IMG/VR virus record: IMGVR_UViG_3300033141_002737 | Coordinates: 1 to 61,862 of that record | Length of the DNA stretch: 61,862 nucleotides | Direction: 5' to 3' (one strand) | Source of the DNA: a virus | Taxonomy: Duplodnaviria; Caudoviricetes | Part shown: one piece after another, positions 1 to 61,862 of the stretch | How the letters are laid out: every line of letters starts with the position of its first letter | Position numbering within the stretch: the stretch's first letter is position 1 | The notes under the pieces: generated by a model | The model's database searches: none | Told to the model about the DNA's origin: nothing | The model's input: the letters and a program-made list of their open reading frames with translations, nothing else | Made by a program: the position numbers and the translations under genes

Positions 1-114
1 TCTATAGTAATAGTTAATTATAGTAAAAGAAAGCATAAATTATATAAGTTAATCACTAATGCAGAAGCTGAATATATAGGTAAAGTGTATAAGGTAGTGG
101 ATGATTCGGCTTTA
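1..114. repeat. 114-bp terminal direct repeat (circular assembly overlap), copy 1
   Basis: 1-114 is identical to 61749-61862. Confidence 0.97.
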
Positions 115-372
115 AAAGATAAGGATGTAGGCTCAGCAAAATGGATATTAGAACGTAAAGATAGAAAGGCATATGGTAATAATAACCAGATTAATCTAGG
201 GAATGTAGAAGGGGAATCATTTAAAACAGATGTGAATGCTAAACCTATCGTAGAAGAACTATTAGAATTCAGGGAATTAATAAAGAAAGTTACTCTTGGA
301 CAGGATGTTACAGATAAGTATAAAAACACATCCCCAAAGAAAGACACGGAATTAAAAGACACGGAATTATAA
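1..372 (+). CDS. terS: terminase small subunit, 3' part (gene starts at 61542; 192 aa in total)
   Basis: Frame is continuous across the junction; C-terminal SAKWILERKDRKAYG motif typical of HTH-type TerS. Confidence 0.75.
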   Translation, partial: SIVIVNYSKRKHKLYKLITNAEAEYIGKVYKVVDDSALKDKDVGSAKWILERKDRKAYGNNNQINLGNVEGESFKTDVNAKPIVEELLEFRELIKKVTLGQDVTDKYKNTSPKKDTELKDTEL

Positions 373-425
373 AGAACTTATAAAGCCGGTTTTTTACTAT
401 GGTTGGTATAGAGAAAGGTAGATGA

Positions 426-566
426 ATGAATCATAATTGTAGAATTAAAGATATAGATAAATATGAATTTGTTTTAAATATGGAAAGAGCTTCGGAAATT
501 GTAGAAGATTGGCCGAAGTGGAAAAGGGATGTCTGGAGTTCAAAGGAGGATTTAAATTGGGAGTAA
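426..566 (+). CDS. small hypothetical protein (46 aa, MNHNCRIK...ERASEIVEDWPKWKR...)
   Basis: Translated by hand; GAAAGG upstream; overlaps the start of the next gene. Confidence 0.5.
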   Translation: MNHNCRIKDIDKYEFVLNMERASEIVEDWPKWKRDVWSSKEDLNWE

Positions 567-820
567 TAAATTTAAATCAATATAAAGAAAATAAAGATGA
601 AGTGGAAAATTCTTATTTAGAATTCCTACCTATATGGAATAATTATTGGAAGGTTGGTCCTAACATTACAGGGGATATAATATCTAAGCAATTATACACA
701 GCTTTAAGATTAGCAGATGCAGGAATTATGCTTATGAAGATATTAGGCATGTTAGATAATAAAGGAAGAAAAGTTCTTATAGATTGGTTAGAGGGTATGA
801 TTGAGAACTTAAGGAATTAA
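557..820 (+). CDS. hypothetical protein
   Basis: ORF track 509..820; TTG at 557 preceded by AGGAGG is the likelier start. Confidence 0.6.
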   Translation: MGVINLNQYKENKDEVENSYLEFLPIWNNYWKVGPNITGDIISKQLYTALRLADAGIMLMKILGMLDNKGRKVLIDWLEGMIENLRN

Positions 821-970
821 TTTAGTGAAATTAGTTAATTTACACTGTTCATTTATTAAATCTTTTTTGTAATTATGAAGTTCTTCTTCTGTGCATTTAA
901 TAAGTTGATTTAAATCTATTATACGAGCTCTACAATCATCTGCTAATCCTTTATAGTCAGGTTTATACAT
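809..970 (-). CDS. small early hypothetical protein (53 aa, MYKPDYKGLADDCRARI...)
   Basis: Hand translation; GAGGT RBS; last gene of the antisense island. Confidence 0.55.
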   Translation of the reverse strand: MYKPDYKGLADDCRARIIDLNQLIKCTEEELHNYKKDLINEQCKLTNFTKLIP

Positions 971-1093
971 TATTTATACCTCTTCATTTTGTATCTTAAG
1001 TATCGTTGAGTATGGTGACACATATTTCGTAATGTTGTAACATTTAAACTTAAAACAATTAAAATTAATAAATAGTCTGTTAAATTCATTTAT

Positions 1094-1315
1094 TTATACC
1101 TCATTAAAATTAGTTAATCTAACTCTTATTCGATGTAGTTCATTTATCTTATCCTTTTGAACTTTTATAGCAGTCCTTAATTTCTCAATATCCTCATCAA
1201 AGTCATTTAAGTTATCATTTGTATTTAATAAAGTGTTTAAAGATCTTTCTAAAAAAGCTTTAGTGTTTTGAGCTTCTATTGAGTTAAGAGTTAAAGCAGT
1301 TAAATTATATTGCAT
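1094..1315 (-). CDS. small coiled-coil hypothetical protein
   Basis: ORF track; AAGGAG RBS; stop/start overlap with the upstream gene. Confidence 0.65.
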   Translation of the reverse strand: MQYNLTALTLNSIEAQNTKAFLERSLNTLLNTNDNLNDFDEDIEKLRTAIKVQKDKINELHRIRVRLTNFNEV

Positions 1316-1530
1316 TATTTATGCTCCTTTATTTTAAATTTAAAAATATACTTATTATTTTCTAATGTTCTATTATTAGTTTTAATACAGTTATGGAATA
1401 TATAGTTATACTTGGATGAGTGAAGAATATCATATAAAAACTTTGTAATATTTAAGGCTTTAAAAGTTATAGTATCTATATGTTTATTCGTAGATCTATT
1501 TTTTATATGTACTTGTATATTCTTTAACAT
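1315..1530 (-). CDS. small hypothetical protein
   Basis: ORF track; GGAG RBS. Confidence 0.6.
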   Translation of the reverse strand: MLKNIQVHIKNRSTNKHIDTITFKALNITKFLYDILHSSKYNYIFHNCIKTNNRTLENNKYIFKFKIKEHK

Positions 1531-1686
1531 TTATACTCCATTCTTGTAATCTTGTTTAGCTTTTTCATATCCACGTTTATAAGCCCAGCGTACTACTGCT
1601 CTAAGATTATTCATATTATCCTTAAATTTAAGTTTCATAATAGGGCTTTTGGATAGGTCTTGTAATATTTTATCTAGATGGTTCAT
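1531..1686 (-). CDS. small hypothetical protein (51 aa, MNHLDKILQD...WAYKRGYEKAKQDY)
   Basis: Hand translation; GAAGGA RBS; abuts the next gene. Confidence 0.55.
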   Translation of the reverse strand: MNHLDKILQDLSKSPIMKLKFKDNMNNLRAVVRWAYKRGYEKAKQDYKNGV

Positions 1687-1810
1687 CTTGCATTCCTTCT
1701 AATTTTAATCCTTGATTTTCATTAATTCATCATATTCGATAGGTTTCATATGAATATTAATAAATGAATGATCTATAAAAAATGTATCTATTTTATACTC
1801 TTTTGACATA

Positions 1811-2038
1811 TTAAAATTTCCTCCTTGTAATATTACTATTATAAGATTTAGTGTCTTTAATTTCATTTACTACTCTTTCAAATAACATATCAGTTGTTTT
1901 ACAAGGCTTTCCATAATCAAGCTTATGTAATTGGCTGTTAATTTGAATTGTAATTTGGCAAGAATCGCAGCAGGCTATATACTCAACCTTAAGTGGGTCG
2001 AAGAAAGATATTACCTTGCCACAAGATATTCTAATCAT
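1811..2038 (-). CDS. small hypothetical protein
   Basis: ORF track; GGGGAGG RBS. Confidence 0.65.
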   Translation of the reverse strand: MIRISCGKVISFFDPLKVEYIACCDSCQITIQINSQLHKLDYGKPCKTTDMLFERVVNEIKDTKSYNSNITRRKF

Positions 2039-2039
2039 T

Positions 2040-2192
2040 TTAAATATCCTCCCCTATTTTAAAGTTAAAATAACTTACTAATAGATCCTCTAATATGTTC
2101 ATAACCTGTACTCTTATATAATCTAAATCATCATCATAATTTACCTCTACAGAATCAGCATATTTATCATCTATAGTTATTAGTATTTTCAT
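2040..2192 (-). CDS. small acidic hypothetical protein (50 aa, MKILITIDDKYADSVEVNYDDDLDY...)
   Basis: Hand translation; AAAGGAG RBS. Confidence 0.6.
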   Translation of the reverse strand: MKILITIDDKYADSVEVNYDDDLDYIRVQVMNILEDLLVSYFNFKIGEDI

Positions 2193-2205
2193 TTTAATAC
2201 TCCTT

Positions 2206-2385
2206 TCATTCGGGTGTAGGTATATTATAATGTAACCTACATTTAGCTATATACTCTTTATACCAATATAATCTATGTTCAAGTAATTTAACTAACTTAT
2301 CATAATATACTAAATTACTCGGTTCAACTTCTCCACAGAGGTTATTATAATGAAGTAGAGCTTTTTTTATAGGGTTTAAATACAT
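2206..2385 (-). CDS. small hypothetical protein (59 aa, MYLNPIKKALLHY...)
   Basis: Hand translation; GAGGA RBS; tiles between its neighbours. Confidence 0.55.
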   Translation of the reverse strand: MYLNPIKKALLHYNNLCGEVEPSNLVYYDKLVKLLEHRLYWYKEYIAKCRLHYNIPTPE

Positions 2386-2386
2386 A

Positions 2387-2572
2387 TTAGTATTCCTCTA
2401 ATTTAGGTAAGTTGTATAAAGTATTAGTTTGAGGTTCTGGTTTAATAATTATCTGTATAGAATTTTTGTTAATTAACTCTAATGTCTGTATTGAATTATT
2501 AACTAAGTGCATTAATTGACAAATAAATAATATTAATAGTATAGTAATTAAGTTATTAAGTATTTTTTGCAT
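2387..2572 (-). CDS. small membrane-anchored protein
   Basis: ORF track; N-terminal hydrophobic stretch LITILLILFICQLM. Confidence 0.6.
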   Translation of the reverse strand: MQKILNNLITILLILFICQLMHLVNNSIQTLELINKNSIQIIIKPEPQTNTLYNLPKLEEY

Positions 2573-2615
2573 TAGTTAATCCTTTTAATTTATTGTTTAC
2601 GGGCTGCTTTAGTAT

Positions 2616-2783
2616 CTACCGATTTAATTCATTTTCTATATCATTAATAAGACTTCTCCAATTTTTAATTTCTTTATTTATATTTGGAAGATCTTGAGGT
2701 GATGTAGTATTAACAGGGTTATATAATAATTCATAAAGAATTTCATTAAGTTTAGTTGATATAGTTTCATACCCTATTTTCAT
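2616..2783 (-). CDS. small hypothetical protein (55 aa, MKIGYETISTKLNEIL...)
   Basis: Hand translation; AAAGGA RBS. Confidence 0.55.
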   Translation of the reverse strand: MKIGYETISTKLNEILYELLYNPVNTTSPQDLPNINKEIKNWRSLINDIENELNR

Positions 2784-2801
2784 AAGTTATTCCTTTCTTA
2801 T

Positions 2802-2867
2802 TTACTTATATTTTAATGTTATAATAATATCCTTGAATACAGGAATAGTGTTTAAATTAATTTCCAT
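2802..2867 (-). pseudogene. truncated 21-codon remnant (MEINLNTIPVFKDIIITLKYK) resembling the N-terminus of 59600..59779
   Basis: First ORF behind promoter copy 1; runs into a 21-bp copy of another cassette's leader. Confidence 0.4.
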
Positions 2868-2904
2868 AGTATTTCAATTTATTCCTTATATATTCTATAC
2901 TCTA

Positions 2905-2956
2905 ATTATAATTTATGAAATTATATTTTACAAGTGTTTTATTACAAATCATTAAG
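2905..2956 (-). promoter_or_regulatory. repeated early promoter element, copy 1
   Basis: -35 TTGTAA at 2933-2928, 17-bp spacer, -10 TATAAT at 2910-2905, conserved TAATAAAACAC upstream. Confidence 0.8.
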
Positions 2957-3160
2957 TTCAAATTCTGTATCTACAGGATGATTATATACGACAGCGGCTA
3001 AAGCATCACATAAATGTTCTATACTTGTAGAATCATTGTTGTAAGCTTTATACAAAGTTATTATATGACGTAGATATATTACCTCAGACATCTCTGTAAA
3101 GGTTAAGGTTAATTTATCTAATTGAGTAGAGGACGGTTTTATAGTAGATTTAATTTCCAT
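2942..3160 (-). CDS. small hypothetical protein
   Basis: ORF track. Confidence 0.6.
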   Translation of the reverse strand: MEIKSTIKPSSTQLDKLTLTFTEMSEVIYLRHIITLYKAYNNDSTSIEHLCDALAAVVYNHPVDTEFELNDL

Positions 3161-3163
3161 AAT

Positions 3164-3343
3164 TTATTTCTCACAATTTGTTCTTAAGGTTGTTTGTAAA
3201 TAGCCATATAAATTTATAAGCTCATCTGGAAGTGTATGATATGAAGTAGCTAATACTTTATAAAGCATTTCTGCTTCTTCTCTACTTTCAATATCTATTG
3301 TTATAGATTTAAAAATACATTTAGATTTTGATTTAAAATTCAT
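3164..3343 (-). CDS. small hypothetical protein (59 aa, MNFKSKSKCIFKSITIDIESREEAEML...)
   Basis: Hand translation; AAAGGAG RBS. Confidence 0.6.
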   Translation of the reverse strand: MNFKSKSKCIFKSITIDIESREEAEMLYKVLATSYHTLPDELINLYGYLQTTLRTNCEK

Positions 3344-3368
3344 AATTTACTCCTTTATATTTCTTTTA

Positions 3369-3545
3369 TTAATTGGCGTTTAATTTACCTAATTCTAAAT
3401 GACATTTTCCTCTATTTGATAAAGCCTCTATACATTCTGGATCATGAAATAAAACTATTGAAAAATCCTCAATAGCTTTTTTGTATTCCCCGGCTTTCAT
3501 ATAACATTCACCTCTCTTTAGGTGTGCCATTAATCCAATTTCCAT
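3369..3545 (-). CDS. mini tetratricopeptide-repeat protein (58 aa)
   Basis: MEIGLMAHLKRGECYMKAGEYKKAIEDFSIVLFHDPECIEALSNRGKCHLELGKLNAN fits the TPR consensus (RG..Y...G.Y..A..DF......DP....A..NRG); AAAGGAG RBS. Confidence 0.75.
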   Translation of the reverse strand: MEIGLMAHLKRGECYMKAGEYKKAIEDFSIVLFHDPECIEALSNRGKCHLELGKLNAN

Positions 3546-3556
3546 AATTTACTCCT

Positions 3557-3721
3557 TTATAATTTTTTACTAAGTTTAGCTATTTTAGTTCTATTACGAT
3601 TAGTAGTTTTTATGTTTTTATTCTTAACTTTTAGATTCTTAGAAATGTGAATAAGTTTAATTGCTTAAGATTCTGTAACATTTTGGTTGTTCATTACTTT
3701 TTGAATAGTTTCTTTAGTCAT
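3557..3721 (-). pseudogene. 55-codon basic ORF interrupted by TAA at codon 19
   Basis: MTKETIQKVMNNQNVTES*AIKLIHISKNL...KLSKKL*; strong RBS; the distal stop abuts the next RBS. Confidence 0.5.
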
Positions 3722-3753
3722 AATATAAAAACTCCTTATTTACTTATATTTTA

Positions 3754-3805
3754 ATTATATATTATAGAATTAAGTTTTACAAGTGTTTTATTAAGAATTA
3801 TTAAG
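3754..3805 (-). promoter_or_regulatory. repeated early promoter element, copy 2
   Basis: CTTAATAATTCTTAATAAAACAC-TTGTAA(3782-3777)-17bp-TATAAT(3759-3754). Confidence 0.85.
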
Positions 3806-3816
3806 TTTAATTTATT

Positions 3817-3850
3817 CACACTTGTAAAGTAAATAAGTATACTATATAAT
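3817..3850 (+). promoter_or_regulatory. divergent sigma70-type promoter sharing the ACACTTGTAA core
   Basis: TTGTAA 3822-3827, 17 bp, TATAAT 3845-3850. Confidence 0.75.
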
Positions 3851-3856
3851 TAAAAG

Positions 3857-3964
3857 TATATAAACATTAGTCATAAAGACTTCCCCCTTGACCTGGTACA
3901 CAGTTCTAGAACAATTTAATAGTTATCTAAGTAATAATCTTAAATTCTCTTAGATAACTTTTTT
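3857..3964 (+). ncRNA. candidate small RNA (about 108 nt)
   Basis: Bounded by a consensus promoter and an intrinsic terminator; no + strand ORF; C-rich anti-SD-like CTTCCCCCTT. Confidence 0.5.
3921..3964 (+). terminator. intrinsic terminator
   Basis: 11-bp stem AGTTATCTAAG/CTTAGATAACT followed by a T-tract. Confidence 0.7.
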
Positions 3965-3998
3965 ATTTAAATTGAATTTAATAAAGAGGAAATAGAAT

Positions 3999-4394
3999 AT
4001 GGCATTTCTAACGGATGAATTTAATTTCAAATGGCTCCTTGATGGGAAGAAGATGGAGCTATTAAATGAAATGCAATATAAACGTGAAAGTACTGGTAAG
4101 ATATATGTATTAAATAAAGGGTTTAGGACAGATGGATCAAGTATACCAAAATTTTTCTGGAGTTTTACAAATGCTCCATTTGTAGGGAAGCATAAATTTG
4201 CTGCTTTAATTCATGATTGGCTATGTCATACCAAAATTGTAAGCCGTAAAGAAGCGGATGAGATATTTAAAGAGGCTTTAGTAGAATATGGAGTTAAACG
4301 CTTTACAGTTAATTATATGTATCAAGCTGTTAAAGGTTGGAGTAAAGTATTAAAAATATTTAAGAAGATTAGATATAACAATTATGAAATTTAG
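3999..4394 (+). CDS. DUF1353-family protein
   Basis: GFRTDGSSIP...AALIHDWL...RKEADEIF motifs. Confidence 0.8.
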   Translation: MAFLTDEFNFKWLLDGKKMELLNEMQYKRESTGKIYVLNKGFRTDGSSIPKFFWSFTNAPFVGKHKFAALIHDWLCHTKIVSRKEADEIFKEALVEYGVKRFTVNYMYQAVKGWSKVLKIFKKIRYNNYEI

Positions 4395-4758
4395 TAAAAA
4401 ATTTGAAGAGGATTATCAATTTTATTTAAATAATTTAGATAAACAATTTTTAAGAAATATCTTTAAGTTACCCATTTATTGCAAGGATGGTTTATCCGCT
4501 AAAGAGGTTTTTTATTTATATGATTCGAGAGGTGTTTTAAAATCATGTAAAGATGTGGAATTGTTTAAATCTTTAATTAATATCAAGAAGAATATAAATT
4601 TACAAATAAAGATGTGGGTAGAGGGATATATAGTTTGTGGTATACCAATAAATGAGTATCTAAATTGTTTTAAGGGTCAAATTCCTGTATGGGTGAAAAA
4701 AAGTTTAGTAAATCAAATAAATAAAAAGTATAAGTTAGCTCACTTACCTACTATATAA
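4384..4758 (+). CDS. hypothetical protein
   Basis: ORF track; overlaps the upstream stop. Confidence 0.6.
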   Translation: MKFSKKFEEDYQFYLNNLDKQFLRNIFKLPIYCKDGLSAKEVFYLYDSRGVLKSCKDVELFKSLINIKKNINLQIKMWVEGYIVCGIPINEYLNCFKGQIPVWVKKSLVNQINKKYKLAHLPTI

Positions 4759-4778
4759 ATCGGTAAGAAGAGATCTTG

Positions 4779-4807
4779 GAACCCCCTTAGTAATTAAGCG
4801 GGGTTCT
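4779..4807 (+). promoter_or_regulatory. GC-rich hairpin just upstream of terL
   Basis: GAACCCC-CTTAG...TTAAG-C-GGGGTTC inverted repeat with a weak T-tail. Confidence 0.4.
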
Positions 4808-4832
4808 TAATATACTTAGAAAGGATTAAAAT

Positions 4833-6170
4833 ATGGATTGGGATTGGAACAATTTAAGTCAAGATGATTCTATTAACGTTTTATTTACTCAAATAATTAG
4901 AAATCCTTTTATCCCTGTAACGCCTACAGAAAAACAATTAGAATTTCTTAGTTGTTTTAATAAAGAGATTCTTTATGGAGGTGCGGCAGGGGGAGGAAAG
5001 TCAGCCGCTTTATTAATGGCTGCTTTAATGTTTGTAACTGTACCTGAATATAGAGCACTATTATTAAGAAGGACTTATGCAGATTTAAGTTTACCTGGAG
5101 CTCTTATAGATTTATCTAAAGAATGGTTAGAGGAAACGGATGCCCATTGGAATGAAATACATAAGCAATGGAAATTTCCATCAGGAGCTACATTAAATTT
5201 TGGATATTTAGATAACGAAAAGGCTAAATATAGGTATTTAGGAGCTCAATTTCATTTTGTAGGATTTGATGAATTAACTCAATTTACAGCATCCCAGTAT
5301 TTATATTTATTTAGTAGGAATAGGAAAATTAAGGGAGTAGATATTCCTTTAAGATTTAGAACAGCCTCTAATCCTGGAGGTATGGGACATGAATGGGTTA
5401 AACAAAGGTTTATAACTGAACGTAAACAAGGACGATTATTTATTCCAGCTAAGTTATTTGATAACCCTCATTTAGATCAAGAATCTTATGAGAAGAATTT
5501 GAATGAATTAGATCCAGTTACTAGGAAGCAATTAAAGGACGGTGATTGGAATGTCGTAGGGGCTGGAAATTTCTTTCAAAGAGATAAATTTAATATGACC
5601 GATGCTTATCCAGTAAAACTTGGAAAGGGTAGAAGTGTTAGGTATTGGGATTTAGCCGCTACAGAATCTAAAGAAGGAACTGATCCTGATTATACAGTAG
5701 GAGTTAAAATAAGAACTATAAAAGGTGAATATTGGGTTGAAGATGTAGTTAGAGGAAGATATAATCCAAGAGATTTAGAGAATGTTATTAGAAGAACTGC
5801 AGAAGAAGATGGAAAGCAGGTTTGTGTCTTTATGGAACAAGAACCTGGAAGTTCTGGAAAGATAACTATTAGTCATTTTGCTAGAAATGTCTTACAAGGA
5901 TTTTCATTTAAAGGATGTAAAACTACAGGAAGTAAAGTAGTAAGAGCTAAACCTTTCAGTGCTGCAGTAGAGAACAGTAATGTTAATATTATAAGAGCAG
6001 CTTGGAACACTAAATTTTTAGAAGAATGTATTGTATTCCCTCAAGAAGGATTTCACGATGATCAGGTAGATGCTGCAAGTGGTGCATTTGAGCAATTAAA
6101 CTTATCTGGAATTGCAGGAGTAGGGACTATTAAAGTTAATAGAGCGAGTAGTATATTAGAAGGATATTAA
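4833..6170 (+). CDS. terL: terminase large subunit
   Basis: Walker A YGGAAGGGKS, Walker B VGFDELTQ, ASNPGG coupling motif, RNase H-like YWDLA...HDDQVDA. Confidence 0.95.
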   Translation: MDWDWNNLSQDDSINVLFTQIIRNPFIPVTPTEKQLEFLSCFNKEILYGGAAGGGKSAALLMAALMFVTVPEYRALLLRRTYADLSLPGALIDLSKEWLEETDAHWNEIHKQWKFPSGATLNFGYLDNEKAKYRYLGAQFHFVGFDELTQFTASQYLYLFSRNRKIKGVDIPLRFRTASNPGGMGHEWVKQRFITERKQGRLFIPAKLFDNPHLDQESYEKNLNELDPVTRKQLKDGDWNVVGAGNFFQRDKFNMTDAYPVKLGKGRSVRYWDLAATESKEGTDPDYTVGVKIRTIKGEYWVEDVVRGRYNPRDLENVIRRTAEEDGKQVCVFMEQEPGSSGKITISHFARNVLQGFSFKGCKTTGSKVVRAKPFSAAVENSNVNIIRAAWNTKFLEECIVFPQEGFHDDQVDAASGAFEQLNLSGIAGVGTIKVNRASSILEGY

Positions 6171-6175
6171 AAGGT

Positions 6176-6460
6176 ATGGAACAAAATAATTATAAATATG
6201 GCGGTCCAGATAGTTTTAATAATTTAGTTGCCTATGCTGGACCAGATAATGTAAACATACAACCGTCTATAATTCATCAACCTAAATTAAATACACAAAG
6301 GAATCCTTCAGCGTACTTAGGATTAGAAATTATAGAATTATATGAAAATATTTTAATTAAAGCTATGAAAAAATTAACTCCTGATATTGACGTAGAGAAC
6401 AGAGGATTGTTAGTTAACTTATATTTATTTGAACAATGGTTAGATAAAGATAATGAGTGA
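6176..6460 (+). CDS. hypothetical protein
   Basis: ORF track. Confidence 0.55.
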   Translation: MEQNNYKYGGPDSFNNLVAYAGPDNVNIQPSIIHQPKLNTQRNPSAYLGLEIIELYENILIKAMKKLTPDIDVENRGLLVNLYLFEQWLDKDNE

Positions 6461-6615
6461 ATTAATTACAAAGAATTATGAAGATAAGTTAAATAATAAG
6501 ACATACGATATTGTAAATGTGAAATGTAGTAAATGCTCAAAAATTTGGATAACAATAACACCTATCGAAGAACCTTATATTTGTTTAGATCATTATATAC
6601 AGGAATAATAAAGAT

Positions 6616-6969
6616 ATGAAATTTGCAATAATACAGAAAACAAAGATTGATGGTAAAAACCATTTGCCCTCTAAAGGGATGTCTATACATAATATGAAAA
6701 ATTGTCCTGGAACACTTAAACATTTAAGTATAAGGGAGAGTGTAGGCCTATTGAATAAAAAGAAATATATAGAGAACAAAAAAGGATTTTCTCCAAGAAC
6801 TAGTATTGACGGCTCTAAAATTATTGTTCATTCTGAATTTGTTAATCCTCTTGGTTTAACAGTTATTGCTGAATATGAACAAGATGATCCTATATTTCAT
6901 AATATTTTAGAAAGTTCTGAATGGAAAATTCAAGAAGAGATAGAAATAGATAAAAAGTTTAAATTATGA
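6616..6969 (+). CDS. hypothetical protein (possibly virion-associated)
   Basis: ORF track; PRTSIDGSKIIVH motif. Confidence 0.55.
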   Translation: MKFAIIQKTKIDGKNHLPSKGMSIHNMKNCPGTLKHLSIRESVGLLNKKKYIENKKGFSPRTSIDGSKIIVHSEFVNPLGLTVIAEYEQDDPIFHNILESSEWKIQEEIEIDKKFKL

Positions 6970-7385
6970 GTAATCTATACACAGATACAATAACAAAAAA
7001 GTTTTTTAAAGAAGTAATGGAATTCATGAATTTTTATGATTCTGCTACAACAAGACTACAAACAACAAGTAGAGATCATTATAAATATTATTCTAAAGAA
7101 TTCGTAGAGGAACAAACAGCAACTGAAATAATTACTCCAACCACTGGAAAGCGAATTTTTATAAAAGCAATGAATTGCAGTACGGATTCATCTACAGGAG
7201 AAGCATGGCTACATTATGAAGGTTTACCTGAGGATGAGCCTCTCCAAAAGGGACATTTTTCTAAATATTCAAGTTTATGTAATCCAATGCTGGCAATTAA
7301 ATTACCCGTGGATGAACCCTTACTATTAACGACTACGACTAATACAGATAAATTCTTTATTAGCTTAAATTATATAGAGGTTTAA
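6966..7385 (+). CDS. hypothetical beta-rich protein (possibly virion-associated)
   Basis: ORF track; ATGA overlap; Thr-rich beta-strand pattern. Confidence 0.55.
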   Translation: MSNLYTDTITKKFFKEVMEFMNFYDSATTRLQTTSRDHYKYYSKEFVEEQTATEIITPTTGKRIFIKAMNCSTDSSTGEAWLHYEGLPEDEPLQKGHFSKYSSLCNPMLAIKLPVDEPLLLTTTTNTDKFFISLNYIEV

Positions 7386-7406
7386 TATAATCCAAAGGGA
7401 TGACTT

Positions 7407-8624
7407 ATGAGTAAGAAAGATTTTTATAATTGGTGGGTTAAAAACGGAAGTAAAGGTAGAGATAAAGCTTATAAATTATTTAAAGAACAGAATTACCCAG
7501 TAAAGAATATTAATTATTGTGATGTAGAGAGCTATGTTAGGGAATTTAAAGGAATTCAGGAAGTATCTCCTAAGATATTACAAGAGAAGAAAGAGAAGCC
7601 CAAACCCAAAGAAAGAGCATTTACAGAACCAGAATTACAAATTACTCATCTTAAAAATCAAATAAAAATAAAAGAATCTGAAGTTAGAACATTACAAAAT
7701 ATAGCTGCATCTGATTTAGCTATAGTTAAATTATTTGAAAATGCTATAGATAAATTTAAACCAAATCCTATAATACTATCTCGAAGTAAAAATAAAATAG
7801 ATGATGAGGAAATAGTAAGTTTATTATCAGATATACATTATGGGGAAGTTGTATCATCAGAGGCTATGATGGATTTTAATAGTTATGATACCTCAATAGC
7901 GGAAAAAAGATTAAATATTTGGTATAATAACATAAAAATTATTTTAAATAAATTAAATAGTTGTAATGTTAAGAAGATCAATTTAATGATGTTAGGGGAT
8001 ATGGTTAATGGTAATATTCATGAAGAGCTTAAATCTGGAACGTGTGAAGTAGACCAAGTTATAAATTTAGCAGAAATTATAGCGCAAATAATAATGGATT
8101 TATCAAAAGATTTTGAATTAGTTGTTAGTGGGGTTATTGGTAATCATGGACGTATGACTAAAAAACCATCATTTAAAAAGAAATATAATAATTTTGATTA
8201 TCTTGTTTATAAATTTATTGAAACAAGATGTCAAAATCTAAACAATGTCGAGTTTCTTTTTCCAAAAGCTGGTATGTTATTACAAAAAATACAAAATCAT
8301 AATTTTTTATTAAGACATGGCGATTCAAAAATTCAATCTTATGCTGGAATACCTTTTTATGGTATACAAAGAGCATCAAATAAAATTACACAAACTATGG
8401 CTTATTTTAAGGATGTTTTTATAAATTATGAAGTGTTAGGGCATTTTCATACAACAAATACTCTTGAAAAAGCAGGAGGTTCAATTATTATGAATGGATG
8501 TATTAAGGGAGGGGATGAGTATGCACTAGAGGCAATGATGACAGGTTCAGAGGCTAAGCAAACTATATTTGGAGTGCATAAGGAATATGGTAAGACGTGG
8601 ACTTATGATGTACATTGCATGTAA
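7407..8624 (+). CDS. calcineurin-like metallophosphoesterase with N-terminal coiled coil
   Basis: SDIHYG, LGDMVNG, GNHGR, HGD and GHFH motifs. Confidence 0.85.
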   Translation: MSKKDFYNWWVKNGSKGRDKAYKLFKEQNYPVKNINYCDVESYVREFKGIQEVSPKILQEKKEKPKPKERAFTEPELQITHLKNQIKIKESEVRTLQNIAASDLAIVKLFENAIDKFKPNPIILSRSKNKIDDEEIVSLLSDIHYGEVVSSEAMMDFNSYDTSIAEKRLNIWYNNIKIILNKLNSCNVKKINLMMLGDMVNGNIHEELKSGTCEVDQVINLAEIIAQIIMDLSKDFELVVSGVIGNHGRMTKKPSFKKKYNNFDYLVYKFIETRCQNLNNVEFLFPKAGMLLQKIQNHNFLLRHGDSKIQSYAGIPFYGIQRASNKITQTMAYFKDVFINYEVLGHFHTTNTLEKAGGSIIMNGCIKGGDEYALEAMMTGSEAKQTIFGVHKEYGKTWTYDVHCM

Positions 8625-8677
8625 TCCGTACTATTATATAAAATAAAGAAAATAATCATTATTAAAGGAGGGTAGGA

Positions 8678-8914
8678 ATGCCTATAATCGAACAAGTTCC
8701 AGAATTAGAAGTAACCCAAAGAGATTTAGAAATTTTAACTCTAGTTAAAGCAGGATACTCTAATATAGAGATGACTAAGATATTATTCATATCAGAAAGC
8801 ACTATTAAAACTCATCTAAGTCGTTTATATCTAGACTTTAATGTACATAGTAGATATGAATTAATTATATACCTTTGGAAATATGGAATTCCAAATATAA
8901 GAAGGAAAGGATAA
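8678..8914 (+). CDS. LuxR-type HTH transcriptional regulator
   Basis: TQRDLEILTLVKAGYSNIEMTKILFISESTIKTHL. Confidence 0.85.
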   Translation: MPIIEQVPELEVTQRDLEILTLVKAGYSNIEMTKILFISESTIKTHLSRLYLDFNVHSRYELIIYLWKYGIPNIRRKG

Positions 8915-9115
8915 ATAAATGTGCATATATTATGAGACTTTTTATGATATTATAGTTATTCCTTCAGCTACTATGGATAATAGTCCAATGTACACCCTAA
9001 AAGAATATAAAACTATATTAAGACAAAAGGAAGAGAAACTTTTCCAAAAATTATGTGATCAAAATCAATTATATAGAGAGTTTACAAGGAACCATTAAAA
9101 TGAGAGGAAAAATTT

Positions 9116-9334
9116 ATGAACAAGGTATTTGAAATTATTATTAACACAATTCAGACAGTAGAAAAAGAAATCGGTTCAGGGCAAGGAGAAACAAAAAAGG
9201 AAAAAGCTGTTAATATAATTAATAACTTGATTGATATTCCCATTATTCCTGAATTTCTTGAAGAAAAGGTTTTTAGTCTAATTATTGATTTAGTTGTATT
9301 CATTTTTAATAAATATGAAATCTTCAAAAAATAA
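9116..9334 (+). CDS. holin-like small protein
   Basis: VEKEIGSGQGETKKEKAV motif resembles LL-H-type holins. Confidence 0.4.
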   Translation: MNKVFEIIINTIQTVEKEIGSGQGETKKEKAVNIINNLIDIPIIPEFLEEKVFSLIIDLVVFIFNKYEIFKK

Positions 9335-9383
9335 AATTAGCTTATAATCCAATAAGAAAGCATTTTATAAGGAGTCATTAAAT

Positions 9384-9574
9384 ATGGATCCATATTTTGT
9401 AAGTGGATTAATTATTATAAATTTAATTATGTATTATGGGTACAAAAAATTTAATTTAAAGGATTATTAAAAATGACAGATATTTATATAATAAAACTAG
9501 CTTTTTTATGTATTGCTCTAATAGCTATATTATATTATGTATATAAAGAGTATAAAGAATTTAAGAAATTATAG
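9384..9574 (+). CDS. two tandem tiny membrane peptides (9384..9470, 28 aa; 9473..9574, 33 aa)
   Basis: Hand translation; AAGGAG and AAGGA RBS; each has one hydrophobic helix and a basic C-terminus. Confidence 0.45.
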
Positions 9575-9583
9575 AGGATTATA

Positions 9584-11143
9584 ATGTTTAATTTTTTAAA
9601 CAGAAAATCGAATAAGAAATCTAAGGATTTACATAGAAATAATAATAATATATATATTAGTAATGAAATTGCTACAAGAGATAGAGTAGACTTTACCAGT
9701 TTGTTAGGTTATCTTCCAGATCCAGATGAAATATTGCTTAATACTGGAAATACTTTTGATGTATATAGGAAATTAATGGTAGATTCTCAAATTAGAGCTT
9801 GTTCTAATAGTAGAAAGGCTGGTACCAAATCTTTGCTTTGGGATATAGATAAAGGGAAGGAAAATAAATCTAAATATACAAAAATTATAAAAGATTTCTA
9901 TGAACGTGATTTGGATATAGATAGTATGAATGATGCTATACTTAATGCTCCATTATTCGGGTTTCAACCTATTGAAATTATATGGGGTAGAATTGGAGAA
10001 TATATCTTACCTATAGAATTAAAACCAAAGAATCCAGAATGGTTCATGTTTGGCCCTAAAGGAGAATTAAAATTATTAACTCCAGGTAATTTCCTAACTG
10101 GAGAGGATTTACCTCAAAGGAAATTCTTAACGCCTACTTATAACGATATTAATAATAATTATTATAATCCTTATGGAGATAGATTACTTTCTAGTTGTTT
10201 CTGGCCAGCTACATTTAAGAAATCTGGATATAAATGGTGGGTAACATTCACAGAAAAATACGGAATGCCTTATATAATAGGAAAATTACCTGCAGGACAA
10301 GATCAAGAACGTCAAGGAATGTTAGATAATCTAAAAGCTATGGCAATGGATGCGGTAGCAGTTATCTCAGACGACGCTAGTGTAGAAGTCACAGGAATAA
10401 CAGGTTCATCTAATAATGCAGAATTATATAGAACCTTAATTGAATCTTGTGATGCTGCCATAGCTAAGACATTATTAGGACAGACATTAACAACAGAAGG
10501 ATCTGATAAAGGTGTAGGTTCACAAGCTTTAGGAAGAGTTCATTCTGGGATAAGGGATGATATTATACTATCAGATAAGAAATTAGTAGAGAACACACAT
10601 AATAAACTCATTCGTTGGATAGCTGAAATAAATTTCGGAATAGATACAGATCTTCCAAAATTTGAGATGTTTGAAGAAGAAGATGTTGATTTAGATTTAG
10701 CACAAAGAGATAAAATCCTTAAAGATACTGGAGTTAAATTCACAAAATCTTATATAATGAGAACATACGGATTTGAAGAGGATGATATTGAAGAGGTAGA
10801 AAGTGTTCCAGAATCTAAAGATGGGTTTAAACCTGAAGAACCTAATTCAGAGGATAAACTTAAAGAAGATAAAGAGAGTGAATTTGCAGAAAAGGGTGAA
10901 TATTATACAGATCAAATAATTAAGCAATTTTCAGATATTCAATTACAAAGTCAAATAAAAGAAGCCCTTAGTCCTGTGTTTAAGCTAATTAATTCCGCTA
11001 ATGAGTATAATGAAGTGTTAAAAGCATTAGATGGGCTTAATCCGACGATGTCTACTGTAGATATTGAAAAGCACTTAACTAAAGTATTATTTATAGCGGA
11101 ATTACTTGGAAGTAAGGATGCTAGAGATGAGGTAATTAAGTAA
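9584..11143 (+). CDS. portal protein (Mu gp29/DUF935-like)
   Basis: LPDPDEIL, NPYG..LLS..FWP..FK, FTEKYGMP, LLGQTLTT and SQALGRVH motifs. Confidence 0.92.
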   Translation: MFNFLNRKSNKKSKDLHRNNNNIYISNEIATRDRVDFTSLLGYLPDPDEILLNTGNTFDVYRKLMVDSQIRACSNSRKAGTKSLLWDIDKGKENKSKYTKIIKDFYERDLDIDSMNDAILNAPLFGFQPIEIIWGRIGEYILPIELKPKNPEWFMFGPKGELKLLTPGNFLTGEDLPQRKFLTPTYNDINNNYYNPYGDRLLSSCFWPATFKKSGYKWWVTFTEKYGMPYIIGKLPAGQDQERQGMLDNLKAMAMDAVAVISDDASVEVTGITGSSNNAELYRTLIESCDAAIAKTLLGQTLTTEGSDKGVGSQALGRVHSGIRDDIILSDKKLVENTHNKLIRWIAEINFGIDTDLPKFEMFEEEDVDLDLAQRDKILKDTGVKFTKSYIMRTYGFEEDDIEEVESVPESKDGFKPEEPNSEDKLKEDKESEFAEKGEYYTDQIIKQFSDIQLQSQIKEALSPVFKLINSANEYNEVLKALDGLNPTMSTVDIEKHLTKVLFIAELLGSKDARDEVIK

Positions 11144-11144
11144 T

Positions 11145-11342
11145 TTATATATTTATTTTTAATAATTTAATTTGATCTAATAACATCTTTACCTGACCGG
11201 CTTTATATAATAAAGCTTCTACATATACAGTAGACTTTCTATTACTATCTATAAATTCAGTTCGTGTTCTTTCATCGACTTGAATTAATTCTTGTTGTAC
11301 AGCTATTAAAAGTTCTTTACAGGCTTCTCGAATTTTATCCAT
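11145..11342 (-). CDS. small hypothetical protein (antisense cassette)
   Basis: ORF track; AAGGAG RBS. Confidence 0.65.
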   Translation of the reverse strand: MDKIREACKELLIAVQQELIQVDERTRTEFIDSNRKSTVYVEALLYKAGQVKMLLDQIKLLKINI

Positions 11343-11355
11343 TTTAAATACTCCT

Positions 11356-11547
11356 TTAATTTAATTCTTGAGAATCAAATTCATATTCTTTGCCCTCTAC
11401 AGGGATAGTACCTGCTTGTACATTTTTTAGAGCTATAGTTTGAGCCAATTGCTTATTGTATCCAGCTACTGTAATTATTTGTTCCTTATAGTAAATATCG
11501 GCTATTACTTTTATTTTGTATTTTTGAGGTTTAGCTAATTTATTCAT
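11356..11547 (-). CDS. small hypothetical protein (antisense cassette)
   Basis: ORF track; AAGGAG RBS. Confidence 0.65.
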   Translation of the reverse strand: MNKLAKPQKYKIKVIADIYYKEQIITVAGYNKQLAQTIALKNVQAGTIPVEGKEYEFDSQELN

Positions 11548-11560
11548 TTAAAATTACTCC

Positions 11561-11704
11561 TTAAAGTATTGAACATAGAACTACTATACAACCTATGAAT
11601 ATTGTATATACTAAAATTAAAAACATTATAAAACCCATATTGCATGCAGCATCTTTTAAATCATCAAAAAATTCTATAAGTTTAATGTTTAAGGGTTTAT
11701 TCAT
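11561..11704 (-). CDS. small membrane protein (47 aa)
   Basis: Hand translation; AAAGGAG RBS; C-terminal hydrophobic helix. Confidence 0.55.
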   Translation of the reverse strand: MNKPLNIKLIEFFDDLKDAACNMGFIMFLILVYTIFIGCIVVLCSIL

Positions 11705-11716
11705 ATATTACTCCTT

Positions 11717-11905
11717 TCAATTATTTAATCCAATAATTTTTTCATAATATTTACAAATTTGTTTTCTTTGGGTTACTTTCTTTCCTGTTAATTTACATTC
11801 AGATTTATTATAAGGTTGAGTGTATACAAGAAAAAAATATGGATCATAATATTTACAATCTTTGCATATAGGTTCTTTATTAGTTATCCTATCATTTATT
11901 TTCAT
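11717..11905 (-). CDS. small Cys-rich protein (CxxC...C...C)
   Basis: ORF track 11717..11956; ATG at 11905 overlaps the upstream gene end and is the likelier start. Confidence 0.55.
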   Translation of the reverse strand: MKINDRITNKEPICKDCKYYDPYFFLVYTQPYNKSECKLTGKKVTQRKQICKYYEKIIGLNN

Positions 11906-12020
11906 AAACATTCCATTCCTTCCAATATGGACATTCAGTATTATTACATAGTTCACAATTCCAAGTAGCTGAATGATATTTAGATTCGGCTTCTATAGGT
12001 TTAGGGATACAATCATTCAT
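11892..12020 (-). CDS. small Cys-rich protein (42 aa, ...WNCELCNNTECPYW...)
   Basis: Hand translation; AAGGTGG RBS; tiles between its neighbours. Confidence 0.5.
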   Translation of the reverse strand: MNDCIPKPIEAESKYHSATWNCELCNNTECPYWKEWNVYENK

Positions 12021-12507
12021 TATTCAACCACCTTATATTTCGTATTCGCTGCTCATTATCTATATAAGATTCTCGATTAGGTATTTTAATTCCTTCATTT
12101 AATTTACGTATTACAATTATAGATAACTTACACTTATCCTTTAAGGCACTAAATTCGTTATTATAACAACCTTCACATTTATAATTTCTTTGATAACAAT
12201 GTAATTCAGATTCCAAAAGATAATCCCGCTTAAATGAGGTGATATTTCCAAATCTTGAATCCAGTCTAGTATTCCAATCCTTTACAAATTCATCTGGATT
12301 ATTAATTACTATACAAGTTCTTATATAATACTTTTGGCGTAATTTATCATAACAGGGTAATTTAATTAAGCTCTTATATTTAGCGTATAAAGCTTTATTT
12401 AATATGGTGCGCATATAACTAGGAGCATTTCGAATTAAAGTTTTGAAATACATTTTTTCAAAATATCCTTGAGATATAAAATCATTTACAGTTAAATTTT
12501 CAATCAT
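12013..12507 (-). CDS. hypothetical protein with C-terminal Cys cluster (CY...CEGC...C)
   Basis: ORF track. Confidence 0.65.
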   Translation of the reverse strand: MIENLTVNDFISQGYFEKMYFKTLIRNAPSYMRTILNKALYAKYKSLIKLPCYDKLRQKYYIRTCIVINNPDEFVKDWNTRLDSRFGNITSFKRDYLLESELHCYQRNYKCEGCYNNEFSALKDKCKLSIIVIRKLNEGIKIPNRESYIDNEQRIRNIRWLNNE

Positions 12508-12524
12508 AATTAAAATTAATCCTT

Positions 12525-12779
12525 TTATAGTACAAGAGAAGAATAATCAAAATCCTTATGTAAAATATTATTTATTAATATGCGTTCTAATGAATGGGAT
12601 GATCTATCTAAAGAGAACATAGGTAAGTGTCTAATATAGTCCATATTAAAATCATTATTTCTAAGAATCATTAATGCTTGTCGTCTTTTACAATTTAAGT
12701 AAGAATTTGATTTTAATTTCTTACAATTTGAATTACAATAAGTATTGCAAAAATGTTTACCTTCTATATCAATACTCAT
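12525..12779 (-). CDS. small Cys-rich hypothetical protein
   Basis: ORF track; CxxxCxxxC...C. Confidence 0.6.
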   Translation of the reverse strand: MSIDIEGKHFCNTYCNSNCKKLKSNSYLNCKRRQALMILRNNDFNMDYIRHLPMFSLDRSSHSLERILINNILHKDFDYSSLVL

Positions 12780-12803
12780 AAATAGAATTTTCCTTTAATT
12801 TAT

Positions 12804-12950
12804 TTAATCTTGAGCGAAGTGTATATCATTCTCTAGCATAAGAATATAATTTTTTATTAATCCTTTTTGTATTTTATTATCTTCACTAAGAAGACTTAAT
12901 TTTTGCTCTTCAATCATTGCTCTTAATGTTGATTTTTTTAATTTATACAT
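12804..12950 (-). CDS. first gene of the cassette (48 aa, MYKLKKSTLRAMIEEQ...)
   Basis: Hand translation; AAAGGA RBS directly behind promoter copy 3. Confidence 0.55.
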   Translation of the reverse strand: MYKLKKSTLRAMIEEQKLSLLSEDNKIQKGLIKNYILMLENDIHFAQD

Positions 12951-12982
12951 TTTTATGTTTCCTTTGTTTAACTTATATTTTA

Positions 12983-13034
12983 ATTATAAATTATAAAATT
13001 GTATTTTACAAGTGTTTTATTACGAGTTATTAAG
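12983..13034 (-). promoter_or_regulatory. repeated early promoter element, copy 3
   Basis: TTGTAA 13011-13006, 17 bp, TATAAT 12988-12983. Confidence 0.85.
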
Positions 13035-13057
13035 TTTAATTTATAAAGGTATAATAA

Positions 13058-13750
13058 ATGCCAAGTAAAGTAGAAATAGCAGCCTTATTTAAACTCCCTC
13101 CAGAGAAGATTATAGAATACCTAAAAGACAAGGATTATATAGTAACTCAAAATTGGCAAGAGTTATTAGAACGTTCAGAAAATAGAGCCTTCACTATTGC
13201 AGGAGTAATGAAAAAGGATATTCTTAAGGATGCTAAAGGAATTATAGATAAATCCATAGAAGAAGGTAAATCCTTTCATGCGTTTCAAAAAGAATTTAAA
13301 CCTAGAATGCAAGTTAAGGGTTGGGAAGTATCTACACATAGACTTAAAACTATATATAGAGTTAATACCGATATAGCTTATTCTACTGGAAGATACAGAG
13401 AACAAGAAGCCGTCAAAGAGTATGCGCCTTATTGGCAATATATAGCTGTAATGGATAGTAATACTAGACCCACTCATGCTGATTGGAATGGTTTAGTTTT
13501 TAAGGCCGATGATCCATTTTGGGATTATGCCTACCCTCCTAATGGATTTAATTGTAGATGTACGGTAAGAACATATACAGAAAGACGATTTGAAAGAGTA
13601 AATTTACCTATAGAGGATTCTAAAGGTAAAATTAAGACTGAAACTGTAGAGATAGCTGGAAAATCAATTAAAACTAAATCTTATAAAGGTAAGGTTATAG
13701 ATCCAGGATGGGACTATAATCCAGGAAAAGAATATTTAAAGGTTAAATAA
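13058..13750 (+). CDS. head morphogenesis protein (Mu gpF/SPP1 gp7-like)
   Basis: RAFTIAG, RLKTIYRVN, YIAVMDSNTRPTH and YPPNGFNCRC motifs. Confidence 0.92.
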   Translation: MPSKVEIAALFKLPPEKIIEYLKDKDYIVTQNWQELLERSENRAFTIAGVMKKDILKDAKGIIDKSIEEGKSFHAFQKEFKPRMQVKGWEVSTHRLKTIYRVNTDIAYSTGRYREQEAVKEYAPYWQYIAVMDSNTRPTHADWNGLVFKADDPFWDYAYPPNGFNCRCTVRTYTERRFERVNLPIEDSKGKIKTETVEIAGKSIKTKSYKGKVIDPGWDYNPGKEYLKVK

Positions 13751-13754
13751 AGTT

Positions 13755-14285
13755 ATGGTAGATAAATTTACTACATTAATAGAAGATGCTAAATTAAGAG
13801 CATATTTTAGTCAGATAAAACAAAAGGGGTTAAATCCTAAACCCTTAATGGAAAAATTAGGTACGATTGTTTTTCAAGCAGTGGAGGAAAATTTTAGTCA
13901 ACAAGGAAGACCAAAATGGGCATCCTTAACTTCTAAAACTTTAGAATCTAGAGCTGAAAAGGGTTACACAGGACCAATATTGCAAAGAACTGGAACTTTA
14001 AAACGATCTATTACAAAGAAAATAACGGATACATCCGCAATAGTAGGAACTACATTAGACTATGCGGCTATACATCATTTTGGAGGAAAGATTAATCATC
14101 CTGGTGGAACAAAATATGGATATTACAAAGGAGGAGGTTTTGGATGGAAAAAGAAAAGCAATCCAAAATATATTGGAATAACAAAACCACATAATATAGA
14201 TATGAAAGCAAGACCTTTTGTTCATGTAATGGCTGAGGATATAAATGAAATGGTAGAAGAAACAGGAAAATTTTTAATAGATTAA
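13755..14285 (+). CDS. virion morphogenesis protein (Mu gpG / tail completion S-like)
   Basis: ILQRTGTLKRSI, VGTTLDYAAIHHFGG and ARPF motifs. Confidence 0.88.
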   Translation: MVDKFTTLIEDAKLRAYFSQIKQKGLNPKPLMEKLGTIVFQAVEENFSQQGRPKWASLTSKTLESRAEKGYTGPILQRTGTLKRSITKKITDTSAIVGTTLDYAAIHHFGGKINHPGGTKYGYYKGGGFGWKKKSNPKYIGITKPHNIDMKARPFVHVMAEDINEMVEETGKFLID

Positions 14286-14320
14286 TAAATATAGTAAATA
14301 CGAAAAGGAGGAACTAATTA

Positions 14321-15655
14321 ATGCCATACACAATAACTAATTTACCCTCTCAAGCTAAAGGGTTAACAGAGGATCAAAAGAAAAAATTTGTAGATATAGT
14401 TAACGCCTTATTAAAGGAGGATATGGAAGAAGGAAAAGCAATAGCTGTAGCACTTTCTAGGGCTAAACAACCTAGAGCTTATCGTAATCAGAGAACGAAT
14501 ATGTCAGAATTCTTTGAAAATCAGTGGGTTGAGGTTTTTAGTGTAGGAGAACAAACTGATGCTAATGGAAATACTCGAGAATGGACAGATGCTGATTTAA
14601 ATAAGATTGTATCTAATTATAAAACAAATAAGCACGAGGCGCCTTTAGTTGTAGGGCATCCAAAAGAAAATGCGCCTGCATTTGGCTGGGTGGAAGAACT
14701 TAAAACCGATGGAAAATTATTATTTGCTAAATTTAGGCAATTAGTTCCTGAGTTTGTAGATGCAGTTAAACAAGGAATGTATAAAAAGCGTTCAATAAGT
14801 TTATATCCTGATTTAACATTAAGGCATATAGGCTTTTTAGGCGCAGTTCCACCGGCTGTTAAGGGGTTGGCTGATATAAAGTTTAAAGAACAAATAGAAT
14901 CTATAATAATAGAGTTTAATGAATTAAATAATGAAAAAGGAGACATTGACATGACAGAAGAACAAATCAAAGAATTATTAAAAGAGGCTCTTAAAGTGCA
15001 AAAAGAAACTTTAGATAGTGAATTTGCAGAGCAGTTTAAAAAATTAGAGGAGGCTAATACTAAACTTTCCGATGAGTTAGATACATTTAAAGAAAAGAAA
15101 GCCAATACACCTAATTTAAAACCCGAAGACAAAAAACCTGAAGATAAAGATTTTGAAAATTTAAAACTTAATCAAGATGAGTTCAAAGAAGCTTCAGTTA
15201 AGGTAGCTATAGAATTAGCGGAATTAAAGAAAGATAACACTTTTCTTATTGCTCAAAACAAGGCCACTGAATTAAAGAATAGAGTTAGCGAATATAAAGA
15301 GTTTGTGAATGAATTACATTCTAATGGTAAAATTGTTTCAGATACTCAATCTGAAATTGTAGATTTGATGGAAGCTTTGCATCAACTTGGAGAAGTTAAT
15401 TTTGCAGAAGGAAAAGAAAATGCTTTGACTAAATTTAAGGAATATCTTAATAAGCAACCTAAATTAGTGGAATTTGAGGAAAAGGCAAATAAACCAAAAG
15501 TTTTAGATACTAAATCCGCTGATTTTCAACTTAATAAATTAGCCGAAGAGAAGGTTAAAGCTAATGAGGGTATGAGTTTCACAGAAGCTTTAGGACAAGT
15601 GCAGGAAGAAAATCCAGAACTTGCTCAAAGATTAGTAGTTGAAATTGACAGTTAA
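14321..15655 (+). CDS. prohead protease/scaffold (Mu gpI-like) with N-terminal ChaB-like extension
   Basis: APLVVGHP, PAFGWV, YKKRSISL and HIGFLGAVPPAVKGL motifs; coiled-coil C-terminal half. Confidence 0.88.
   Translation: MPYTITNLPSQAKGLTEDQKKKFVDIVNALLKEDMEEGKAIAVALSRAKQPRAYRNQRTNMSEFFENQWVEVFSVGEQTDANGNTREWTDADLNKIVSNYKTNKHEAPLVVGHPKENAPAFGWVEELKTDGKLLFAKFRQLVPEFVDAVKQGMYKKRSISLYPDLTLRHIGFLGAVPPAVKGLADIKFKEQIESIIIEFNELNNEKGDIDMTEEQIKELLKEALKVQKETLDSEFAEQFKKLEEANTKLSDELDTFKEKKANTPNLKPEDKKPEDKDFENLKLNQDEFKEASVKVAIELAELKKDNTFLIAQNKATELKNRVSEYKEFVNELHSNGKIVSDTQSEIVDLMEALHQLGEVNFAEGKENALTKFKEYLNKQPKLVEFEEKANKPKVLDTKSADFQLNKLAEEKVKANEGMSFTEALGQVQEENPELAQRLVVEIDS
14951..15655 (+). CDS. scaffold protein from an in-frame internal start (Mu gpZ-like)
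   Basis: AAAGGAG then ATG at 14951, in frame with the protease. Confidence 0.65.
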   Translation: MTEEQIKELLKEALKVQKETLDSEFAEQFKKLEEANTKLSDELDTFKEKKANTPNLKPEDKKPEDKDFENLKLNQDEFKEASVKVAIELAELKKDNTFLIAQNKATELKNRVSEYKEFVNELHSNGKIVSDTQSEIVDLMEALHQLGEVNFAEGKENALTKFKEYLNKQPKLVEFEEKANKPKVLDTKSADFQLNKLAEEKVKANEGMSFTEALGQVQEENPELAQRLVVEIDS

Positions 15656-15718
15656 ATTCTTAATAGTTTAATTACGGATAGTGTATATTAGTTATAAAAA
15701 ATAAGGAGATTAAAAATT

Positions 15719-16462
15719 ATGGCATATCAAAGTTCACCAGTATTAGATTTTAGTTTCGAAGCTGCTGAAGATTTAAGTAGCTATCAATATCAGTTTGTAA
15801 AAATTGATACATCTGGGAAAGTTAGACTACTCAATTCAGCTGTTGAGTTACCTGATGGGATATTACAAAATGATCCAGCTTCTGGAGAAGAAGCAACGGT
15901 AAGAATGTTAGGAATTTCAAAAGTAGCTGCTAATGGTGCTCTTGACGAGGGAACGTTTATTAAACCTGAATATGTTAGCGGCACGGACTGTGGAAAAGCA
16001 GCTGATGCGGTTGCGGAAAAGGGAATGATTTGCGGGCGGATTGTTGATGCTTCATCAGCAGAAGACGACCTTGCAAGTGTCTTTCTTACTCCTTACATCG
16101 GAGTCTCAAAGAATAAATTAGTTGTTACTACAGATGACACCGCTGGAGTATCAACCTATACAGCAGCTCAGGTTCTGGGCGGGTTAATCTTAAGAGATCC
16201 TGCAGGCGGCGCCCGTTCTGATGTTACTCCGACAGCTGTTTTATTATTAGCTGCAATGGAAAATCCTCAAGTTGAAGATTCTTTTGAATTTACTATAAGA
16301 AATACAGCGGATGCGGCTGAAACTATTACAGTCACAGCAGGTGTAGGTGTAACTTTAGAGGGAACAATGACTATTGCACAAAATAATACAAAACGTTTCT
16401 TATGTGTAGTCACAGCCTCAACCACAGTCACTATATATAGTTTAGGAACAGTAGTTCATTAA
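15719..16462 (+). CDS. capsid cement/decoration protein (DUF2190-like N-terminus plus an extra C-terminal domain)
   Basis: AAEDLS..QYQFVK...GILQNDP.SGE.A.V...GISKV; lies between protease and capsid. Confidence 0.75.
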   Translation: MAYQSSPVLDFSFEAAEDLSSYQYQFVKIDTSGKVRLLNSAVELPDGILQNDPASGEEATVRMLGISKVAANGALDEGTFIKPEYVSGTDCGKAADAVAEKGMICGRIVDASSAEDDLASVFLTPYIGVSKNKLVVTTDDTAGVSTYTAAQVLGGLILRDPAGGARSDVTPTAVLLLAAMENPQVEDSFEFTIRNTADAAETITVTAGVGVTLEGTMTIAQNNTKRFLCVVTASTTVTIYSLGTVVH

Positions 16463-16520
16463 TTTTAAAATAGGAATATAAAATATTTTAAATTAAATGC
16501 AAAATTAAGGAGATTATATT

Positions 16521-17522
16521 ATGCCAACAGCAAAATCAATTGTCACAGCAAGTTCTTTAAAGAACGCATCAATTCATTACTCTAGTCCTGAGTTTATAGC
16601 AGGACAAGTATTTCCAATTCTTAAGGCTAATGACCCTACAATGAAAATCACTAAATACTTAGCAGCTGATTATTTTAGAAATGACGCTGGAGTAAGGGGT
16701 GAGGGTGGTGAAGCTAGAAGAGGCGGATTTAAAACCACCGAACAAACCTATAAATGCTTAGAAACTGCTTATGCGGTTCCTATTACAGATGAATTAAGAC
16801 GAAATGCTAGAAAGCAGTCATCTCAACCTTTGCAGCCTGATATTGAAGCTATAGAATTAGCTAAACGGAAGGTGCTTTTAAAAAGAGAATCAGAAGTATC
16901 TTCATTAGTAACTACAGGAATTTGGGCAGACGGTGCTGCAGGTGGATCAGATGCCGCAGGTGCGTGGTTAGCTTCCGCTGGAACTAATACATTTAAAATA
17001 GACATCAAAGCGGGTTTACAAGCTTTAAGAGCTAGAGGTATTGTATCTGGAGGAAATTTAGAAATAAGATTGCTTCTTGATGATTTAACTTTTGATGAAA
17101 TTATTGAAATTGCAGCTATAAGGGATCAAATTAAATATACTTCGGATAAATCAGTTACTCCAGAAATACTTGCTAGAATTTTAAAAATAGACAAAGTTAT
17201 CGTTCCATCTATTATTGAAAATACAGCCAAAGAAACTAAAGCAGGAACGGAATTTACAGCTAGTCGACTCTGGAGAATTAACGCCGATAAAGGAATGGCT
17301 TTATTATATGCTTATCCAAAACGTTTGGGGCTAAAAATGATGACAGCGGGCCTCATTGTTAATGATAAATTTGATTCTAGCGAAGGCGGTGGCTATGATA
17401 GATTAATGAAATTTAGAGAACCTGGTAATCATCAAGATGTTTATGAAGCTGCTGAAATGCGTGATCAACTTCAAATCTGCGCAGAAGCCGCTTATATGTG
17501 GAAAGATACTATTGCAACTTAA
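16521..17522 (+). CDS. major capsid protein
   Basis: 333 aa, position, FIAGQVFP motif, strong RBS. Confidence 0.8.
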   Translation: MPTAKSIVTASSLKNASIHYSSPEFIAGQVFPILKANDPTMKITKYLAADYFRNDAGVRGEGGEARRGGFKTTEQTYKCLETAYAVPITDELRRNARKQSSQPLQPDIEAIELAKRKVLLKRESEVSSLVTTGIWADGAAGGSDAAGAWLASAGTNTFKIDIKAGLQALRARGIVSGGNLEIRLLLDDLTFDEIIEIAAIRDQIKYTSDKSVTPEILARILKIDKVIVPSIIENTAKETKAGTEFTASRLWRINADKGMALLYAYPKRLGLKMMTAGLIVNDKFDSSEGGGYDRLMKFREPGNHQDVYEAAEMRDQLQICAEAAYMWKDTIAT

Positions 17523-17540
17523 TTTTAAAAGGAGTTAATT

Positions 17541-17996
17541 ATGGGTTATTGTAGTGTAGAAGATATAGAAGCCGTCATATATAGTGAGGATTTGGTTCAA
17601 TTGACTAATGATTTAGGCGGCGATACTGTTGATGATACTAAAATAACTGATGCTATATTATATGTAGATTGCATAATTGATGGATATTTAAGGGGTAGAT
17701 ATACTCTACCCCTCTCATCTATCCCGAACGAGTTAAAATATATAGCTATTGATTTTGTAGTTTATAGATTATATAGCCGAAGATTAGTAACTGAAGTTCC
17801 TGCGAGTGTAGAGCATAAGTATAAAGAAGTTATTAAATTACTTACAAATATTCAAAATGGTAAATTTAGTCTTGGAGTAGAAGATACAGATGGATATGAT
17901 GATCCTATTTTAGATACAAATAAATCTACAGCAGTTTCCTCTGTGAATAAATATTATAATGAAGATAAATGGGATGAATACGACGCATGGCTTTAA
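17541..17996 (+). CDS. head-tail adaptor (Mu gp36/DUF1320-like)
   Basis: MGYCS..D, LVQLT, IDGYLRGRYTLPL, YRLYSRR. Confidence 0.9.
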   Translation: MGYCSVEDIEAVIYSEDLVQLTNDLGGDTVDDTKITDAILYVDCIIDGYLRGRYTLPLSSIPNELKYIAIDFVVYRLYSRRLVTEVPASVEHKYKEVIKLLTNIQNGKFSLGVEDTDGYDDPILDTNKSTAVSSVNKYYNEDKWDEYDAWL

Positions 17997-18391
17997 ATAC
18001 TATAATAGATGATATTATAACTCAATTAAATGATGCCTTAAGGTTAAAAGTAGAAGGATTTCCGGATAATCCAAACGAGTATAAATTATTACATCCTAAA
18101 GGAGCTGTTTTAGTTTCTTTTAATAATTCTTCTTATACTCCTCCAGAATCCTTTGAATTTATCCAGCAAGTTAGAACCTTAGAAATTGGAATAACTCTAA
18201 TTATTAAAGGATTGCGAGATAAAAATGGGGCTTATGTTTATTTAGATTTAATAAATACTACTCTAACAGGATTTAAACCTACAGGATGCACTCAAATGTA
18301 TCCAGTTAGTGATTCATTCTTAACCGAAAATAATGGATTATGGCAATATGCATTAAATTATAAAATGACAACAGAGAATTACTCAAGTTAA
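17987..18391 (+). CDS. tail terminator (Mu gp37-like)
   Basis: HPKGAVLV, LTGFKP and GLWQY motifs; position. Confidence 0.8.
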   Translation: MALNTIIDDIITQLNDALRLKVEGFPDNPNEYKLLHPKGAVLVSFNNSSYTPPESFEFIQQVRTLEIGITLIIKGLRDKNGAYVYLDLINTTLTGFKPTGCTQMYPVSDSFLTENNGLWQYALNYKMTTENYSS

Positions 18392-18408
18392 TAAGGAGAA
18401 TAAATATT

Positions 18409-18963
18409 ATGGCAGGACCAAAGGTTGTTGCTTTTAGAGGCATACAAGATTGTAAGATAGCTAAATTACTTACAGATACTGATAGTGAAACTACTTATAA
18501 TACTATTTTAGACGTTCCAATTAAAAATTTATCTTTTAAACCTATCATTGAAACTTATACATTAAAGCATGATGATAATGATCAAGAAATTGATCAAGTA
18601 TTACAAGGATATGAAATCACTGGAGCTATGGCAAGAGTTCCTTTAGATGTTTTAGCCGTGATGGAAGGTGGAGAAGTAGCAGCCACTGGTACCGGAGATG
18701 CTGAAATACAAACATATACTAATCTATATACAGATATTCCAAATTATTTTAAATTAGAGACTCAATCAACAAGAGTATTTGGTTCAGACGGCACTCCAGG
18801 AGATTTACATAATTTATTCCATAAGTGTAAAATTACGGATATGAATCATTCTATAGAAGATGATTTCGCTACTATTGAATTTACTGCAAGGGTTGTTAGA
18901 ACAGTATATGAAGGTAAACTTAAAACCACTATTATTAATGAAACTGCAGCTGGAATTTCTTAG
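18409..18963 (+). CDS. major tail tube protein (siphovirus)
   Basis: Size, position, PNYFKLE motif; no sheath gene present. Confidence 0.75.
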   Translation: MAGPKVVAFRGIQDCKIAKLLTDTDSETTYNTILDVPIKNLSFKPIIETYTLKHDDNDQEIDQVLQGYEITGAMARVPLDVLAVMEGGEVAATGTGDAEIQTYTNLYTDIPNYFKLETQSTRVFGSDGTPGDLHNLFHKCKITDMNHSIEDDFATIEFTARVVRTVYEGKLKTTIINETAAGIS

Positions 18964-18971
18964 GTAAAATT

Positions 18972-19511
18972 ATGAGTAGAATAAATACATTTGGAAGTTC
19001 CGAAAAATTAAAAGGAAAGGAGAAAGAGATAAGACGTATTTTATCTCTTAAATCTCTTTCTATAGGTATTAATCAATTTCCTATATATTATCCTAATGTA
19101 GACTATTGGATTTTTTCAGATGAGAATACAATTAAAGATATTATAAAACTTAATGCCTATAAAGAGCAACGTATAATAACTAATAGACATATATACAATA
19201 AATATTCTAAAATATTAAATTGGAAATTTGAAGATCCATTTGAACCTAATCATATTCCTAATCATATAAGTAATTCCGGATGGTTCGCCATATGGTGGGC
19301 TATATCCAGAGGATATACTGATATGCATCTGTATGGAATTTTAGATGGAAATTATACTCGTAAACCTAATGGTGATGTAATCTTTAAAAATATATTTAAA
19401 GGAAACCATATTATGAAAAGTAAGGATTATGATAGATTTATGAGACAGATTGAAAGGGACTTCAATAAGAAGATTAAAATCTGTCAACCATTAAAATCTA
19501 TGGATGTTTAG
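18972..19511 (+). CDS. Maf/DUF115 or GT29-like transferase-fold protein
   Basis: SIGINQ...VDYWIFSD...NSGWFAIWWAISRGYTDMHLYGILD pattern. Confidence 0.55.
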   Translation: MSRINTFGSSEKLKGKEKEIRRILSLKSLSIGINQFPIYYPNVDYWIFSDENTIKDIIKLNAYKEQRIITNRHIYNKYSKILNWKFEDPFEPNHIPNHISNSGWFAIWWAISRGYTDMHLYGILDGNYTRKPNGDVIFKNIFKGNHIMKSKDYDRFMRQIERDFNKKIKICQPLKSMDV

Positions 19512-19575
19512 ATAAAATAAATATAGTAATTTCTCATTTATAAATTAGAAAATTAGTTTAAGAAAGGAGCACACG

Positions 19576-19947
19576 ATGAGTGATTTAAAGGTGATTAAGG
19601 ATGTAAAAATTCCTATAGAAGTTAATGGAGAAGTTAAGCATATAAATTATGACCTTAATGCTTTTGCAGAATTAGAAGACATTTATGGAACTATGGAAGA
19701 TATGCAAGCAGCTCTTGATACAGGAAGTATTAAGGCAATTAGAAAATTTTTATGGGCTGGATTAATACACGAAAACAAAGATCTAACAGAGGAAGAGGTA
19801 GGTAAATGGTTTAATGTAATTAGTATGCCTATAGTATCGGAAAAAATTAATGAAGCTCTTGGATTAGCTTTACCTGTAAGTAAAGAAACTAAAAAGGAGA
19901 CTCCTCCGGCAAAAAAAGCTCGGAACCAAGTTCGGAAGAATTCTTAG
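19576..19947 (+). CDS. tail assembly chaperone (gpG-like)
   Basis: YDLNAFAELEDIYG...IRKFLWAGLIHE; position before the tape measure gene. Confidence 0.85.
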   Translation: MSDLKVIKDVKIPIEVNGEVKHINYDLNAFAELEDIYGTMEDMQAALDTGSIKAIRKFLWAGLIHENKDLTEEEVGKWFNVISMPIVSEKINEALGLALPVSKETKKETPPAKKARNQVRKNS

Positions 19948-20159
19948 ATTGGGCTTGGTTCTATTATATAGCTACAGTTATACTCGGTATAGCTAAAGAA
20001 GATTTCTGGATAATAACTCCAAGAAAATTAATATTATTATTGGATCAACATATTAAATATCAAATTGCTATATCTGGGGGTGAATCTTCTTCATCTGATG
20101 CTTGTATGTCGGATGAGGAATATAACCATAAACAATCTTTAACATTATCTAAAATATAA
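19576..20159 (+). CDS. tail assembly chaperone gpGT via -1 frameshift at A-AAA-AAA (19911-19917)
   Basis: The -1 frame reads ...EFLDWAWFYYIATVILGIAKEDFWIITPRKL... to TAA at 20157-20159. Confidence 0.85.
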
Positions 20160-20181
20160 TATAAGAGTTGAAAAAATTATT

Positions 20182-22428
20182 ATGGTAAACAAAGATGTAA
20201 ATATAAAAATTCTGTTTGATGGTAAGCAATTTACAGACGGAATTGGCAAGGCTCAAAAATCTCTAAAGGCCTTTAAAGACGTAGGGAAAAGGATGGCAAT
20301 TGCAGGAGCTGCAATGGGAGTAGCTCTTGGTGGAGTTGTTAAGATTGCAGGAGATTTTGAAAAAAGTATGTCGAGAGTCCGAGCACTTTCTGGGGCTAAT
20401 ACCACAGAATTTAATTCCTTAAGTCAAGCTGCTAGAGATCTTGGAAAATCTACTGTATTTAGTGCATCAGAAGCTGCTGAAGGTATGTCTTATTTAGCTA
20501 TGGCAGGTTATAATACTTCAGAAATTATAGCAGCTATGCCTGGATTATTAGATGGCGCTGCAGCCGGACAACTTGAATTAGGTAGAACTGCGGATATAAC
20601 TTCTAATATTTTATCAGGTTTTGGAATAGAAGCTAATAAAACTAATGAAGTCATGGATGTTTTAACTGCTACATTTACATCTAGTAATACAACTATGGAA
20701 GAATTAGGAGATACAATGAAATTTGTAGCTCCTGTTGCAAAGGCTGCTGGAATCTCTTTAGAACAAACCGCAGCTGCAGCTGGAATTATGGCAAATGCGG
20801 GTATCAAAGGAGGTATGGCTGGGAGACAATTAAGAAGTATGATAGTTAGATTAATTGCTCCTCCTAAAGATGCTGCGGATGCAATTAATGAATTAGGATT
20901 ATCTATAACAGATGAAGCTGGTAAAATGAGACCTTTAGCTGATATTATAACTCAAACTAAGGTTGCAATGGAAGGTATGAGTGATTCACAAAAAACAGCT
21001 ATGGCGGCTTCTATAGCTGGGAGGGAGGCTGTAAGTGGATTCTTATCTTTATTAGGGGCAGGTGGTCCAGCTATTGCTAACTATACCAAAGAGTTAGAAA
21101 ATAGTGCAGGAGTTGCTAAAAAAATTGCAGCTGTTCAAACGGATAATTTAGGAGGTTCATTCGTAAAATTAAAAAGTGCTTTAATGGAAGCTGCTATTGC
21201 AATAGGTACGGCTTTAATTCCTGCAATTAGATCATTAGTAGATTTAGTTAAAGGCTGGGTTGATTGGTTTAATAAATTATCAGAACCCACAAAAGCCATA
21301 ATAGCTAAAATAGCGGCTTTGACAGCTGTCCTATTATTAGTAGTTGGTCCCTTATTATTTATTATTGGAAGTATTCCCGTTATATTAGCAGGAATAGGAG
21401 CTGTAACTGCTGTAATAGGTGCTATTATAGCTGTAGCTTCTGGAATTGGTCCGTTAATATGGCTTATTATAGCTGCAGGAATAGCTCTTGTAGCAAATTG
21501 GGATAAAATTAAAGCAGCAGCTATAGCTGTATGGGAGAAGGGTATTGCCCAATCAATAGCAGATTTATTAAAGAAATTTCCTGAATGGATAAATCAAATA
21601 AAAGGTAAAGCAATTGAAATAGGAAAAGCCTTAGTTCAAGGTATTATAACAGGTATTAAAAATATGGCTTCTTGGCTTAAGAATAATTTAAAAGATTGGG
21701 CTGGTGGAGTTATAACGGAAATTAAACGACAGTTTCAAATCAAATCTCCTTCTAAAATTACAGAAAAAATTGGAAAAAATTTAGTTGAAGGGCTAAATGT
21801 AGGAATATCTAATACAGCCGTTAATTATTCATTTCTCACAGATTTAGTAAACATTACTAATGAAGCTACTAATCAATTATCAGATACTATAACAAGTAAT
21901 TTAAGTGGTAGCATTGCAGGTGTATTAGATGGCTCAAAGTCTGTAGGTGAAGGTATAAAAGGATTTTTCAGGGGCGTTCAGCAATCTATAATTAAAATGG
22001 TGGCTGATATGATAGCAGAAATGATGAAATTATATGTTATTAAACCAATGCTTCAAAGTATATTTTCAGGCTTATCTGGATTTGGCGGAGGTACGGGCGG
22101 AGGTTTAATGCAGGGTATAGGAGGAATAGCTAAGGCGTTTGGTGGATTCTTTGCCGAGGGTGGAAGTCCTCCACTTGGAAAAGCTTCTATTGTAGGAGAA
22201 CGAGGACCAGAATTATTTGTCCCTAAACAATCTGGAACTATAATTCCAAATGGAGCTACAGGAGGACAATCTAATCCTACCTATGTATATGCACCTAATA
22301 TTCAAACTTCCGCTTCAAAAGAAGAAGTATTCGGAATTTTAGATAAACATAGTAGAGAATTTTTTAATCGGATACAAATTGGATTTCAAAATAATCATGG
22401 TTTACGATCTACACTTAAGAGTACATAA
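20182..22428 (+). CDS. tape measure protein (TP901 family)
   Basis: FEKSMSRV, STVFSASEAAEGMSYLAMAG and C-terminal VGERGPELFVP motifs. Confidence 0.95.
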   Translation: MVNKDVNIKILFDGKQFTDGIGKAQKSLKAFKDVGKRMAIAGAAMGVALGGVVKIAGDFEKSMSRVRALSGANTTEFNSLSQAARDLGKSTVFSASEAAEGMSYLAMAGYNTSEIIAAMPGLLDGAAAGQLELGRTADITSNILSGFGIEANKTNEVMDVLTATFTSSNTTMEELGDTMKFVAPVAKAAGISLEQTAAAAGIMANAGIKGGMAGRQLRSMIVRLIAPPKDAADAINELGLSITDEAGKMRPLADIITQTKVAMEGMSDSQKTAMAASIAGREAVSGFLSLLGAGGPAIANYTKELENSAGVAKKIAAVQTDNLGGSFVKLKSALMEAAIAIGTALIPAIRSLVDLVKGWVDWFNKLSEPTKAIIAKIAALTAVLLLVVGPLLFIIGSIPVILAGIGAVTAVIGAIIAVASGIGPLIWLIIAAGIALVANWDKIKAAAIAVWEKGIAQSIADLLKKFPEWINQIKGKAIEIGKALVQGIITGIKNMASWLKNNLKDWAGGVITEIKRQFQIKSPSKITEKIGKNLVEGLNVGISNTAVNYSFLTDLVNITNEATNQLSDTITSNLSGSIAGVLDGSKSVGEGIKGFFRGVQQSIIKMVADMIAEMMKLYVIKPMLQSIFSGLSGFGGGTGGGLMQGIGGIAKAFGGFFAEGGSPPLGKASIVGERGPELFVPKQSGTIIPNGATGGQSNPTYVYAPNIQTSASKEEVFGILDKHSREFFNRIQIGFQNNHGLRSTLKST

Positions 22429-22430
22429 GT

Positions 22431-22805
22431 ATGACAGCCACATTCATATATCAGCATAAAAAAGCATATAAAGTTAGCTCAACTTGGAAAACTATAGTTG
22501 ATGATATAGTATCCGGAGGAGAGCAAAGACGTAATATCTGGAGTACTTCTAAGAAAAAGTGGGTATTAGAATTTGATAAAGATTCGACAGATGTTGATGC
22601 TATACTTACATTTTTTGATGCTCGAAAAGGACGATTTGAAGCTTTTTATTGGGAGTGGCAAGCTACTCATCCCGATACTGGAAAGAATATAGGAGGGGAT
22701 GGAAATACTTATTTAGTAAGATTTGAGGATGATGAATTAAATATGAAACATTTATCTATAGGATATAAACATTTTCAAATAACTCTTGTTGAAGTATTAA
22801 CATAA
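22431..22805 (+). CDS. distal tail protein (DUF2460 / gpM-like)
   Basis: SGGEQRR, FFDARKGRFEAF and VRFEDD motifs; follows the tape measure gene. Confidence 0.75.
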   Translation: MTATFIYQHKKAYKVSSTWKTIVDDIVSGGEQRRNIWSTSKKKWVLEFDKDSTDVDAILTFFDARKGRFEAFYWEWQATHPDTGKNIGGDGNTYLVRFEDDELNMKHLSIGYKHFQITLVEVLT

Positions 22806-22831
22806 AAAAGCTAGGAATTTAATCCTAGCTT
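22804..22831 (-). terminator. intrinsic terminator of an antisense cassette
   Basis: AAGCTAGGA/TCCTAGCTT stem; T-tract on the minus strand only. Confidence 0.75.
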
Positions 22832-22851
22832 ACTTAATTACATAGTTAGTA

Positions 22852-23031
22852 TTAATTATTTAATTTTTTAAGTTCTGCATTTATAAATATATTAATTCTT
22901 CTATTTAGCTCTATAAATTTTTTACTATTTTCATCCTTCTTTTTTATATTTTGTATAATAAAATCCAATGCTTCTAAACTTTGGTTCATTCTTGCAGCGG
23001 GGTGTAATGCGTCTACTGTTTCTTTATTCAT
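22852..23031 (-). CDS. single cassette gene (59 aa, MNKETVDALHPAARMNQSLEALDFII...)
   Basis: Hand translation; AAAGGAG RBS behind promoter copy 4. Confidence 0.7.
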   Translation of the reverse strand: MNKETVDALHPAARMNQSLEALDFIIQNIKKKDENSKKFIELNRRINIFINAELKKLNN

Positions 23032-23062
23032 CTTGTGTCTCCTTTATTTAACTTATATATTT

Positions 23063-23114
23063 ATTATACAGTATAAAATTCAATTTTACAAGTGTTTTAT
23101 TAAGAATTATTAAA
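23063..23114 (-). promoter_or_regulatory. repeated early promoter element, copy 4
   Basis: TTGTAA 23091-23086, 17 bp, TATAAT 23068-23063. Confidence 0.85.
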
Positions 23115-23136
23115 TTTAATTTATAAAGGTAAGATT

Positions 23137-23913
23137 ATGTCTAAAGGGTTATCAACAGGGCAATTAGCTTTAATTCAAGCCGCTGAAGTTAAAACTCGAA
23201 TATTATTAACAATCACATTTAATAATTATATAGTGGGTATACAACTTGAAGATGGATCTGGAAATTTAGTTCTTGAGACTAAGGATGATTTAGAACTTGA
23301 AACGGAAGTAATCGAATTACTTGAGAATGATACTTTAGGATCTCTCACAGTAGCAGATAAATTATATTTAGCCGCTGCTGTAAAAAGAGGTTCAATTGAA
23401 AGTCAAATAGAAGGAGGAAAACAAAAAGTTGCAATTACTTTAAGTAATATTGATAAAATTTATAGTAATATTATAGCAGATAAAGGAGATATCTTAACAA
23501 ATGCCCGATGCAAAATAGAAGAAGTAATATTCATACCTCCCCTTTTAGATGTAATTTATTTAGAGGATGAAAGCGGAAATTTAATTTTAGAAAATGGGGA
23601 TAATTTCTCCCAAGAAAATAATTCTATTTTTGGAGATAGAGTTAATATATTCGAAGGATTTGTTAATAATGTAACGGTTACTCCAAAAGTATTTAGCTTC
23701 GATGTCGAAAGAATACTTGGAGGATATTCAACTCAAAGTCCTAATACCACTTATGATGTAAGTTGTCAATGGGTGTTTAAGGATAGTCGTTGTCAATATT
23801 CAGGTAATGAATCTACTTGTGATAAAACACTCACAGCTTGTCAAGCTCGTAACAATTCTAATAGATTTGGTGGATATCCAAGTATTCCTAGAGAATTAGT
23901 TATTAGGAGCTAA
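23137..23913 (+). CDS. tail tip/hub protein (lambda gpL / DUF2163-like, Fe-S Cys cluster)
   Basis: CQWVFKDSRC...CDKTLTAC...RFGGYPSIP. Confidence 0.8.
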   Translation: MSKGLSTGQLALIQAAEVKTRILLTITFNNYIVGIQLEDGSGNLVLETKDDLELETEVIELLENDTLGSLTVADKLYLAAAVKRGSIESQIEGGKQKVAITLSNIDKIYSNIIADKGDILTNARCKIEEVIFIPPLLDVIYLEDESGNLILENGDNFSQENNSIFGDRVNIFEGFVNNVTVTPKVFSFDVERILGGYSTQSPNTTYDVSCQWVFKDSRCQYSGNESTCDKTLTACQARNNSNRFGGYPSIPRELVIRS

Positions 23914-23989
23914 AAGGCTAGAAATTTAATTTTAGCTTTAGTAATAAGATTTCAGTGGTTATTATTTAATTTTATTAAGTTTTTCAAAT

Positions 23990-24151
23990 TTAAAGGTTAT
24001 CTCCTTCTTCATATGATATAATTTCAAATTTATTACATATATTAGCATCGTAATGGAATTTCATTATTTTTTTAGCTTCTTTATAAGTTTTACAAACTTT
24101 AGATAAATTACAAATATTTTCGCCTTCATAGTGACCTAAAACCATTAACAT
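23990..24151 (-). CDS. single cassette gene (53 aa, MLMVLGHYEGENICNLSKVCKTYKEAKK...)
   Basis: Hand translation; AAAAGGAG RBS behind promoter copy 5. Confidence 0.7.
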   Translation of the reverse strand: MLMVLGHYEGENICNLSKVCKTYKEAKKIMKFHYDANICNKFEIISYEEGDNL

Positions 24152-24183
24152 TTGTAGACTCCTTTTGTTTATCCTATATTTTA

Positions 24184-24235
24184 AGTATACAGTATAGAAT
24201 TTAGTTTTACAAGTGTTTTATTAAGAATTATTAAG
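24184..24235 (-). promoter_or_regulatory. repeated early promoter element, copy 5
   Basis: TTGTAA 24212-24207, 17 bp, TATACT 24189-24184. Confidence 0.85.
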
Positions 24236-24247
24236 ATGAGTTTTTAA

Positions 24248-24577
24248 ATGAATTTAGATATTTTACATAAACATATAGGAAAATCTAATAAAGAATTAGA
24301 TTGCTTATTTCCAATTTATTTACTTTATCCTGAATTACCTAAATATGATATAAATCAAGATAAAACTTATGTATATGAATCTATCTTAAAACATTGCAAT
24401 AAAGTAGATAATTTAAGATTAGGGGATTTAATTCTATTTAAGTTTTTAAATGGATATCATTTTGGAATTTATGCAGGAAAAGGTAATTTTTTCCACTATT
24501 TAAGACACGGTAATTTAAGATTAACTAATTTAAGAAGATATATAAAATATATAGAAGGGTACTTTAGAAAATGGTAA
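24248..24577 (+). CDS. NlpC/P60-like tail-tip protein (gpK-like)
   Basis: LDC...GDLILF...HFGIYAG...FFH. Confidence 0.75.
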   Translation: MNLDILHKHIGKSNKELDCLFPIYLLYPELPKYDINQDKTYVYESILKHCNKVDNLRLGDLILFKFLNGYHFGIYAGKGNFFHYLRHGNLRLTNLRRYIKYIEGYFRKW

Positions 24578-27396
24578 CTGCAACAATAGCCGTATTAGCA
24601 GCTGCTGCTTCATTTGCTGCTGCTGCAATGCCTTATATAATGTTAGGATTATCTATTTACTCAATGGTAGATGGATTAACTAATAAAGGTAAATCTTCTT
24701 TGAATAATAGTATGTATGGAGGAACTGGAAGTCCTACTTATGGATTCGGACCTTTACAGACTCAAACTTCAAACTTGTTAGCTCGTCCTATAGTATATGG
24801 AAAAGTAAAGTGCGCTGGTAACAAGATATGGCAAAGTGGAGAAAATACTTCTACAGTCAAACAACTTATATTATTTTCAGATGGAGAAATTTATGGTTAT
24901 GAGGATATTAAATTTAATAATGAAGATTATTCAAGCCTTTCTGGATGTAGTGTAAGCAGATATTATGGAGATGGGGTTCAAGTTATTGATAGCCGAGTAA
25001 GTGGAGATACTGAAGAAGATCAAGCAGAAATTGTTGGAGGACTTAAATATGATGCCTATTTAGCTATAACTGCCCAGGCTTCGGATAAAATAACTAATTC
25101 AGGTTTTAATGTTACTGCTATAGTAAGTGGGCGTAAAATATTATATTATGATTATTATACCGAAGAAGAAGATCCAAGTTTGCCTTTTAATATCCTTTCA
25201 GGAGAAATAATAGATTTAGAAAAGGAAATAACTTTATACAATGGGCGTACTGGTGCCAAATATGTAGAATATTTTTGGAGTCCTGAATTTGAATATACTA
25301 CAGTATATGGACAGAAATTTGATATTACAAAATTATTTTCAGTGTGGAAGGAGGCTTCCGAATATAGTATTAAAGAATTTATGGTAGTTAACCCTAATGA
25401 TATAAGCTCTTTAATAGAATTAGGAGAATTTAATCCATCTGAATTAAAATATATTCATGGTGTTAGTATAAGAGAGGACAATTTATATTTAACTGGAGTT
25501 GATGCTAGCTATAATAGAAAAATCATTCAATATTCATTATCTAATCCATATGATTTACTTAAAATAAGTCCACTTTTTATTAGAGAAGCTCCTATAAGTT
25601 ATAGTGCAAGTTTATATATATCTAAAGACAGAGTACATGCATTCGCAATAGAAAATAGTGGGAATAGGACTCTATACCACTACAAAATGACTACTCCAGG
25701 AGATATTTCAACATTATATCAATATCAAACAAAAAATTTACCTACTACAGGTAATTCAAATGTAACTTCGAATTTTACATTTAGTGATGATGGTAAAATA
25801 TTCATATGCACGGATAATAATACAGGAGCTTCTCCTGTATTATCTCAATTTAGTATGGAAACTGGTTGGGATATAGCTAATTGGGTAGAAGATGATTATG
25901 CATCGTTTGAGGAATATTTTGACCCAAGTGTTGATGATTTTCAATCTGTAGTATTTAATGATGAAGGTCGTTCTTTTATTCCAGTTATTAATACTAGAAC
26001 AGCTGAATACGATGAACAACTTCTTCATCAATTTATCACCGGAGCTACAACCTTATCAAGTGTAGGTTATAATAGTAATCCTGCTTGGTGCATTTATGAT
26101 TTTCTTACTTATTATAATGGAATTAATCTAAGTATTAATGAATTAGATCTGCAAAGTTTTTATGATGCTGCCGCTTATTGTGATGTAGATGTAGAGGGAC
26201 AAGTAAGATTCTCTCTTAATCTTATTTTAGATACTAAAAAATCAAGACATGATTGGCTTAGTGCTATGTTATTGGTGTGTCGAGGATATTTAGTATATAT
26301 AGATGGAAAACTTCATCTTAAGATAGATCAAGCTGGAAGTAGTGAACAAAGTTTCACTACCTCAAATATAATTACAGATTCTGAAAAATTATGGACTACT
26401 CCTAGAGAAAATAAATATGATATAGTTAAGGTTCAATTTATTGATCCTGATAATGAATGGGCTAGAATTTATGCTGTAGCTGAATTAACTACTTATAATA
26501 ATGAACAACCTATTATTAAGGAAGTGGAAGCTTTTGGAATCACTAATTTTAAACAAGCCTCTCGTTTAGCTTGGTTTTATCTCAATGAGGCTACTATTAC
26601 AAATAAATTCATATCTTTCGATACTACTAAAGAAGGATTGGATAGAACAGTAGGAGATTTGATTGATATAACTTTAGATACTTTCGGATATACTTCAAAA
26701 ATATTTAGAATCACTAGTTTATCTGAAGAAGAAGAGGGTCAAATAAAAATAATAGCTAAAGAATATAATGAGATTTTATATAATGACACCCAAGGTAGTA
26801 TAACTCCTACATATACCCCTATTGTAGAAGAAGATGATGAAGATTTTGGGCAGGTAAGTGCTGGAAGTGGTAGTTATATTGAAACTATTAATTCTAATAT
26901 TGTAGAAGAAGCTGGATTAGAAATAACTTCAGTTATCCCATTTGACGGAACTACGCCTCAAATAGGAGAGGGTACTGAAATATTATCATTTCTGTATACT
27001 CCAAATAATTCAGAATCTACTATTAAATTTGAATGTGTAGTTCCTTCTATATATACAGATGCCGCTACCACAGTTAGTTTAGCATTATTTAAAGATTCAG
27101 TTTGTATAGGAGCTACAAGCATAAATCTTTCACAAACCGGGTCTACGGAAGGATATTCTATAACATTAGATAAAACTATTACATTATCAACTATGGATTT
27201 ATTTTCATTGTCTTTACGAATAGGAGTAGATAGTGCAGGACCTACTATCATGATAGGGAATAAATTTGGACCTTCTGGAATTCCTTATATAACTATTATA
27301 GAAACTAAGTACATTGAAAATCCTGATTATTTATATATAGAAGATCTTTCAGGACGTATAATATTAGAAACAGATAATTTATTAAGATTGGAGTAA
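24571..27396 (+). CDS. central tail fibre/host-specificity protein (gpI/gpJ-like)
   Basis: PIVYGKVK.AGN, SNPAWCIYDFL, QASRLA and GDLIDIT motifs. Confidence 0.85.
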   Translation: MVTATIAVLAAAASFAAAAMPYIMLGLSIYSMVDGLTNKGKSSLNNSMYGGTGSPTYGFGPLQTQTSNLLARPIVYGKVKCAGNKIWQSGENTSTVKQLILFSDGEIYGYEDIKFNNEDYSSLSGCSVSRYYGDGVQVIDSRVSGDTEEDQAEIVGGLKYDAYLAITAQASDKITNSGFNVTAIVSGRKILYYDYYTEEEDPSLPFNILSGEIIDLEKEITLYNGRTGAKYVEYFWSPEFEYTTVYGQKFDITKLFSVWKEASEYSIKEFMVVNPNDISSLIELGEFNPSELKYIHGVSIREDNLYLTGVDASYNRKIIQYSLSNPYDLLKISPLFIREAPISYSASLYISKDRVHAFAIENSGNRTLYHYKMTTPGDISTLYQYQTKNLPTTGNSNVTSNFTFSDDGKIFICTDNNTGASPVLSQFSMETGWDIANWVEDDYASFEEYFDPSVDDFQSVVFNDEGRSFIPVINTRTAEYDEQLLHQFITGATTLSSVGYNSNPAWCIYDFLTYYNGINLSINELDLQSFYDAAAYCDVDVEGQVRFSLNLILDTKKSRHDWLSAMLLVCRGYLVYIDGKLHLKIDQAGSSEQSFTTSNIITDSEKLWTTPRENKYDIVKVQFIDPDNEWARIYAVAELTTYNNEQPIIKEVEAFGITNFKQASRLAWFYLNEATITNKFISFDTTKEGLDRTVGDLIDITLDTFGYTSKIFRITSLSEEEEGQIKIIAKEYNEILYNDTQGSITPTYTPIVEEDDEDFGQVSAGSGSYIETINSNIVEEAGLEITSVIPFDGTTPQIGEGTEILSFLYTPNNSESTIKFECVVPSIYTDAATTVSLALFKDSVCIGATSINLSQTGSTEGYSITLDKTITLSTMDLFSLSLRIGVDSAGPTIMIGNKFGPSGIPYITIIETKYIENPDYLYIEDLSGRIILETDNLLRLE

Positions 27397-27400
27397 AAAT

Positions 27401-28054
27401 ATGGCAGATTTAAAAGCTACTCAATTAACCGCTTTAACAAGTGTAGATAAAGATGATCTATTATATATAATAGATGATGTGGTAGGTACCCCTATAAGTA
27501 AGAAATCTACTGTTGAGCACGTTCTTCAAGGTACAAATACTTTAGATGCCCTAACTACAGTAGATAAGGCCGATATAATATTAGCTATAGATGATCCAAG
27601 TGGAACGCCTACAAGTAAAAAATCTACTGTAGAGGATGTATTACAAGCAACTAATACTCTAGATGTAAATAATACAGTTCTTAAAACAGATAAGATACTT
27701 ATTATAGATGACCCTGCAGAAACCCCTAAGGCCGAACATACTACTATTCAGAATTTATTTGAGGGGATGGATATTGAAGTAAACGAAGATTTAGATTCTG
27801 ATACGGATGATGCGTTCTTAACAGGAATTGCCTCAGGAATAGGAATTTTAATTGTCGGAGTTGGAACAGATACTATAGCAGCTACTTATTTAATTGAAGG
27901 GAGCACTTTAACTGCAATATCAGCTAATGTCTTATTTTCAACGGTAAAGGATAATGCCGCTACATATAATGTATACTATGAAACTGATCAATATAAGGTC
28001 CAAAATAAAGTCGGAGATAACAAAGTAATTAAAGTTAAGTTTATTGGAGTTTAA
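27401..28054 (+). CDS. tail fibre/adaptor protein with three ~35-aa repeats
   Basis: MADLKATQL start; repeats L..VDK.D.L..IDD..GTP.SKKSTVE.VLQ. Confidence 0.65.
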   Translation: MADLKATQLTALTSVDKDDLLYIIDDVVGTPISKKSTVEHVLQGTNTLDALTTVDKADIILAIDDPSGTPTSKKSTVEDVLQATNTLDVNNTVLKTDKILIIDDPAETPKAEHTTIQNLFEGMDIEVNEDLDSDTDDAFLTGIASGIGILIVGVGTDTIAATYLIEGSTLTAISANVLFSTVKDNAATYNVYYETDQYKVQNKVGDNKVIKVKFIGV

Positions 28055-28074
28055 TTTTTTAAAGGAGACATATT

Positions 28075-28368
28075 ATGGTAGATGCTTTAGCTTATCAAAC
28101 ACCGGAAAGTTTTAAAGAAGGGATGGCGGTAAAAGCAAAAACTTTTTTATTAGTTACAAATAATGTAAATATTTTACAAACAAATACTGCAGGATATTCA
28201 ATTGCTGGGATAATGGTTACAACTTCAGGAGATTTAACATTAATTGATAATAATGATTTAGAACTTCCTGCTATTACAGTAACTGCCGGATTAACAGTAT
28301 ACCCCATTACACCTAAAAAAGTTAAAACAGGGTCTACAGCAGTAATTTACGCTGCTTATGGAGGATAA
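28075..28368 (+). CDS. small virion spike-base-like protein
   Basis: SGDLTL...YPITPKKVKTGSTA pattern; position. Confidence 0.5.
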   Translation: MVDALAYQTPESFKEGMAVKAKTFLLVTNNVNILQTNTAGYSIAGIMVTTSGDLTLIDNNDLELPAITVTAGLTVYPITPKKVKTGSTAVIYAAYGG

Positions 28369-29167
28369 TTCAATGACAATGATAGTTATAGGATGCGGAA
28401 TAGGATTATCAGAGATATTAGATGAAGTAGATTCTATAGCCCAAAATGGATTTGTAAATAATGAGGATTTATGGGGATTTTACCATATGGGAAATTATGA
28501 TGGTAATAATAATTTTATTATAAATACTCCATCATTTCCAGATACTATCATAGATCTTAGTGGTAATACTAATAATATAGCACTTAATAATTTTGCCGGT
28601 ACTATAGATAGTGGAGCAAGGGGGGATAATACTACAGGAAACGAAAGCTGCATAAGATTTGAAGGTACAGATGATTTTGGTCAAATTCCTATAGGAACAC
28701 TATCTGGATCTACACTTTTTACAGTTCAACTAGGTATTAAACCTGTTGCAACGCCTTCTTGGGCTACTTATTGTGGAAGTGGAGGGTATGCAGTAGGAAG
28801 AGGATTTGAATTTTTACAAAATGGAGTTACTAATGATATTGTACATCGTACATGGTCTTCTGGAGGATCAGGGGATACTGCTACTTATTATGGAGGAGAT
28901 GTAGGAAATAATATTTTTAGTGCAGCTTATACTTTTGACGGATCCAGAGTTACAGAAGAAACTGAATGTTTTGTAGAGGGTGATCCAAAAACTACACTTA
29001 ATAAACTCATGTCAGGACTTCTATATGATATATTTTTAGGTGTAAGAAATAAAACTACAAAAGATAATTGGTGTAATTTTGATTTACATTGGTTAGCTAT
29101 ATATAAAAAAGTTCTTACAGATGCCGAAATTCAACAAAATGCAAATGCTAATCTTGTGTGGATATAA
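28358..29167 (+). CDS. LamG/concanavalin-like receptor-binding protein
   Basis: DLSGNTN, FEGTDDFG and IYKKVLTDAEIQQN motifs. Confidence 0.7.
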   Translation: MEDNSMTMIVIGCGIGLSEILDEVDSIAQNGFVNNEDLWGFYHMGNYDGNNNFIINTPSFPDTIIDLSGNTNNIALNNFAGTIDSGARGDNTTGNESCIRFEGTDDFGQIPIGTLSGSTLFTVQLGIKPVATPSWATYCGSGGYAVGRGFEFLQNGVTNDIVHRTWSSGGSGDTATYYGGDVGNNIFSAAYTFDGSRVTEETECFVEGDPKTTLNKLMSGLLYDIFLGVRNKTTKDNWCNFDLHWLAIYKKVLTDAEIQQNANANLVWI

Positions 29168-29183
29168 AAAAGGAGAATAATTT

Positions 29184-29369
29184 ATGGAATGGTTTGATTT
29201 AGTACCTTTTCCAATAGCGGCTGGAATTATAATGTATGTAAGGGCTCAAATTCAGACACATGCTAAAAATTGCCCTACAATGACGGTACTTAATATAGTT
29301 AAAGATAGGCAAGCAGAAATTGATAAAAAAATTAATAAAATTTTGTTTTATATGATGGAAAATAAATAA
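29184..29369 (+). CDS. small membrane protein, holin-like
   Basis: N-terminal hydrophobic segment plus coiled coil (EIDKKINKIL); last late gene. Confidence 0.45.
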   Translation: MEWFDLVPFPIAAGIIMYVRAQIQTHAKNCPTMTVLNIVKDRQAEIDKKINKILFYMMENK

Positions 29370-29414
29370 TCATAATTTTAATCTAAATTTTAAAATGATT
29401 TTTATTTCCTATCC

Positions 29415-29440
29415 AAAGCAGGCTTCGGTCTGCTTTTTTT
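29415..29440 (+). terminator. strong intrinsic terminator ending the late operon
   Basis: AAAGCAGGC-TTCG-GTCTGCTTT stem with a cUUCGg loop and T7 tract. Confidence 0.9.
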
Positions 29441-29452
29441 ATTGAAATTAAA

Positions 29453-29504
29453 CTTAATAATTCTTAATAAAACACTTGTAAAATACAGTTTTATAATATA
29501 TAAT
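29453..29504 (+). promoter_or_regulatory. repeated early promoter element, copy 6 (heads the replication region)
   Basis: CTTAATAATTCTTAATAAAACAC-TTGTAA(29476-29481)-17bp-TATAAT(29499-29504). Confidence 0.88.
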
Positions 29505-29537
29505 TAAAATTATTAATACAAAACTAAAGGAGTTTAT

Positions 29538-29900
29538 ATGACCTATACAAAAGAAACTTGGACAGTGGGACAAAAGGTTACAATTTTTAGAAATAATAAA
29601 CCTTTTATAATTAGACAGGTTTTAAAAATTAATAAAACATCCATAACAGTAGGGAATAAAGAATTTAACTATAATTTTAAATTTGATGGAATTTTAAGAT
29701 TAACAGACAGATGGAATTTTACGCAAATAAAGTTATATCAAATAGAACACTCAAAGTATATAAAAAAAATAAATACATTAGCTAAACTTAGACAATTTGA
29801 TTTTTCAGTATTAAAAGATGAAGAACTTTATAAAGTATATGAAATTGTTAAAAAAGCTAATATAAATAAGGAAATAAAAATTGCGAATAATAAGATATAA
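29538..29900 (+). CDS. hypothetical early protein (SH3-like beta barrel)
   Basis: ORF track; AAAGGAG RBS; VGQKV...V.KINKT.ITV pattern. Confidence 0.65.
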   Translation: MTYTKETWTVGQKVTIFRNNKPFIIRQVLKINKTSITVGNKEFNYNFKFDGILRLTDRWNFTQIKLYQIEHSKYIKKINTLAKLRQFDFSVLKDEELYKVYEIVKKANINKEIKIANNKI

Positions 29901-31491
29901 TAATAAATTATTAATAACTTTTGATTATAATCTTAAATTTTTAGAGATCATTCAAAGTTTTCCAAATAGATATTGGCATAAAAAAGTCCTTACCTGGGAG
30001 TTGTCTATAGAAGATTTTCAATCTCTTATAAATAAATTAGATGAGAGTGAATATCCTTACGAAATAATAGATAAAACTATTGAATTTAAACCCTTTCATT
30101 CCTATGAATTTAAAACTGAACCTATGAGTCACCAACAAGAGGGATTTGAATTTGGATCAATTAACTTAAATTGGTTTTTAGGAGATGAGCAGGGGTTAGG
30201 AAAGACTAAACAAGTATTAGACCTAGCTGTAGCTAAAAAAGAAAATTATAGGTATAAACATTGTTTAATAGTTACAGGAGTTCGAAATATAAGAATAAAT
30301 TGGCTTAGAGAGATTAAAAAGCATACTAAAGAGCCTGCTTGTATTATAGGGGGTAAAAAAGATTCTAATCAATCTAAATTAATACATTTACAACAAATTC
30401 CTGAAGAATATTTTTGGATTATTAATGGAGAGGCATTAAGAAATTCAAAAATTTCGGATTTATTAAAAATTTACACTAAGAAAGGAATTATTTCAATATT
30501 GTTAGTAGATGAAATTCATAGGCTTAAAAATCCAGTAACTCAACAAGGAAAAGGACTTTTAAAATTAAAAGAATGTAAAGAAAAAATATTATTAAGTGGA
30601 ACTCCTATTGAGAACAGCCCATTAGATGGATTTATGATTTTAAAATTATTAGGATTTGAGAAAAGAACTTGGACAAATTTTAAAGGATATTACTGTGAAT
30701 ATGGAGGATTCGGAGGATTTCAAGTCTTAGGCTATAATAATATGAAAGAATATAGAAATAGATTTAAATCTATTATGCTTAGGCGTTTAAAAGAAGATGT
30801 ATTAGATTTACCTGAGAAGATACGAACCACTGAATATTTAAAAATGAACCCTTTACAAAGATTAGTATACGAACAAGTTAGGATTAATATATTAAATAAC
30901 TTAAATAAAATAAAAAAAAGTAAAAACCCTTTAGTGCATTTATTAAGATTACGTCAGGCTACTTTACATACTGCATTATTATCCTCTGAATATAATGAAT
31001 CAATTAAATTTGAAAGGGTATTAGATTTAATAGAAAATTCTAATAGTAATAATAGGAAATGTGTAGTGTTTAGTCAGTCACGAGTAATTATTGAATTATT
31101 ATATAAAGAATTAGCTTTGTATAATCCAGCAATAATCACCGGAGCAGTTAAAAATACGCAACAAGAGATAGATAAGTTTCAGTTAAGTGATAAATGTAGG
31201 GTAATATTAGGAACAAGTAAAGCTCTTGGAACTGGATATAATTTAACGGCCGGGACTCATATGATTAGATTAGATAGAGCCTGGACTCCATCTACTTGTA
31301 ATCAGGAAGAAGATAGATTACATAGAATAGGCACTACACAGACTATTAATATTACCACATTAGTTTGTATAGATACTATAGATGAAAAAATTGAACAATT
31401 AATTGAGCGGAAAGGATCAATGTCGGATTACCTAATTGATGGACGTATAATGAAGGATAAAGAAAAATTATTAGATTGGATATTAAGTTAA
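29881..31491 (+). CDS. SNF2-family helicase
   Basis: GDEQGLGKT, VDEIH, LSGTP, GTGYNL and QEEDRLHRIG motifs. Confidence 0.93.
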   Translation: MRIIRYNNKLLITFDYNLKFLEIIQSFPNRYWHKKVLTWELSIEDFQSLINKLDESEYPYEIIDKTIEFKPFHSYEFKTEPMSHQQEGFEFGSINLNWFLGDEQGLGKTKQVLDLAVAKKENYRYKHCLIVTGVRNIRINWLREIKKHTKEPACIIGGKKDSNQSKLIHLQQIPEEYFWIINGEALRNSKISDLLKIYTKKGIISILLVDEIHRLKNPVTQQGKGLLKLKECKEKILLSGTPIENSPLDGFMILKLLGFEKRTWTNFKGYYCEYGGFGGFQVLGYNNMKEYRNRFKSIMLRRLKEDVLDLPEKIRTTEYLKMNPLQRLVYEQVRINILNNLNKIKKSKNPLVHLLRLRQATLHTALLSSEYNESIKFERVLDLIENSNSNNRKCVVFSQSRVIIELLYKELALYNPAIITGAVKNTQQEIDKFQLSDKCRVILGTSKALGTGYNLTAGTHMIRLDRAWTPSTCNQEEDRLHRIGTTQTINITTLVCIDTIDEKIEQLIERKGSMSDYLIDGRIMKDKEKLLDWILS

Positions 31492-31506
31492 AAAGGAGAA
31501 ATTAAT

Positions 31507-32016
31507 ATGACAATAATTAAACGAAATAAACAAAACAAAAAAGAATCATTTATTAATTCATTTGAAGGTGAATTAATTAAAGAATCTTCTATTAATTCAA
31601 AATTATCGGAGTTAGTTAAAGAATATTATAAACATAATGAAACTAAAAAAGATTTAGATAAATCACTTAAAATTATTAATGCAGAAATTAAGAAATTAAT
31701 GAAAGGAAATAATTTTGAAGTAGATGATCTTATAGCTACTAAAACTATACAAGAAAGAAAATCTTTAAATGAGGAAAAATTAATAGAATGTCTTAAGGAA
31801 TCAGAAAAAAAATATAAAATACAAAATAATTGTAGAGAGTGCTCAATTATAAATCGAGTAATTAAAACTAGAGAATATGTAGATACAGATGAATTAGAAA
31901 CAATAATTCACGAGGAATTAGTAGATCCTAAGGATTTAAAAGAAGCTCAAGAAATTCAAGAAATAGTAGTTTTAAAAGTAACAAAAAAGAATGTTAAGAA
32001 TCCATTCAAAATTTAA
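31507..32016 (+). CDS. hypothetical protein (coiled coil, possibly Gam-like)
   Basis: ORF track; AAAAGGAG RBS. Confidence 0.6.
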   Translation: MTIIKRNKQNKKESFINSFEGELIKESSINSKLSELVKEYYKHNETKKDLDKSLKIINAEIKKLMKGNNFEVDDLIATKTIQERKSLNEEKLIECLKESEKKYKIQNNCRECSIINRVIKTREYVDTDELETIIHEELVDPKDLKEAQEIQEIVVLKVTKKNVKNPFKI

Positions 32017-32042
32017 TTTTTTATTAATATAAAGGAGAAAAT

Positions 32043-32222
32043 ATGAACATAACTAAAATTAAAGTGAATTATGGTATTTCATTTGAAGAGGGTGGTATAT
32101 GGCACAAACCTGAATTTGGAATAGAAGTAGAATTAGATTTAAAAGAAGATATTCAAGATGTAATAAAAAAATCTTGGATATTAGTTAAAGCGGAATTACA
32201 GAAACAATTAGAAGATGACTAA
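32043..32222 (+). CDS. small hypothetical protein (59 aa, MNITKIKVNYGISF...)
   Basis: Hand translation; AAAGGAG RBS. Confidence 0.65.
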   Translation: MNITKIKVNYGISFEEGGIWHKPEFGIEVELDLKEDIQDVIKKSWILVKAELQKQLEDD

Positions 32223-32228
32223 ACTTAT

Positions 32229-32280
32229 CTTAATATATCTTAATAAAACACTTTAAATTTTACTAAATATATTATATAAT
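32229..32280 (+). promoter_or_regulatory. repeated promoter element, copy 7 (variant -35 TTTAAA), ahead of the initiator
   Basis: CTTAATATATCTTAATAAAACAC-TTTAAA-17bp-TATAAT. Confidence 0.8.
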
Positions 32281-32309
32281 AATAGTTAAACCCTATAAGA
32301 GAGTATAAT

Positions 32310-33113
32310 ATGGAACAAAAAGATAAGAAAAATGCTAAAGGAATTTGGCTTCCAATTGAAATATATTTAGATAATAATCTAAATTGGACGGAGAGAATTC
32401 TATTAATTGAGATAAATAGTTTGGATAAAGATAAAGGATGTTTCGCTTCTAATTCCTATTTTGCTCAATTACTTAATACCTCTGAAACTACAATAAGTAT
32501 ATCTATATCTAAATTAAAGAGATTAGGATATATTATATTAGACTCTTTTGATGGGAGGGCTAGAACCTTAAAAACAGTCTTTAAGTTTCCTAAAAGTCTG
32601 CCTTTAAGTTCTCTTAAAAGCTGCCCTAAAGAGAACTTAAAACATAGTAATATATATAATAATATATATATTAATAAGAGTTTAGTTAATAAAAATTTAA
32701 ATAATAATTTAGATATTAACTTAAATAAATCAATTAGAGAGGAAATTAAAAATTCTACTCAAGAGGTGAAATCACCTAAAGTTAAAAAAGATTTAAAATT
32801 TAATATTAGAGAGTATACGAAGAATAAAGAATTAATTAATAGTTTAGATGAATTTATAAAACATTATCATCAGACATTTAATTATAGAATTAGTTATAAA
32901 AGTTTTGAATTAAAATTAAAGAAATTAGATGAATTAACTAAAGAGGATGAAAATAAAATTAAAATAGTAAATTTAGCTATTGAAAAGGGATGGAAAAATT
33001 TTTATTTAGAATCAAAGTTTGTAAACAATAAGCAAGAAAATTTTCTTCAGAATACTCGTGAAGAGCATGAAAAGAAAAAAGAAGAGGATGAAATATTAGA
33101 TGTTGAATTTTAA
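32310..33113 (+). CDS. replication initiator (N-terminal winged HTH)
   Basis: KGIWLP.EI...ILLIEINSL...GCFASNSYFA...ISISISKL...GYI; C-terminal AIEKGWK. Confidence 0.85.
   Translation: MEQKDKKNAKGIWLPIEIYLDNNLNWTERILLIEINSLDKDKGCFASNSYFAQLLNTSETTISISISKLKRLGYIILDSFDGRARTLKTVFKFPKSLPLSSLKSCPKENLKHSNIYNNIYINKSLVNKNLNNNLDINLNKSIREEIKNSTQEVKSPKVKKDLKFNIREYTKNKELINSLDEFIKHYHQTFNYRISYKSFELKLKKLDELTKEDENKIKIVNLAIEKGWKNFYLESKFVNNKQENFLQNTREEHEKKKEEDEILDVEF
32566..32730. repeat. putative replication origin: iteron-like repeats plus AT-rich tract inside the initiator gene
   Basis: TTTAAGTTTCCTAAAAGTCTGCC / TTTAAGTTCTCTTAAAAGCTGCC direct repeats and inverted TTAAGTTCTCT...AGAGAACTTAA, then a nearly pure A/T stretch. 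Confidence 0.6.
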
Positions 33114-33792
33114 TAAAGAAGATTGTTGGTATAGAAATGTATGTAATAAATATAATACTAAAGAATGTTATTCTGGATGTGTTAGACACCTAGAAATGAA
33201 TTATTTAATACAGAGTAGTAATATTCCCCCAATTTTACAGTATCCTGTTATATTAAAACCCAGTAAATTAGATTTAAAGGTATTTCAACAATTAAGTAGT
33301 AAAAAAGATAATATATTTAGTTTTGTAAATGGAGGAAGAGATTTATATATTTATTCTAAAAATAGTGGAAACGGAAAAACTACTTGGGCAGTTAAATTAA
33401 TGTTAAAATATTTTGATGAAATCTGGTCTGGAAATGGTTTTGAGTGTAAAGGTTTATTTATTCATACACCTAGTTTTTTGCTTAGAATTAAAACCGCTTT
33501 TAATAAGGTAGATGTAGAATTAAATAAGTTAATGATACTTTTAAATACCGTTCCTTTAGTGATATGGGATGATATTATTGTTACAGATATTAAGAATTAT
33601 GATTATTCGGTTTTATTAAGTTTTATAAATATTCGGAATAATTATAATCTTTCTAATATATATACAAGTAATTTAAATGGAGATGAGTTAATGGAAAAAT
33701 TAGGCGAACGATTATTTAGTAGAATTTATGAAAAATCTCAAAAAATTGAATTTAAAGGAGCAGATAGAAGAGGAGATTTTTACTATGATTAA
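33100..33792 (+). CDS. dnaC: DnaC/IstB-like helicase loader
   Basis: SGNGKTT, VIWDDI, YTSN and ERLFSRI motifs; follows the initiator. Confidence 0.85.
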   Translation: MLNFNKEDCWYRNVCNKYNTKECYSGCVRHLEMNYLIQSSNIPPILQYPVILKPSKLDLKVFQQLSSKKDNIFSFVNGGRDLYIYSKNSGNGKTTWAVKLMLKYFDEIWSGNGFECKGLFIHTPSFLLRIKTAFNKVDVELNKLMILLNTVPLVIWDDIIVTDIKNYDYSVLLSFINIRNNYNLSNIYTSNLNGDELMEKLGERLFSRIYEKSQKIEFKGADRRGDFYYD

Positions 33793-33955
33793 ATTATTAA
33801 AAGATAATAGAGTATACTTAGCTATACCATTTAATGAAGATGGATATGAAATTATTAGAGAAGATAAAAGTGAAGATTCTAATTGTGGTTTCATAGGTAT
33901 AGAAGGATTAGATTATCAAATAAATCAAGCATTATGGGTAAAATTAAGAAGGTAA
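33785..33955 (+). CDS. small hypothetical protein
   Basis: ORF track 33728..33955; ATG at 33785 follows GAGGAG. Confidence 0.5.
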   Translation: MIKLLKDNRVYLAIPFNEDGYEIIREDKSEDSNCGFIGIEGLDYQINQALWVKLRR

Positions 33956-33958
33956 ATA

Positions 33959-35236
33959 ATGATTCAATTTCAAATTTTAAATAAAATTTTATCAGATAAG
34001 AGTTTTGATTTAGTAATTATTAATGGACTAACTGAAGATCATTTTAGTAATTATAAAGATGAATTTAATTTCATAAAAAATCATTATGAAGTTTATAAGA
34101 ATGTACCGGATAAAATTACATTTGTAGATAAATTTGATTACTGGGATATAATAGAATGCACAGAATCGGATCAATATCTATTACAAACACTTCAAGAAGA
34201 TATTCAATTTAAGGTAGGAGCCGATATAATTAATAATGTAGTTCCAATACTTGAAAAGGATGCTAACGAAGGAACTGAATATCTTATAAAAAGATTACCC
34301 GAACTAAATATTAATTTAAGTATTGGAGGAGTGGATTTAACTAAAAGCGCGGAAATAAGGTATAATGCATACTTAGATAATAAAAACTTTACTCAAGATA
34401 AATTAATTAAAACAGGATTTCCAGAAATGGATGAAATTTTATATGGATGGTTACCAGGAGAGGATTTAATTACAGTTTTAGGTAGAATTAATGAGGGTAA
34501 ATCTTGGATAATGACTCAATTAGCGGTAGCCGCTTGGTTACAAGGAAAACGAGTTGCTATGTATAATAGTGAGATGTCATCTAATATTGCTGGATATAGA
34601 GTAGATACATTATTATCTAACATTTCTAATACAGCATTATTCACAAAGAATAAAATTATTCACGAAGAGTATAAGAATCATATTGAAGAATTTAAAAAGA
34701 AGAATAATTGTTTTTTAGTTGCAACTAAGAAGGAATTAAATGGAAATCTTACTATATCTAAAATTAAAACACTAATAGAGAAGAATAAATTAGATGTGTT
34801 CTTTATTGATCAATATTCAGGAATGGTAGATGAAAATGCTACAAAGTGGGAGGATCGAAAAGCTAAATATGCTAGAATAGCTGAGGAATTAATGGATATT
34901 AGTATGCAATATAAAATTCCTATCATAGGAGCTGTACAAGCGAATAGGAAATCAATTGAAAATAAGGATAAAGAAGATAGTGTACCCGAATTAGATAATA
35001 TTAGTGATGCGGATGAAATAGGAGCTTTATCTACTAGAGTTATATCTTTAAGAAATATAGGAGCAGGATTAAAATTTAAGATAATTAAAAATAGGTATGG
35101 AAATAAAGGAGATTCTTTTTTATATTATTGGGATATTGATAAGGGTACATTTACACTTATACCGAGTAATTCCAGTTCAGATAAAAAGAAAATAGAAAAT
35201 AGAAAGAAATATAATGATAAGACTGATGCGTTTTAG
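33959..35236 (+). CDS. dnaB: DnaB-like replicative helicase
   Basis: TGF..MD, GRINEGKS, FIDQY, AVQANR and KNRYG motifs. Confidence 0.92.
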   Translation: MIQFQILNKILSDKSFDLVIINGLTEDHFSNYKDEFNFIKNHYEVYKNVPDKITFVDKFDYWDIIECTESDQYLLQTLQEDIQFKVGADIINNVVPILEKDANEGTEYLIKRLPELNINLSIGGVDLTKSAEIRYNAYLDNKNFTQDKLIKTGFPEMDEILYGWLPGEDLITVLGRINEGKSWIMTQLAVAAWLQGKRVAMYNSEMSSNIAGYRVDTLLSNISNTALFTKNKIIHEEYKNHIEEFKKKNNCFLVATKKELNGNLTISKIKTLIEKNKLDVFFIDQYSGMVDENATKWEDRKAKYARIAEELMDISMQYKIPIIGAVQANRKSIENKDKEDSVPELDNISDADEIGALSTRVISLRNIGAGLKFKIIKNRYGNKGDSFLYYWDIDKGTFTLIPSNSSSDKKKIENRKKYNDKTDAF

Positions 35237-35248
35237 AAAGGATAAATT

Positions 35249-35500
35249 ATGAAAGATGAATTTAAGAAAGATAAATTAAAGTGTGGAGCATTACGAAAAT
35301 TTTGTGTACTTAAATTGGAAGATGTGGATTTTTTAAGTTATATGAAACAAGAGCAATTAGAACATATTTGTAAGATGATAGATTTTAATAGACGTCAGAT
35401 AAACAAAAAAACAGATAATGAATATTTGGTTATAAATATGGATGAGCCATACGCTGAAAAGGTAAAAGCAATTTTAATTGAAAATAATCACTGGGGTTAA
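35249..35500 (+). CDS. hypothetical protein
   Basis: ORF track; YLVINMDEPYA motif. Confidence 0.65.
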   Translation: MKDEFKKDKLKCGALRKFCVLKLEDVDFLSYMKQEQLEHICKMIDFNRRQINKKTDNEYLVINMDEPYAEKVKAILIENNHWG

Positions 35501-35502
35501 TA

Positions 35503-35844
35503 ATGGGATATTTAAGTAAAATTTCAAATACAGATATAAAAATTCTACAAAAGCAGGAATATATTAAAATGTCTATTATAGAAGTTAGTGTTATTAAATA
35601 TCAGTCGATTGTACCCAGTTATGATAATTTAAGGAAGGGCAAGGAAGATAAACCTAGATATGAACATAGAATAGAGTTTGCAATACAATATCCAAACGGT
35701 AAATTAAAAGCTTATAAATTAATTAGAAATAAAGATAAAAAGATGGAAAATTATTATAAAATATATAAAGAGGTTTTAATATATTTAAAAAAAGAGTGTA
35801 AAATATTAACAGGTATAAATAAGATAGATATAAAAAGGGATTAA
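35503..35844 (+). CDS. hypothetical protein
   Basis: ORF track. Confidence 0.55.
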   Translation: MGYLSKISNTDIKILQKQEYIKMSIIEVSVIKYQSIVPSYDNLRKGKEDKPRYEHRIEFAIQYPNGKLKAYKLIRNKDKKMENYYKIYKEVLIYLKKECKILTGINKIDIKRD

Positions 35845-35847
35845 ATA

Positions 35848-36714
35848 ATGTTTGGACCAAATACTCATTTTATAAATGTGGCTGTAATTAGTTATTCACA
35901 TAGGGATAAAGAATTTTTAAATTTATATGAAAAATTTATTAATAATTTTAAGGATGTATTTAAATTACATGATTACGATATTATGCTTATTCCAGGTAGT
36001 GGAACGGTGGGAATAGAGGCTTTAATGTTTTCATCTAAATGGGGAATGAATGTATCACCTATTATAGGGAAATTTCATCAAAGATGGTATGAGATGGCTA
36101 GGCAATATAATAAGAATAACGATTACTTTTTTAAACTATATTGCCAATTAGAGACGAGTATCTCTAAATATTATGAAGAAGGAGGGTGCATAGTAGATTG
36201 TATAAGTTCCTTCCCTTATTATAACATTCCAAAAGATACAAAGGCATTCGTATTAAGTTCTAATAAGCAATTAGGTAGCTATACTGGTATCTCTATAGTA
36301 GGGATTAAGAAGGATCATTGGATGCATTTTATAGGCGCAGATACTATGTCTTATTTAAATTTAGCTCGATATAAAAGATATGCAAAATCATCTCAAACTC
36401 CTTCAACTTTTCCAAGTCATATATTAGAACACTTAAATTCAAATTTAATTCATTTTAGTACAGATGCATTAAGAGAACGTATAAATAGGATTTCAGATAG
36501 AATTGTAGAAGAAGTAGGAGAAGATAATATTATAGGAGAGGGGCGATGTCCAGTAATTACAATCAAGAAATCTGCTATACCTAATGAGATAGCGGCGGAG
36601 TATAATTTATATGGATTAAATACAAATTCAGCCTATTATCAAATTTTTACATACTCTTGTTATGAAGTGGACTATAATGAATTCTTAATAAAATTAAGGT
36701 GGGTTAGAAAATGA
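35848..36714 (+). CDS. PLP-dependent class V aminotransferase-like protein
   Basis: GP, SHR, GSGT.G.EA, ETS, VD..SS, SSNKQLG (PLP lysine) and QTPST motifs. Confidence 0.8.
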   Translation: MFGPNTHFINVAVISYSHRDKEFLNLYEKFINNFKDVFKLHDYDIMLIPGSGTVGIEALMFSSKWGMNVSPIIGKFHQRWYEMARQYNKNNDYFFKLYCQLETSISKYYEEGGCIVDCISSFPYYNIPKDTKAFVLSSNKQLGSYTGISIVGIKKDHWMHFIGADTMSYLNLARYKRYAKSSQTPSTFPSHILEHLNSNLIHFSTDALRERINRISDRIVEEVGEDNIIGEGRCPVITIKKSAIPNEIAAEYNLYGLNTNSAYYQIFTYSCYEVDYNEFLIKLRWVRK

Positions 36715-36926
36715 AATGTTCGTATTGTGGGAATCAATTTAAGCAGGTTAAATTTACAGAGATTAAACTTAAATTTATTAGTATGCATTTGTGCAATAGA
36801 TGTTTTAGAAATATATTTAAGCGTGTATTTAAAACTTCAGATAGATATGTATATTTAAAATTAAAGCAAGAGTTTTGTAAAACATACAAAAAATTATTTA
36901 GGATATTAAGATTAATAAGGGATTGA
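36711..36926 (+). CDS. small zinc-finger protein
   Basis: CSYC...CNRC. Confidence 0.6.
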   Translation: MKCSYCGNQFKQVKFTEIKLKFISMHLCNRCFRNIFKRVFKTSDRYVYLKLKQEFCKTYKKLFRILRLIRD

Positions 36927-36929
36927 GAG

Positions 36930-37265
36930 ATGAATAAATTTGGAATTAAATTACGAGAGTTAAGATTAAGTAAAGGTTTATCACAGAAGGATATAACGGA
37001 TTTAACTCAATTACCAAGGCCCGTGATTTCAATGTATGAGACAGGTGCTAGGTATCCTTCAAAAAAGAATTATAAACTATTATGTAGAAGTTTAGAAGTT
37101 ACAGAAGTAGAGCTTTCTTGGGAGTATAGAACTAAAAAATTATTATTAATTAGACTTAATAAGTTAGAAAAAGAAAATTTTAAATTACAGCAGGTAATTA
37201 TAAGATGTCCTATGTGTCAAGTTAGAAAAAGATTAGATAGGGTGGATAATGTTACAGGTAGGTAA
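36930..37265 (+). CDS. XRE-family HTH protein with C-terminal coiled coil and CxxC
   Basis: KLRELRLSKGLSQKDI...ISMYETGARYP. Confidence 0.88.
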   Translation: MNKFGIKLRELRLSKGLSQKDITDLTQLPRPVISMYETGARYPSKKNYKLLCRSLEVTEVELSWEYRTKKLLLIRLNKLEKENFKLQQVIIRCPMCQVRKRLDRVDNVTGR

Positions 37266-38202
37266 TAAATTTATATTAAATCCTATAGAAGAGATATTAG
37301 AGGTATTAAGAATTCAATTACATCAAGCTGGAATTGATAAATTAAATTCCATTAAAGTATCAGGAAATAATATACAAATATCTTGTCCAATTCATAAAGA
37401 GGGTAAAGAAAGAAAACCTTCTTGTGGTATAAGTATCGTAGAAAATCCTAAAACTCCGATGGGAACTGTCCATTGCTTTACTTGTAGTTATAGAGCTAAT
37501 TTTCAAGAATTTGTTAGTAATTGCTTTAATTATAATGATCATGGAAGATTTGGATCTAACTGGTTAATACAGAATTTTATAGTAGGTGTGAATACTCAAA
37601 GAACTATAAATAGAGTAGGGAATAGGAAAGAAATTAAATTAAATACTTATATAGAAGAGGAGGAATTAGATTCTTATAGATATATTCATAGCTATATGTA
37701 TAAGAGAAAGTTAACAGATGAAATTATTGAAAAATTTGATGTGGGTTATGATAAAGAAACTAAATGTTTAACTTTTCCAGTATGGGATAAGGAAGGTAAT
37801 TGTTTATTTATAGCGAGAAGAAGTGTGAATACTAAATATTTTAAATATCCGGAAAAAGTTAAGAAGCCTTTATATGGACGACATTTTATAACAGATACCA
37901 TTAAGACTATAATTATATGTGAATCCATAATAAATACATTAACTTGCTGGGTGTATGGGAAACCCTCTATAGCTTTGATAGGATTAGGTAATAAGCAACA
38001 AATAAGTGAATTAAGGAGATTAAATGTTAGAAAATATATCTTAGCTTTAGATCCGGATGAAGAGGGTCAGAATGCCGCTATGAGAATAAGAAAGTATTTA
38101 AAAGACTCTGGAAAAATTATTAGTGAGTTTAAACTTCCATTAGGATGTGATATTAATGATCTATCTAAAGAGGAATTTTTAAATTTAGAGGAAGTGTATT
38201 AA
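37249..38202 (+). CDS. dnaG: DNA primase (CHC2 zinc finger plus TOPRIM)
   Basis: CPIH...HCFTC; IICES; LALDPDEEG; DINDL. Confidence 0.92.
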   Translation: MLQVGNKFILNPIEEILEVLRIQLHQAGIDKLNSIKVSGNNIQISCPIHKEGKERKPSCGISIVENPKTPMGTVHCFTCSYRANFQEFVSNCFNYNDHGRFGSNWLIQNFIVGVNTQRTINRVGNRKEIKLNTYIEEEELDSYRYIHSYMYKRKLTDEIIEKFDVGYDKETKCLTFPVWDKEGNCLFIARRSVNTKYFKYPEKVKKPLYGRHFITDTIKTIIICESIINTLTCWVYGKPSIALIGLGNKQQISELRRLNVRKYILALDPDEEGQNAAMRIRKYLKDSGKIISEFKLPLGCDINDLSKEEFLNLEEVY

Positions 38203-38230
38203 GAAATATTAATTTTTAAGTATAAAAGGA

Positions 38231-38259
38231 TTGTATTTTTTATATAACATATATATAAT
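38231..38259 (+). promoter_or_regulatory. sigma70-type promoter
   Basis: TTGTAT-17bp-TATAAT. Confidence 0.65.
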
Positions 38260-38317
38260 ATAAATATAAATAAAAAAAAATGTCATGTAGTAAATTATTA
38301 AAAGGAGCTTAAAAAAA

Positions 38318-39007
38318 ATGTCGAAACTAAAAGGTAAAAAATTTGTTTATGTAGGTACCAGTAGACCTGAATGGGTGGATGAGCAGGTTGAAGTAATTAG
38401 GGCAACTCTACAAAGTGTGACCGTGAAGTTTTCAGATGATAGTGAAGCTAAAGTTGCTTTGGCAGCATTTAAAAGAGATTTTGAAGAAGATCTTGCAGAA
38501 GAAGAGGATAACCAAGAAGAACAAGAACAAGAAGAAGAAGGACAAGAAGAAGAACAAGAAGAAGAAGAAGATAAACAAGAAGATAAACAAGAAGAAGAAG
38601 TTAAGTCGTCTAAGAAAGTTACTAAAAAAGAACCGAAACCTAAAAAAGAATCTAAATCTAAAAAAGAACCGAAACCCAAAAAAGATTACTCTAAAATAAG
38701 AGAAGAACTTATAAAATACTGTGAAAAGCAAAAATTTAGCTTAACAGAAAATCAACAATATGTAGGTATAAAGGATGAACAAAATTATGGCGCAATTGTA
38801 TTAACTAAATTCGGAGCTATTAGGGTAAAAAATATAGCTTTAGAGGGGTCTAGCTATGAAGCAGATAAATGGATTACGGGGACATACGATGCACAATTTT
38901 CTATGGATCGAGATATTAAAGAACTTATAGAAATTATTGAATTAGGTATAAAATTTTCTAATAAGTGTGTTGTTAAAACAGTTTCTAATAAGGATAAAAC
39001 TAAATAG
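38318..39007 (+). CDS. hypothetical protein with an acidic E/Q tract and KEPK repeats
   Basis: ORF track; AAAAGGAG RBS; own promoter. Confidence 0.7.
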   Translation: MSKLKGKKFVYVGTSRPEWVDEQVEVIRATLQSVTVKFSDDSEAKVALAAFKRDFEEDLAEEEDNQEEQEQEEEGQEEEQEEEEDKQEDKQEEEVKSSKKVTKKEPKPKKESKSKKEPKPKKDYSKIREELIKYCEKQKFSLTENQQYVGIKDEQNYGAIVLTKFGAIRVKNIALEGSSYEADKWITGTYDAQFSMDRDIKELIEIIELGIKFSNKCVVKTVSNKDKTK

Positions 39008-39027
39008 GGGAAAAGGAGGTGTTCGTT

Positions 39028-39081
39028 ATGTTAGGGTTACAATACTTAAAGGACTTAATGGATGTATTGTGTAAAATTTAA
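39028..39081 (+). CDS. 17-aa peptide MLGLQYLKDLMDVLCKI
   Basis: Near-perfect SD AAAAGGAGGTG 7 nt upstream of the ATG. Confidence 0.45.
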   Translation: MLGLQYLKDLMDVLCKI

Positions 39082-39190
39082 TACCCTATATAGTATAAAA
39101 AGAAATCATGTATATAAAGGGAGTGTTAATAAAATACACTCCCACCCCGTCCCCTTAAGGTAGTTTAAAATAATAAAAAAAGGAGTTATA

Positions 39191-39907
39191 ATGGTAAGAG
39201 TTAATAGAGAAGTAGCTAAGGATTATATATCTTCGGGAGTTTATTTTGGATTAAAAAATGATGGAAATAAAGTAGAGGTTAGATTTCCATATAATAGTTT
39301 AGATGAACTATTTACTTATGATATAGTACATGATATAGGAGAACCTCAAAAATCTAAATATATAGATTGTTTAAGAGAACCCGAAGATTCTATAGATATG
39401 TGTCCATTCTGTGCTGCAGGTATGAATCCTAAAGCTAAATTATTTTTACAAGTATACGATGTGAAAGAAAAAGTTATGAAAATTTGGGATAGAGGAATTA
39501 CTTTAGAAGCTGGAATGATGAAGGACTTAAGAGATATTAGAAAAGATCCTATAATTGGAGCTATAATTCAAGTAGAAAGATTTGGAGCTAAAGGGGCCTC
39601 GGATACTACTTATGCATTTGATGTAATACCTGCGGATGAGGATGGAAAAGTATTAATAGATGATACTACTATGGAAGATCTACCCGATTTCGTAGATATA
39701 TATGAATTAAATATTGTAACCAAATTAAATAGTGAAGAGATGGAAATATATTTAGAGACAGATCAATTACCTAATAAAGATAATAAAAACAATAAAGAAG
39801 AAGTTAAACGAAGATTAAGTAATAGAGGCGAAGATACTAGAGGAGAAAAAACTAAAGCTAATAAGACTGGAGAAGGATCACGCAGAATAAGAAGTAAAAG
39901 ATTTTAA
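39191..39907 (+). CDS. ssb: single-stranded DNA-binding protein (gp32-like, Zn-binding)
   Basis: F.LKNDG...VRF...VH...C...CPFC...IWDRG...R.GAKGASDTTY; lies before polA. Confidence 0.75.
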   Translation: MVRVNREVAKDYISSGVYFGLKNDGNKVEVRFPYNSLDELFTYDIVHDIGEPQKSKYIDCLREPEDSIDMCPFCAAGMNPKAKLFLQVYDVKEKVMKIWDRGITLEAGMMKDLRDIRKDPIIGAIIQVERFGAKGASDTTYAFDVIPADEDGKVLIDDTTMEDLPDFVDIYELNIVTKLNSEEMEIYLETDQLPNKDNKNNKEEVKRRLSNRGEDTRGEKTKANKTGEGSRRIRSKRF

Positions 39908-39942
39908 AAATATTAGAAATCATTTAGAAAGGATTTAATTTT

Positions 39943-42333
39943 TTGAATTTATTTAGTGGACGTAAAACTAAATCTGATGATAAGAGATTAATAAAGAAAG
40001 TTAATTCTCGTAAGAATATTGTAAATACTGATAATTTTAAAATTACAGGGGATACTTTATTAAATAAACTTCGGTCTATTAATGCCATAGTTGCTAAGGA
40101 ATATGTAGGACAAGAAGATAAATATACAATAATATACACAGAAGATCAATTAATTTTGTATATAGATCGAATAAATAAGATTGGAGAATTTGCTTTAGAT
40201 ACGGAGACCACTTCATTAGATCCAATTACCTGCACTCTGGCTGGTATAGGTATATATGTTGAAGGTTTAAATCCTGCATATATACCTATTAATCATGTGA
40301 GTTATGTGACCGGAATTAAAATCAAAGGGCAGTTAGATAGTAATAATATAAGAACTCAATTATTAAGATTAAATGAAGAAGTTAAAATAATTTTCCATAA
40401 TGCTAAATTTGATATTAGAGTTTTATTAAATCAATTAGATATAAATTTATCTAAATTTTTATGGAGGGATACAATGTTAGCTGCTCCTCTTTTAAATGAA
40501 AATGAAGCTAAAGGGTTAAAATATCTTCATAATACTTATTGTAGTGAGGGAGGTAATAATAAACAATATACAGAATTATTTAAAGATGTTCCATTCACGT
40601 ATATACCAATAGATTCAGCTTATTTTTATGGAGCTAAGGATGCATTATTAACTTATGAATTATATAAATACCAAAGTCAATTCTTAGATTATAATAATCC
40701 AATATGCCAAGAATACGGACTTGTAGATATAGCTCATTATTATGAAGATGTAGAAATTCCAGTAGTGTTGGCTTTAATAGAAATGGAAGAAACTGGTATA
40801 GAAATTGATAAACAGTATGCAGAGAATTTATTAGAGGAGTTTAAGGAAGAGTTAAAAAAATGTGAGAGTGTATTTTACAATATATGTGAGAAGTACAAGA
40901 CAGAGATTAAGAGGTATAGATTACAGAAGGGACTTCAATGTAAATTAAATGATCCTATTTTATTATCCAGTCCGGATCAAATATCTATATTATTATATGA
41001 AATTATGGAGATAGAACCAATAGATAAACGAGATTCTAAAGGAACTGGAAAAGAGATATTAAATAAATTACTTGAATATGAAGATACAAAGGATATTGCC
41101 GAAGCTATCTTAAATTATAGAACTGTAGCTAAATTAATATCTACTTATGTTAAGAAATTACCCAAAGACGTTAAAACTAAGACAGGATGTTTACATACCA
41201 GCTTTAATCAGCATATTCCAGTTACAGGTAGATTATCTAGTAGTGGACCCTGCTTACAAAATATTCCAGTTCGGGGTAGATTAGGAAAATTGATACGAAG
41301 TATGTTCAAAGCGTTTAAGGACCATTATATGATTTTTGGGGATTATTCTCAGCAAGAACCTTTGTTATTAGCAGATATAAGTGGGGATGATAAATTAAAG
41401 CAGATTGCTGGAGAAGATGTTTATGCATTTATGGGTTCATTTACTTTTAGTATACCGTATGAGGAATGTCTTGAAAAATATCTAGATGGAACACTTAATC
41501 TTGAAGGTAAGAGACGGCGAGAAGAGATGAAAACAGTTATTTTAGGTATAATGTACGAGAGACAAGCTAATACTATAGCGGATCAACTTAAAATTACTAA
41601 GAAAAAGGCTCAAGGTATAATAGATAAGTTCTATAAAACCTTCCCCAAAATTAAGATATTTAGAGATGAAGCCATTCAACATGCTATAGATTATGGATAT
41701 GTCACAATGTTATTAGGAAGAAAAAGAAGATTACCAGATATGCAATTACCTAAATATTCATTTAAATATATTAGTGAAGGAAGTAATTTCGATCCATTAG
41801 CAGGATTAGATGAAGAATTTATAGAAGATTCTTCTAAAGAGGTAGATGAAGATACGATAGATTCTTATTATACTATTTTAAATAAAGCGTGGGGATATAA
41901 TCAGAGAAGGGCTATCATTGAGAAAGCTAGAGAAGAGGGTATTGAAATTATTGATAATAGTATAAAAATATCAGAAGCAATTAGACAAGTTGTTAATAGT
42001 ATAATTCAAGGAAGTGCTGGAGTGATGACTAAAAATGCTATGGCAAAATATAAAGCTCATGAAGCGTATCAGCTTTTAGGGCGTAGACCAGATTATTATA
42101 AAAAATTAAAACCTTATATAGAAGAAAGTGAAGAGTTGAAAAATAAAGGGGCTAAATTAATATTACAAGTTCATGACGAACTGGCGTTACAAGGTTTAAA
42201 GAAATATGCAAAGCGATTTAAGGAAATATTGAAAAATATTATGATTAAGTCAGCTTCTGATTTAATATCTATCCCTATGAAAGTTGATATAGATGTAGTG
42301 GAAAGATGGAATGGGGAGAAAATTAATGTTTAA
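39943..42333 (+). CDS. polA: family A DNA polymerase with 3'-5' exonuclease
   Basis: DTETT, HNAKFD, YGAKDA; TGRLSS, DYSQQE, KTVILGIMY, IQGSA, VHDEL. Confidence 0.95.
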   Translation: MNLFSGRKTKSDDKRLIKKVNSRKNIVNTDNFKITGDTLLNKLRSINAIVAKEYVGQEDKYTIIYTEDQLILYIDRINKIGEFALDTETTSLDPITCTLAGIGIYVEGLNPAYIPINHVSYVTGIKIKGQLDSNNIRTQLLRLNEEVKIIFHNAKFDIRVLLNQLDINLSKFLWRDTMLAAPLLNENEAKGLKYLHNTYCSEGGNNKQYTELFKDVPFTYIPIDSAYFYGAKDALLTYELYKYQSQFLDYNNPICQEYGLVDIAHYYEDVEIPVVLALIEMEETGIEIDKQYAENLLEEFKEELKKCESVFYNICEKYKTEIKRYRLQKGLQCKLNDPILLSSPDQISILLYEIMEIEPIDKRDSKGTGKEILNKLLEYEDTKDIAEAILNYRTVAKLISTYVKKLPKDVKTKTGCLHTSFNQHIPVTGRLSSSGPCLQNIPVRGRLGKLIRSMFKAFKDHYMIFGDYSQQEPLLLADISGDDKLKQIAGEDVYAFMGSFTFSIPYEECLEKYLDGTLNLEGKRRREEMKTVILGIMYERQANTIADQLKITKKKAQGIIDKFYKTFPKIKIFRDEAIQHAIDYGYVTMLLGRKRRLPDMQLPKYSFKYISEGSNFDPLAGLDEEFIEDSSKEVDEDTIDSYYTILNKAWGYNQRRAIIEKAREEGIEIIDNSIKISEAIRQVVNSIIQGSAGVMTKNAMAKYKAHEAYQLLGRRPDYYKKLKPYIEESEELKNKGAKLILQVHDELALQGLKKYAKRFKEILKNIMIKSASDLISIPMKVDIDVVERWNGEKINV

Positions 42334-43243
42334 TTTATATTTTGCTGGGATTCAGCATAAAAATAGTACTCAATTAATGATTAATCTTAATTGTAATATC
42401 CTCTTAAGTTGGATATTAAATAGAAAAGAGATTAATTTATTAGTAGATTTAAAAAGAAATAATAAATATTTAGGTAAATTATTTATAGATAGTGGAGCAT
42501 TTACAGCACATAGAAAAGATGTTAAAATAGATGTAGATGAATATATTAAATTTATAAATGATAGAGATGATGTATTAGATTTATATGCCCAGATAGATGC
42601 GATTCCGGGAAGATTTGGTGAGCCACGAACTCATCAGCATATTTTGGATGCTGAGAGGTTATCTCAAGAGAATTATATATATATGGCGGATAAAGTAAAT
42701 AGTCCGGAGAAATTATTACCTATATTTCACCAAGATGAATCATTTAATCATTTAAATTGGATGTTAAATTTAAGGGTAAATGATAATTTAATTCCATATA
42801 TTGGAATAAGTTCGGCTAAGGATAAGGCAATTAATAGAAGATTTAATTGGTATTATGATGTTTATAATCATATTCAGCATAGTAATAATCCACACGTCAA
42901 TACACATGCATTTGGAACTTCTAGCACTAATCATCTTGTTCAATACCCATTTACAAGTTCGGATGCTACTTCTTGGTTACAAACAGCTGCGAATGGTGGA
43001 ATAGTTTGTAAGTACGGAGTTATAAAAATTAGTGATCAATCCTTGCAAGATTCGGCTAATATATCAAATTCAATTGGATTGGATATATTTAAAAAACATA
43101 TAGAAAAAGAGGGGTTTAAATTAGAAGAATTACAGCAGAATTATTGGATGAGAGCTAACTTTAATATTAAATATTTACAAAAATGGGCGGAAAATTATAA
43201 GTATGAAGGATTAGCTCAATTTAAAACAAGGAGATTATTTTAA
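42326..43243 (+). CDS. dpdA: DpdA-like 7-deazaguanine DNA transglycosylase (TGT fold)
   Basis: LFIDSGAFT, QIDAIPG, PIFH, HAFG and SSDATSW motifs; adjacent to queCDE-folE; ATG at 42326 follows GGGGAG. Confidence 0.8.
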   Translation: MFNLYFAGIQHKNSTQLMINLNCNILLSWILNRKEINLLVDLKRNNKYLGKLFIDSGAFTAHRKDVKIDVDEYIKFINDRDDVLDLYAQIDAIPGRFGEPRTHQHILDAERLSQENYIYMADKVNSPEKLLPIFHQDESFNHLNWMLNLRVNDNLIPYIGISSAKDKAINRRFNWYYDVYNHIQHSNNPHVNTHAFGTSSTNHLVQYPFTSSDATSWLQTAANGGIVCKYGVIKISDQSLQDSANISNSIGLDIFKKHIEKEGFKLEELQQNYWMRANFNIKYLQKWAENYKYEGLAQFKTRRLF

Positions 43244-43245
43244 AG

Positions 43246-43938
43246 ATGACTAAAGTATTATTATATAGTGGTGGTATGGATAGCTGGTTAATAGCTCAAT
43301 TATGGAAACCAGATATAAAATTATATGTGAATATGAGTACTAAGTATTCTCAGGCAGAGATAAACAGATTACCTAAGGATGTAATTATAGAAAAATTAGA
43401 TTTAGGTGGATTCGAGAGGGAAGATAGTGTAATTCCATTAAGAAATATGTATTTAGCGGCTCTAGGTAGTTATTATGGAGATGAATTATGTTTAGGATTC
43501 ACAGCTGGAGATAGAATTTTAGATCAATCGGCGCATTTTGGAGTTTTAATGGAGGGTTTATTACATTATTTATATTCTCCTCAATGGTGGAATCCAAAGC
43601 AAAGGGAAATAAAGATTAATCTAGATTATAAGAAATATACGAAAGAGGAGTTATTATGTTTGTATTATGAGAATGGAGGTCATTTAGATAAAGCGTTTGA
43701 GGAATCTTTTAGTTGTTACAACCCAGATATAAATGGAAATGAATGCTGGGACTGTAAGCCTTGCTTTAGAAAATTTGTGACATTTGCTAGATTTAATAAG
43801 ATTTTTGATGAGAAGATTAGAGAGAGGAGTATTAATCATATAGAGCATAATATTTTACCCTTAATTAAGTCGAATACGTATGGGAGAGGAAAGAAAGAAG
43901 AAGATTTAATAATGAAAGTTTATAATAGGTATAAATAG
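43246..43938 (+). CDS. queC: QueC-like 7-cyano-7-deazaguanine synthase
   Basis: PP-loop YSGGMDS, IPLRN, SCY...CWDCKPCFRK. Confidence 0.8.
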   Translation: MTKVLLYSGGMDSWLIAQLWKPDIKLYVNMSTKYSQAEINRLPKDVIIEKLDLGGFEREDSVIPLRNMYLAALGSYYGDELCLGFTAGDRILDQSAHFGVLMEGLLHYLYSPQWWNPKQREIKINLDYKKYTKEELLCLYYENGGHLDKAFEESFSCYNPDINGNECWDCKPCFRKFVTFARFNKIFDEKIRERSINHIEHNILPLIKSNTYGRGKKEEDLIMKVYNRYK

Positions 43939-43953
43939 AAAGGAAATTTTATT

Positions 43954-44328
43954 ATGTACAAGATAAGAAAGACATTTGAAATAGCCGGAGCTCATCAATT
44001 AAAATTAGGATATGATAGTCCTTGCTGTAGATTGCATGGGCATAATTGGGTAATAACTGTAGAAATAACTTCTAAAAATTTAGATAGGGACGGTATGATA
44101 TTAGATTTTAAGGCGTTTAAACAATTATTAACCCAAAGAATTCATGCAAAGTTAGATCATCAAAATTTAAATAAGATATTAAGTATTAATCCAACCGCTG
44201 AAAATATATCTAAATTTATATTCGATAATGTGAATTTTGCACTATCTAATGCGTATCCTGAACCGATTCGATGTACCAGAGTTATAGTAAAAGAATCGTT
44301 AAATAATGAAGCGGAGTATTCAGAATGA
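43954..44328 (+). CDS. queD: 6-carboxytetrahydropterin synthase
   Basis: AH.L...C.RLHGHNW, LDHQNLN, NPTAENI. Confidence 0.93.
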   Translation: MYKIRKTFEIAGAHQLKLGYDSPCCRLHGHNWVITVEITSKNLDRDGMILDFKAFKQLLTQRIHAKLDHQNLNKILSINPTAENISKFIFDNVNFALSNAYPEPIRCTRVIVKESLNNEAEYSE

Positions 44329-44975
44329 AAATAGTTGAAATATTTGATTCTATTGAAGGTGAGGGTAAGAGAGCTGGAGAATTAGCTACATTTATTAGAA
44401 CTGCTGGATGCAATTTAAGATGCAGTTATTGTGATACTCCTTATGCTCAATCAATTTGTGCACCATCTAAAGAAATGTCAATAGATGAAATTATAGCTAG
44501 AGTAAACTATAATAATGTAACTATAACAGGAGGAGAACCCCTTATTCAAGAGGATATAAAAGCTTTAATAAGCCAATTATGCGAAAAGGGATTTTATGTG
44601 AATATAGAAACTAATGGTAGTGTTATTTTAGAAAAGTTTAGGAAAGTAAGGTATAAACGAAGTATATGTAATAATCCGTTCTTCACAATGGATTATAAAT
44701 GTTATTCTAGTGGTATGAATAAAGAAATGAAGAATGAAAATTTAGCTGATTTAACTCCAAAGGATGTGATTAAATTTGTGGTACAGGATGAGACAGATTT
44801 AGCGCAAGCCTACGAGCTAAAAAAAGTAAGGGCTATTAAATATTTAAGTCCTGTATTTGGAGAAATAGAACCAAAAAGAATTGTAAATTTTATGAAAAAA
44901 TTTGATATGATAGATTTTAAAATACAGTTACAACTGCATAAATATATTTGGAATCCAGAGATGAAAGGAGTATAG
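44325..44975 (+). CDS. queE: 7-carboxy-7-deazaguanine synthase (radical SAM)
   Basis: EIFDSIEGEG, CNLRCSYCDT, TGGEP, IETNG, QLHKYIW. Confidence 0.93.
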   Translation: MKIVEIFDSIEGEGKRAGELATFIRTAGCNLRCSYCDTPYAQSICAPSKEMSIDEIIARVNYNNVTITGGEPLIQEDIKALISQLCEKGFYVNIETNGSVILEKFRKVRYKRSICNNPFFTMDYKCYSSGMNKEMKNENLADLTPKDVIKFVVQDETDLAQAYELKKVRAIKYLSPVFGEIEPKRIVNFMKKFDMIDFKIQLQLHKYIWNPEMKGV

Positions 44976-44977
44976 AA

Positions 44978-45553
44978 ATGGAAAAAACAATTTCAGATCA
45001 ATTAATAGAAAATACTATAAAGGATGTATTAAAATTAATAGGTGAGAATCCAGATAGAGAAGGATTATTAGAAACTCCAGAAAGAGTTAGAAGATCTTTT
45101 CAAAAGTTATTTGAAGGGTACCTTAAGAAAGCCGAAGATGTTTTAAAAACAGATTTTAAAGAATTTGGAGCATATGATGGAATAGTTATACTTAAAGATA
45201 TAGATTTTTATTCTACCTGTGAGCATCATATATTACCCTTTTTCGGTAAAGTCCATTTAGGATATATTCCAGATAAGAAAGTGGTGGGTGTTTCGAAGAT
45301 AGCCAGACTTATTGATATACACGCTAGAAGATTACAAATACAGGAAAGAATGACAGCGGATATAGCAGCCGATTTTAATAGAGTAGTGCAACCTACAGGT
45401 ATTGGAATTGTTATAGAAGCTCAGCATTTTTGTATGAAAGCTCGAGGAGTAGAGCGGCAAAATAGTATGATGGTTACTTCAACCATGTTAGGTAAATTTA
45501 GAGAAGATTTAAATGTTAGGCAAGAGTTTTTACAATTAATAAAGGAGAATTAA
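44978..45553 (+). CDS. folE: GTP cyclohydrolase I
   Basis: REGLLETPERV, CEHHILPF, RRLQIQERMT, HFCMKARG; ATG at 44978 follows AAAGGAG. Confidence 0.95.
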   Translation: MEKTISDQLIENTIKDVLKLIGENPDREGLLETPERVRRSFQKLFEGYLKKAEDVLKTDFKEFGAYDGIVILKDIDFYSTCEHHILPFFGKVHLGYIPDKKVVGVSKIARLIDIHARRLQIQERMTADIAADFNRVVQPTGIGIVIEAQHFCMKARGVERQNSMMVTSTMLGKFREDLNVRQEFLQLIKEN

Positions 45554-45555
45554 AA

Positions 45556-46686
45556 ATGGAAGTTAAAACTAAAATTTTACAAAAAATGTTAGACAAGGTC
45601 ATGAAAGGAGTAGTAGATAATAAGATAGTTCCAATAACCTCTTTAATCGGTATTGACTTAGAAGATGGAGTTTTAAGCATCACAGCCACAGATAGAATAA
45701 ATTTTATTAGAGTCCTTGAAGATGAAATTAAAGGAGCGAATTTTAAGGCTACAATTTTGGCTCAACAATTTAATAAATTAATTCAAAGAATTACAGTAGA
45801 TAATATTTCAATAGTGCTTAAAGATAATTATTTAGAGGTGAAGGCAGGCACAGGTAAATATAAGATAGAATTACCTTTAGAAGGAGAGGATTTAATTGTA
45901 TATCCAGATATTCCAGATATTAAAGCATCCTCTAAAGGTACATTATCTATGAAAGATGTTAAATCATTATTAGAAACTAATAAGGTATGTCTAGCTAAAA
46001 ATAATAGTGAATATAGATGGTTAGAAGGTTATCATATATCTAAAGATTGTGCAATTACAGGAGATAGTCGAATAGCCGCTATTAATTCTGTTAAATTATT
46101 TGAAACATCTTTTCTACTTTGTAAGGAGTGCGTTGAACTATTAGATGTCATTCAAGAAGACGAGGTATATTATACTAGAGATGGAGATCAATTATTATTT
46201 GAATCTAATAATGTTAGTATTTATACTATTGAATTAGAAGATGAGGAGAATTATCCTTATGACAGTATTAAAGATTTTTTTAAGGGTATAGAAAAAAGTA
46301 GTTATTGTCAATTACCTAAGGATGAACTATTAAGTGTATTAGATAGAATTTCACTATTTGTAGGGGAATATGATCAAAATGATATTCAACTTAACTTTAG
46401 TAAAGGGGGATTAAGTGTAAAAAGTAAGAAAGTTACTGGAGCTGAAATAATTAAATATGTAAAACACCAGAATATTAAAGCGTTTGAATGTGAGATAGAT
46501 TTAGAATTATTTAAATCTATTGTTTCAGTTCAGCCTAAAGGAGTATTTGATTTATATTTTGGGAATGAGAATTGTTTAAGAATTCTTGGATTAAATACTA
46601 AGCATTTAATTGCATTAAGTGAAAATAAAGATAGTTCAGGAGTGGCAATTAAAGTTGATTTAGATGATGAAAATATTCCATTTTAA
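45556..46686 (+). CDS. dnaN: DNA sliding clamp (Pol III beta-like)
   Basis: 376 aa; LSITATD, YP and LDRISLF pattern; clamp-loader genes also present. Confidence 0.8.
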   Translation: MEVKTKILQKMLDKVMKGVVDNKIVPITSLIGIDLEDGVLSITATDRINFIRVLEDEIKGANFKATILAQQFNKLIQRITVDNISIVLKDNYLEVKAGTGKYKIELPLEGEDLIVYPDIPDIKASSKGTLSMKDVKSLLETNKVCLAKNNSEYRWLEGYHISKDCAITGDSRIAAINSVKLFETSFLLCKECVELLDVIQEDEVYYTRDGDQLLFESNNVSIYTIELEDEENYPYDSIKDFFKGIEKSSYCQLPKDELLSVLDRISLFVGEYDQNDIQLNFSKGGLSVKSKKVTGAEIIKYVKHQNIKAFECEIDLELFKSIVSVQPKGVFDLYFGNENCLRILGLNTKHLIALSENKDSSGVAIKVDLDDENIPF

Positions 46687-46706
46687 ATAGGAAAGGTGAA
46701 TAAAAG

Positions 46707-47495
46707 ATGGTTAAAATTATTAGAAAAGATTTAAATAAGTTAATTGGTAACTCAACTAAAGAGTCTTCAATAGAGCAGAAATTTCTAGTTGATTTATGCT
46801 TTAGTATTCAAGAGGGAGATTATTGTGATCGAAAAATTAGTAAGACATATAAACCCTCTTCATTAAATTGTATAAGAAATATGTATTATCAAATGATAGG
46901 AGAACCTATAGAGAAATCAAAAGAGAGCCCTGAATTAATTGGGATTTGTGAATCTGGGATAGATAGACACGAAAGACTTCAAAAAGCCATTAATCATTTA
47001 TGCAAGACTTATCATAAAAAGGATAAATATATTTGGATAAGTGTTAGAGATTATATCAAAGAGCATAAATTAGATCAAATTGAGATAGTTAAAGAAAGGG
47101 GCTTTGAAACTAAATGTAGACATAAAGGATTAAATTTATCTTTTATGTGCGACGGGATTTTAAAGATAAATGGTATATATTATGTGTTAGAGATAAAGAC
47201 AGAAACATTGTTTAAGTTTCAGAATAGGAAAGAAATAGATAAAGATCATTTAAATCAAGCTGGTTGCTATGCTTTAGCCTTTGAGATAGATAGAGTTTTA
47301 TTTTTATACGAGAATCGTGATAATTGTAGTAAGAAATTATTTAGACATAGAGTTTTACATTCTGATAAAGAAAAAGTAAAAAATAAAATATTAAAATGTG
47401 ATGGGCATGTGAAAGAAGTAAGCGTGCCCCCTAAAGAAAAATATAAAGGATGTCAATATTGTAGGTATAGAAAAAATTGTGGAAAGGATAGATGA
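46707..47495 (+). CDS. Cas4-like PD-(D/E)XK exonuclease with Fe-S cysteines
   Basis: PSSLNC, G..RHE, CDGIL...LEIKT, Q...Y, CQYCRYRKNC. Confidence 0.85.
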   Translation: MVKIIRKDLNKLIGNSTKESSIEQKFLVDLCFSIQEGDYCDRKISKTYKPSSLNCIRNMYYQMIGEPIEKSKESPELIGICESGIDRHERLQKAINHLCKTYHKKDKYIWISVRDYIKEHKLDQIEIVKERGFETKCRHKGLNLSFMCDGILKINGIYYVLEIKTETLFKFQNRKEIDKDHLNQAGCYALAFEIDRVLFLYENRDNCSKKLFRHRVLHSDKEKVKNKILKCDGHVKEVSVPPKEKYKGCQYCRYRKNCGKDR

Positions 47496-47772
47496 AATTA
47501 AAATGGAAATTACAGTTATAATAATACTTTTATGCCTTGTAAGCATGTTAGGTGTATATGTTGTATTATATGTTAAGGAGTTTCGTAAGAATTTAAAATT
47601 AAACAGACAAATTAAACAGCAGAAATATAATAATGAACGAATAATATTTAAATTAGATAATTTTATAGAGTATTTAAGTGATAAACAGATTAGTGAATTA
47701 TTGGGTTCAATAAGAGTTATAGATAAATTAAATAGTATTAAAAGTGCAGTTAGTATGAAAGTATTTAAATAA
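47479..47772 (+). CDS. membrane-anchored hypothetical protein
   Basis: ORF track; N-terminal TM helix. Confidence 0.55.
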   Translation: MERIDEIKMEITVIIILLCLVSMLGVYVVLYVKEFRKNLKLNRQIKQQKYNNERIIFKLDNFIEYLSDKQISELLGSIRVIDKLNSIKSAVSMKVFK

Positions 47773-47782
47773 AGGATAGAAA

Positions 47783-48250
47783 ATGACAATAGGGAAAGAA
47801 TTTGAAAATAAGGTAAAACAGATATTAATAGATACTTCTGGAGTATCTATAGATAGATTACCAGATCAAGTTTCTGGGTTTCGTGGATCTACTAATATTT
47901 GTGATTTTATGGTATTTAAATATCCTTATTTACATTATTTAGAATGTAAGAGTATAAAGAAGGATTATTTCCCTTTAAGTAATATCAGTGAAATTCAATT
48001 TGAGGGTATGCTAGAGAAAAGTAAAATATTTGAAGTTAGGGGAGGAGTATTAATATGGTTCGTAGATTATAAAAAATTATATTATGCAGATATAAGAGTT
48101 ATAGATAAATTAAAATTAGAAGGGGAAAAGAGTATAAAATTTAAAACTATACATAATTATGATGTAACTGAAATAAAATGTATAGGTAGAGGTTTATATC
48201 CAAAATTTAATGGAGAGCAATTTATGGTAGATATGAGGTATAGAAAATGA
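47783..48250 (+). CDS. recU: RecU-like Holliday junction resolvase
   Basis: GKEFE, CDF, LECKS and NI...Q motifs. Confidence 0.8.
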   Translation: MTIGKEFENKVKQILIDTSGVSIDRLPDQVSGFRGSTNICDFMVFKYPYLHYLECKSIKKDYFPLSNISEIQFEGMLEKSKIFEVRGGVLIWFVDYKKLYYADIRVIDKLKLEGEKSIKFKTIHNYDVTEIKCIGRGLYPKFNGEQFMVDMRYRK

Positions 48251-48792
48251 GTAAGGATAGTAATTTAGCTGGAAAATTATCTAATGAGAGCTCTAAAAAA
48301 CTGCTAAATAGGGTGGACGATAATTATATTATTATAGAAGAGATAGTGAATAGAGTAATAAAGCCTTATTGCTCAGAATTAGACAATTTAATGGAGGACT
48401 GGAGAAGAATTATTAGAGATAGTGCAAACCCACCTTTGGATGAGGAACTGCATGAAGCCATTATAGAACTTCCTACAATTTTATACTTTGCTAGTGAAGG
48501 GGTGGAAAAGTTAGGTATTAAGGAAGATATTGCTACTGCTATAAGAAATGAATTATATAATAAGACTCATCTCGTCGCGGGAGGAACAGTAGCTGTTAAA
48601 GAATCTCAGGCAGAATTAGCTTCACAAGAAGAGTTTATAGTTCAATCTGCTTATAAGCGAGCTTATAAAATTATGAAATTAAAATTAGAGGCTGGATATG
48701 AATTACTAAATTCAACTAAAAAAGTTATTGGGGCTAGATGTACCTTAATGGAATTAACTAAAGTAGATGCTGGACGAAGTAAGAATAGATAA
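48247..48792 (+). CDS. helical hypothetical protein
   Basis: ORF track; ATGA overlap. Confidence 0.65.
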   Translation: MSKDSNLAGKLSNESSKKLLNRVDDNYIIIEEIVNRVIKPYCSELDNLMEDWRRIIRDSANPPLDEELHEAIIELPTILYFASEGVEKLGIKEDIATAIRNELYNKTHLVAGGTVAVKESQAELASQEEFIVQSAYKRAYKIMKLKLEAGYELLNSTKKVIGARCTLMELTKVDAGRSKNR

Positions 48793-48806
48793 GTAAAGGA
48801 GATAAA

Positions 48807-49385
48807 ATGAAAAAAAATGAAAGATTAGAGATATTTAAATTAGAATTAAGTTTTATTAAGGATGCAGATGTAAGAAAATTCACAGAATTATGTCTAAGTC
48901 AATTACCAGATTATTTTTTTCAAGTTCCTGCTAGTTCAACAGGAAAGTATCATCCAAAATTTTCTTTAGGTGATGGAGGTCTTGTAAGACATACACAATG
49001 CGCAGTAAGATTGGCTAATGAATTACTTAATATAGATATGTTTATCCCCTTAGTTTCCGACAGATCTTATATAATAGCTTCTCTTATTTTACATGATGGA
49101 CTTAAACACGGAAATCCAATGAAACCTTATACTACACATGAACATCCTATAGAAGTCAGTGAGTTTATAATGAATTTAGCTAAAACTAAAGATGAAAAAT
49201 CTATTGCAATTATGCTAGGAGAATTAATAAAATCTCATATGGGACAATGGACTACTAATAAGAGAAGTAAAGTAGTTTTACCTAAACCTACAAATAAAAG
49301 ACAAAATTTAGTTCATTTATGTGATTTAATAGTATCAAGAAAATTATGGGATGACTTTTATCCTAATATACAGAGAGGTGTATAA
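48807..49385 (+). CDS. HD-domain hydrolase
   Basis: ASSTGKYHP, GGLVRHT, LHD, SHMG, VHLCD. Confidence 0.88.
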   Translation: MKKNERLEIFKLELSFIKDADVRKFTELCLSQLPDYFFQVPASSTGKYHPKFSLGDGGLVRHTQCAVRLANELLNIDMFIPLVSDRSYIIASLILHDGLKHGNPMKPYTTHEHPIEVSEFIMNLAKTKDEKSIAIMLGELIKSHMGQWTTNKRSKVVLPKPTNKRQNLVHLCDLIVSRKLWDDFYPNIQRGV

Positions 49386-49486
49386 TGACTATAAATAATA
49401 GAATTTTAGAATTAAAAAATGAATTAAATCAGTGTCCAAATATAGGAAAACTTATTGATATATTAGAAGGAACGGAATTATAAATT

Positions 49487-50488
49487 ATGAGTATAGATGA
49501 TATTATAAATAAAGTAAGTAAAAAACATAAATCTAATCTAATACGTCGTGGAATGGAGTATACAGAAATGTCGCGTATTAATTTTAGTAGCCCTCGAGCT
49601 AATTGGATGTTATATGGAGGAATACCTAGAGGAAGAATGATAGAATTTGCTGGTCCTTATGCTAGCGGAAAAACTACTACAGCTTTAGATATAATATTTA
49701 ATGCTCAAACAATATTTAAAGAAGAATCTAATCAGCAAATATTATTTGTAGATGTAGAAAATACTTTAGATTATAACTGGGCTCAAACTTTAGGAGTAGA
49801 TACGGATAGTATTTTATACTTTAGACCTGAATATCAATCAGCGGAAGAAATATTACAAATAACCCGAGAATTTGCAGAAACAGGAGAATTTGGTTTAATA
49901 GTTTTAGATAGTATACCCGCTTTAGTTACAAAAGCTAAATTAGATAAATCTATAGATGAGAAGACATTCTGTGGTATAGCTGGACCATTTACAGATTTTG
50001 TAACGGTATTACAAAGAAGTATTTCTAAATATAATACAACTTTTATTGGACTAAATCATATAAAACCTGTTATAGGGTCTCTTTATCCAGCTTTTAGTTA
50101 TAAAGGAGGAGAAGCTTGGAAATATTATGCTTCAGTTAGATTACTATTTAAAAAGGGAAAATTATTAGATGAAAAGGGTAATGAGACGGCTAATTCAAGT
50201 GAAACCGCATTTGGACATAAGGTTAATATACATCTAAATAAATCTAAGATATGTTCTCCAGATAGATTATTAACTTTTTATACATTAGATTATAAAGAAG
50301 GAATTGATGTTATAAGTGATACTATTGATATCGGGTTGTTAACTAAGCATATAACAAGAAGAGATTCTTGGTATTATTTTAATGATAAGAAGTTTCAAGG
50401 TAGACGAAATTTAAAAGAATATTTCCAGGATAAGTTTGAATTATTTACAGTATTAAAAGATGAAATTACAGGATTAATAGTGAAATGA
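49487..50488 (+). CDS. recA: RecA recombinase
   Basis: GGIPRGRMIEFAGPYASGKTT, VDVE, VLDSI, GGEAWKYYASVRL. Confidence 0.95.
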   Translation: MSIDDIINKVSKKHKSNLIRRGMEYTEMSRINFSSPRANWMLYGGIPRGRMIEFAGPYASGKTTTALDIIFNAQTIFKEESNQQILFVDVENTLDYNWAQTLGVDTDSILYFRPEYQSAEEILQITREFAETGEFGLIVLDSIPALVTKAKLDKSIDEKTFCGIAGPFTDFVTVLQRSISKYNTTFIGLNHIKPVIGSLYPAFSYKGGEAWKYYASVRLLFKKGKLLDEKGNETANSSETAFGHKVNIHLNKSKICSPDRLLTFYTLDYKEGIDVISDTIDIGLLTKHITRRDSWYYFNDKKFQGRRNLKEYFQDKFELFTVLKDEITGLIVK

Positions 50489-50832
50489 GCTTATTTACTA
50501 AAAATACAACTAATCAAACTTCTAAAAAAGATTTAAAAATTTTAGAGCTTATAAGGAGAAGGCGCCTTCAGATATTAGTTCATAGTTGTATTTATTATAG
50601 GTTTAATAGTTCTTTAATAGATGACGCTACTTTTGATAAGTTTGCTAAAGAATTAGTAAGTCTTCAAAAAAAATATCCAAAGTATGCTAAGAAAGTTAGA
50701 TATTCAGAAGCTTTTGAAGGTTTTGAAGGTAGTACAGGATATAGACTTCCAATGGGGGATATAAATATAGTATCAAAGGCTGAACAATTATTACGATATG
50801 CAAATAATAAGGAATTTGTTAATAATGTATGA
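50485..50832 (+). CDS. stand-alone NAD-dependent DNA ligase N-terminal (Ia) domain protein
   Basis: HSCIYY...LIDDATFD...EL..LQKKYP; no adenylation domain. Confidence 0.7.
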   Translation: MSLFTKNTTNQTSKKDLKILELIRRRRLQILVHSCIYYRFNSSLIDDATFDKFAKELVSLQKKYPKYAKKVRYSEAFEGFEGSTGYRLPMGDINIVSKAEQLLRYANNKEFVNNV

Positions 50833-51007
50833 ATTAGATATTTTAAAGATAACGCAAGTTACAATACAATTTATGGTATATAGTTTTGGGTTTGCTATAT
50901 TTATTATTTTAGGGGTTAAATTGTCTCTATGGATATGCGAAATTATTGAGAATTTTGTTATAGGCTTAAAGGGTATGATTATAGAATGGTATGAAGATAA
51001 GGATTAG
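50825..51007 (+). CDS. small membrane protein
   Basis: ORF track 50798..51007; ATG at 50825 overlaps the upstream stop; TM helix. Confidence 0.5.
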   Translation: MYELDILKITQVTIQFMVYSFGFAIFIILGVKLSLWICEIIENFVIGLKGMIIEWYEDKD

Positions 51008-51338
51008 ATATATGAATACTAAAAAATATAGTAACAAACAAGAAAAAGATATAGCTAAGAAATTTAATGGAAATAAGCAATTTAACAGTGGTGCAACTCC
51101 ATTTCATAAAGGAGATGTTATATCTAATGATTTTTTATTTGAATGTAAAACATCAATAACGAATAAAAAATCATACTCAATTAAACAAGAAGATTTAGAA
51201 AAATTAAAAAAAGAGAAATTCTCTATGGGGAGGTTATATGAAGCTCTTGTTTTTAATTTTGGACCAGAAACTGAAAATTATTATGTAATAACAGAACAAA
51301 CTATATTAGATTTTATAGAATTATTAAAAGAGGAATAA
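50991..51338 (+). CDS. PD-(D/E)XK endonuclease (Holliday-junction-resolvase-like)
   Basis: QE..IAK...NSGA...KGDV...FECKT. Confidence 0.75.
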   Translation: MKIRIRYMNTKKYSNKQEKDIAKKFNGNKQFNSGATPFHKGDVISNDFLFECKTSITNKKSYSIKQEDLEKLKKEKFSMGRLYEALVFNFGPETENYYVITEQTILDFIELLKEE

Positions 51339-51353
51339 AGGAGATAGTTATTT

Positions 51354-51698
51354 ATGAATTTTATTAAATATCAAAAAGATGTGAAACGAACAATGAATTC
51401 TGACCCTAAATATACAGAACTTGAGCTTACTGGTAATTTCAGCTTGGGTATAATGGAGGAACTTGGTGAATTTTGTGGAGCTTTAAAGAAATTCTTATAT
51501 CACGAGCATAAATTTAATAGAGAAAAATTAATTGAAGAGGCTGGAGATTTTCTGTGGTATTTTACAGCAATGCTTGAAAAATATGGTTTAACGCTTGAGG
51601 AAGTGGCTAAATATAATGTGAAAAAATTAAGAAAACGATATCCTAATGGGTTTGACACGGAAAGAAGTAAAAATAGAAATACATCATTTGAAGAATAA
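51354..51698 (+). CDS. MazG-like NTP pyrophosphohydrolase
   Basis: LGIMEELGE...EEAGDFLWY...NVKKLRKRYPNGF. Confidence 0.9.
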   Translation: MNFIKYQKDVKRTMNSDPKYTELELTGNFSLGIMEELGEFCGALKKFLYHEHKFNREKLIEEAGDFLWYFTAMLEKYGLTLEEVAKYNVKKLRKRYPNGFDTERSKNRNTSFEE

Positions 51699-51709
51699 AG
51701 GAGATAAAA

Positions 51710-52735
51710 ATGTCAAAATTATCATTAGCACTAAAATATAGACCAAAAAATTTCAATGAAGTTGTAGGTCAGGATAATCAAATACAGATATTGCAATATC
51801 AAATTAAAACAGATACAACTAAAAATGCTTATTTATTCGTAGGTCCGGCTGGAACGGGTAAGACTACTTGCGCTAGAATATTTGCAAACGAATTAAATGA
51901 AGGGAAGGGTAGTCCTATAGAAGTAGATGCGGCTAGAAATAATGGAGTAGATGATGTAAGAAATATAATAGATAATTCAAGTTTTAGATCTATTGATAGT
52001 AAATATAAGGTGTATATTATAGATGAATGTCATATGTTTTCTATTGGAGCGTGGAATGCGATGCTAAAACTTTTAGAAGAATCCCCTGAGTTAACTGTAT
52101 TTATATTATGCACCACAGATCCACGAAAAATTCCAGCAACTATATTAAGTAGAGTGCAAAGATATGATTTTAGAAAGATTTTGTATAAGGTTGTAGTAGA
52201 TAGATTAAAATATATTATTGCAAATGAGGATACAGATGATAAAGATAATAAAATAATAGTTAGTGAGGAGGCTATTGAATACATAGCTAGATTAGCTGAA
52301 GGAGGGATGAGAGATGCTATATCTATGTTAGACAAGTGCTTAAGTTTAGATATTAATTTAGATATAAAGAAGGTGGTTAAAGCTTTAGGTATTTCAAATT
52401 ATGATAATATGTTTGATTTATTAGGCGCCTTAAATAGAAAAGATAAAAAAGCTTTAATAGAGATAATAGAAGATTTGGATAATATTGGAATAGATTTAAA
52501 GCAATTTGTAAAACAATTTTATATATTTTTAATAGATATGAATAAATATTATGAATTAGAAGATTTTATATGGGTTAAAATTCCTCCCACTTTTAAAGAA
52601 GATATAGAAGGATTTGAAGCCAACTTTTGCATAGAGTTAATGGAAGAATTTATGCAGTTTTATAATCAAATTAAATGGGAGGATAATATTAAGCAGTTAT
52701 TAATAGGAAAGGGGTTATTATTATGCAAATCATAG
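51710..52735 (+). CDS. dnaX: clamp loader ATPase (Pol III gamma/tau-like)
   Basis: LALKYRP, GPAGTGKTT, IIDECHM, TILSR, GGMRDA. Confidence 0.95.
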   Translation: MSKLSLALKYRPKNFNEVVGQDNQIQILQYQIKTDTTKNAYLFVGPAGTGKTTCARIFANELNEGKGSPIEVDAARNNGVDDVRNIIDNSSFRSIDSKYKVYIIDECHMFSIGAWNAMLKLLEESPELTVFILCTTDPRKIPATILSRVQRYDFRKILYKVVVDRLKYIIANEDTDDKDNKIIVSEEAIEYIARLAEGGMRDAISMLDKCLSLDINLDIKKVVKALGISNYDNMFDLLGALNRKDKKALIEIIEDLDNIGIDLKQFVKQFYIFLIDMNKYYELEDFIWVKIPPTFKEDIEGFEANFCIELMEEFMQFYNQIKWEDNIKQLLIGKGLLLCKS

Positions 52736-53550
52736 GACAAAAGGATTTATTTAATGAGGTAAATAGATGGATAGAGAAGGATAATATACCTAGATTTATA
52801 TTACTTTCTGGATCTAAATATTCAGGTAAAACATATTTGGCAAAAGAAATCGCTAAACTAATATCTAAAGAAATAATAGAAGTAGATCATAAAGCAGACA
52901 CTATAAGAGATATGATTAATACAGCGTATACGATATCAGATAAAGTTATATATATAGTAGATAATGCTCAATTAATGTCAGAGAGTGCTAAAAATGCTTT
53001 ATTAAAAGTAACTGAAGAGCCACCTAGAAAAGCTTATATAGTTTTAGTAGTAGAGGATTTTAAATATATTCCAGATACTTTAATAAGTCGGGCTAATGTT
53101 TTACAAATTAAAAAATACAGTAAGGATGAAATTCAGAATTATATTAAAGGTTTAGATGTGTTTAAGTCTTCAGATTTGGATATGTTATTAGATATTTGTG
53201 TAAGCCCAGCAGAAGTTAATTATTTTTTAGATAATAATTTAAAGAGTTTTTATGATTTAGTTAATACTATTGTATTAAAATTAGATATATTATCTGGAGT
53301 TGAGGCATTTAAATTAAGTAAAAAGATTAAATTAAAGAAGGATGAAGTTGGGTTTGATTTAAGATTTGTAATGAATAAGGTAAAAACATTAACCTTAAAA
53401 TATGAATTAGAGGATAGTTTACCTTCAGGTTTTGGATATTTATTAACCGCAATTACAAATAAAGGAATAAAAGATTTAGATATAACAGGTATAAACCAAA
53501 TATCTGTATTTGATAAGTGGATATTAGATATAAAAAATATAGAAATTTAA
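52723..53550 (+). CDS. holB: clamp loader delta-prime-like subunit
   Basis: IIGQ, NALLKVTEEPP, TLISR. Confidence 0.85.
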   Translation: MQIIGQKDLFNEVNRWIEKDNIPRFILLSGSKYSGKTYLAKEIAKLISKEIIEVDHKADTIRDMINTAYTISDKVIYIVDNAQLMSESAKNALLKVTEEPPRKAYIVLVVEDFKYIPDTLISRANVLQIKKYSKDEIQNYIKGLDVFKSSDLDMLLDICVSPAEVNYFLDNNLKSFYDLVNTIVLKLDILSGVEAFKLSKKIKLKKDEVGFDLRFVMNKVKTLTLKYELEDSLPSGFGYLLTAITNKGIKDLDITGINQISVFDKWILDIKNIEI

Positions 53551-53564
53551 AGAAGGATTTAAGA

Positions 53565-54530
53565 ATGAATTTAGCAGAATTAAAGCAAAAATTAATAAAT
53601 AATAATTTAGATTCATTATATATATTTTTTGGAGAAGAAATTGGAATAATGGATAAATATATAGAAAGTATTAAGAAAAAATCTAATAAGCATATAATAA
53701 GAATAGAGTCTTTGAAAGAATTATTATTAAAATTAAATATGAAATCTCTATTAAATTCTGAAAATATATATATATTAAAAGAAGATAAAAATCTACTTAA
53801 AAATGAGGAATTGATAAATAAATTACAGGATTTAATATTAAAATCCTCAGGTGCGCATATTGTTATTTTAGTTTATTCTAAATTAGATAAGCGTGGAAAG
53901 TTCTATAGGAAAACTAAGGATTTTAGTATAGAATTTGAAAAATTAAATACAAATCAATTGATAAATTATGTTTTGAAGGAATTAGGGCTAAGACGTGAAT
54001 ATTCAGAGGAATTAATTGAATATTGTGATAATAATTATAATAGATTAATGTTTGAAATAGATAAATTAAAATGTTTAGCTAAGGCGTATAAAATTAAAAA
54101 TGAAGAAGCTTTTTTAGAAGGAATGAAAAGTGGATTAATTTCTAAAAGTCCTAAATCATTAATCTTTAATTTCATAGATGCAGTATTAAAGCGGGATATG
54201 GAATTAAGTTTTAAATTATTTCAAGACTTAAAAAATTTAAAAACAAGTGAGATGTTAATCTTAAGTTTATTATATACTAATTTTCGTAATGTTTTATTAA
54301 TACAAGGAAGTGAAAAACCTACTCAGGAATTTACAGGACTTACAAACTCTCAAATATATATGATAAAAGAAAAGGTAGGTTATTATTATATAGAGGAGCT
54401 GATTAAAATTTTAGGAATAATTCAAAAAGTAGAATCCGGGATTAAGACGGGTAAAATAGATTCTGAGATTGCTATCGAATATAGTTTATTAAAGATAATA
54501 AGAGAAGAGGATAAAAATGGAGATAATTAA
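53565..54530 (+). CDS. holA: clamp loader delta-like subunit
   Basis: LYIFFGEE, KLDKRGKF, EIDKL, IFNFIDA, IKTG; ATG at 53565 follows GAAGGA. Confidence 0.85.
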   Translation: MNLAELKQKLINNNLDSLYIFFGEEIGIMDKYIESIKKKSNKHIIRIESLKELLLKLNMKSLLNSENIYILKEDKNLLKNEELINKLQDLILKSSGAHIVILVYSKLDKRGKFYRKTKDFSIEFEKLNTNQLINYVLKELGLRREYSEELIEYCDNNYNRLMFEIDKLKCLAKAYKIKNEEAFLEGMKSGLISKSPKSLIFNFIDAVLKRDMELSFKLFQDLKNLKTSEMLILSLLYTNFRNVLLIQGSEKPTQEFTGLTNSQIYMIKEKVGYYYIEELIKILGIIQKVESGIKTGKIDSEIAIEYSLLKIIREEDKNGDN

Positions 54531-54682
54531 TGTTTGAGAGGTGCAGAAGATGTAATAGAGTATTAAAAAATCCTATTTATCGAAATTTAGGATATGGAAA
54601 GGTTTGCTTTAATAAATTAAATAAAATTAAAAAACCTATCTTATTTAGTATAAGAAAAGGAGTTAAAAATGAAAGAGTGTAA
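54530..54682 (+). CDS. small zinc-finger protein (DUF6011-like)
   Basis: Hand translation: CRRCNRVLKNP...GYGKVC. Confidence 0.65.
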   Translation: MFERCRRCNRVLKNPIYRNLGYGKVCFNKLNKIKKPILFSIRKGVKNERV

Positions 54683-55097
54683 AATTAAAATTTTAAAAGG
54701 CTTAGATAATATAAAGCAAAGTTATGAAGATCCTGCTTGTTTTGATATATTAGCTAATCTAGATATTCCTTATGTAATACCGCCAAAGAGTAGGCTCGTA
54801 ATTCCCACAGGAATTTACACTAAAATAGAATTCGGGTATTATGTAGAAATATTAAGTAAGAGTGGATTAAGTATTAAATATGGAATTGAGAAAGGAGCAG
54901 GTGTTATAGATAGTGATTATATAGGAGAATGGAAAGTTATATTGTATAATCATGGAGATGTTTTTATGACGGTATTAGATAAAACTAAAATTGCTCAGGC
55001 TACTATAAGAGAAAAAATTAAGCCTATATTTATTCAAGTAAATGAATTAGAGAAAACTAAACGAGGAAATAAAGGATTTGGAAGTAGTGGACAATAG
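54669..55097 (+). CDS. dut: trimeric dUTPase
   Basis: IPTGI, KSGLS, GVIDSDYIGE, KIAQ, RGNKGFGSSG. Confidence 0.93.
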   Translation: MKECKIKILKGLDNIKQSYEDPACFDILANLDIPYVIPPKSRLVIPTGIYTKIEFGYYVEILSKSGLSIKYGIEKGAGVIDSDYIGEWKVILYNHGDVFMTVLDKTKIAQATIREKIKPIFIQVNELEKTKRGNKGFGSSGQ

Positions 55098-55113
55098 ATT
55101 AGAGGATTAAATT

Positions 55114-57111
55114 ATGAATTTGGAAAATAATAATATACCCATTATGTATTTAAAATCTCAATCATATAATGTAGATTTTGTAAATTTAATGGAGCAGCTA
55201 TATACACGTTATGGAAAGACTTTATTTGATCTTAGCGGTATTGGATGGCAGCTTGATTTTAATAAAATGTCTAAAGAGTTTTTTACGGATAAATCAATAG
55301 ATAGTAGTGTAGATTCTAATGCTAATGCTATAGATGAATCAGTTATAGCCCACAGAATTGAAGTAACTAAACCAGCTCAACTTTTAAATTCTTATTATAG
55401 ATTATGGAAGGAATTAAAGAAATTAAGTAGTTTAGAGTTAGCTAATCATATAATCACAGATCAATTAACCGGACGGATATATGTAAATGATCTTGTAGGA
55501 TTTTCTAGTTCGATGCCCTATTGTTTTAATTATTCTGCTTATGATACAGCTTTGATGGGAATTCCTCCTATATTAGATGGAAGAGGTGGAAGTAAACCTC
55601 CTAAACATTTAGAAGCATTTTTAGGACAAATATTATTGTTCTCTTTAATAGCTGGAAATTCTACTTTAGGTGCTACAGGATTAGCAGATTTATTAATTGT
55701 GGCATCTATTTATATGGATAAGATATTGCAGACTGGTATGGATACTAAGGTTAAACTAATAGAAGATGAAGATAATTATTGGCAATATTTTGAATCAAAA
55801 TTCACAAGATTTATTTATGAGTTGAATCAACCTTATAGAGGTTCTCAAAGTTTATTTACTAATATTTCAGTTTATGATGATAATTTTTTAGATGAGATGA
55901 TAGATAATTATAAATTAATAATAGATGATAAAGAATATAAAGCTAAGAAACATATAGTTAAGAAAGTTCAAGAAATTTATTTAAAAATAATGGAGGAGGA
56001 ATTAAAGAGAAAACCTCTAACATTTCCAATCCCTTCAGCTTGTTTTAGTATAGATGATGAAAATAATATATTAGATAATCGATTTTTAGATGTAATAGCT
56101 AAATTTAATTTAAAGTTTGGATTTATTAATATATATGCTGGAAAGAGTAGCACTTTATCTTCTTGCTGTAGATTAAGGAGTGACACTACTAATGAATATT
56201 TCAATAGTTTTGGAGCGGGTAAAACTAAGATAGGTTCTTTAGGAGTATGCACCGGAAATTTACCTCAATTAGTTAAGAAAAGCCGAGTGATAACTTTATT
56301 AGATAATGATGTACCATTTAAGGATTTAGAGGCAAAATCTCAAGATACATTTTTAGTTGAATTAAAGCAGCTTGTTAAAGATTGTCAAGAGGTTAATAGA
56401 GCTAAAAGAAATATTATTGAACGAACTATAAATAATGGAAATCATCCTTTGTATTCTTTAGGGTATATGAGTTTAAAGCATCAATATTCTACCTTTGGTA
56501 TTGTAGGTCTATATGAGGCTTTAGAGCTCTTAGGATTGGATATACTAACTACTAAAGGTCAAACTTATGTATTAAGTATGTTAAGGGTTATTAATAACGT
56601 TAATAAAGAGCTTGAGGGGATGTATAAAGTTCCGCATAATTGTGAGCAAATACCTGCGGAAAATACTGCAATTAAATTAGCTCAAAAAGATAAATATTTA
56701 GGATATAATAATGAATATGAATTATACTCTAATCAATTCGTTCCTCTAACAAAAAATATAGATATGTTAGATAGAATTAAAATACAAGGATTATTGGATA
56801 AGTATTTCTCTGGAGGATCTATATGTCATATAAATATGGATCAAGAAATCACAGAAATAGATAAGATGAAAAAATTAATAAAACATAGTATTAAGAAGGG
56901 TGTAATATATTCAGCAATTAATTATGTAATACAGGAATGTGAGAAAGGACACTTTACTGTGGGTAATGTAAATGAATGCAATATATGTGGAAGTAAAATA
57001 GTGGAAAAATTTACGAGAGTAGTAGGATTTTTAACTAAAATTAGTAAATGGAATAAGGTAAGAAAGAATTATGAATTTAAAAATCGACAATTTTATAAGG
57101 AGTTGAAATGA
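55114..57111 (+). CDS. nrdD: anaerobic (class III) ribonucleotide reductase
   Basis: PYCF, SCCRL, EQIPAE, SGGSICH, CxxGH...CxxC, TRVVGF glycyl-radical motif. Confidence 0.93.
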   Translation: MNLENNNIPIMYLKSQSYNVDFVNLMEQLYTRYGKTLFDLSGIGWQLDFNKMSKEFFTDKSIDSSVDSNANAIDESVIAHRIEVTKPAQLLNSYYRLWKELKKLSSLELANHIITDQLTGRIYVNDLVGFSSSMPYCFNYSAYDTALMGIPPILDGRGGSKPPKHLEAFLGQILLFSLIAGNSTLGATGLADLLIVASIYMDKILQTGMDTKVKLIEDEDNYWQYFESKFTRFIYELNQPYRGSQSLFTNISVYDDNFLDEMIDNYKLIIDDKEYKAKKHIVKKVQEIYLKIMEEELKRKPLTFPIPSACFSIDDENNILDNRFLDVIAKFNLKFGFINIYAGKSSTLSSCCRLRSDTTNEYFNSFGAGKTKIGSLGVCTGNLPQLVKKSRVITLLDNDVPFKDLEAKSQDTFLVELKQLVKDCQEVNRAKRNIIERTINNGNHPLYSLGYMSLKHQYSTFGIVGLYEALELLGLDILTTKGQTYVLSMLRVINNVNKELEGMYKVPHNCEQIPAENTAIKLAQKDKYLGYNNEYELYSNQFVPLTKNIDMLDRIKIQGLLDKYFSGGSICHINMDQEITEIDKMKKLIKHSIKKGVIYSAINYVIQECEKGHFTVGNVNECNICGSKIVEKFTRVVGFLTKISKWNKVRKNYEFKNRQFYKELK

Positions 57112-57569
57112 GAATTACGAAATTAGATTATTCAATTGAAACTCTCTCTTTAGATATATATATATCAGGATGTAAAGAGCCTCATTGTGAAGGATGCCAT
57201 AATCCAGAATTATGGGACTTTAGTGTAGGAGAATTATATACTCAGGATTATTGTGATAATATAATTAAAAAAATTAAAGAACATCCTTTATTAATCGATA
57301 GAATTTTAATTATGGGTGGTGAACCCTTAGATCAGGATAATATAAAGTTAAGGCATTTATTAAGAAGTCTTAGCTTAAATACAGAGCCGGATATTTATTT
57401 ATTTACAAGATACGAATTAAAGGATATCCAGCCAAATATAAGTATCTACACAGATTTTATAAAATGTAGTAAATACAGTATAAAAGAAAAAACAGATAAT
57501 AATATTCAATTTAGAATTAAATTAGCAAGTATGAACCAGACTATATATAGAAAAGGAGTTGACTATTGA
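57108..57569 (+). CDS. nrdG: NrdD activase (radical SAM)
   Basis: GCKEPHCEGCHNPELW, MGGEPLDQ. Confidence 0.9.
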   Translation: MRITKLDYSIETLSLDIYISGCKEPHCEGCHNPELWDFSVGELYTQDYCDNIIKKIKEHPLLIDRILIMGGEPLDQDNIKLRHLLRSLSLNTEPDIYLFTRYELKDIQPNISIYTDFIKCSKYSIKEKTDNNIQFRIKLASMNQTIYRKGVDY

Positions 57570-57728
57570 GTTATAAATATAATAATACTTTATTAAAAGG
57601 TGCATTCGAGGAAAGAACTAATAAATATATTAGATATCTTGAACATATGATTGCTAAATTAAGTAGAGAAAAGACAGAATCTAAAATGGAATTAATTAAT
57701 TTAAAATTAAAATTAAGGAGTTTAAGTA

Positions 57729-58451
57729 ATGGTTAAATTAATATGTTTATTAGGAGTTATAGGAAGCGGTAAAACATATAGAGCAGAAAAATTAGTTAAA
57801 GAGGAAGGATTTATTCATATTAATTTTGCGGATGAACTTAGAGAAATATCTTGGGAGATTTTAAAATGGAGACCCAAAAATGAGCAAGAATATGAGGACT
57901 TTAAGAATGGTTTAATATATATTTCTTCAATGGATGGTCGTGTAAATGGAAGGCAATTCCTTCAAAATTTAGGTATGAGTATAAGAAAGAGATATCCTAA
58001 TTTTTTTACTGAGTGTTGGAGGGCTAAAGCTATTCATATACTGGAAACAGATACAAGCGTAGTATGTTCAGATTTGAGGTTTATTAATGAATTAGAGTAT
58101 GTATTAGATATACAATGTTCAAATATAAATTATTGTAGTTTAAATAAGGAATTTATTTTTTGTGATTATAGAAGTAATAGATATAAAGCTAATGATAACC
58201 ATGAATCGGAAAGATTAGCTCAAGGAATTTTAATCGATGGATATAAAGATGGGGATAGATTATATTATAATTATTTTAAAAACTATAAGAAAGAAAGGAG
58301 ATTAAATAAAATGGCAAGAGTATTGATTAGTTTACCTGAGGTGTTATTAAAAAAGATTGATGAAATAGTTAAAAAGGATTATGGAATTAGATCTGAATTT
58401 ATTAGACAAGCATGTCGAGAATTTATCGCGAGATATAAGAAAGAGAGTTAG
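57729..58451 (+). CDS. deoxynucleoside monophosphate kinase reading in frame into a ribbon-helix-helix domain
   Basis: GVIGSGKT, FADELR, RQFLQNLG, SDLRF.NE, HESE; last 46 aa are RHH-like. Confidence 0.8.
   Translation: MVKLICLLGVIGSGKTYRAEKLVKEEGFIHINFADELREISWEILKWRPKNEQEYEDFKNGLIYISSMDGRVNGRQFLQNLGMSIRKRYPNFFTECWRAKAIHILETDTSVVCSDLRFINELEYVLDIQCSNINYCSLNKEFIFCDYRSNRYKANDNHESERLAQGILIDGYKDGDRLYYNYFKNYKKERRLNKMARVLISLPEVLLKKIDEIVKKDYGIRSEFIRQACREFIARYKKES
58311..58451 (+). CDS. CopG/NikR-like ribbon-helix-helix protein (internal start)
   Basis: AAAGGAG RBS then MARVLISLPEVLLKKIDE...RSEFIRQACREF. Confidence 0.75.
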   Translation: MARVLISLPEVLLKKIDEIVKKDYGIRSEFIRQACREFIARYKKES

Positions 58452-58464
58452 AAAGAGGTAATAA

Positions 58465-58728
58465 GTGATCTTAAGGTACAAAGTTAATGAAAGTACGGTC
58501 GAAGCGGCATGGTTAAAAACTATTTATGATTTAATTGATGAGTTAAATTGTAAGTGTGATACTTTTCTTGAAGAAACACATAATGTCTCTTTTAAAATAT
58601 ATTGTAGAACCAGAATTATAGAAATTAGTGGATCTGATACAATAGTTAGTTATTTGTGGTTAAGAATGGTAAGATATGAATATCAAATTAATAAAATGAG
58701 AGCATTAATAGTGGATAAAGGAGTATAA
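58465..58728 (+). CDS. hypothetical protein
   Basis: ORF track; GAGGT RBS. Confidence 0.55.
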   Translation: MILRYKVNESTVEAAWLKTIYDLIDELNCKCDTFLEETHNVSFKIYCRTRIIEISGSDTIVSYLWLRMVRYEYQINKMRALIVDKGV

Positions 58729-58729
58729 A

Positions 58730-59341
58730 ATGAGGATAATTAAGCCTAATATTGAAATATTGACTGTAATAGATAGAGAACAAATTTTAAAGCATATTGA
58801 AAGATGTGGAAGAGTTTGTTATAAGTCGGAAGATAAAATAACGGAAAATTCAGCTTCTAAATTCGTAACAGGGATAATTAAAAGAGGACATGAGTCAGTT
58901 ATTGAACATTACTCTATAACTGTTAGGGTTATATGCGATAGAGGAGTATCCCACGAAATAGTAAGACATCGAATAGCAAGTTACAGTCAAGAATCAACGC
59001 GTTATTGTAATTATTCTCAAGATAAATTTGGAAATGAATTAACTTTTATAAGACCTTCTAATTTAAGTACTCAAGAATATATAGCTTGGACCATAGCTAT
59101 AGAGACTTGTGAAGATCAATACCTTAAATTAATTAATTTAGGTACTTCTCCTCAAATTGCTAGATCTGTTCTTCCTAATTCTTTAAAAACTGAAATTGTA
59201 ATGACTATGAATTTACGTGAATGGAGGCATTTCTTTAAATTAAGATGTGCAGAAGCAGCTCATCCACAAATGAGAGAAATAGCTAATATAATTCGTAAAG
59301 AGTTTTTTATAGTATTACCCGAAATATTTAATAAAAATTGA
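58730..59341 (+). CDS. thyX: flavin-dependent thymidylate synthase
   Basis: GHESVIEH, SHEIVRHRIASYSQESTRY, ARSVLP, NLREWRHF. Confidence 0.96.
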   Translation: MRIIKPNIEILTVIDREQILKHIERCGRVCYKSEDKITENSASKFVTGIIKRGHESVIEHYSITVRVICDRGVSHEIVRHRIASYSQESTRYCNYSQDKFGNELTFIRPSNLSTQEYIAWTIAIETCEDQYLKLINLGTSPQIARSVLPNSLKTEIVMTMNLREWRHFFKLRCAEAAHPQMREIANIIRKEFFIVLPEIFNKN

Positions 59342-59365
59342 TAAAAGGAGTGAATTATAATTAAA

Positions 59366-59599
59366 GTGCGCATATATGGAATATACGAAATAGAAGGATG
59401 TAAAGACAAATTTGGTTTAGTTACCCAAATAGAAGGTGATTTTAAAACCAATCGTTTAATTACAGGTTTATTATTTTATGAAGATACTAATGAAATGGAC
59501 TGCATGTTTACCATGAGGGAAAATTATATTACTAAAGATATTGACTATTCTTATACACCTAACACGCATGTTTTAAAATTATATAAAAAGGAGATATAG
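59366..59599 (+). CDS. hypothetical protein
   Basis: ORF track. Confidence 0.5.
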   Translation: MRIYGIYEIEGCKDKFGLVTQIEGDFKTNRLITGLLFYEDTNEMDCMFTMRENYITKDIDYSYTPNTHVLKLYKKEI

Positions 59600-59779
59600 A
59601 TGGAAATTAAATTAGATTTAGAAAGCGCATTTGTGCCTGTAATTATTAGGTTGGAATCACAGGCAGAGGTATATCAGTTAAAGCATTGCCTAAACCATTA
59701 TAAACCTAATGCTGGTAATCAGGAGCGTCCTGTAGAGGAATTTAGACAAAATTTTATCATGAAGTTGAAAAAATTTTAA
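59600..59779 (+). CDS. small hypothetical protein (59 aa, MEIKLDLESAFVPVIIRLESQAEV...)
   Basis: Hand translation; AAAAGGAG RBS. Confidence 0.6.
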   Translation: MEIKLDLESAFVPVIIRLESQAEVYQLKHCLNHYKPNAGNQERPVEEFRQNFIMKLKKF

Positions 59780-59798
59780 TAATATAACAAATTAAGGG

Positions 59799-59827
59799 TT
59801 GTTTTATTTATGTTAATACTGTATAAT
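59799..59827 (+). promoter_or_regulatory. possible sigma70-type promoter
   Basis: TTGTTT-17bp-TATAAT. Confidence 0.5.
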
Positions 59828-59897
59828 AAATATAATACCTCTAATAACAGTATTCGCGTTTTTACAAGTAAGTCGATATTGCGAGGGAGGATAAATA

Positions 59898-60356
59898 TTG
59901 GGGATTAGATGTAGCCATAAAAGACGAATATATAAAATTGAAAAATTATATCCTACAAAGGAATTCGAGGAGCGATTAGTTTTTCAAAGTAAGTGTGAAT
60001 ATTGCGATGAATATGTATTAAAATTAGTTTTTTATAGAGAAGATGATAGTAAGTGGACTCAAAAATATATTAAGGATAAAGCTAAAGAAAAATATTTAGC
60101 TCTAAAGCCTGAGATAATGTGTATCTATAATGCTGATTTACATCCTGAATTAGATATAGGTGTAAATTATTTTGATGGAGCTAATTATACAGTAAGGAAA
60201 TTACATAATTCAGCAATAGTTGAACATTATATATCACCAGATATGATATATAATATTCAACTTATGCTAATGATAAAATTAATAAGTAAGAAATTTAAAC
60301 AAGCTAAACAATTTATTGAAATAGCTTATTTAGTTCTATTTTTAAAGTTTCAATAG
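59898..60356 (+). CDS. hypothetical Zn-binding protein (possible late regulator)
   Basis: GGGAGG RBS with TTG start; CSH...CEYC; lies at the end of the early region. Confidence 0.55.
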   Translation: MGIRCSHKRRIYKIEKLYPTKEFEERLVFQSKCEYCDEYVLKLVFYREDDSKWTQKYIKDKAKEKYLALKPEIMCIYNADLHPELDIGVNYFDGANYTVRKLHNSAIVEHYISPDMIYNIQLMLMIKLISKKFKQAKQFIEIAYLVLFLKFQ

Positions 60357-60537
60357 TATTTAAAGCATTTTCATATAATGTTTTGTAATTAACCGTAGAT
60401 TTAGAGAGTTCTATTTGGTATCTAATCCAAGCAGAACCACCTAATGTACTAAATAATTTTCTTTGATCTTTAAATATGTTAATAGTTACTTGGACTGTTT
60501 CTTTTAATTTAGGTCTACCGATTTTATTATTTTCCAT
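60313..60537 (-). CDS. ribbon-helix-helix-like DNA-binding protein
   Basis: GRPK...VQVTINI...Q...LGGSAWIR..IE. Confidence 0.6.
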   Translation of the reverse strand: MENNKIGRPKLKETVQVTINIFKDQRKLFSTLGGSAWIRYQIELSKSTVNYKTLYENALNTIETLKIELNKLFQ

Positions 60538-60540
60538 TAA

Positions 60541-60717
60541 TTAACTCCTTAATTTATTAAGTAATTCAGTAAATTCAGGACTTTTGTGCAATCCTAATCT
60601 TGAGGCTTCTTTAGCTACAAGAGCACAAAGTAGCATATCTTTAGTGGTTTGAGAATGTATAATAGCTTCTTCATTTATTATATCTCTACATTGATCAATT
60701 AAATTATTTAATTTCAT
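60541..60717 (-). CDS. small hypothetical protein (58 aa, MKLNNLIDQCRDII...)
   Basis: Hand translation; AAGGAG RBS. Confidence 0.55.
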   Translation of the reverse strand: MKLNNLIDQCRDIINEEAIIHSQTTKDMLLCALVAKEASRLGLHKSPEFTELLNKLRS

Positions 60718-60997
60718 CCATATACTCCTTTATTAATTTATTGTATAAATAGACTACAAATTTTAGATGATTTTCGGAAGAACTTGAGATAGTTATATTT
60801 AGCTTAGTATATTCTGTATATGTTCGATCTATTATAGTACATTTATTATCTAATATAATTGCTGTAAATTCCGCTATAAGAGGGCTAGGAACACTAAAAA
60901 ATGTTTTATCTTTATTAAGCATTGTCGATATACATCTACAATTAAAATCTTGCATATTTTTATGCTCCTTAACTATAATTTTCTTGTAGAGCTTCAT
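60704..60997 (-). CDS. hypothetical protein
   Basis: ORF track. Confidence 0.55.
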   Translation of the reverse strand: MKLYKKIIVKEHKNMQDFNCRCISTMLNKDKTFFSVPSPLIAEFTAIILDNKCTIIDRTYTEYTKLNITISSSSENHLKFVVYLYNKLIKEYMDEIK

Positions 60998-61190
60998 AAC
61001 TCATTTGATTAGCGTGTTTATTATAGTGTTGAATTTTTTCTTCAAGATTTATCATTTGAGATTGTTGTTTTAAAGTGTAAGTATAAGATCCTAATATAAG
61101 AGAATCTTTAAATTCAGGATGTTCAATTTTCCAATCTTTATCTAGTTTCCTTAATTTACTTAATTTAGATCTCATTGAAGAAATTTTCAT
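60969..61190 (-). CDS. first gene of an antisense cassette, hypothetical
   Basis: ORF track; AAAGGA RBS behind promoter copy 8. Confidence 0.65.
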   Translation of the reverse strand: MKISSMRSKLSKLRKLDKDWKIEHPEFKDSLILGSYTYTLKQQSQMINLEEKIQHYNKHANQMSYEALQENYS

Positions 61191-61219
61191 TTGGGTTCCT
61201 TTATTTAAATTATACTTTA

Positions 61220-61271
61220 ATTATATATTATAAAACTATATTTTACAAGTGTTTTATTAAGATTTATTAAG
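61220..61271 (-). promoter_or_regulatory. repeated early promoter element, copy 8
   Basis: TTGTAA 61248-61243, 17 bp, TATAAT 61225-61220. Confidence 0.85.
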
Positions 61272-61302
61272 ATGAGTTTTAAAAAATTCGCGAGGAATAG
61301 AA

Positions 61303-61542
61303 TTGAACTTAAAGTTTATAGATAGATTTAAAAAATTATTGCTATGTATATTAGGATTACATAAATGGATTTTAGTATATTCTAATAAGTATAAAGAATC
61401 TAGATATTGTGTTAATTGTAAGATTATTGAATCTAGTATGTACGATATGGCTTATGGGGGTACTTATTGGACTAGAGGAAATTTATGGATAAATAAGATA
61501 AAAAATTTCGTGGATGAAATAGAAAGGATATTGTTAATATAA
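61303..61542 (+). CDS. small C/H zinc-binding protein (DUF1660-like)
   Basis: LLCILGLHKW...RYCVNC. Confidence 0.6.
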   Translation: MNLKFIDRFKKLLLCILGLHKWILVYSNKYKESRYCVNCKIIESSMYDMAYGGTYWTRGNLWINKIKNFVDEIERILLI

Positions 61543-61862
61543 TGGCATCAAATACTAAACTAACATATACATTAATAACAAAGTTTGTAAATCTAATCAA
61601 GAAAGGTATCAATAAGAAAGAAGCTTGTAAAGCCTGTGGTATAAGTGAATTTATCTTTTATGAGTGGTTAAAGGATGCTAAACTGATAGAATCCTATCTA
61701 GAAAAGGGTAATAAGTTAGAAGAGTATCTTGAAATAGATGTTTCAGGTTCTATAGTAATAGTTAATTATAGTAAAAGAAAGCATAAATTATATAAGTTAA
61801 TCACTAATGCAGAAGCTGAATATATAGGTAAAGTGTATAAGGTAGTGGATGATTCGGCTTTA
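61542..61862 (+). CDS. terS: terminase small subunit, 5' part (continues at 1..372)
   Basis: TAATG overlap; MASNTKLT...EACKACGISEFIFYEWLK HTH; open through the junction. Confidence 0.75.
   Translation, partial: MASNTKLTYTLITKFVNLIKKGINKKEACKACGISEFIFYEWLKDAKLIESYLEKGNKLEEYLEIDVSGSIVIVNYSKRKHKLYKLITNAEAEYIGKVYKVVDDSAL
61749..61862. repeat. 114-bp terminal direct repeat, copy 2
   Basis: Identical to 1-114. Confidence 0.97.

Follow-up and report, generated by a model that had tools for sequence, protein, structure and literature searches.

The 62-kb phage genome analysed here repeats one promoter-like element at the head of its replication module and of every minus-strand gene block. We judge it probable, at roughly 0.6, that this element is a private early promoter class read by host RNA polymerase, and that in this probably virulent phage it heads accessory cassettes resembling morons or PeSLs. 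The arrangement is a new form of accessory-gene cassettes already known from phages, not a new type of system. The window, IMG/VR record IMGVR_UViG_3300033141_002737, spans 61,862 nucleotides and is a complete genome (direct terminal repeats; CheckV 100%). Searches of it turned up neither a tyrosine integrase nor a resolvase, and it encodes its own replisome together with nucleotide-metabolism and 7-deazaguanine genes, so the phage is probably virulent. We also found no sigma-factor or phage-RNA-polymerase candidate in the genome, and the host polymerase must therefore read the promoters.

A promoter-like element recurs across the genome

A sequence-only reading of this DNA had listed eight copies of a 52-bp promoter element with a 17-bp spacer, and a motif scan and an nhmmer profile recovered all eight at the same coordinates and on the same strands. 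The profile built from these copies returned exactly those eight (E 1.2e-12 to 1.1e-5), followed in rank by a partial ninth copy at 3818-3850(+) (E 0.004) and then by a match at E 2.4. The copies and related sites are as follows (E values from nhmmer).

2905..2956, minus: copy 1, inside block A (E 5.6e-10)
3754..3805, minus: copy 2, heads block A; first ORF 18 codons (E 7.5e-12)
3822..3850, plus: ninth copy, core only (ACAC-TTGTAA-17-TATAAT), points at packaging/late genes (E 0.004)
12983..13034, minus: copy 3, heads block B (E 2.9e-12)
23063..23114, minus: copy 4, heads cassette C (E 2.1e-12)
24184..24235, minus: copy 5, -10 box TATACT, heads cassette D (E 1.2e-12)
29453..29504, plus: copy 6, head of the replication module (120-aa ORF, then helicase) (E 1.9e-12)
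32229..32280, plus: copy 7, -35 box TTTAAA, upstream of replication initiator, DnaC-like loader and DnaB genes (E 1.1e-5)
38197..38260, plus: inverted heptamer pair (1 mismatch) with TTGTAT-17-TATAAT 18 nt later, upstream of the gene at 38318
59799..59827, plus: weaker core-promoter relative TTGTTT-17-TATAAT, upstream of the gene at 59898
61220..61271, minus: copy 8, heads block E (E 1.1e-11)

The 17-bp spacer was confirmed in 8/8 copies, and exact TTGTAA-N17-TATAAT was observed 7 times against 0.25 expected, a count reached in 0/100 shuffles. Likewise, AAAACACTTGTAAA with at most one mismatch occurred 7 times (0.10 expected), and the heptamer pair with at most two mismatches 19 times (7.5 expected). 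The consensus boxes given earlier hold for most copies; copy 5 has TATACT instead of TATAAT, and the TTTAAA of copy 7 had already been noted. The length had been underestimated, since the repeat extends past 52 bp to 66-99 nt: the six same-strand copies share 74-88% identity over 99 aligned nt, and the inverted 29453 copy is 78-94% identical to six others over 66-80 nt. Two flank sub-families can be told apart among the copies (…AAATTAAA and …AAACTCAT). As had been proposed, a leader and ribosome-binding site follow: the leader is conserved and contains a Shine-Dalgarno sequence, and every copy has an ATG with a Shine-Dalgarno-like sequence 29-37 nt past the -10 box.

Judged from its anatomy, the element is predicted to be a strong sigma-70-type promoter, which agrees with the earlier interpretation. 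The -35 box matches TTGACA at only 4/6 positions, a point against our best explanation; the comparison assumes the promoter rules of the host, for which MAG binning of relatives gives a tentative link to Melainabacteria. Repeats in direct orientation on either side of essential genes would also be expected to promote deletions, which again runs against that explanation.

A constrained heptamer block lies upstream of the predicted core promoter

At -58 to -36 the element carries two CTTAATA heptamers 10 bp apart and AAACAC. The heptamers, previously singled out as a likely shared operator, proved to be under constraint comparable to that of the promoter boxes: mismatch to the consensus was 3.6% for one heptamer, 5.4% for the other and 0% for AAACAC, next to 4.2% for the -35 box and 2.1% for the -10 box. 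Elsewhere the figures were 22.8% for the 17-nt spacer, 16.7% for the 3-nt one and 25-37% for flanking sequence. Recent duplication or gene conversion, instead of selection, might account for some of the high similarity between copies; for the heptamers, the unevenness of this profile argues against such an account.

Two further TTGTAx-17-TATAAT promoters are each preceded, at a distance of 16-18 nt, by a heptamer pair in inverted orientation. At the first, copy 2 stands back-to-back with the plus-strand core copy at 3822-3850, the two -35 regions forming an 11-bp inverted repeat, and the heptamer pair of copy 2 lies inverted relative to that core at about -68 to -52; the site at 38197..38260 has the same geometry. 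Instead of an operator, the pair may be an UP-like element contacted by RNA polymerase alpha. If a phage protein binds it, the genome offers three candidate regulators, of which the last is the weakest.

8678..8914, plus: stand-alone NarL/GerE-type HTH protein, 78 aa, candidate heptamer binder (Pfam GerE, E 1.5e-14; in the PDB, DNA-binding domains of VraR, NarL and GerE, E 7.6e-9 and weaker)
36930..37265, plus: XRE-type HTH protein, 111 aa, second candidate (Pfam HTH_3, E 3.2e-10)
58317..58433, plus: weak ribbon-helix-helix signal at the C-terminus of a dNMP-kinase-like protein (RHH_1, 19.4 bits, E 0.0035, below the Pfam cut-off)

Short direct repeats one helical turn apart, one copy of them directly upstream of an O-like replication initiator gene, might also suggest iterons or other replication or partition sites for the initiator encoded beside the 32229 copy. 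We regard this as extremely improbable: each of the nine or ten sites has no more than two heptamers, and their fixed distance to a -35/-10 pair and a ribosome-binding site is the geometry of a promoter, not of an origin.

The stoperators of cluster A mycobacteriophages are distributed operator sites within transcription units that block elongation. They resemble the heptamers as a short asymmetric site, present at many places in the genome, that could bind one phage regulator; they differ in that the heptamers hold fixed promoter-upstream positions and their binding is putative.

Minus-strand copies head blocks of small ORFan genes

The six minus-strand copies head 5/5 minus-strand blocks and 25/25 called minus-strand ORFs.

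809..3721, minus: block A, 13 ORFs of 39-75 aa and 2 mini-ORFs (18 and 21 codons, one behind each copy); GC 24.4%
11145..12950, minus: block B, 6 ORFs of 48-164 aa (greedy call) and a 47-aa ORF at 11561-11704
22852..23031, minus: cassette C, one 59-aa ORF, flanked by a DUF2460 tail gene (22431-22805) and an L-like gene (23137-23913)
23990..24151, minus: cassette D, one 53-aa ORF, flanked by the L-like gene and an NlpC/P60 gene (24248-24577)
60313..61190, minus: block E, 4 ORFs of 58-97 aa

The earlier picture of six antisense cassettes wedged between late genes stands in part. All six minus-strand copies do head small ORFs; the blocks number five, since copy 1 is internal to the block started by copy 2 and is followed by the 21-codon mini-ORF and then by ORFs from 2783 down to 809. 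Three blocks only lie between late genes: block B between a Portal_Mu gene (9584-11143) and a Phage_Mu_F gene (13058-13750), cassette C between DUF2460 and L-like genes, and cassette D between L-like and NlpC genes. Block E lies between the end of the replication module and the plus-strand ORFs found ahead of block A on the circular map. The proposed cassette between terS and terL was misplaced, as no copy lies there and the gap before terL (4759-4832) holds no cassette. ORF 3999-4394, probably the gene taken for terS, was rejected in that role and encodes a DUF1353 protein.

The cassettes are real genes, foreign in composition, with a GC content of 22.8-24.9% compared with 29.1-33.2% in the late genes and 27.1% in the replication module. 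Their ORFs are unrelated to one another, as previously described: we found no paralogues within the cargo and no homologues in relatives. Searches gave significant matches for 0/20 cargo ORFs in PHROGs and 0/10 in Pfam, and the largest cargo ORF matched only itself among 5.8 billion proteins. Host-takeover or anti-defence functions of this cargo, and silencing of the late operon by antisense transcription, were put forward in the earlier reading and are hypothetical. Folding gave the following hairpins.

3921..3966, plus: intrinsic-terminator-like hairpin, 11-bp stem and U6 (-20.8 kcal/mol, z -2.7), in the ~110-nt leader that separates the ninth promoter from the first plus-strand gene (3999)
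22802..22831, minus: terminator hairpin ending cassette C, 9-bp stem and U6 (-14.9 kcal/mol, z -3.4)
23909..23942, no strand assigned: degenerate copy of the cassette-C hairpin at the 3' end of cassette D (plus -11.9 kcal/mol, stable; minus -4.8, weak)
29415..29443, plus: strong intrinsic terminator at the late-operon end (-13.1 kcal/mol, z -3.1), 10 nt upstream of copy 6

Only cassette C thus ends in a convincing terminator. The fold analysis gave none at the 3' end of block B, so a transcript would enter the portal gene, and blocks A and E have no clear ones. These read-outs would suit a scheme in which antisense RNA is the main product, silencing or delaying the late operon, with the small ORFs incidental, and passages of PMC10914365 document antisense transcripts over structural genes in virulent Pseudomonas phages. 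We nevertheless consider this scheme very unlikely. Shine-Dalgarno-like 4-mers precede 22/25 minus-strand ORFs, which tile their blocks and leave only short gaps, in a genome whose 28% GC makes long open frames rare; the hairpin of cassette C, placed right after its ORF, would stop antisense read-out there; two copies would drive ordinary sense transcription of replication genes; and the three internal cassettes span only ~2.1 kb of a ~25-kb late region.

The cassettes occupy junctions that vary among relatives

Rather than identical fixed cargo with no empty sites, which the sequence-only reading had counted against exchange, relatives (capsid protein 57-77% identical) have the same junctions empty or holding other, mostly antisense, cargo. 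The normal adjacency that it had taken as established for portal/gpF and tail-tip genes was borne out, with a 1-nt gap in one relative and overlaps of -1 or -4 nt in others. The portal/Mu-F gap is 1914 nt here and 1 nt in L080. Between the DUF2460 and L-like genes (g50/g52) the gap is -1 nt in 2/6 genomes and 331, 517, 913 and 1920 nt in the other four; between the L-like and NlpC genes (g52/g54) it is -4 nt in 3/6 genomes and 334, 522 and 721 nt in the remaining three. In filled portal-to-NlpC junctions of 11 genomes, the longest ORF was on the minus strand in 21/22. The cassettes are therefore insertions relative to these genomes, and the variable junctions come from relatives that use other promoters, none carrying the element, which had no match in any relative examined or in any collection scanned.

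Insertions of this kind could be classical morons, which benefit the host and are expressed from a repressed prophage or carrier state, the shared promoter then being constitutive in lysogeny and not early lytic. The architecture fits the part of PMC3594210 that describes DNA added between adjacent genes with its own promoter, a different GC content and sometimes a terminator. Moreover, the contig of relative R1 encodes a tyrosine integrase, and antisense inserts in its late operon comprise a HAD hydrolase (E 5e-41) and a sodium:dicarboxylate symporter (E 3.5e-114). We find the moron reading distinctly unlikely for the present phage, whose complete genome shows no tyrosine integrase or resolvase and does have a full replisome and nucleotide-metabolism genes. 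Its promoter is also common to the replication module, which is not expected to run in a quiescent prophage, and its cargo consists of small ORFans, not host-like genes.

The ORFs of cassettes C and D are dissimilar, yet the sequence around them is common to both over ~85 nt on the 5' side and ~70 nt on the 3' side, the latter with the hairpin. Common ends of this sort raise the idea that the repeat is primarily a recombination or mobility element, such as a PeSL mini-circle or a MITE-like cassette end, with the promoter-like sequence secondary. Copies of 66-99 nt with 74-94% identity are long enough for homologous exchange, the two flank sub-families suggest site-to-site copying, and an element private to this genome despite its capsid relatives suggests recent spread. 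As the primary function this is unlikely: the copies showed neither terminal inverted repeats nor target-site duplications, searches of the genome gave no transposase or recombinase, and conservation tracks promoter logic (-35, -10 and -58 to -36 kept, spacers free) instead of uniform identity. Mobility is compatible with our best explanation and does not exclude it.

A model for the cassettes and its closest precedents

In the promoter-class explanation that we favour, the element would be the phage's private early or constitutive promoter and its reader the host primary-sigma RNA polymerase, with two copies starting the replication module and six starting every minus-strand block. The blocks would be ORFan accessory cassettes set exactly between plus-strand stop and start codons, three of them inside an operon for a Mu-like head and a GTA/lambda-like tail tip. 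As self-contained transcription units, they could be gained, lost or swapped at intergenic hot spots with the late operon left unbroken. The heptamer block may serve as a protein-contact site: an UP-like element with two subsites, for the alpha C-terminal domains, or else an operator bound by a phage regulator. Such a regulator would shut off the whole promoter class together and, if so, would relieve late transcription of head-on collisions as well. The repeats with their positions and conservation profile, the insertions relative to other genomes and the AT-rich ORFan cargo are direct observations; from them we infer that the element is active as a promoter and acts early, that a protein binds it, and how cassettes are exchanged.

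The analogy drawn earlier to the promoter-early stem-loop (PeSL) cassettes of T4-type myoviruses (Arbiol et al. 2010, PMC2839356; Comeau et al. 2014, PMC4122927) holds for function and fails for the promoter element itself, which has no internal stem-loop in 7/8 copies. In the portions of PMC2839356 drawn on here, PeSLs likewise combine a repeated composite motif, an AT-rich upstream region, a strong sigma-70-like promoter, a Shine-Dalgarno sequence and an ORFan start, and lie at the most variable spots, a few of which are inside virion modules; gain, loss and replacement of small genes are proposed there and in parts of PMC4122927. In contrast, hairpins here lie at the far (3') end of the cassette (two) or upstream of one copy, copies number 8-10 compared with the about 50 mentioned for PeSLs, a precise heptamer pair replaces a generic AT-rich tract, the cassettes are antisense to the surrounding operon, no recombination was seen at the repeats, and the phage is no T4-like myovirus but a siphovirus of 62 kb whose head is Mu-like.

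Lambdoid morons (HK97/HK022; Cumby et al. 2012), as outlined in sections of PMC3594210, share extra DNA between genes adjacent in relatives, an own promoter, sometimes an own terminator, and a GC content unlike that of the neighbours. They differ in being defined by expression from repressed prophages, whereas this genome shows no integrase or resolvase and its cassettes, with tiny ORFan cargo, share one promoter with replication genes. T4 early UP/-35/TGn/-10 promoters (Hinton 2010), in the passages of PMC2988021 concerned with them, are also a phage-specific family of very strong host-polymerase promoters, a strength predicted for the present element, with a consensus that continues far past -35 on the upstream side, where the alpha C-terminal domains make contact. 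Unlike them, the present element has no TGn extended -10, and its upstream block consists of two exact heptamers, not A/T tracts.

A putative promoter module repeated across the genome

All eight copies of the promoter element proposed by the sequence-only reading were located where that reading had placed them, at 2905, 3754, 12983, 23063, 24184 and 61220 on the minus strand and at 29453 and 32229 on the plus strand (copies are named by their start). The module consists of a pair of CTTAATA heptamers 10 bp apart, AAACAC, a -35 box TTGTAA, a 17-bp spacer, a -10 box TATAAT and a leader. When the window was scanned with a profile made from the eight copies, exactly these eight were recovered (E 1.2e-12 to 1.1e-5), along with a partial ninth copy at 3818-3850 (+; E 0.004), all else having an E value of 2.4 or worse. 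Exact TTGTAA-N17-TATAAT occurs seven times in the window against 0.25 expected, and AAAACACTTGTAAA seven times against 0.10 expected. The spacer measures 17 bp in all eight copies, as had been claimed, and the 32229 copy does carry the -35 box TTTAAA, but the -10 box of the 24184 copy is TATACT rather than TATAAT. The length of 52 bp proved too short: at 74-94% identity, the repeat extends over 99 nt in six same-strand copies and, compared with the 29453 copy, over 66-80 nt, and it takes in a conserved leader up to the ribosome-binding site. A generic promoter scan found fewer promoter-like sites in the window than in shuffles; because the genome is AT-rich, generic promoter and terminator scans were uninformative.

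Against isolated phages, the 100-nt element gave AT-rich chance matches only (E 0.9), and among the matches listed from IMG/VR, GTDB genomes and metagenomes no multi-copy element was found. The single matches there re-scored at 24.7 bits at best, which we regard as chance, on a yardstick where seven window copies score 35-44 bits and the diverged 32229 copy 21.9 bits.

Position of the copies among the gene modules

The record belongs to the IMG/VR class with direct terminal repeats and is 100% complete by CheckV, and an exact 114-nt direct repeat at 1-114 and 61749-61862 leaves a unique length of 61,748 bp. A plus-strand ORF crosses the terminal junction, from 61542 to 372. The window has a GC content of 28.3%, scans for tRNA genes and Rfam families returned no match in it, and nearly all of its genes lie on the plus strand. 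There is no close relative among isolated phages: 25 kb searched by megablast gave no match, and terL and portal matches were all below 60% identity.

Gene modules and blocks headed by the element (blocks A, B and E and cassettes C and D are minus-strand units of one or more small ORFan genes)
~4.0-29.4 kb (+): late module, holding terL, Portal_Mu portal, Phage_Mu_F and virion-morphogenesis (tail_S) protein genes, then genes for protease-like, scaffold, capsid and tape-measure proteins, and DUF2460, L-like, NlpC/P60 and J-like tail-tip genes at its end
29415-29443: strong terminator closing the late module
29.5-60.4 kb: replication and nucleotide module, with replication genes (helicase, O-like initiator, DnaC-/DnaB-like, primase, SSB, DNA polymerase, clamp and loader, UvsX-like recombinase) and nucleotide genes (NrdD/G, ThyX, dUTPase, 7-deazaguanine gene set)
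809-3721 (-): block A, with two copies, each having a mini-ORF first (18 or 21 codons)
11145-12950 (-): block B, flanked by the Mu-type portal and Mu-F genes
22852-23031 (-): cassette C, flanked by the DUF2460 and L-like tail genes
23990-24151 (-): cassette D, flanked by the L-like and NlpC/P60 genes
60313-61190 (-): block E, downstream of the replication module
3822-3998 (+): region ahead of the late and packaging genes, a core promoter copy followed by a leader of ~110 nt that ends in an 11-bp hairpin and U6 at 3921-3966

The six minus-strand copies had been taken as the heads of six cassettes. They do head every minus-strand block, and all 25 minus-strand ORFs called lie downstream of a copy, but the blocks number five. 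A cassette between terS and terL could not be upheld, as ORF 3999-4394 encodes a DUF1353 protein and the gap upstream of terL is empty. The two plus-strand copies, 29453 and 32229, start the replication module.

Ahead of the late genes, the core promoter (the ninth copy) and its terminator-bearing leader can be likened to lambda pR'-tR', so late expression might need read-through of the leader terminator at 3921-3966. This leader is not conserved in related phages, where only short AT-rich matches were found; it has no Rfam match, and no Q-family protein was found in the window.

Antisense inserts in related phages

Related phages were found by capsid alignment, with capsid proteins at 57-77% identity, among IMG/VR contigs and contigs of GTDB MAGs; a portal-based locus search in IMG/VR found none. 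They have only the morphogenesis module in common with the window and a GC content of 33-40%, and of the seven MAG contigs nearest to it, six bear the label Melainabacteria, Gastranaerophilales or Cyanobacteriota. We measured the gaps between conserved late genes (numbered g40 to g54) in 11 genomes. Portal and Mu-F genes are 1 nt apart in the relative L080, whose late operon is without cassettes, versus 1914 nt in the window. The gap between the DUF2460 gene g50 and the L-like gene g52 is -1 nt in two of six genomes and 331 (window), 517, 913 or 1920 nt in the others, and that between g52 and the NlpC/P60 gene g54 is -4 nt in three of six and 334 (window), 522 or 721 nt in the rest. Junctions g40/g41, g41/g42, g42/g43, g44/g45, g46/g47 and g49/g50 likewise differ among the relatives, some of which have them filled and others tight. 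Since junctions in relatives are empty or variable, the fixed cargo that the sequence-only reading had named as telling against exchangeable cassettes, with no empty sites, is not what the relatives show.

Each insert fits precisely into the space between a stop and a start codon, and nearly all are antisense: at 21 of the 22 filled junctions from portal to NlpC in the 11 related genomes the minus strand carries the longest ORF, the exception being g50/g52 of the relative R2, where the plus strand does. The g47/g49 row was excluded from this count, the tape-measure match being partial, and nine more gaps of 173-872 nt hold no ORF of at least 50 aa. Between terL and portal, counting ORFs of at least 70 aa, the minus strand has the longest one in four genomes and the plus strand in three. 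One relative, R1 (L129, contig G001:C5), is temperate, with an integrase on the same contig (G001:C5:68209-68676), and its inserts antisense to the late operon include a sodium:dicarboxylate symporter between terL and portal (3941-5350, -) and, in the space separating two head-tail genes, a Cof-type HAD hydrolase (12926-13921, -).

The 52-bp profile had no match in the relatives. Their antisense inserts start with other promoters, of the extended -10 type (TGnTATAAT) and abutting the next late gene, and in R1 five related AT-rich 31-nt repeats lie close to insert starts. The antisense-insert architecture is therefore clade-wide, and the long near-identical module is private to the window genome. 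Another relative, L130 (G002:C86), has GC-rich hairpin repeat families in intergenic gaps at several sites, e.g. TTAATTGCCGCGTGGGCTGAAGCCCAC, so that the clade has intergenic repeats of a second, distinct kind.

Cargo and ends of the cassettes

Cargo ORFs encode 39-164 aa, mostly soluble proteins, and 22 of the 25 have a Shine-Dalgarno-like sequence. The cassettes have a GC content of 22.8-24.9% versus 29.1-33.2% for late genes, a difference in composition of the kind that marks morons, the accessory inserts with their own promoter of lambdoid phages. We found no cargo paralogues in the window and no homologues in relatives, and significant matches were obtained for 0 of 20 cargo ORFs in PHROG and 0 of 10 in Pfam. 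The 164-aa cargo protein matched only itself among 5.8 billion proteins and had no usable match in the ESM Atlas; it and the capsid protein are on record from 3 contigs each. A 74-aa block-E protein suspected to be ribbon-helix-helix had no Pfam match; its AlphaFold2 model, from single-sequence input, is all-helical (pLDDT 74). With no homologues and no PHROG or Pfam matches, a host-takeover or anti-defence role is only a guess from position and size, for which the ~25 ORFan proteins make up a well-delimited set of candidates.

Around dissimilar ORFs, cassettes C and D have both ends in common: ~85 nt on the promoter side and ~70 nt on the opposite side, the latter with the last codons and a hairpin. 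The downstream late gene draws its ribosome-binding site from the promoter-side flank, with TTTAATTTATAAAGG upstream of both the Mu-F and L-like genes. At the 3' end, the cassette C hairpin (-14.9 kcal/mol, z -3.4), with U6 behind it, makes a good terminator on the minus strand, that of cassette D is degenerate, and we found none at block B and none convincing at blocks A and E. All five blocks have the promoter-like element at their head; a clear terminator closes one, a weak hairpin two and neither the remaining two. Cassette transcripts could instead serve to silence the late operon by antisense, and a block B transcript would indeed enter the portal gene. We regard this as a minor alternative, as both the terminator after cassette C and the coding quality of the cassette ORFs speak against silencing as a designed function.

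The upstream heptamer pair

With the -10 box set at -12 to -7, the heptamers lie at -58 to -52 and -48 to -42, and AAACAC comes next.

Mismatch to consensus across the eight copies
Distal heptamer: 3.6%
Proximal heptamer: 5.4%
AAACAC: 0%
-35 box: 4.2%
-10 box: 2.1%
17-nt spacer: 22.8%
3-nt inter-heptamer spacer: 16.7%
Flanks: 25-37%

Given the low mismatch in the heptamers and AAACAC, the block is under constraint like the core boxes. An inverted heptamer pair also occurs 16-18 nt upstream of two more promoters, the ninth copy (3822) and TTGTAT-17-TATAAT at 38232. UP elements are A/T-rich blocks at about -60 to -38 with two subsites. Transcription from a sigma-70 promoter with such an element would start about 7 nt downstream of the -10 box and depend on the alpha C-terminal domain. 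At the level of sequence the copies have the make-up of such a promoter, which calls for a spacing of 17 ± 1 bp between its -35 and -10 hexamers and a two-subsite A/T-rich block upstream, and the heptamer block may be either a two-subsite UP-like element or the operator of a phage regulator; both fit. An extended consensus of UP-like kind is described for T4 early promoters (PMC2988021). As a host motif, the heptamer pair gave no clear signal in four MAGs holding relatives (6-17 per genome versus 3-9 for the reversed control).

Candidate binders of the heptamer block
8678-8914: stand-alone NarL/GerE-type HTH protein
36930-37265: XRE HTH protein
57729-58451 (+): dNMP-kinase-like protein with a weak RHH domain, a HicB/RHH-like C-terminal tail (aa 193-235; 58317-58433), below Pfam cut-offs

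Relation to known accessory modules

Morons, PeSLs (the promoter-early stem-loop cassettes of T4-type phages) and strong early promoters are established concepts. T4-type PeSL modules are described as repeated strong early promoters ahead of ORFans at plastic sites (PMC2839356), morons as inserts that separate neighbouring late genes, bring a promoter of their own and differ in GC (PMC3594210), and moron-like single-gene units and antisense transcripts have been published for virulent phages (PMC10914365). The cassettes are functionally closest to these PeSL modules and morons. As in PeSLs, the repeat combines a sigma-70-like promoter, AT-rich DNA upstream of it, a Shine-Dalgarno sequence and an ORF start codon, and it stands ahead of ORFans in variable parts of the genome; as with morons, the insertions separate genes that are adjacent in related phages. 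PeSLs have a stem-loop, whereas seven of the eight copies here lack one inside the element (88-nt folds, z -1.3 to +1.3), the 3754 copy pairing solely through back-to-back -35 boxes; the 29453 copy has a terminator ahead of it, outside the element, and cassettes C and D have their hairpins at the 3' end. The moron definition, with its expression from a repressed prophage, presumes lysogeny, of which this phage gives no sign: its genome is complete, and no tyrosine integrase or resolvase was found in the window. Searches for sigma-70 region 2 and the Q antiterminator (PF06530) gave no match there either. The cassettes are therefore full members of neither class. Three features are distinctive: a near-identical single module common to all accessory blocks and the replication genes, inserts almost exclusively antisense across the clade, and a precise heptamer pair upstream of each promoter. 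PeSLs are further marked by mini-circles and by indels that end at the motif in close relatives; here, no relative with the motif was found among the capsid relatives or the matches listed from IMG/VR, GTDB genomes and metagenomes.

In one reading, to which we give a probability of about 0.2, the element would serve as an "expression socket" that is portable and under operator control, uniting the scattered cassettes and the replication genes under one regulator. Each cassette entering the lineage would bring or gain the same module, ~100 nt comprising the heptamer operator, the promoter and the leader, and one phage regulator, for example the NarL/GerE-type protein, could switch off the accessory set and the replication genes together. 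Shut-off would free the late operon from head-on polymerase traffic, and late transcription would start at the ninth copy, to be released via read-through of the leader terminator. Such a system of regulon plus exchange would be functionally akin to PeSLs or integron cassettes. It would run antisense within a siphovirus structural operon, in a clade where binning has repeatedly placed relatives with uncultured Melainabacteria.

The genome offers a clean, countable case, beyond the T4-like and lambdoid models, of how a structural operon takes up accessory genes. Should the heptamer block be an operator, a scattered gene set would be under one protein, and if the repeats drive exchange, they would mark the entry points of new host-takeover or anti-defence genes in the lineage.

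Further features of the genome

A 7-deazaguanine gene set at 42311-45553 (+; Tgt/DpdA-like, QueC-like, PTPS of QueD type, QueE-like radical-SAM, GTP cyclohydrolase) suggests modified DNA. A sliding clamp, three clamp-loader genes and the UvsX-like recombinase lie at 45556-46686 and 51710-54530 (+), and their occurrence in a 62-kb siphovirus whose head is Mu-like and whose tail tip is GTA/lambda-like is an unusual mix of modules. The 115-aa ORF at 50485-50832 (+) matches NAD-dependent DNA ligase in the N-terminal Ia domain only (E 7e-31), and no ligase body adjoins it. Downstream of the 38232 promoter, a 229-aa protein (38318-39007, +) contains two kinds of repeat: long, acidic, GAA-rich ones (E/Q/D runs) and K-rich ones of 18 nt. 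Finally, the 249-nt apparent gap upstream of portal (9335-9583, +), read straight from the sequence, contains two tiny hydrophobic ORFs (~28 and ~33 codons) with ribosome-binding sites.

Follow-up and report, generated by a model that had tools for sequence, protein, structure and literature searches.

The window, the whole stretch of 61,862 nucleotides analysed here, holds a complete 61.7-kb phage genome of siphovirus type with its own replisome. After the tape measure gene it carries tail-tip genes in M-L-K-J order, as in the lambda / RcGTA-like tail-tip module (Pfam, PHROG), and the same order is found in relatives. The M-like gene has homologues of 59-69% identity that lie beside L homologues in the relatives, the L-like gene has 57 homologues, and the J-like protein (Phage-tail_3 gpJ-like) shows ~23% identity to 'central tail fiber J' genes. 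Two short intervals are inserted in this series. Cassette 1 (22806-23136, 331 nt) fills the M|L gap exactly and is abutted by the stop codon of the M-like gene, and cassette 2 (23914-24247, 334 nt) fills the L|K gap exactly, with the K-like gene starting right after it. The features of the locus, and two related copies elsewhere in the genome, are as follows.

22431 to 22805, plus strand: M-like tail-tip gene, lambda gpM-like / DUF2460, 124 aa (Pfam DUF2460, E 6.7e-13)
22808 to 22831, minus strand: cassette 1 hairpin, predicted intrinsic terminator of the minus-strand unit, with a 9-bp stem, a 6-nt loop and a T run (terminator scan)
22832 to 22880, minus strand: left-flank segment common to both cassettes, in cassette 1 the 3' UTR and last 8 codons of the 59-aa ORF (alignments; z 4.5, 3/2000 shuffles)
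22852 to 23031, minus strand: cargo 1, a 59-aa ORFan with a predicted two-helix hairpin (ORF list)
23039 to 23044, minus strand: Shine-Dalgarno AAGGAG of cargo 1, 7 nt before ATG (read from the sequence; leader conserved in the module alignment)
23063 to 23113, minus strand: predicted promoter of cassette 1, with -10 TATAAT at 23063-23068, -35 TTGTAA at 23086-23091 and a conserved distal element to 23113 (promoter scan, 10/12)
23114 to 23136, plus strand: promoter-distal end of cassette 1, which gives the L gene its ribosome-binding stretch and is common to the module copy at 13004 (repeat family D1)
23137 to 23913, plus strand: L-like tail-tip gene, lambda gpL-like / BR0599-like, 258 aa (Pfam Phage_tail_L and Phage_BR0599, PHROG 778)
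23916 to 23938, no strand assigned: second hairpin copy, in cassette 2, with 8 pairs including G-U on the plus strand and a degenerate minus-strand form
23961 to 23989, minus strand: untranslated relic downstream of the cargo 2 stop, aligning with the last codons of cargo 1 (alignment)
23990 to 24151, minus strand: cargo 2, 53 aa, predicted beta-beta-alpha-beta fold (ORF list)
24159 to 24164, minus strand: Shine-Dalgarno AAGGAG of cargo 2, 7 nt before ATG (read from the sequence; module alignment)
24184 to 24234, minus strand: predicted promoter of cassette 2, with -10 TATACT at 24184-24189, -35 TTGTAA at 24207-24212 and a distal element to 24234 (exact 30-nt core; module alignment)
24248 to 24577, plus strand: K-like tail-tip gene, gpK-like NlpC/P60, 109 aa (Pfam NLPC_P60, E 2.1e-8)
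12953 to 13051, minus strand: sister copy of the promoter-leader module, predicted to drive a 1.9-kb antisense block of small ORFs (11145-12950) between portal and head genes
29454 to 29483, plus strand: promoter core copy, predicted to drive the plus-strand replication module (from 29538)

An initial annotation of this DNA had described two units of ~330 bp, each with one minus-strand ORF, a ribosome-binding site and a promoter, and this layout was confirmed. Neither cassette contains a plus-strand ORF of 30 aa or more. In cassette 1 the promoter scan gave TTGTAA-17-TATAAT on the minus strand (23091-23063). The annotation had also placed a hairpin at the left end of each unit, which holds as a canonical terminator for cassette 1 only. 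On the minus strand, the cassette 1 hairpin folds at -14.9 kcal/mol (z -3.7), and none of 200 shuffles folds as well. The cassette 2 copy is unstable on its own strand (-4.8 kcal/mol, z -0.16; 84/200 shuffles as good), while on the plus strand its 8 pairs lie within a fold of -13.3 kcal/mol (z -1.8; 11/200 shuffles). A third copy of the hairpin was not found in the window. Rfam gave nothing at the gathering threshold over the window and nothing at E values up to 1 over 22700-24350, and no tRNAs were found.

To judge the similarity between the flanks of the two cassettes, we used 2000 dinucleotide-preserving shuffles. The left flanks including the hairpin score 56 against 21.5 +/- 3.8 (z 9.0), a value reached by none of the shuffles, so the earlier claim that the left ends are homologous stands. 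With the hairpin removed, the remaining segment, which includes the putative relic of a 3' gene tip, still scores 36 against 20.1 +/- 3.5. In cassette 2, ~25 nt on the 3' side of its own stop codon align with the last 8 codons of the cassette 1 ORF with a 1-nt indel, which supports the proposal that cassette 2 keeps the 3' tip of the first cargo gene. Such a relic fits a cargo swap inside an existing scaffold. The cargo interiors are unrelated, as had been stated (21 against 21.6 +/- 3.4; z -0.2; 1141/2000 shuffles). The right flanks are the most similar part (103 against 22.2 +/- 3.8; z 21; 0/2000), and the flank homology breaks off precisely at the codons where the neighbouring tail genes stop and start.

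The right flanks of both cassettes are copies of a general promoter-leader module of this phage. The module spans ~100 nt and consists of a distal A/T element with a 14-nt near-palindrome, the -35 TTGTAA, a 17-nt spacer, the -10 TATAAT or TATACT, a conserved leader and AAGGAG. Its 30-nt promoter core occurs in 7 copies in the phage against 0 expected, with a probable diverged eighth, and within the 99-nt repeat family D1, positions 23033-23131 are 88% identical to 12953-13051. The flanks of the two cassettes are therefore alike, as had been claimed, but the right one is not specific to the pair, being one of 7-8 genome-wide module copies. The ORFs driven by module copies gave no family matches, and no hairpin like that of cassette 1 was found at the other promoter copies.

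Outside this genome the module was sought by its promoter core. A promoter 18-mer gave 30 loci in viral contigs, with one match each, and a 19-mer gave at least 116 loci in metagenome contigs, with one match each among the 80 listed. When 142 core matches from these and further loci were compared over 102 flanking positions, the best agreed at 52/102 and the median at 40, against 50-76 among the phage's own copies. We rejected these outside matches as chance or unrelated, the top ones forming a near-identical family unlike the phage module. A 15-nt promoter piece was not enriched in the 5 genomes holding relatives (1-7 matches versus 2-5 for the reversed control).

The host is probably a member of the Melainabacteria, most likely of the Gastranaerophilales. 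When cassette 1 DNA was searched against 401 genomes of the class, the best matches fell on its promoter part. Of 25 such loci examined, at least 11 immediately precede a sigma-70 family gene and 2 precede rimP. Aligned to the phage modules, these host loci need no gaps and keep the same register. The alignments suggest that the phage promoter was copied from, or converged on, the architecture of the sigma-70-factor and rimP promoters of the host lineage. Because of this match, host RNA polymerase would be expected to read the module, and the module is probably held by functional constraint. This promoter seems to have been taken up by the phage for each of its transcription units, a further argument for the proposed host. 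As a by-product, the comparison brings out a conserved Melainabacteria promoter architecture upstream of sigma-70-factor and rimP genes, with a 16-nt distal element beside the -35. No sigma region 2 was found in the complete phage genome, and a T7-type RNA polymerase family search gave no match, though its control also matched nowhere. To our knowledge, no genetics exists for Melainabacteria.

The two cargo ORFs have the features of genes. In both, the annotated frame is the best of six for codon usage, and open frames of 53 or 59 codons are expected by chance with probabilities of 0.005 or 0.003 at this base composition. The AF2 models reach pLDDT values of 83 (cargo 1) and 80 (cargo 2). Cargo 1 found only itself among 5.8 billion proteins; with no homologue anywhere searched, its status as a protein gene rests on the frame statistics and the ribosome-binding site. 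For cargo 2 one protein search returned only the query itself, and another gave its one known homologue (P0060; 49 aa, 66% identical, E 3.5e-11) and a second match, of 556 aa at 34% identity, that looks like an unrelated repeat protein. A viral-contig scan for P0060 found nothing. Pfam, PHROG and NCBIfam gave nothing above noise for either cargo, the best values for cargo 2 being F-box at E 0.011 and phrog_29670 at E 0.082. The protein atlas held no usable match for cargo 1 and only 0.88-level leads for cargo 2.

Structure searches with cargo 2 (Foldseek PDB, BFVD, VIA) peaked at E 1.7 (T7 Gp2 complex), E 0.018 (an uncharacterised phage protein) and Z 5.2, and we rejected these matches as being all at the level of common small folds. 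The BFVD search with cargo 1 reached E 3.3 at best. Neither cargo has a paralogue in the window (341-ORF database); a match of cargo 1 to the 65-aa ORF at 11145-11342 (E 0.028 without composition correction) was judged to be of low complexity. Cargo 1 and a cargo 2 profile matched 4 and 5 of the 401 genomes, with per-genome E values of 0.004-0.01, as expected by chance, and cargo 2 was absent from the 5 genomes holding relatives. Our guess is that the cargo proteins act as early host-interaction or anti-defence factors.

We then compared the same junctions in 18 distinct close (pro)phage loci. At M|L, 13 of them have a gap of at most 8 nt, 1 has 79 nt and 4 have more than 500 nt. The L|K gap, evaluable in 16 loci, is ~40 nt or less in 10 and 129-807 nt in 6. 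Among more distant loci, none of 38 has more than 100 nt between the M and L matches. Where cargo is inserted, it lies on the minus strand in 3/4 cases at M|L and in 6/6 at L|K. This cargo includes ParE with Phd, MNT with HEPN, and ORF6N, as well as genes of no known type, and one locus (L086) retains a 28-codon relic of an 84-aa gene present in another (L043). Both junctions are thus permissive, and in related phages they have repeatedly been filled with other accessory genes.

The flanks are a different matter. In three relatives with both junctions filled, no flank homology was found between the two cassettes of the same phage (z -0.6 to 3.1), so the cassettes, which the annotation had called the minimal unit of a system, do not represent a general system of the lineage. 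The annotation had also called for a search for other cargo between the same flanks. A blastn search of 22400-24600 against 50,697 phage records gave no match, nor did tblastn of the L protein against the same records, and a pattern scan of viral contigs that used the L protein as its single query returned 34 stretches, of which 0 were confirmed. The left flank and hairpin were sought as part of the phage-record blastn and of the cassette search in 401 genomes, and no match in the latter covers the hairpin. Neither a sister genome nor any other genome with these flanks was found in these searches and the promoter-core scans, and recombinational turnover of cargo was not observed.

Taken together, we consider it likely that the two cassettes are moron-type antisense early-gene units, placed at recurrent insertion hot spots and expressed from the phage's standard module. 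Each interval would be an autonomous monocistronic transcription unit, antisense to the tail operon and acquired as a moron-type insertion. Both units would be transcribed from the ~100-nt module by host RNA polymerase. Unit 1 would stop at its intrinsic terminator just past the M stop codon, and unit 2 appears to have a decayed copy of this hairpin; its transcripts may continue antisense to gene L, or the hairpins may instead act in the late plus-strand mRNA. The repeated promoter module and the common 3' module would together provide homology on both sides of the ORF, which would allow homologous recombination to replace the cargo. For such an exchange, as proposed for the PeSL cassettes of T4-type phages, the phage has genes for RecA and an exonuclease. 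Exchange of cargo by homologous recombination between standard regulatory modules is plausible by this analogy.

How the present pair arose is a separate question. In the history put forward by the initial annotation, a whole cassette was duplicated to the neighbouring junction and its ORF was then replaced through the conserved flanks, leaving the 3' tip of the old gene behind. The relic of the last cargo 1 codons in the cassette 2 3' UTR agrees with this. So does the left flank (hairpin and ~45 nt), which is private to these two cassettes, and, by eye in the alignments, a spacer/-10 signature is common to both cassette promoters and missing from the other five copies. However, over the 120-nt module cassette 1 is 78% identical to the copy at 13004 but 69% identical to cassette 2, and the promoter-distal 10 nt of cassette 2 differ from those of cassette 1 and, again by eye, match the copy at 61241 exactly. 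The scaffolds are thus mosaic, and duplication requires extra gene-conversion events or separate assembly; with two copies at ~75% identity, the direction and order of events are not recoverable. A simple duplication is therefore not the most economical history, and we hold it to be possible at somewhat less than even chances.

The two cassettes may instead have been inserted independently, through the ubiquitous promoter module and a common type of terminator, from other units of this phage or of a co-infecting one. The 7-8 module copies stand before different cargo, and the same junctions are filled independently in relatives. The likeness of the module to host promoters, with the functional constraint that it implies, favours this history as well. 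It does not readily account for a left-flank homology that runs ~45 nt past the hairpin, into sequence of no obvious function, or for the absence of this hairpin from the ends of all other units of the phage. We regard independent insertion as somewhat unlikely.

An RNA-level role would make the ORFs incidental: the hairpins would stabilise or process the late plus-strand mRNA, and the strong convergent promoters would tune down the low-copy tail-tip genes L, K and J. Both hairpins begin 2-3 nt past a plus-strand stop codon. Between the two copies one stem pair changes from G-C to A-U, and a second change gives G-U on the plus strand but A-C on the minus strand, so the plus-strand fold is the better kept; only two stem positions differ between two copies, and this covariation is very thin. 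On the other hand, strong ribosome-binding sites precede the ORFs, their frame is the best for codon usage, and chance would seldom produce such lengths; a homologue of cargo 2 is conserved, tight M-L-K junctions suffice in the relatives, and no Rfam family matches. Such a role as the main explanation is improbable.

Integrons comprise an integrase of the tyrosine recombinase family beside an array of attC-bounded promoterless cassettes. A site-specific system of this kind, with the hairpins as recombination sites, would agree with single-ORF units bounded by an imperfect palindrome and carrying unrelated cargo, but is extremely unlikely here, given that no integrase or other tyrosine or serine recombinase was found in the complete genome (PF00589, PF00239; controls positive in 14/14 and 12/14 genomes), that each cassette has its own promoter, and that the hairpin occurs in two copies only, with no attC-type array.

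The reading as moron-type units at insertion hot spots can be compared with three known arrangements. In its position, the locus resembles the accessory-gene hot spots of (pro)phages, as the same M|L and L|K junctions hold ParE/Phd, HEPN/MNT and ORF6N in Gastranaerophilales (pro)phages. It differs from the hot-spot cassettes of these relatives in that this phage, unlike the three relatives compared, has flanks common to both cassettes. M|L and L|K are two precise junctions that collect accessory genes in Melainabacteria phages, and they offer a practical place to seek defence and anti-defence genes.

Morons of lambdoid phages, as defined in PMC3594210, are extra genes between genes that are adjacent in related phages, with their own promoter and terminator and a deviating GC content; one of them, the gene 15 element of HK97, lies in a tail operon. 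The classical rationale for morons is expression from a repressed prophage to the benefit of the host. The cassettes share with morons the extra DNA between genes adjacent in relatives, a predicted promoter of their own and the position in a tail operon. With respect to the terminator, cassette 1 has the canonical hairpin and cassette 2 only the degenerate copy. The GC content of the cassettes is 21%, compared with 32% for M and 31% for L; K is also at 21%, so the low GC is weak evidence of foreign origin. Unlike classical morons, both units are antisense to the operon, the promoter is the phage's own genome-wide module and not a foreign one, and the two units have a common 3' flank. The prophage state is doubtful because no integrase or resolvase was found in the complete genome, and expression from a repressed prophage is therefore unlikely.

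The PeSL (promoter-early stem-loop) cassettes of T4-type myoviruses provide a parallel for the promoter. As described in PMC2839356 and PMC4122927, PeSL is a ~100-nt motif with a sigma-70-type early promoter and an A/T-rich upstream part, ending at a Shine-Dalgarno and start codon. It occurs in ~50 copies, mostly before ORFans, includes a stem-loop terminator, and was proposed to be portable homology for ORF shuffling; insertions, deletions or replacements between sister genomes have break points in the motif, and mini-circles are reported (PMC2839356; PMC4122927). The module studied here is likewise a repeated sigma-70-type promoter, A/T-rich upstream, that extends to the Shine-Dalgarno and start codon before ORFans. 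It differs in having 7-8 copies and no composite element: the hairpin follows the ORF, ~230 nt away from the promoter, and exists in two copies only. The insertions are also antisense and inside a virion module, and the phage is of siphovirus type with a lambda-like tail tip and not T4-like.

In a broader reading, a 'plug-in slot' system of the PeSL kind would operate in a phage that does not belong to the T4 group. A single promoter-leader module of the host sigma-gene type would stand before every unit and, with the common 3' module, would act as portable homology for swapping small early genes in insulated antisense slots, and the junctions would be preferred landing sites for defence and counter-defence cargo in Melainabacteria phages generally. 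We regard this reading as somewhat unlikely. The arrangement varies a theme known from phage "morons" and promoter cassettes, and it takes promoter-plus-terminator cassettes, as expression units and putative recombination handles, beyond the T4-type phages into a siphovirus with a lambda-like tail tip, from an uncultured phylum.

Two short antisense cassettes are located in the tail-tip gene cluster of this phage. They appear to be two insulated slots assembled from standard parts, each with one unrelated minus-strand ORF flanked left and right by homologous sequence. The window, 61,862 bases long with a GC content of ~28%, is a complete virus record. An exact 114-base direct repeat is found at its termini (1-114 and 61749-61862), so the genome is complete and either closed as a circle or terminally redundant. 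The features around the cassettes are as follows.

Structural genes, tail-tip genes (M, L, K and J) and cargo ORFs
4833-6170, plus strand: large terminase, structural module
9584-11143, plus strand: portal, structural module
14321-15655, plus strand: head protease, structural module
16521-17522, plus strand: major head protein, structural module
20182-22428, plus strand: tape measure, structural module
22431-22805, plus strand: DUF2460/gpM-like (M), lambda/GTA-type tail tip
22852-23031, minus strand: cargo 1 ORF, 59 aa
23137-23913, plus strand: gpL/BR0599-like (L), lambda/GTA-type tail tip
23990-24151, minus strand: cargo 2 ORF, 53 aa
24248-24577, plus strand: NlpC/P60 gpK-like (K), lambda/GTA-type tail tip
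24571-27396, plus strand: gpJ-like (J), lambda/GTA-type tail tip

The replication module starts at 29538 on the plus strand and encodes helicases, a Toprim primase, DNA polymerase, sliding clamp, clamp loader, RecA and NrdD. Both RecA and an exonuclease are encoded by the phage. No sigma-factor region 2 was found in the genome, and the window contains neither tRNAs nor Rfam matches. GAA-rich repeats of 9-18 nt run through 38470-38690 within the ORF at 38318-39007, resulting in an acidic/lysine-rich low-complexity protein segment.

Each cassette occupies the entire interval between consecutive tail genes, stop codon to start codon, with cassette 1 (331 nt, 22806-23136) at the M|L junction and cassette 2 (334 nt, 23914-24247) at the L|K junction. 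In both cargo ORFs a Shine-Dalgarno AAGGAG lies 7 nt upstream of the ATG, preceded by a predicted promoter (TTGTAA-17-TATAAT in cassette 1 and TTGTAA-17-TATACT in cassette 2). Similarity was assessed against 2000 dinucleotide-preserving shuffles. The left flanks, consisting of the hairpin and ~45 nt at the 3' side of the ORF, scored 56 against 21.5 +/- 3.8 (as high in 0 of 2000 shuffles), and they remained significant without the hairpin (36 against 20.1 +/- 3.5, 3 of 2000). The right flanks scored 103 against 22.2 +/- 3.8 (0 of 2000), and the cargo interiors 21 against 21.6 +/- 3.4, a value reached in 1141 of 2000. Since the flanks score above the shuffles and the cargo at their level, the two cassettes are homologous in their flanks and unrelated in their cargo, as the initial annotation had proposed. 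Both intervals are sharply bounded by the tail-gene codons. The suggestion of the initial annotation that cassette 2 keeps the 3' tip of the first cargo gene also holds, as the sequence downstream of the cargo 2 stop aligns with the last eight codons of cargo 1, with a one-base indel.

The common layout of hairpin, ORF, ribosome-binding site and promoter is complete only in cassette 1, where the hairpin is predicted to be a textbook minus-strand terminator (-14.9 kcal/mol, z -3.7). Cassette 2 has the other three elements, but its copy of the hairpin lacks a stable minus-strand fold (-4.8 kcal/mol, z -0.16, with 84 of 200 shuffles equally good); it pairs better on the plus strand, with 8 pairs including G-U. 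Neither the left-flank hairpin nor the adjoining ~45 nt was found at the end of any other unit in this genome. This shared 3' module, which holds the coding relic, is the real evidence that the cassettes are kin, through descent or exchange.

The annotated frame has the highest codon-usage score of the six in both ORFs, 0.21 bits per codon for cargo 1 (next best 0.10) and 0.18 for cargo 2 (next best -0.11), and the chance of an open frame at this base composition is 0.003 for 59 codons and 0.005 for 53. A search of 1.84 billion representatives gave a 49-aa homologue of cargo 2 with 66% identity (E 3.5e-11), encoded on one 5.2-kb ENA contig, and no homologue of cargo 1 was found in the protein collections and genomes of the host class that were searched. 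Neither cargo matches Pfam, PHROGs or NCBIfam or has a paralogue in the genome. In single-sequence AlphaFold models cargo 1 folds as a two-helix hairpin (pLDDT 83) and cargo 2 as a beta-beta-alpha-beta unit (pLDDT 80), and fold searches with both models gave matches at the level of common folds only. Size, promoter and position suggest that the cargo may be small early host-interaction proteins.

The right flank is not private to the cassette pair. A 30-nt core, comprising the -35 box and the sequence upstream, occurs 7 times at no more than 3 mismatches (0 expected). It forms part of a ~100-nt repeat, which starts with a distal A/T element, continues over the -10 box and a conserved leader, and ends at the Shine-Dalgarno site. 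The copies are located at 2926, 3775, 13004, 23053-23117, 24205, 29454 and 61241. Six face leftward and serve the small-ORF units at 60313-61190, 2616-2783, 2942-3545 and 11145-12950 and both cassettes, and one faces rightward ahead of the replication module. A diverged eighth copy at ~3818 faces rightward to the structural genes, back-to-back with the leftward copy at 3775 (3775-3866). All transcription units of the phage may use this one promoter type. Across 120 nt, cassette 1 matches the 13004 copy with 78% identity and cassette 2 with 69%. Read by eye, the alignment shows the part of cassette 1 distal to the promoter, from which gene L obtains its ribosome-binding stretch, to be of the 13004 type and the corresponding part of cassette 2 to be of the 61241 type; a spacer/-10 signature is common to the two cassettes only. 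The cassette scaffolds are mosaics. The 13004 copy itself heads a third antisense unit in the structural module (11145-13057, between the portal and head genes), which contains about seven small minus-strand ORFs of 48-164 aa without family matches, and the promoter-distal end of this copy provides the ribosome-binding stretch for the plus-strand gene at 13058.

The module also resembles host promoters. Most homologues of the L protein belong to genomes with a Gastranaerophilales or Melainabacteria label, and 53 loci are in genome contigs. Among 401 genomes of the Melainabacteria class the best blastn matches of cassette 1 are confined to the promoter part (77-82% over ~60 nt, with E as low as 7e-9 per genome). 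Among 25 host promoter-like loci examined, a sigma-70 family gene (~300 aa) lies directly downstream in at least 11, seven called by Pfam (regions 1.2, 2, 3 and 4 in various combinations) and four by likeness to those seven; rimP is downstream in two and a pilin-like gene in one. In a gapless alignment, 7 phage and 14 host promoters have a 16-nt distal element and the -35 and -10 boxes, equally spaced, in a common register. This likeness supports the flank being a real promoter read by host polymerase, a melainabacterium being the host, and sequence constraint keeping the module copies alike. As the distal element, which adjoins the -35 box, holds a 14-nt near-palindrome, it may be an operator rather than a plain UP element. 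The shared element is a candidate lineage-specific promoter or operator adopted by the phage.

To catalogue the junctions in genome and viral contigs, the M, L, K and J proteins were searched by tblastn on 80 related loci. Twenty were close (L identity of at least 40%), 18 of them distinct, with L092 nearly identical to L039 and L098 identical to L047. Among the distinct close loci, the M|L gap is at most 8 nt in 13, 79 nt in one and 523-1929 nt in four (L039, L042, L043 and L044). The L|K gap, evaluable in 16, is at most ~40 nt in 10 and 129-807 nt in six (L038, L042, L043, L044, L047 and L086). In none of 38 more distant loci are the M and L matches separated by more than 100 nt. The minus strand carries the inserted genes in 3 of 4 cases at M|L and 6 of 6 at L|K. 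Among their products are ParE with a Phd-like antitoxin, a nucleotidyltransferase and HEPN pair, an ORF6N protein, a 168-aa protein that looks secreted, and several unknowns. Both junctions are insertion hot spots used recurrently in the lineage. Junction cargo also decays in place, since L086 (1326-1454) retains only 28 codons, a relic of the 84-aa membrane-type gene occupying L|K in L043 (2437-2691). Three relatives have cargo at both junctions, and in none of them were shared flanks found between the two cassettes (z -0.6 to 3.1), against z 9.5 and 21.9 for the window cassettes in the same test; shared flanks are therefore peculiar to this phage and tied to its uniform promoter module.

The only same-strand cargo at these junctions is a 1.9-kb plus-strand insertion at M|L of L039 (2072-4000, a Melainabacteria contig), with four ORFs of 139, 235, 131 and 77 aa; a short C-terminal segment of the 235-aa ORF is duplicated at 3617-3700. 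In L099 (902-1863), the L homologue of ~320 aa is interrupted internally by an insert of ~100 residues in which Thr/Gly-rich motifs recur, so inserts can be accepted within the L protein as well. On the viral contig L091 (4772-4950), no K (NlpC/P60) homologue follows L and a J-like match begins 177 nt past L, within sequence of 48% GC; K may have been lost or replaced.

Host RNA polymerase would initiate at the modules, probably early, because the same module heads the replication genes. Transcription of unit 1 would end at its own terminator before gene M, and late plus-strand transcription would pass through both hairpins, since no T run follows either of them on that strand. Cargo could be gained or replaced if copies of the module recombine homologously, as has been proposed for PeSLs (PMC2839356). 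No sister genome was found among phage records, viral contigs and the metagenome matches listed. The initial annotation, which envisaged duplication of the cassette and cargo replacement between conserved flanks, is partly supported: the left flank is shared only by the pair, but the right flank is the general promoter module. Two copies do not discriminate between duplication of cassette 1 and separate assembly as the origin of cassette 2.

Among known systems, the units largely match morons in structure (PMC3594210), although this phage is unlikely to have a prophage state and supplies its own promoter. They would work much as PeSL cassettes do but are not members, as promoter and stem-loop do not form one composite element, there are few copies and the phage lies outside the T4-like group. 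A system of the integron type is excluded, as no tyrosine or serine recombinase was found in the genome and the cassettes carry their own promoters. The most novel feature here is a module that mirrors the promoter of a host sigma-factor gene and may double as a recombination handle.
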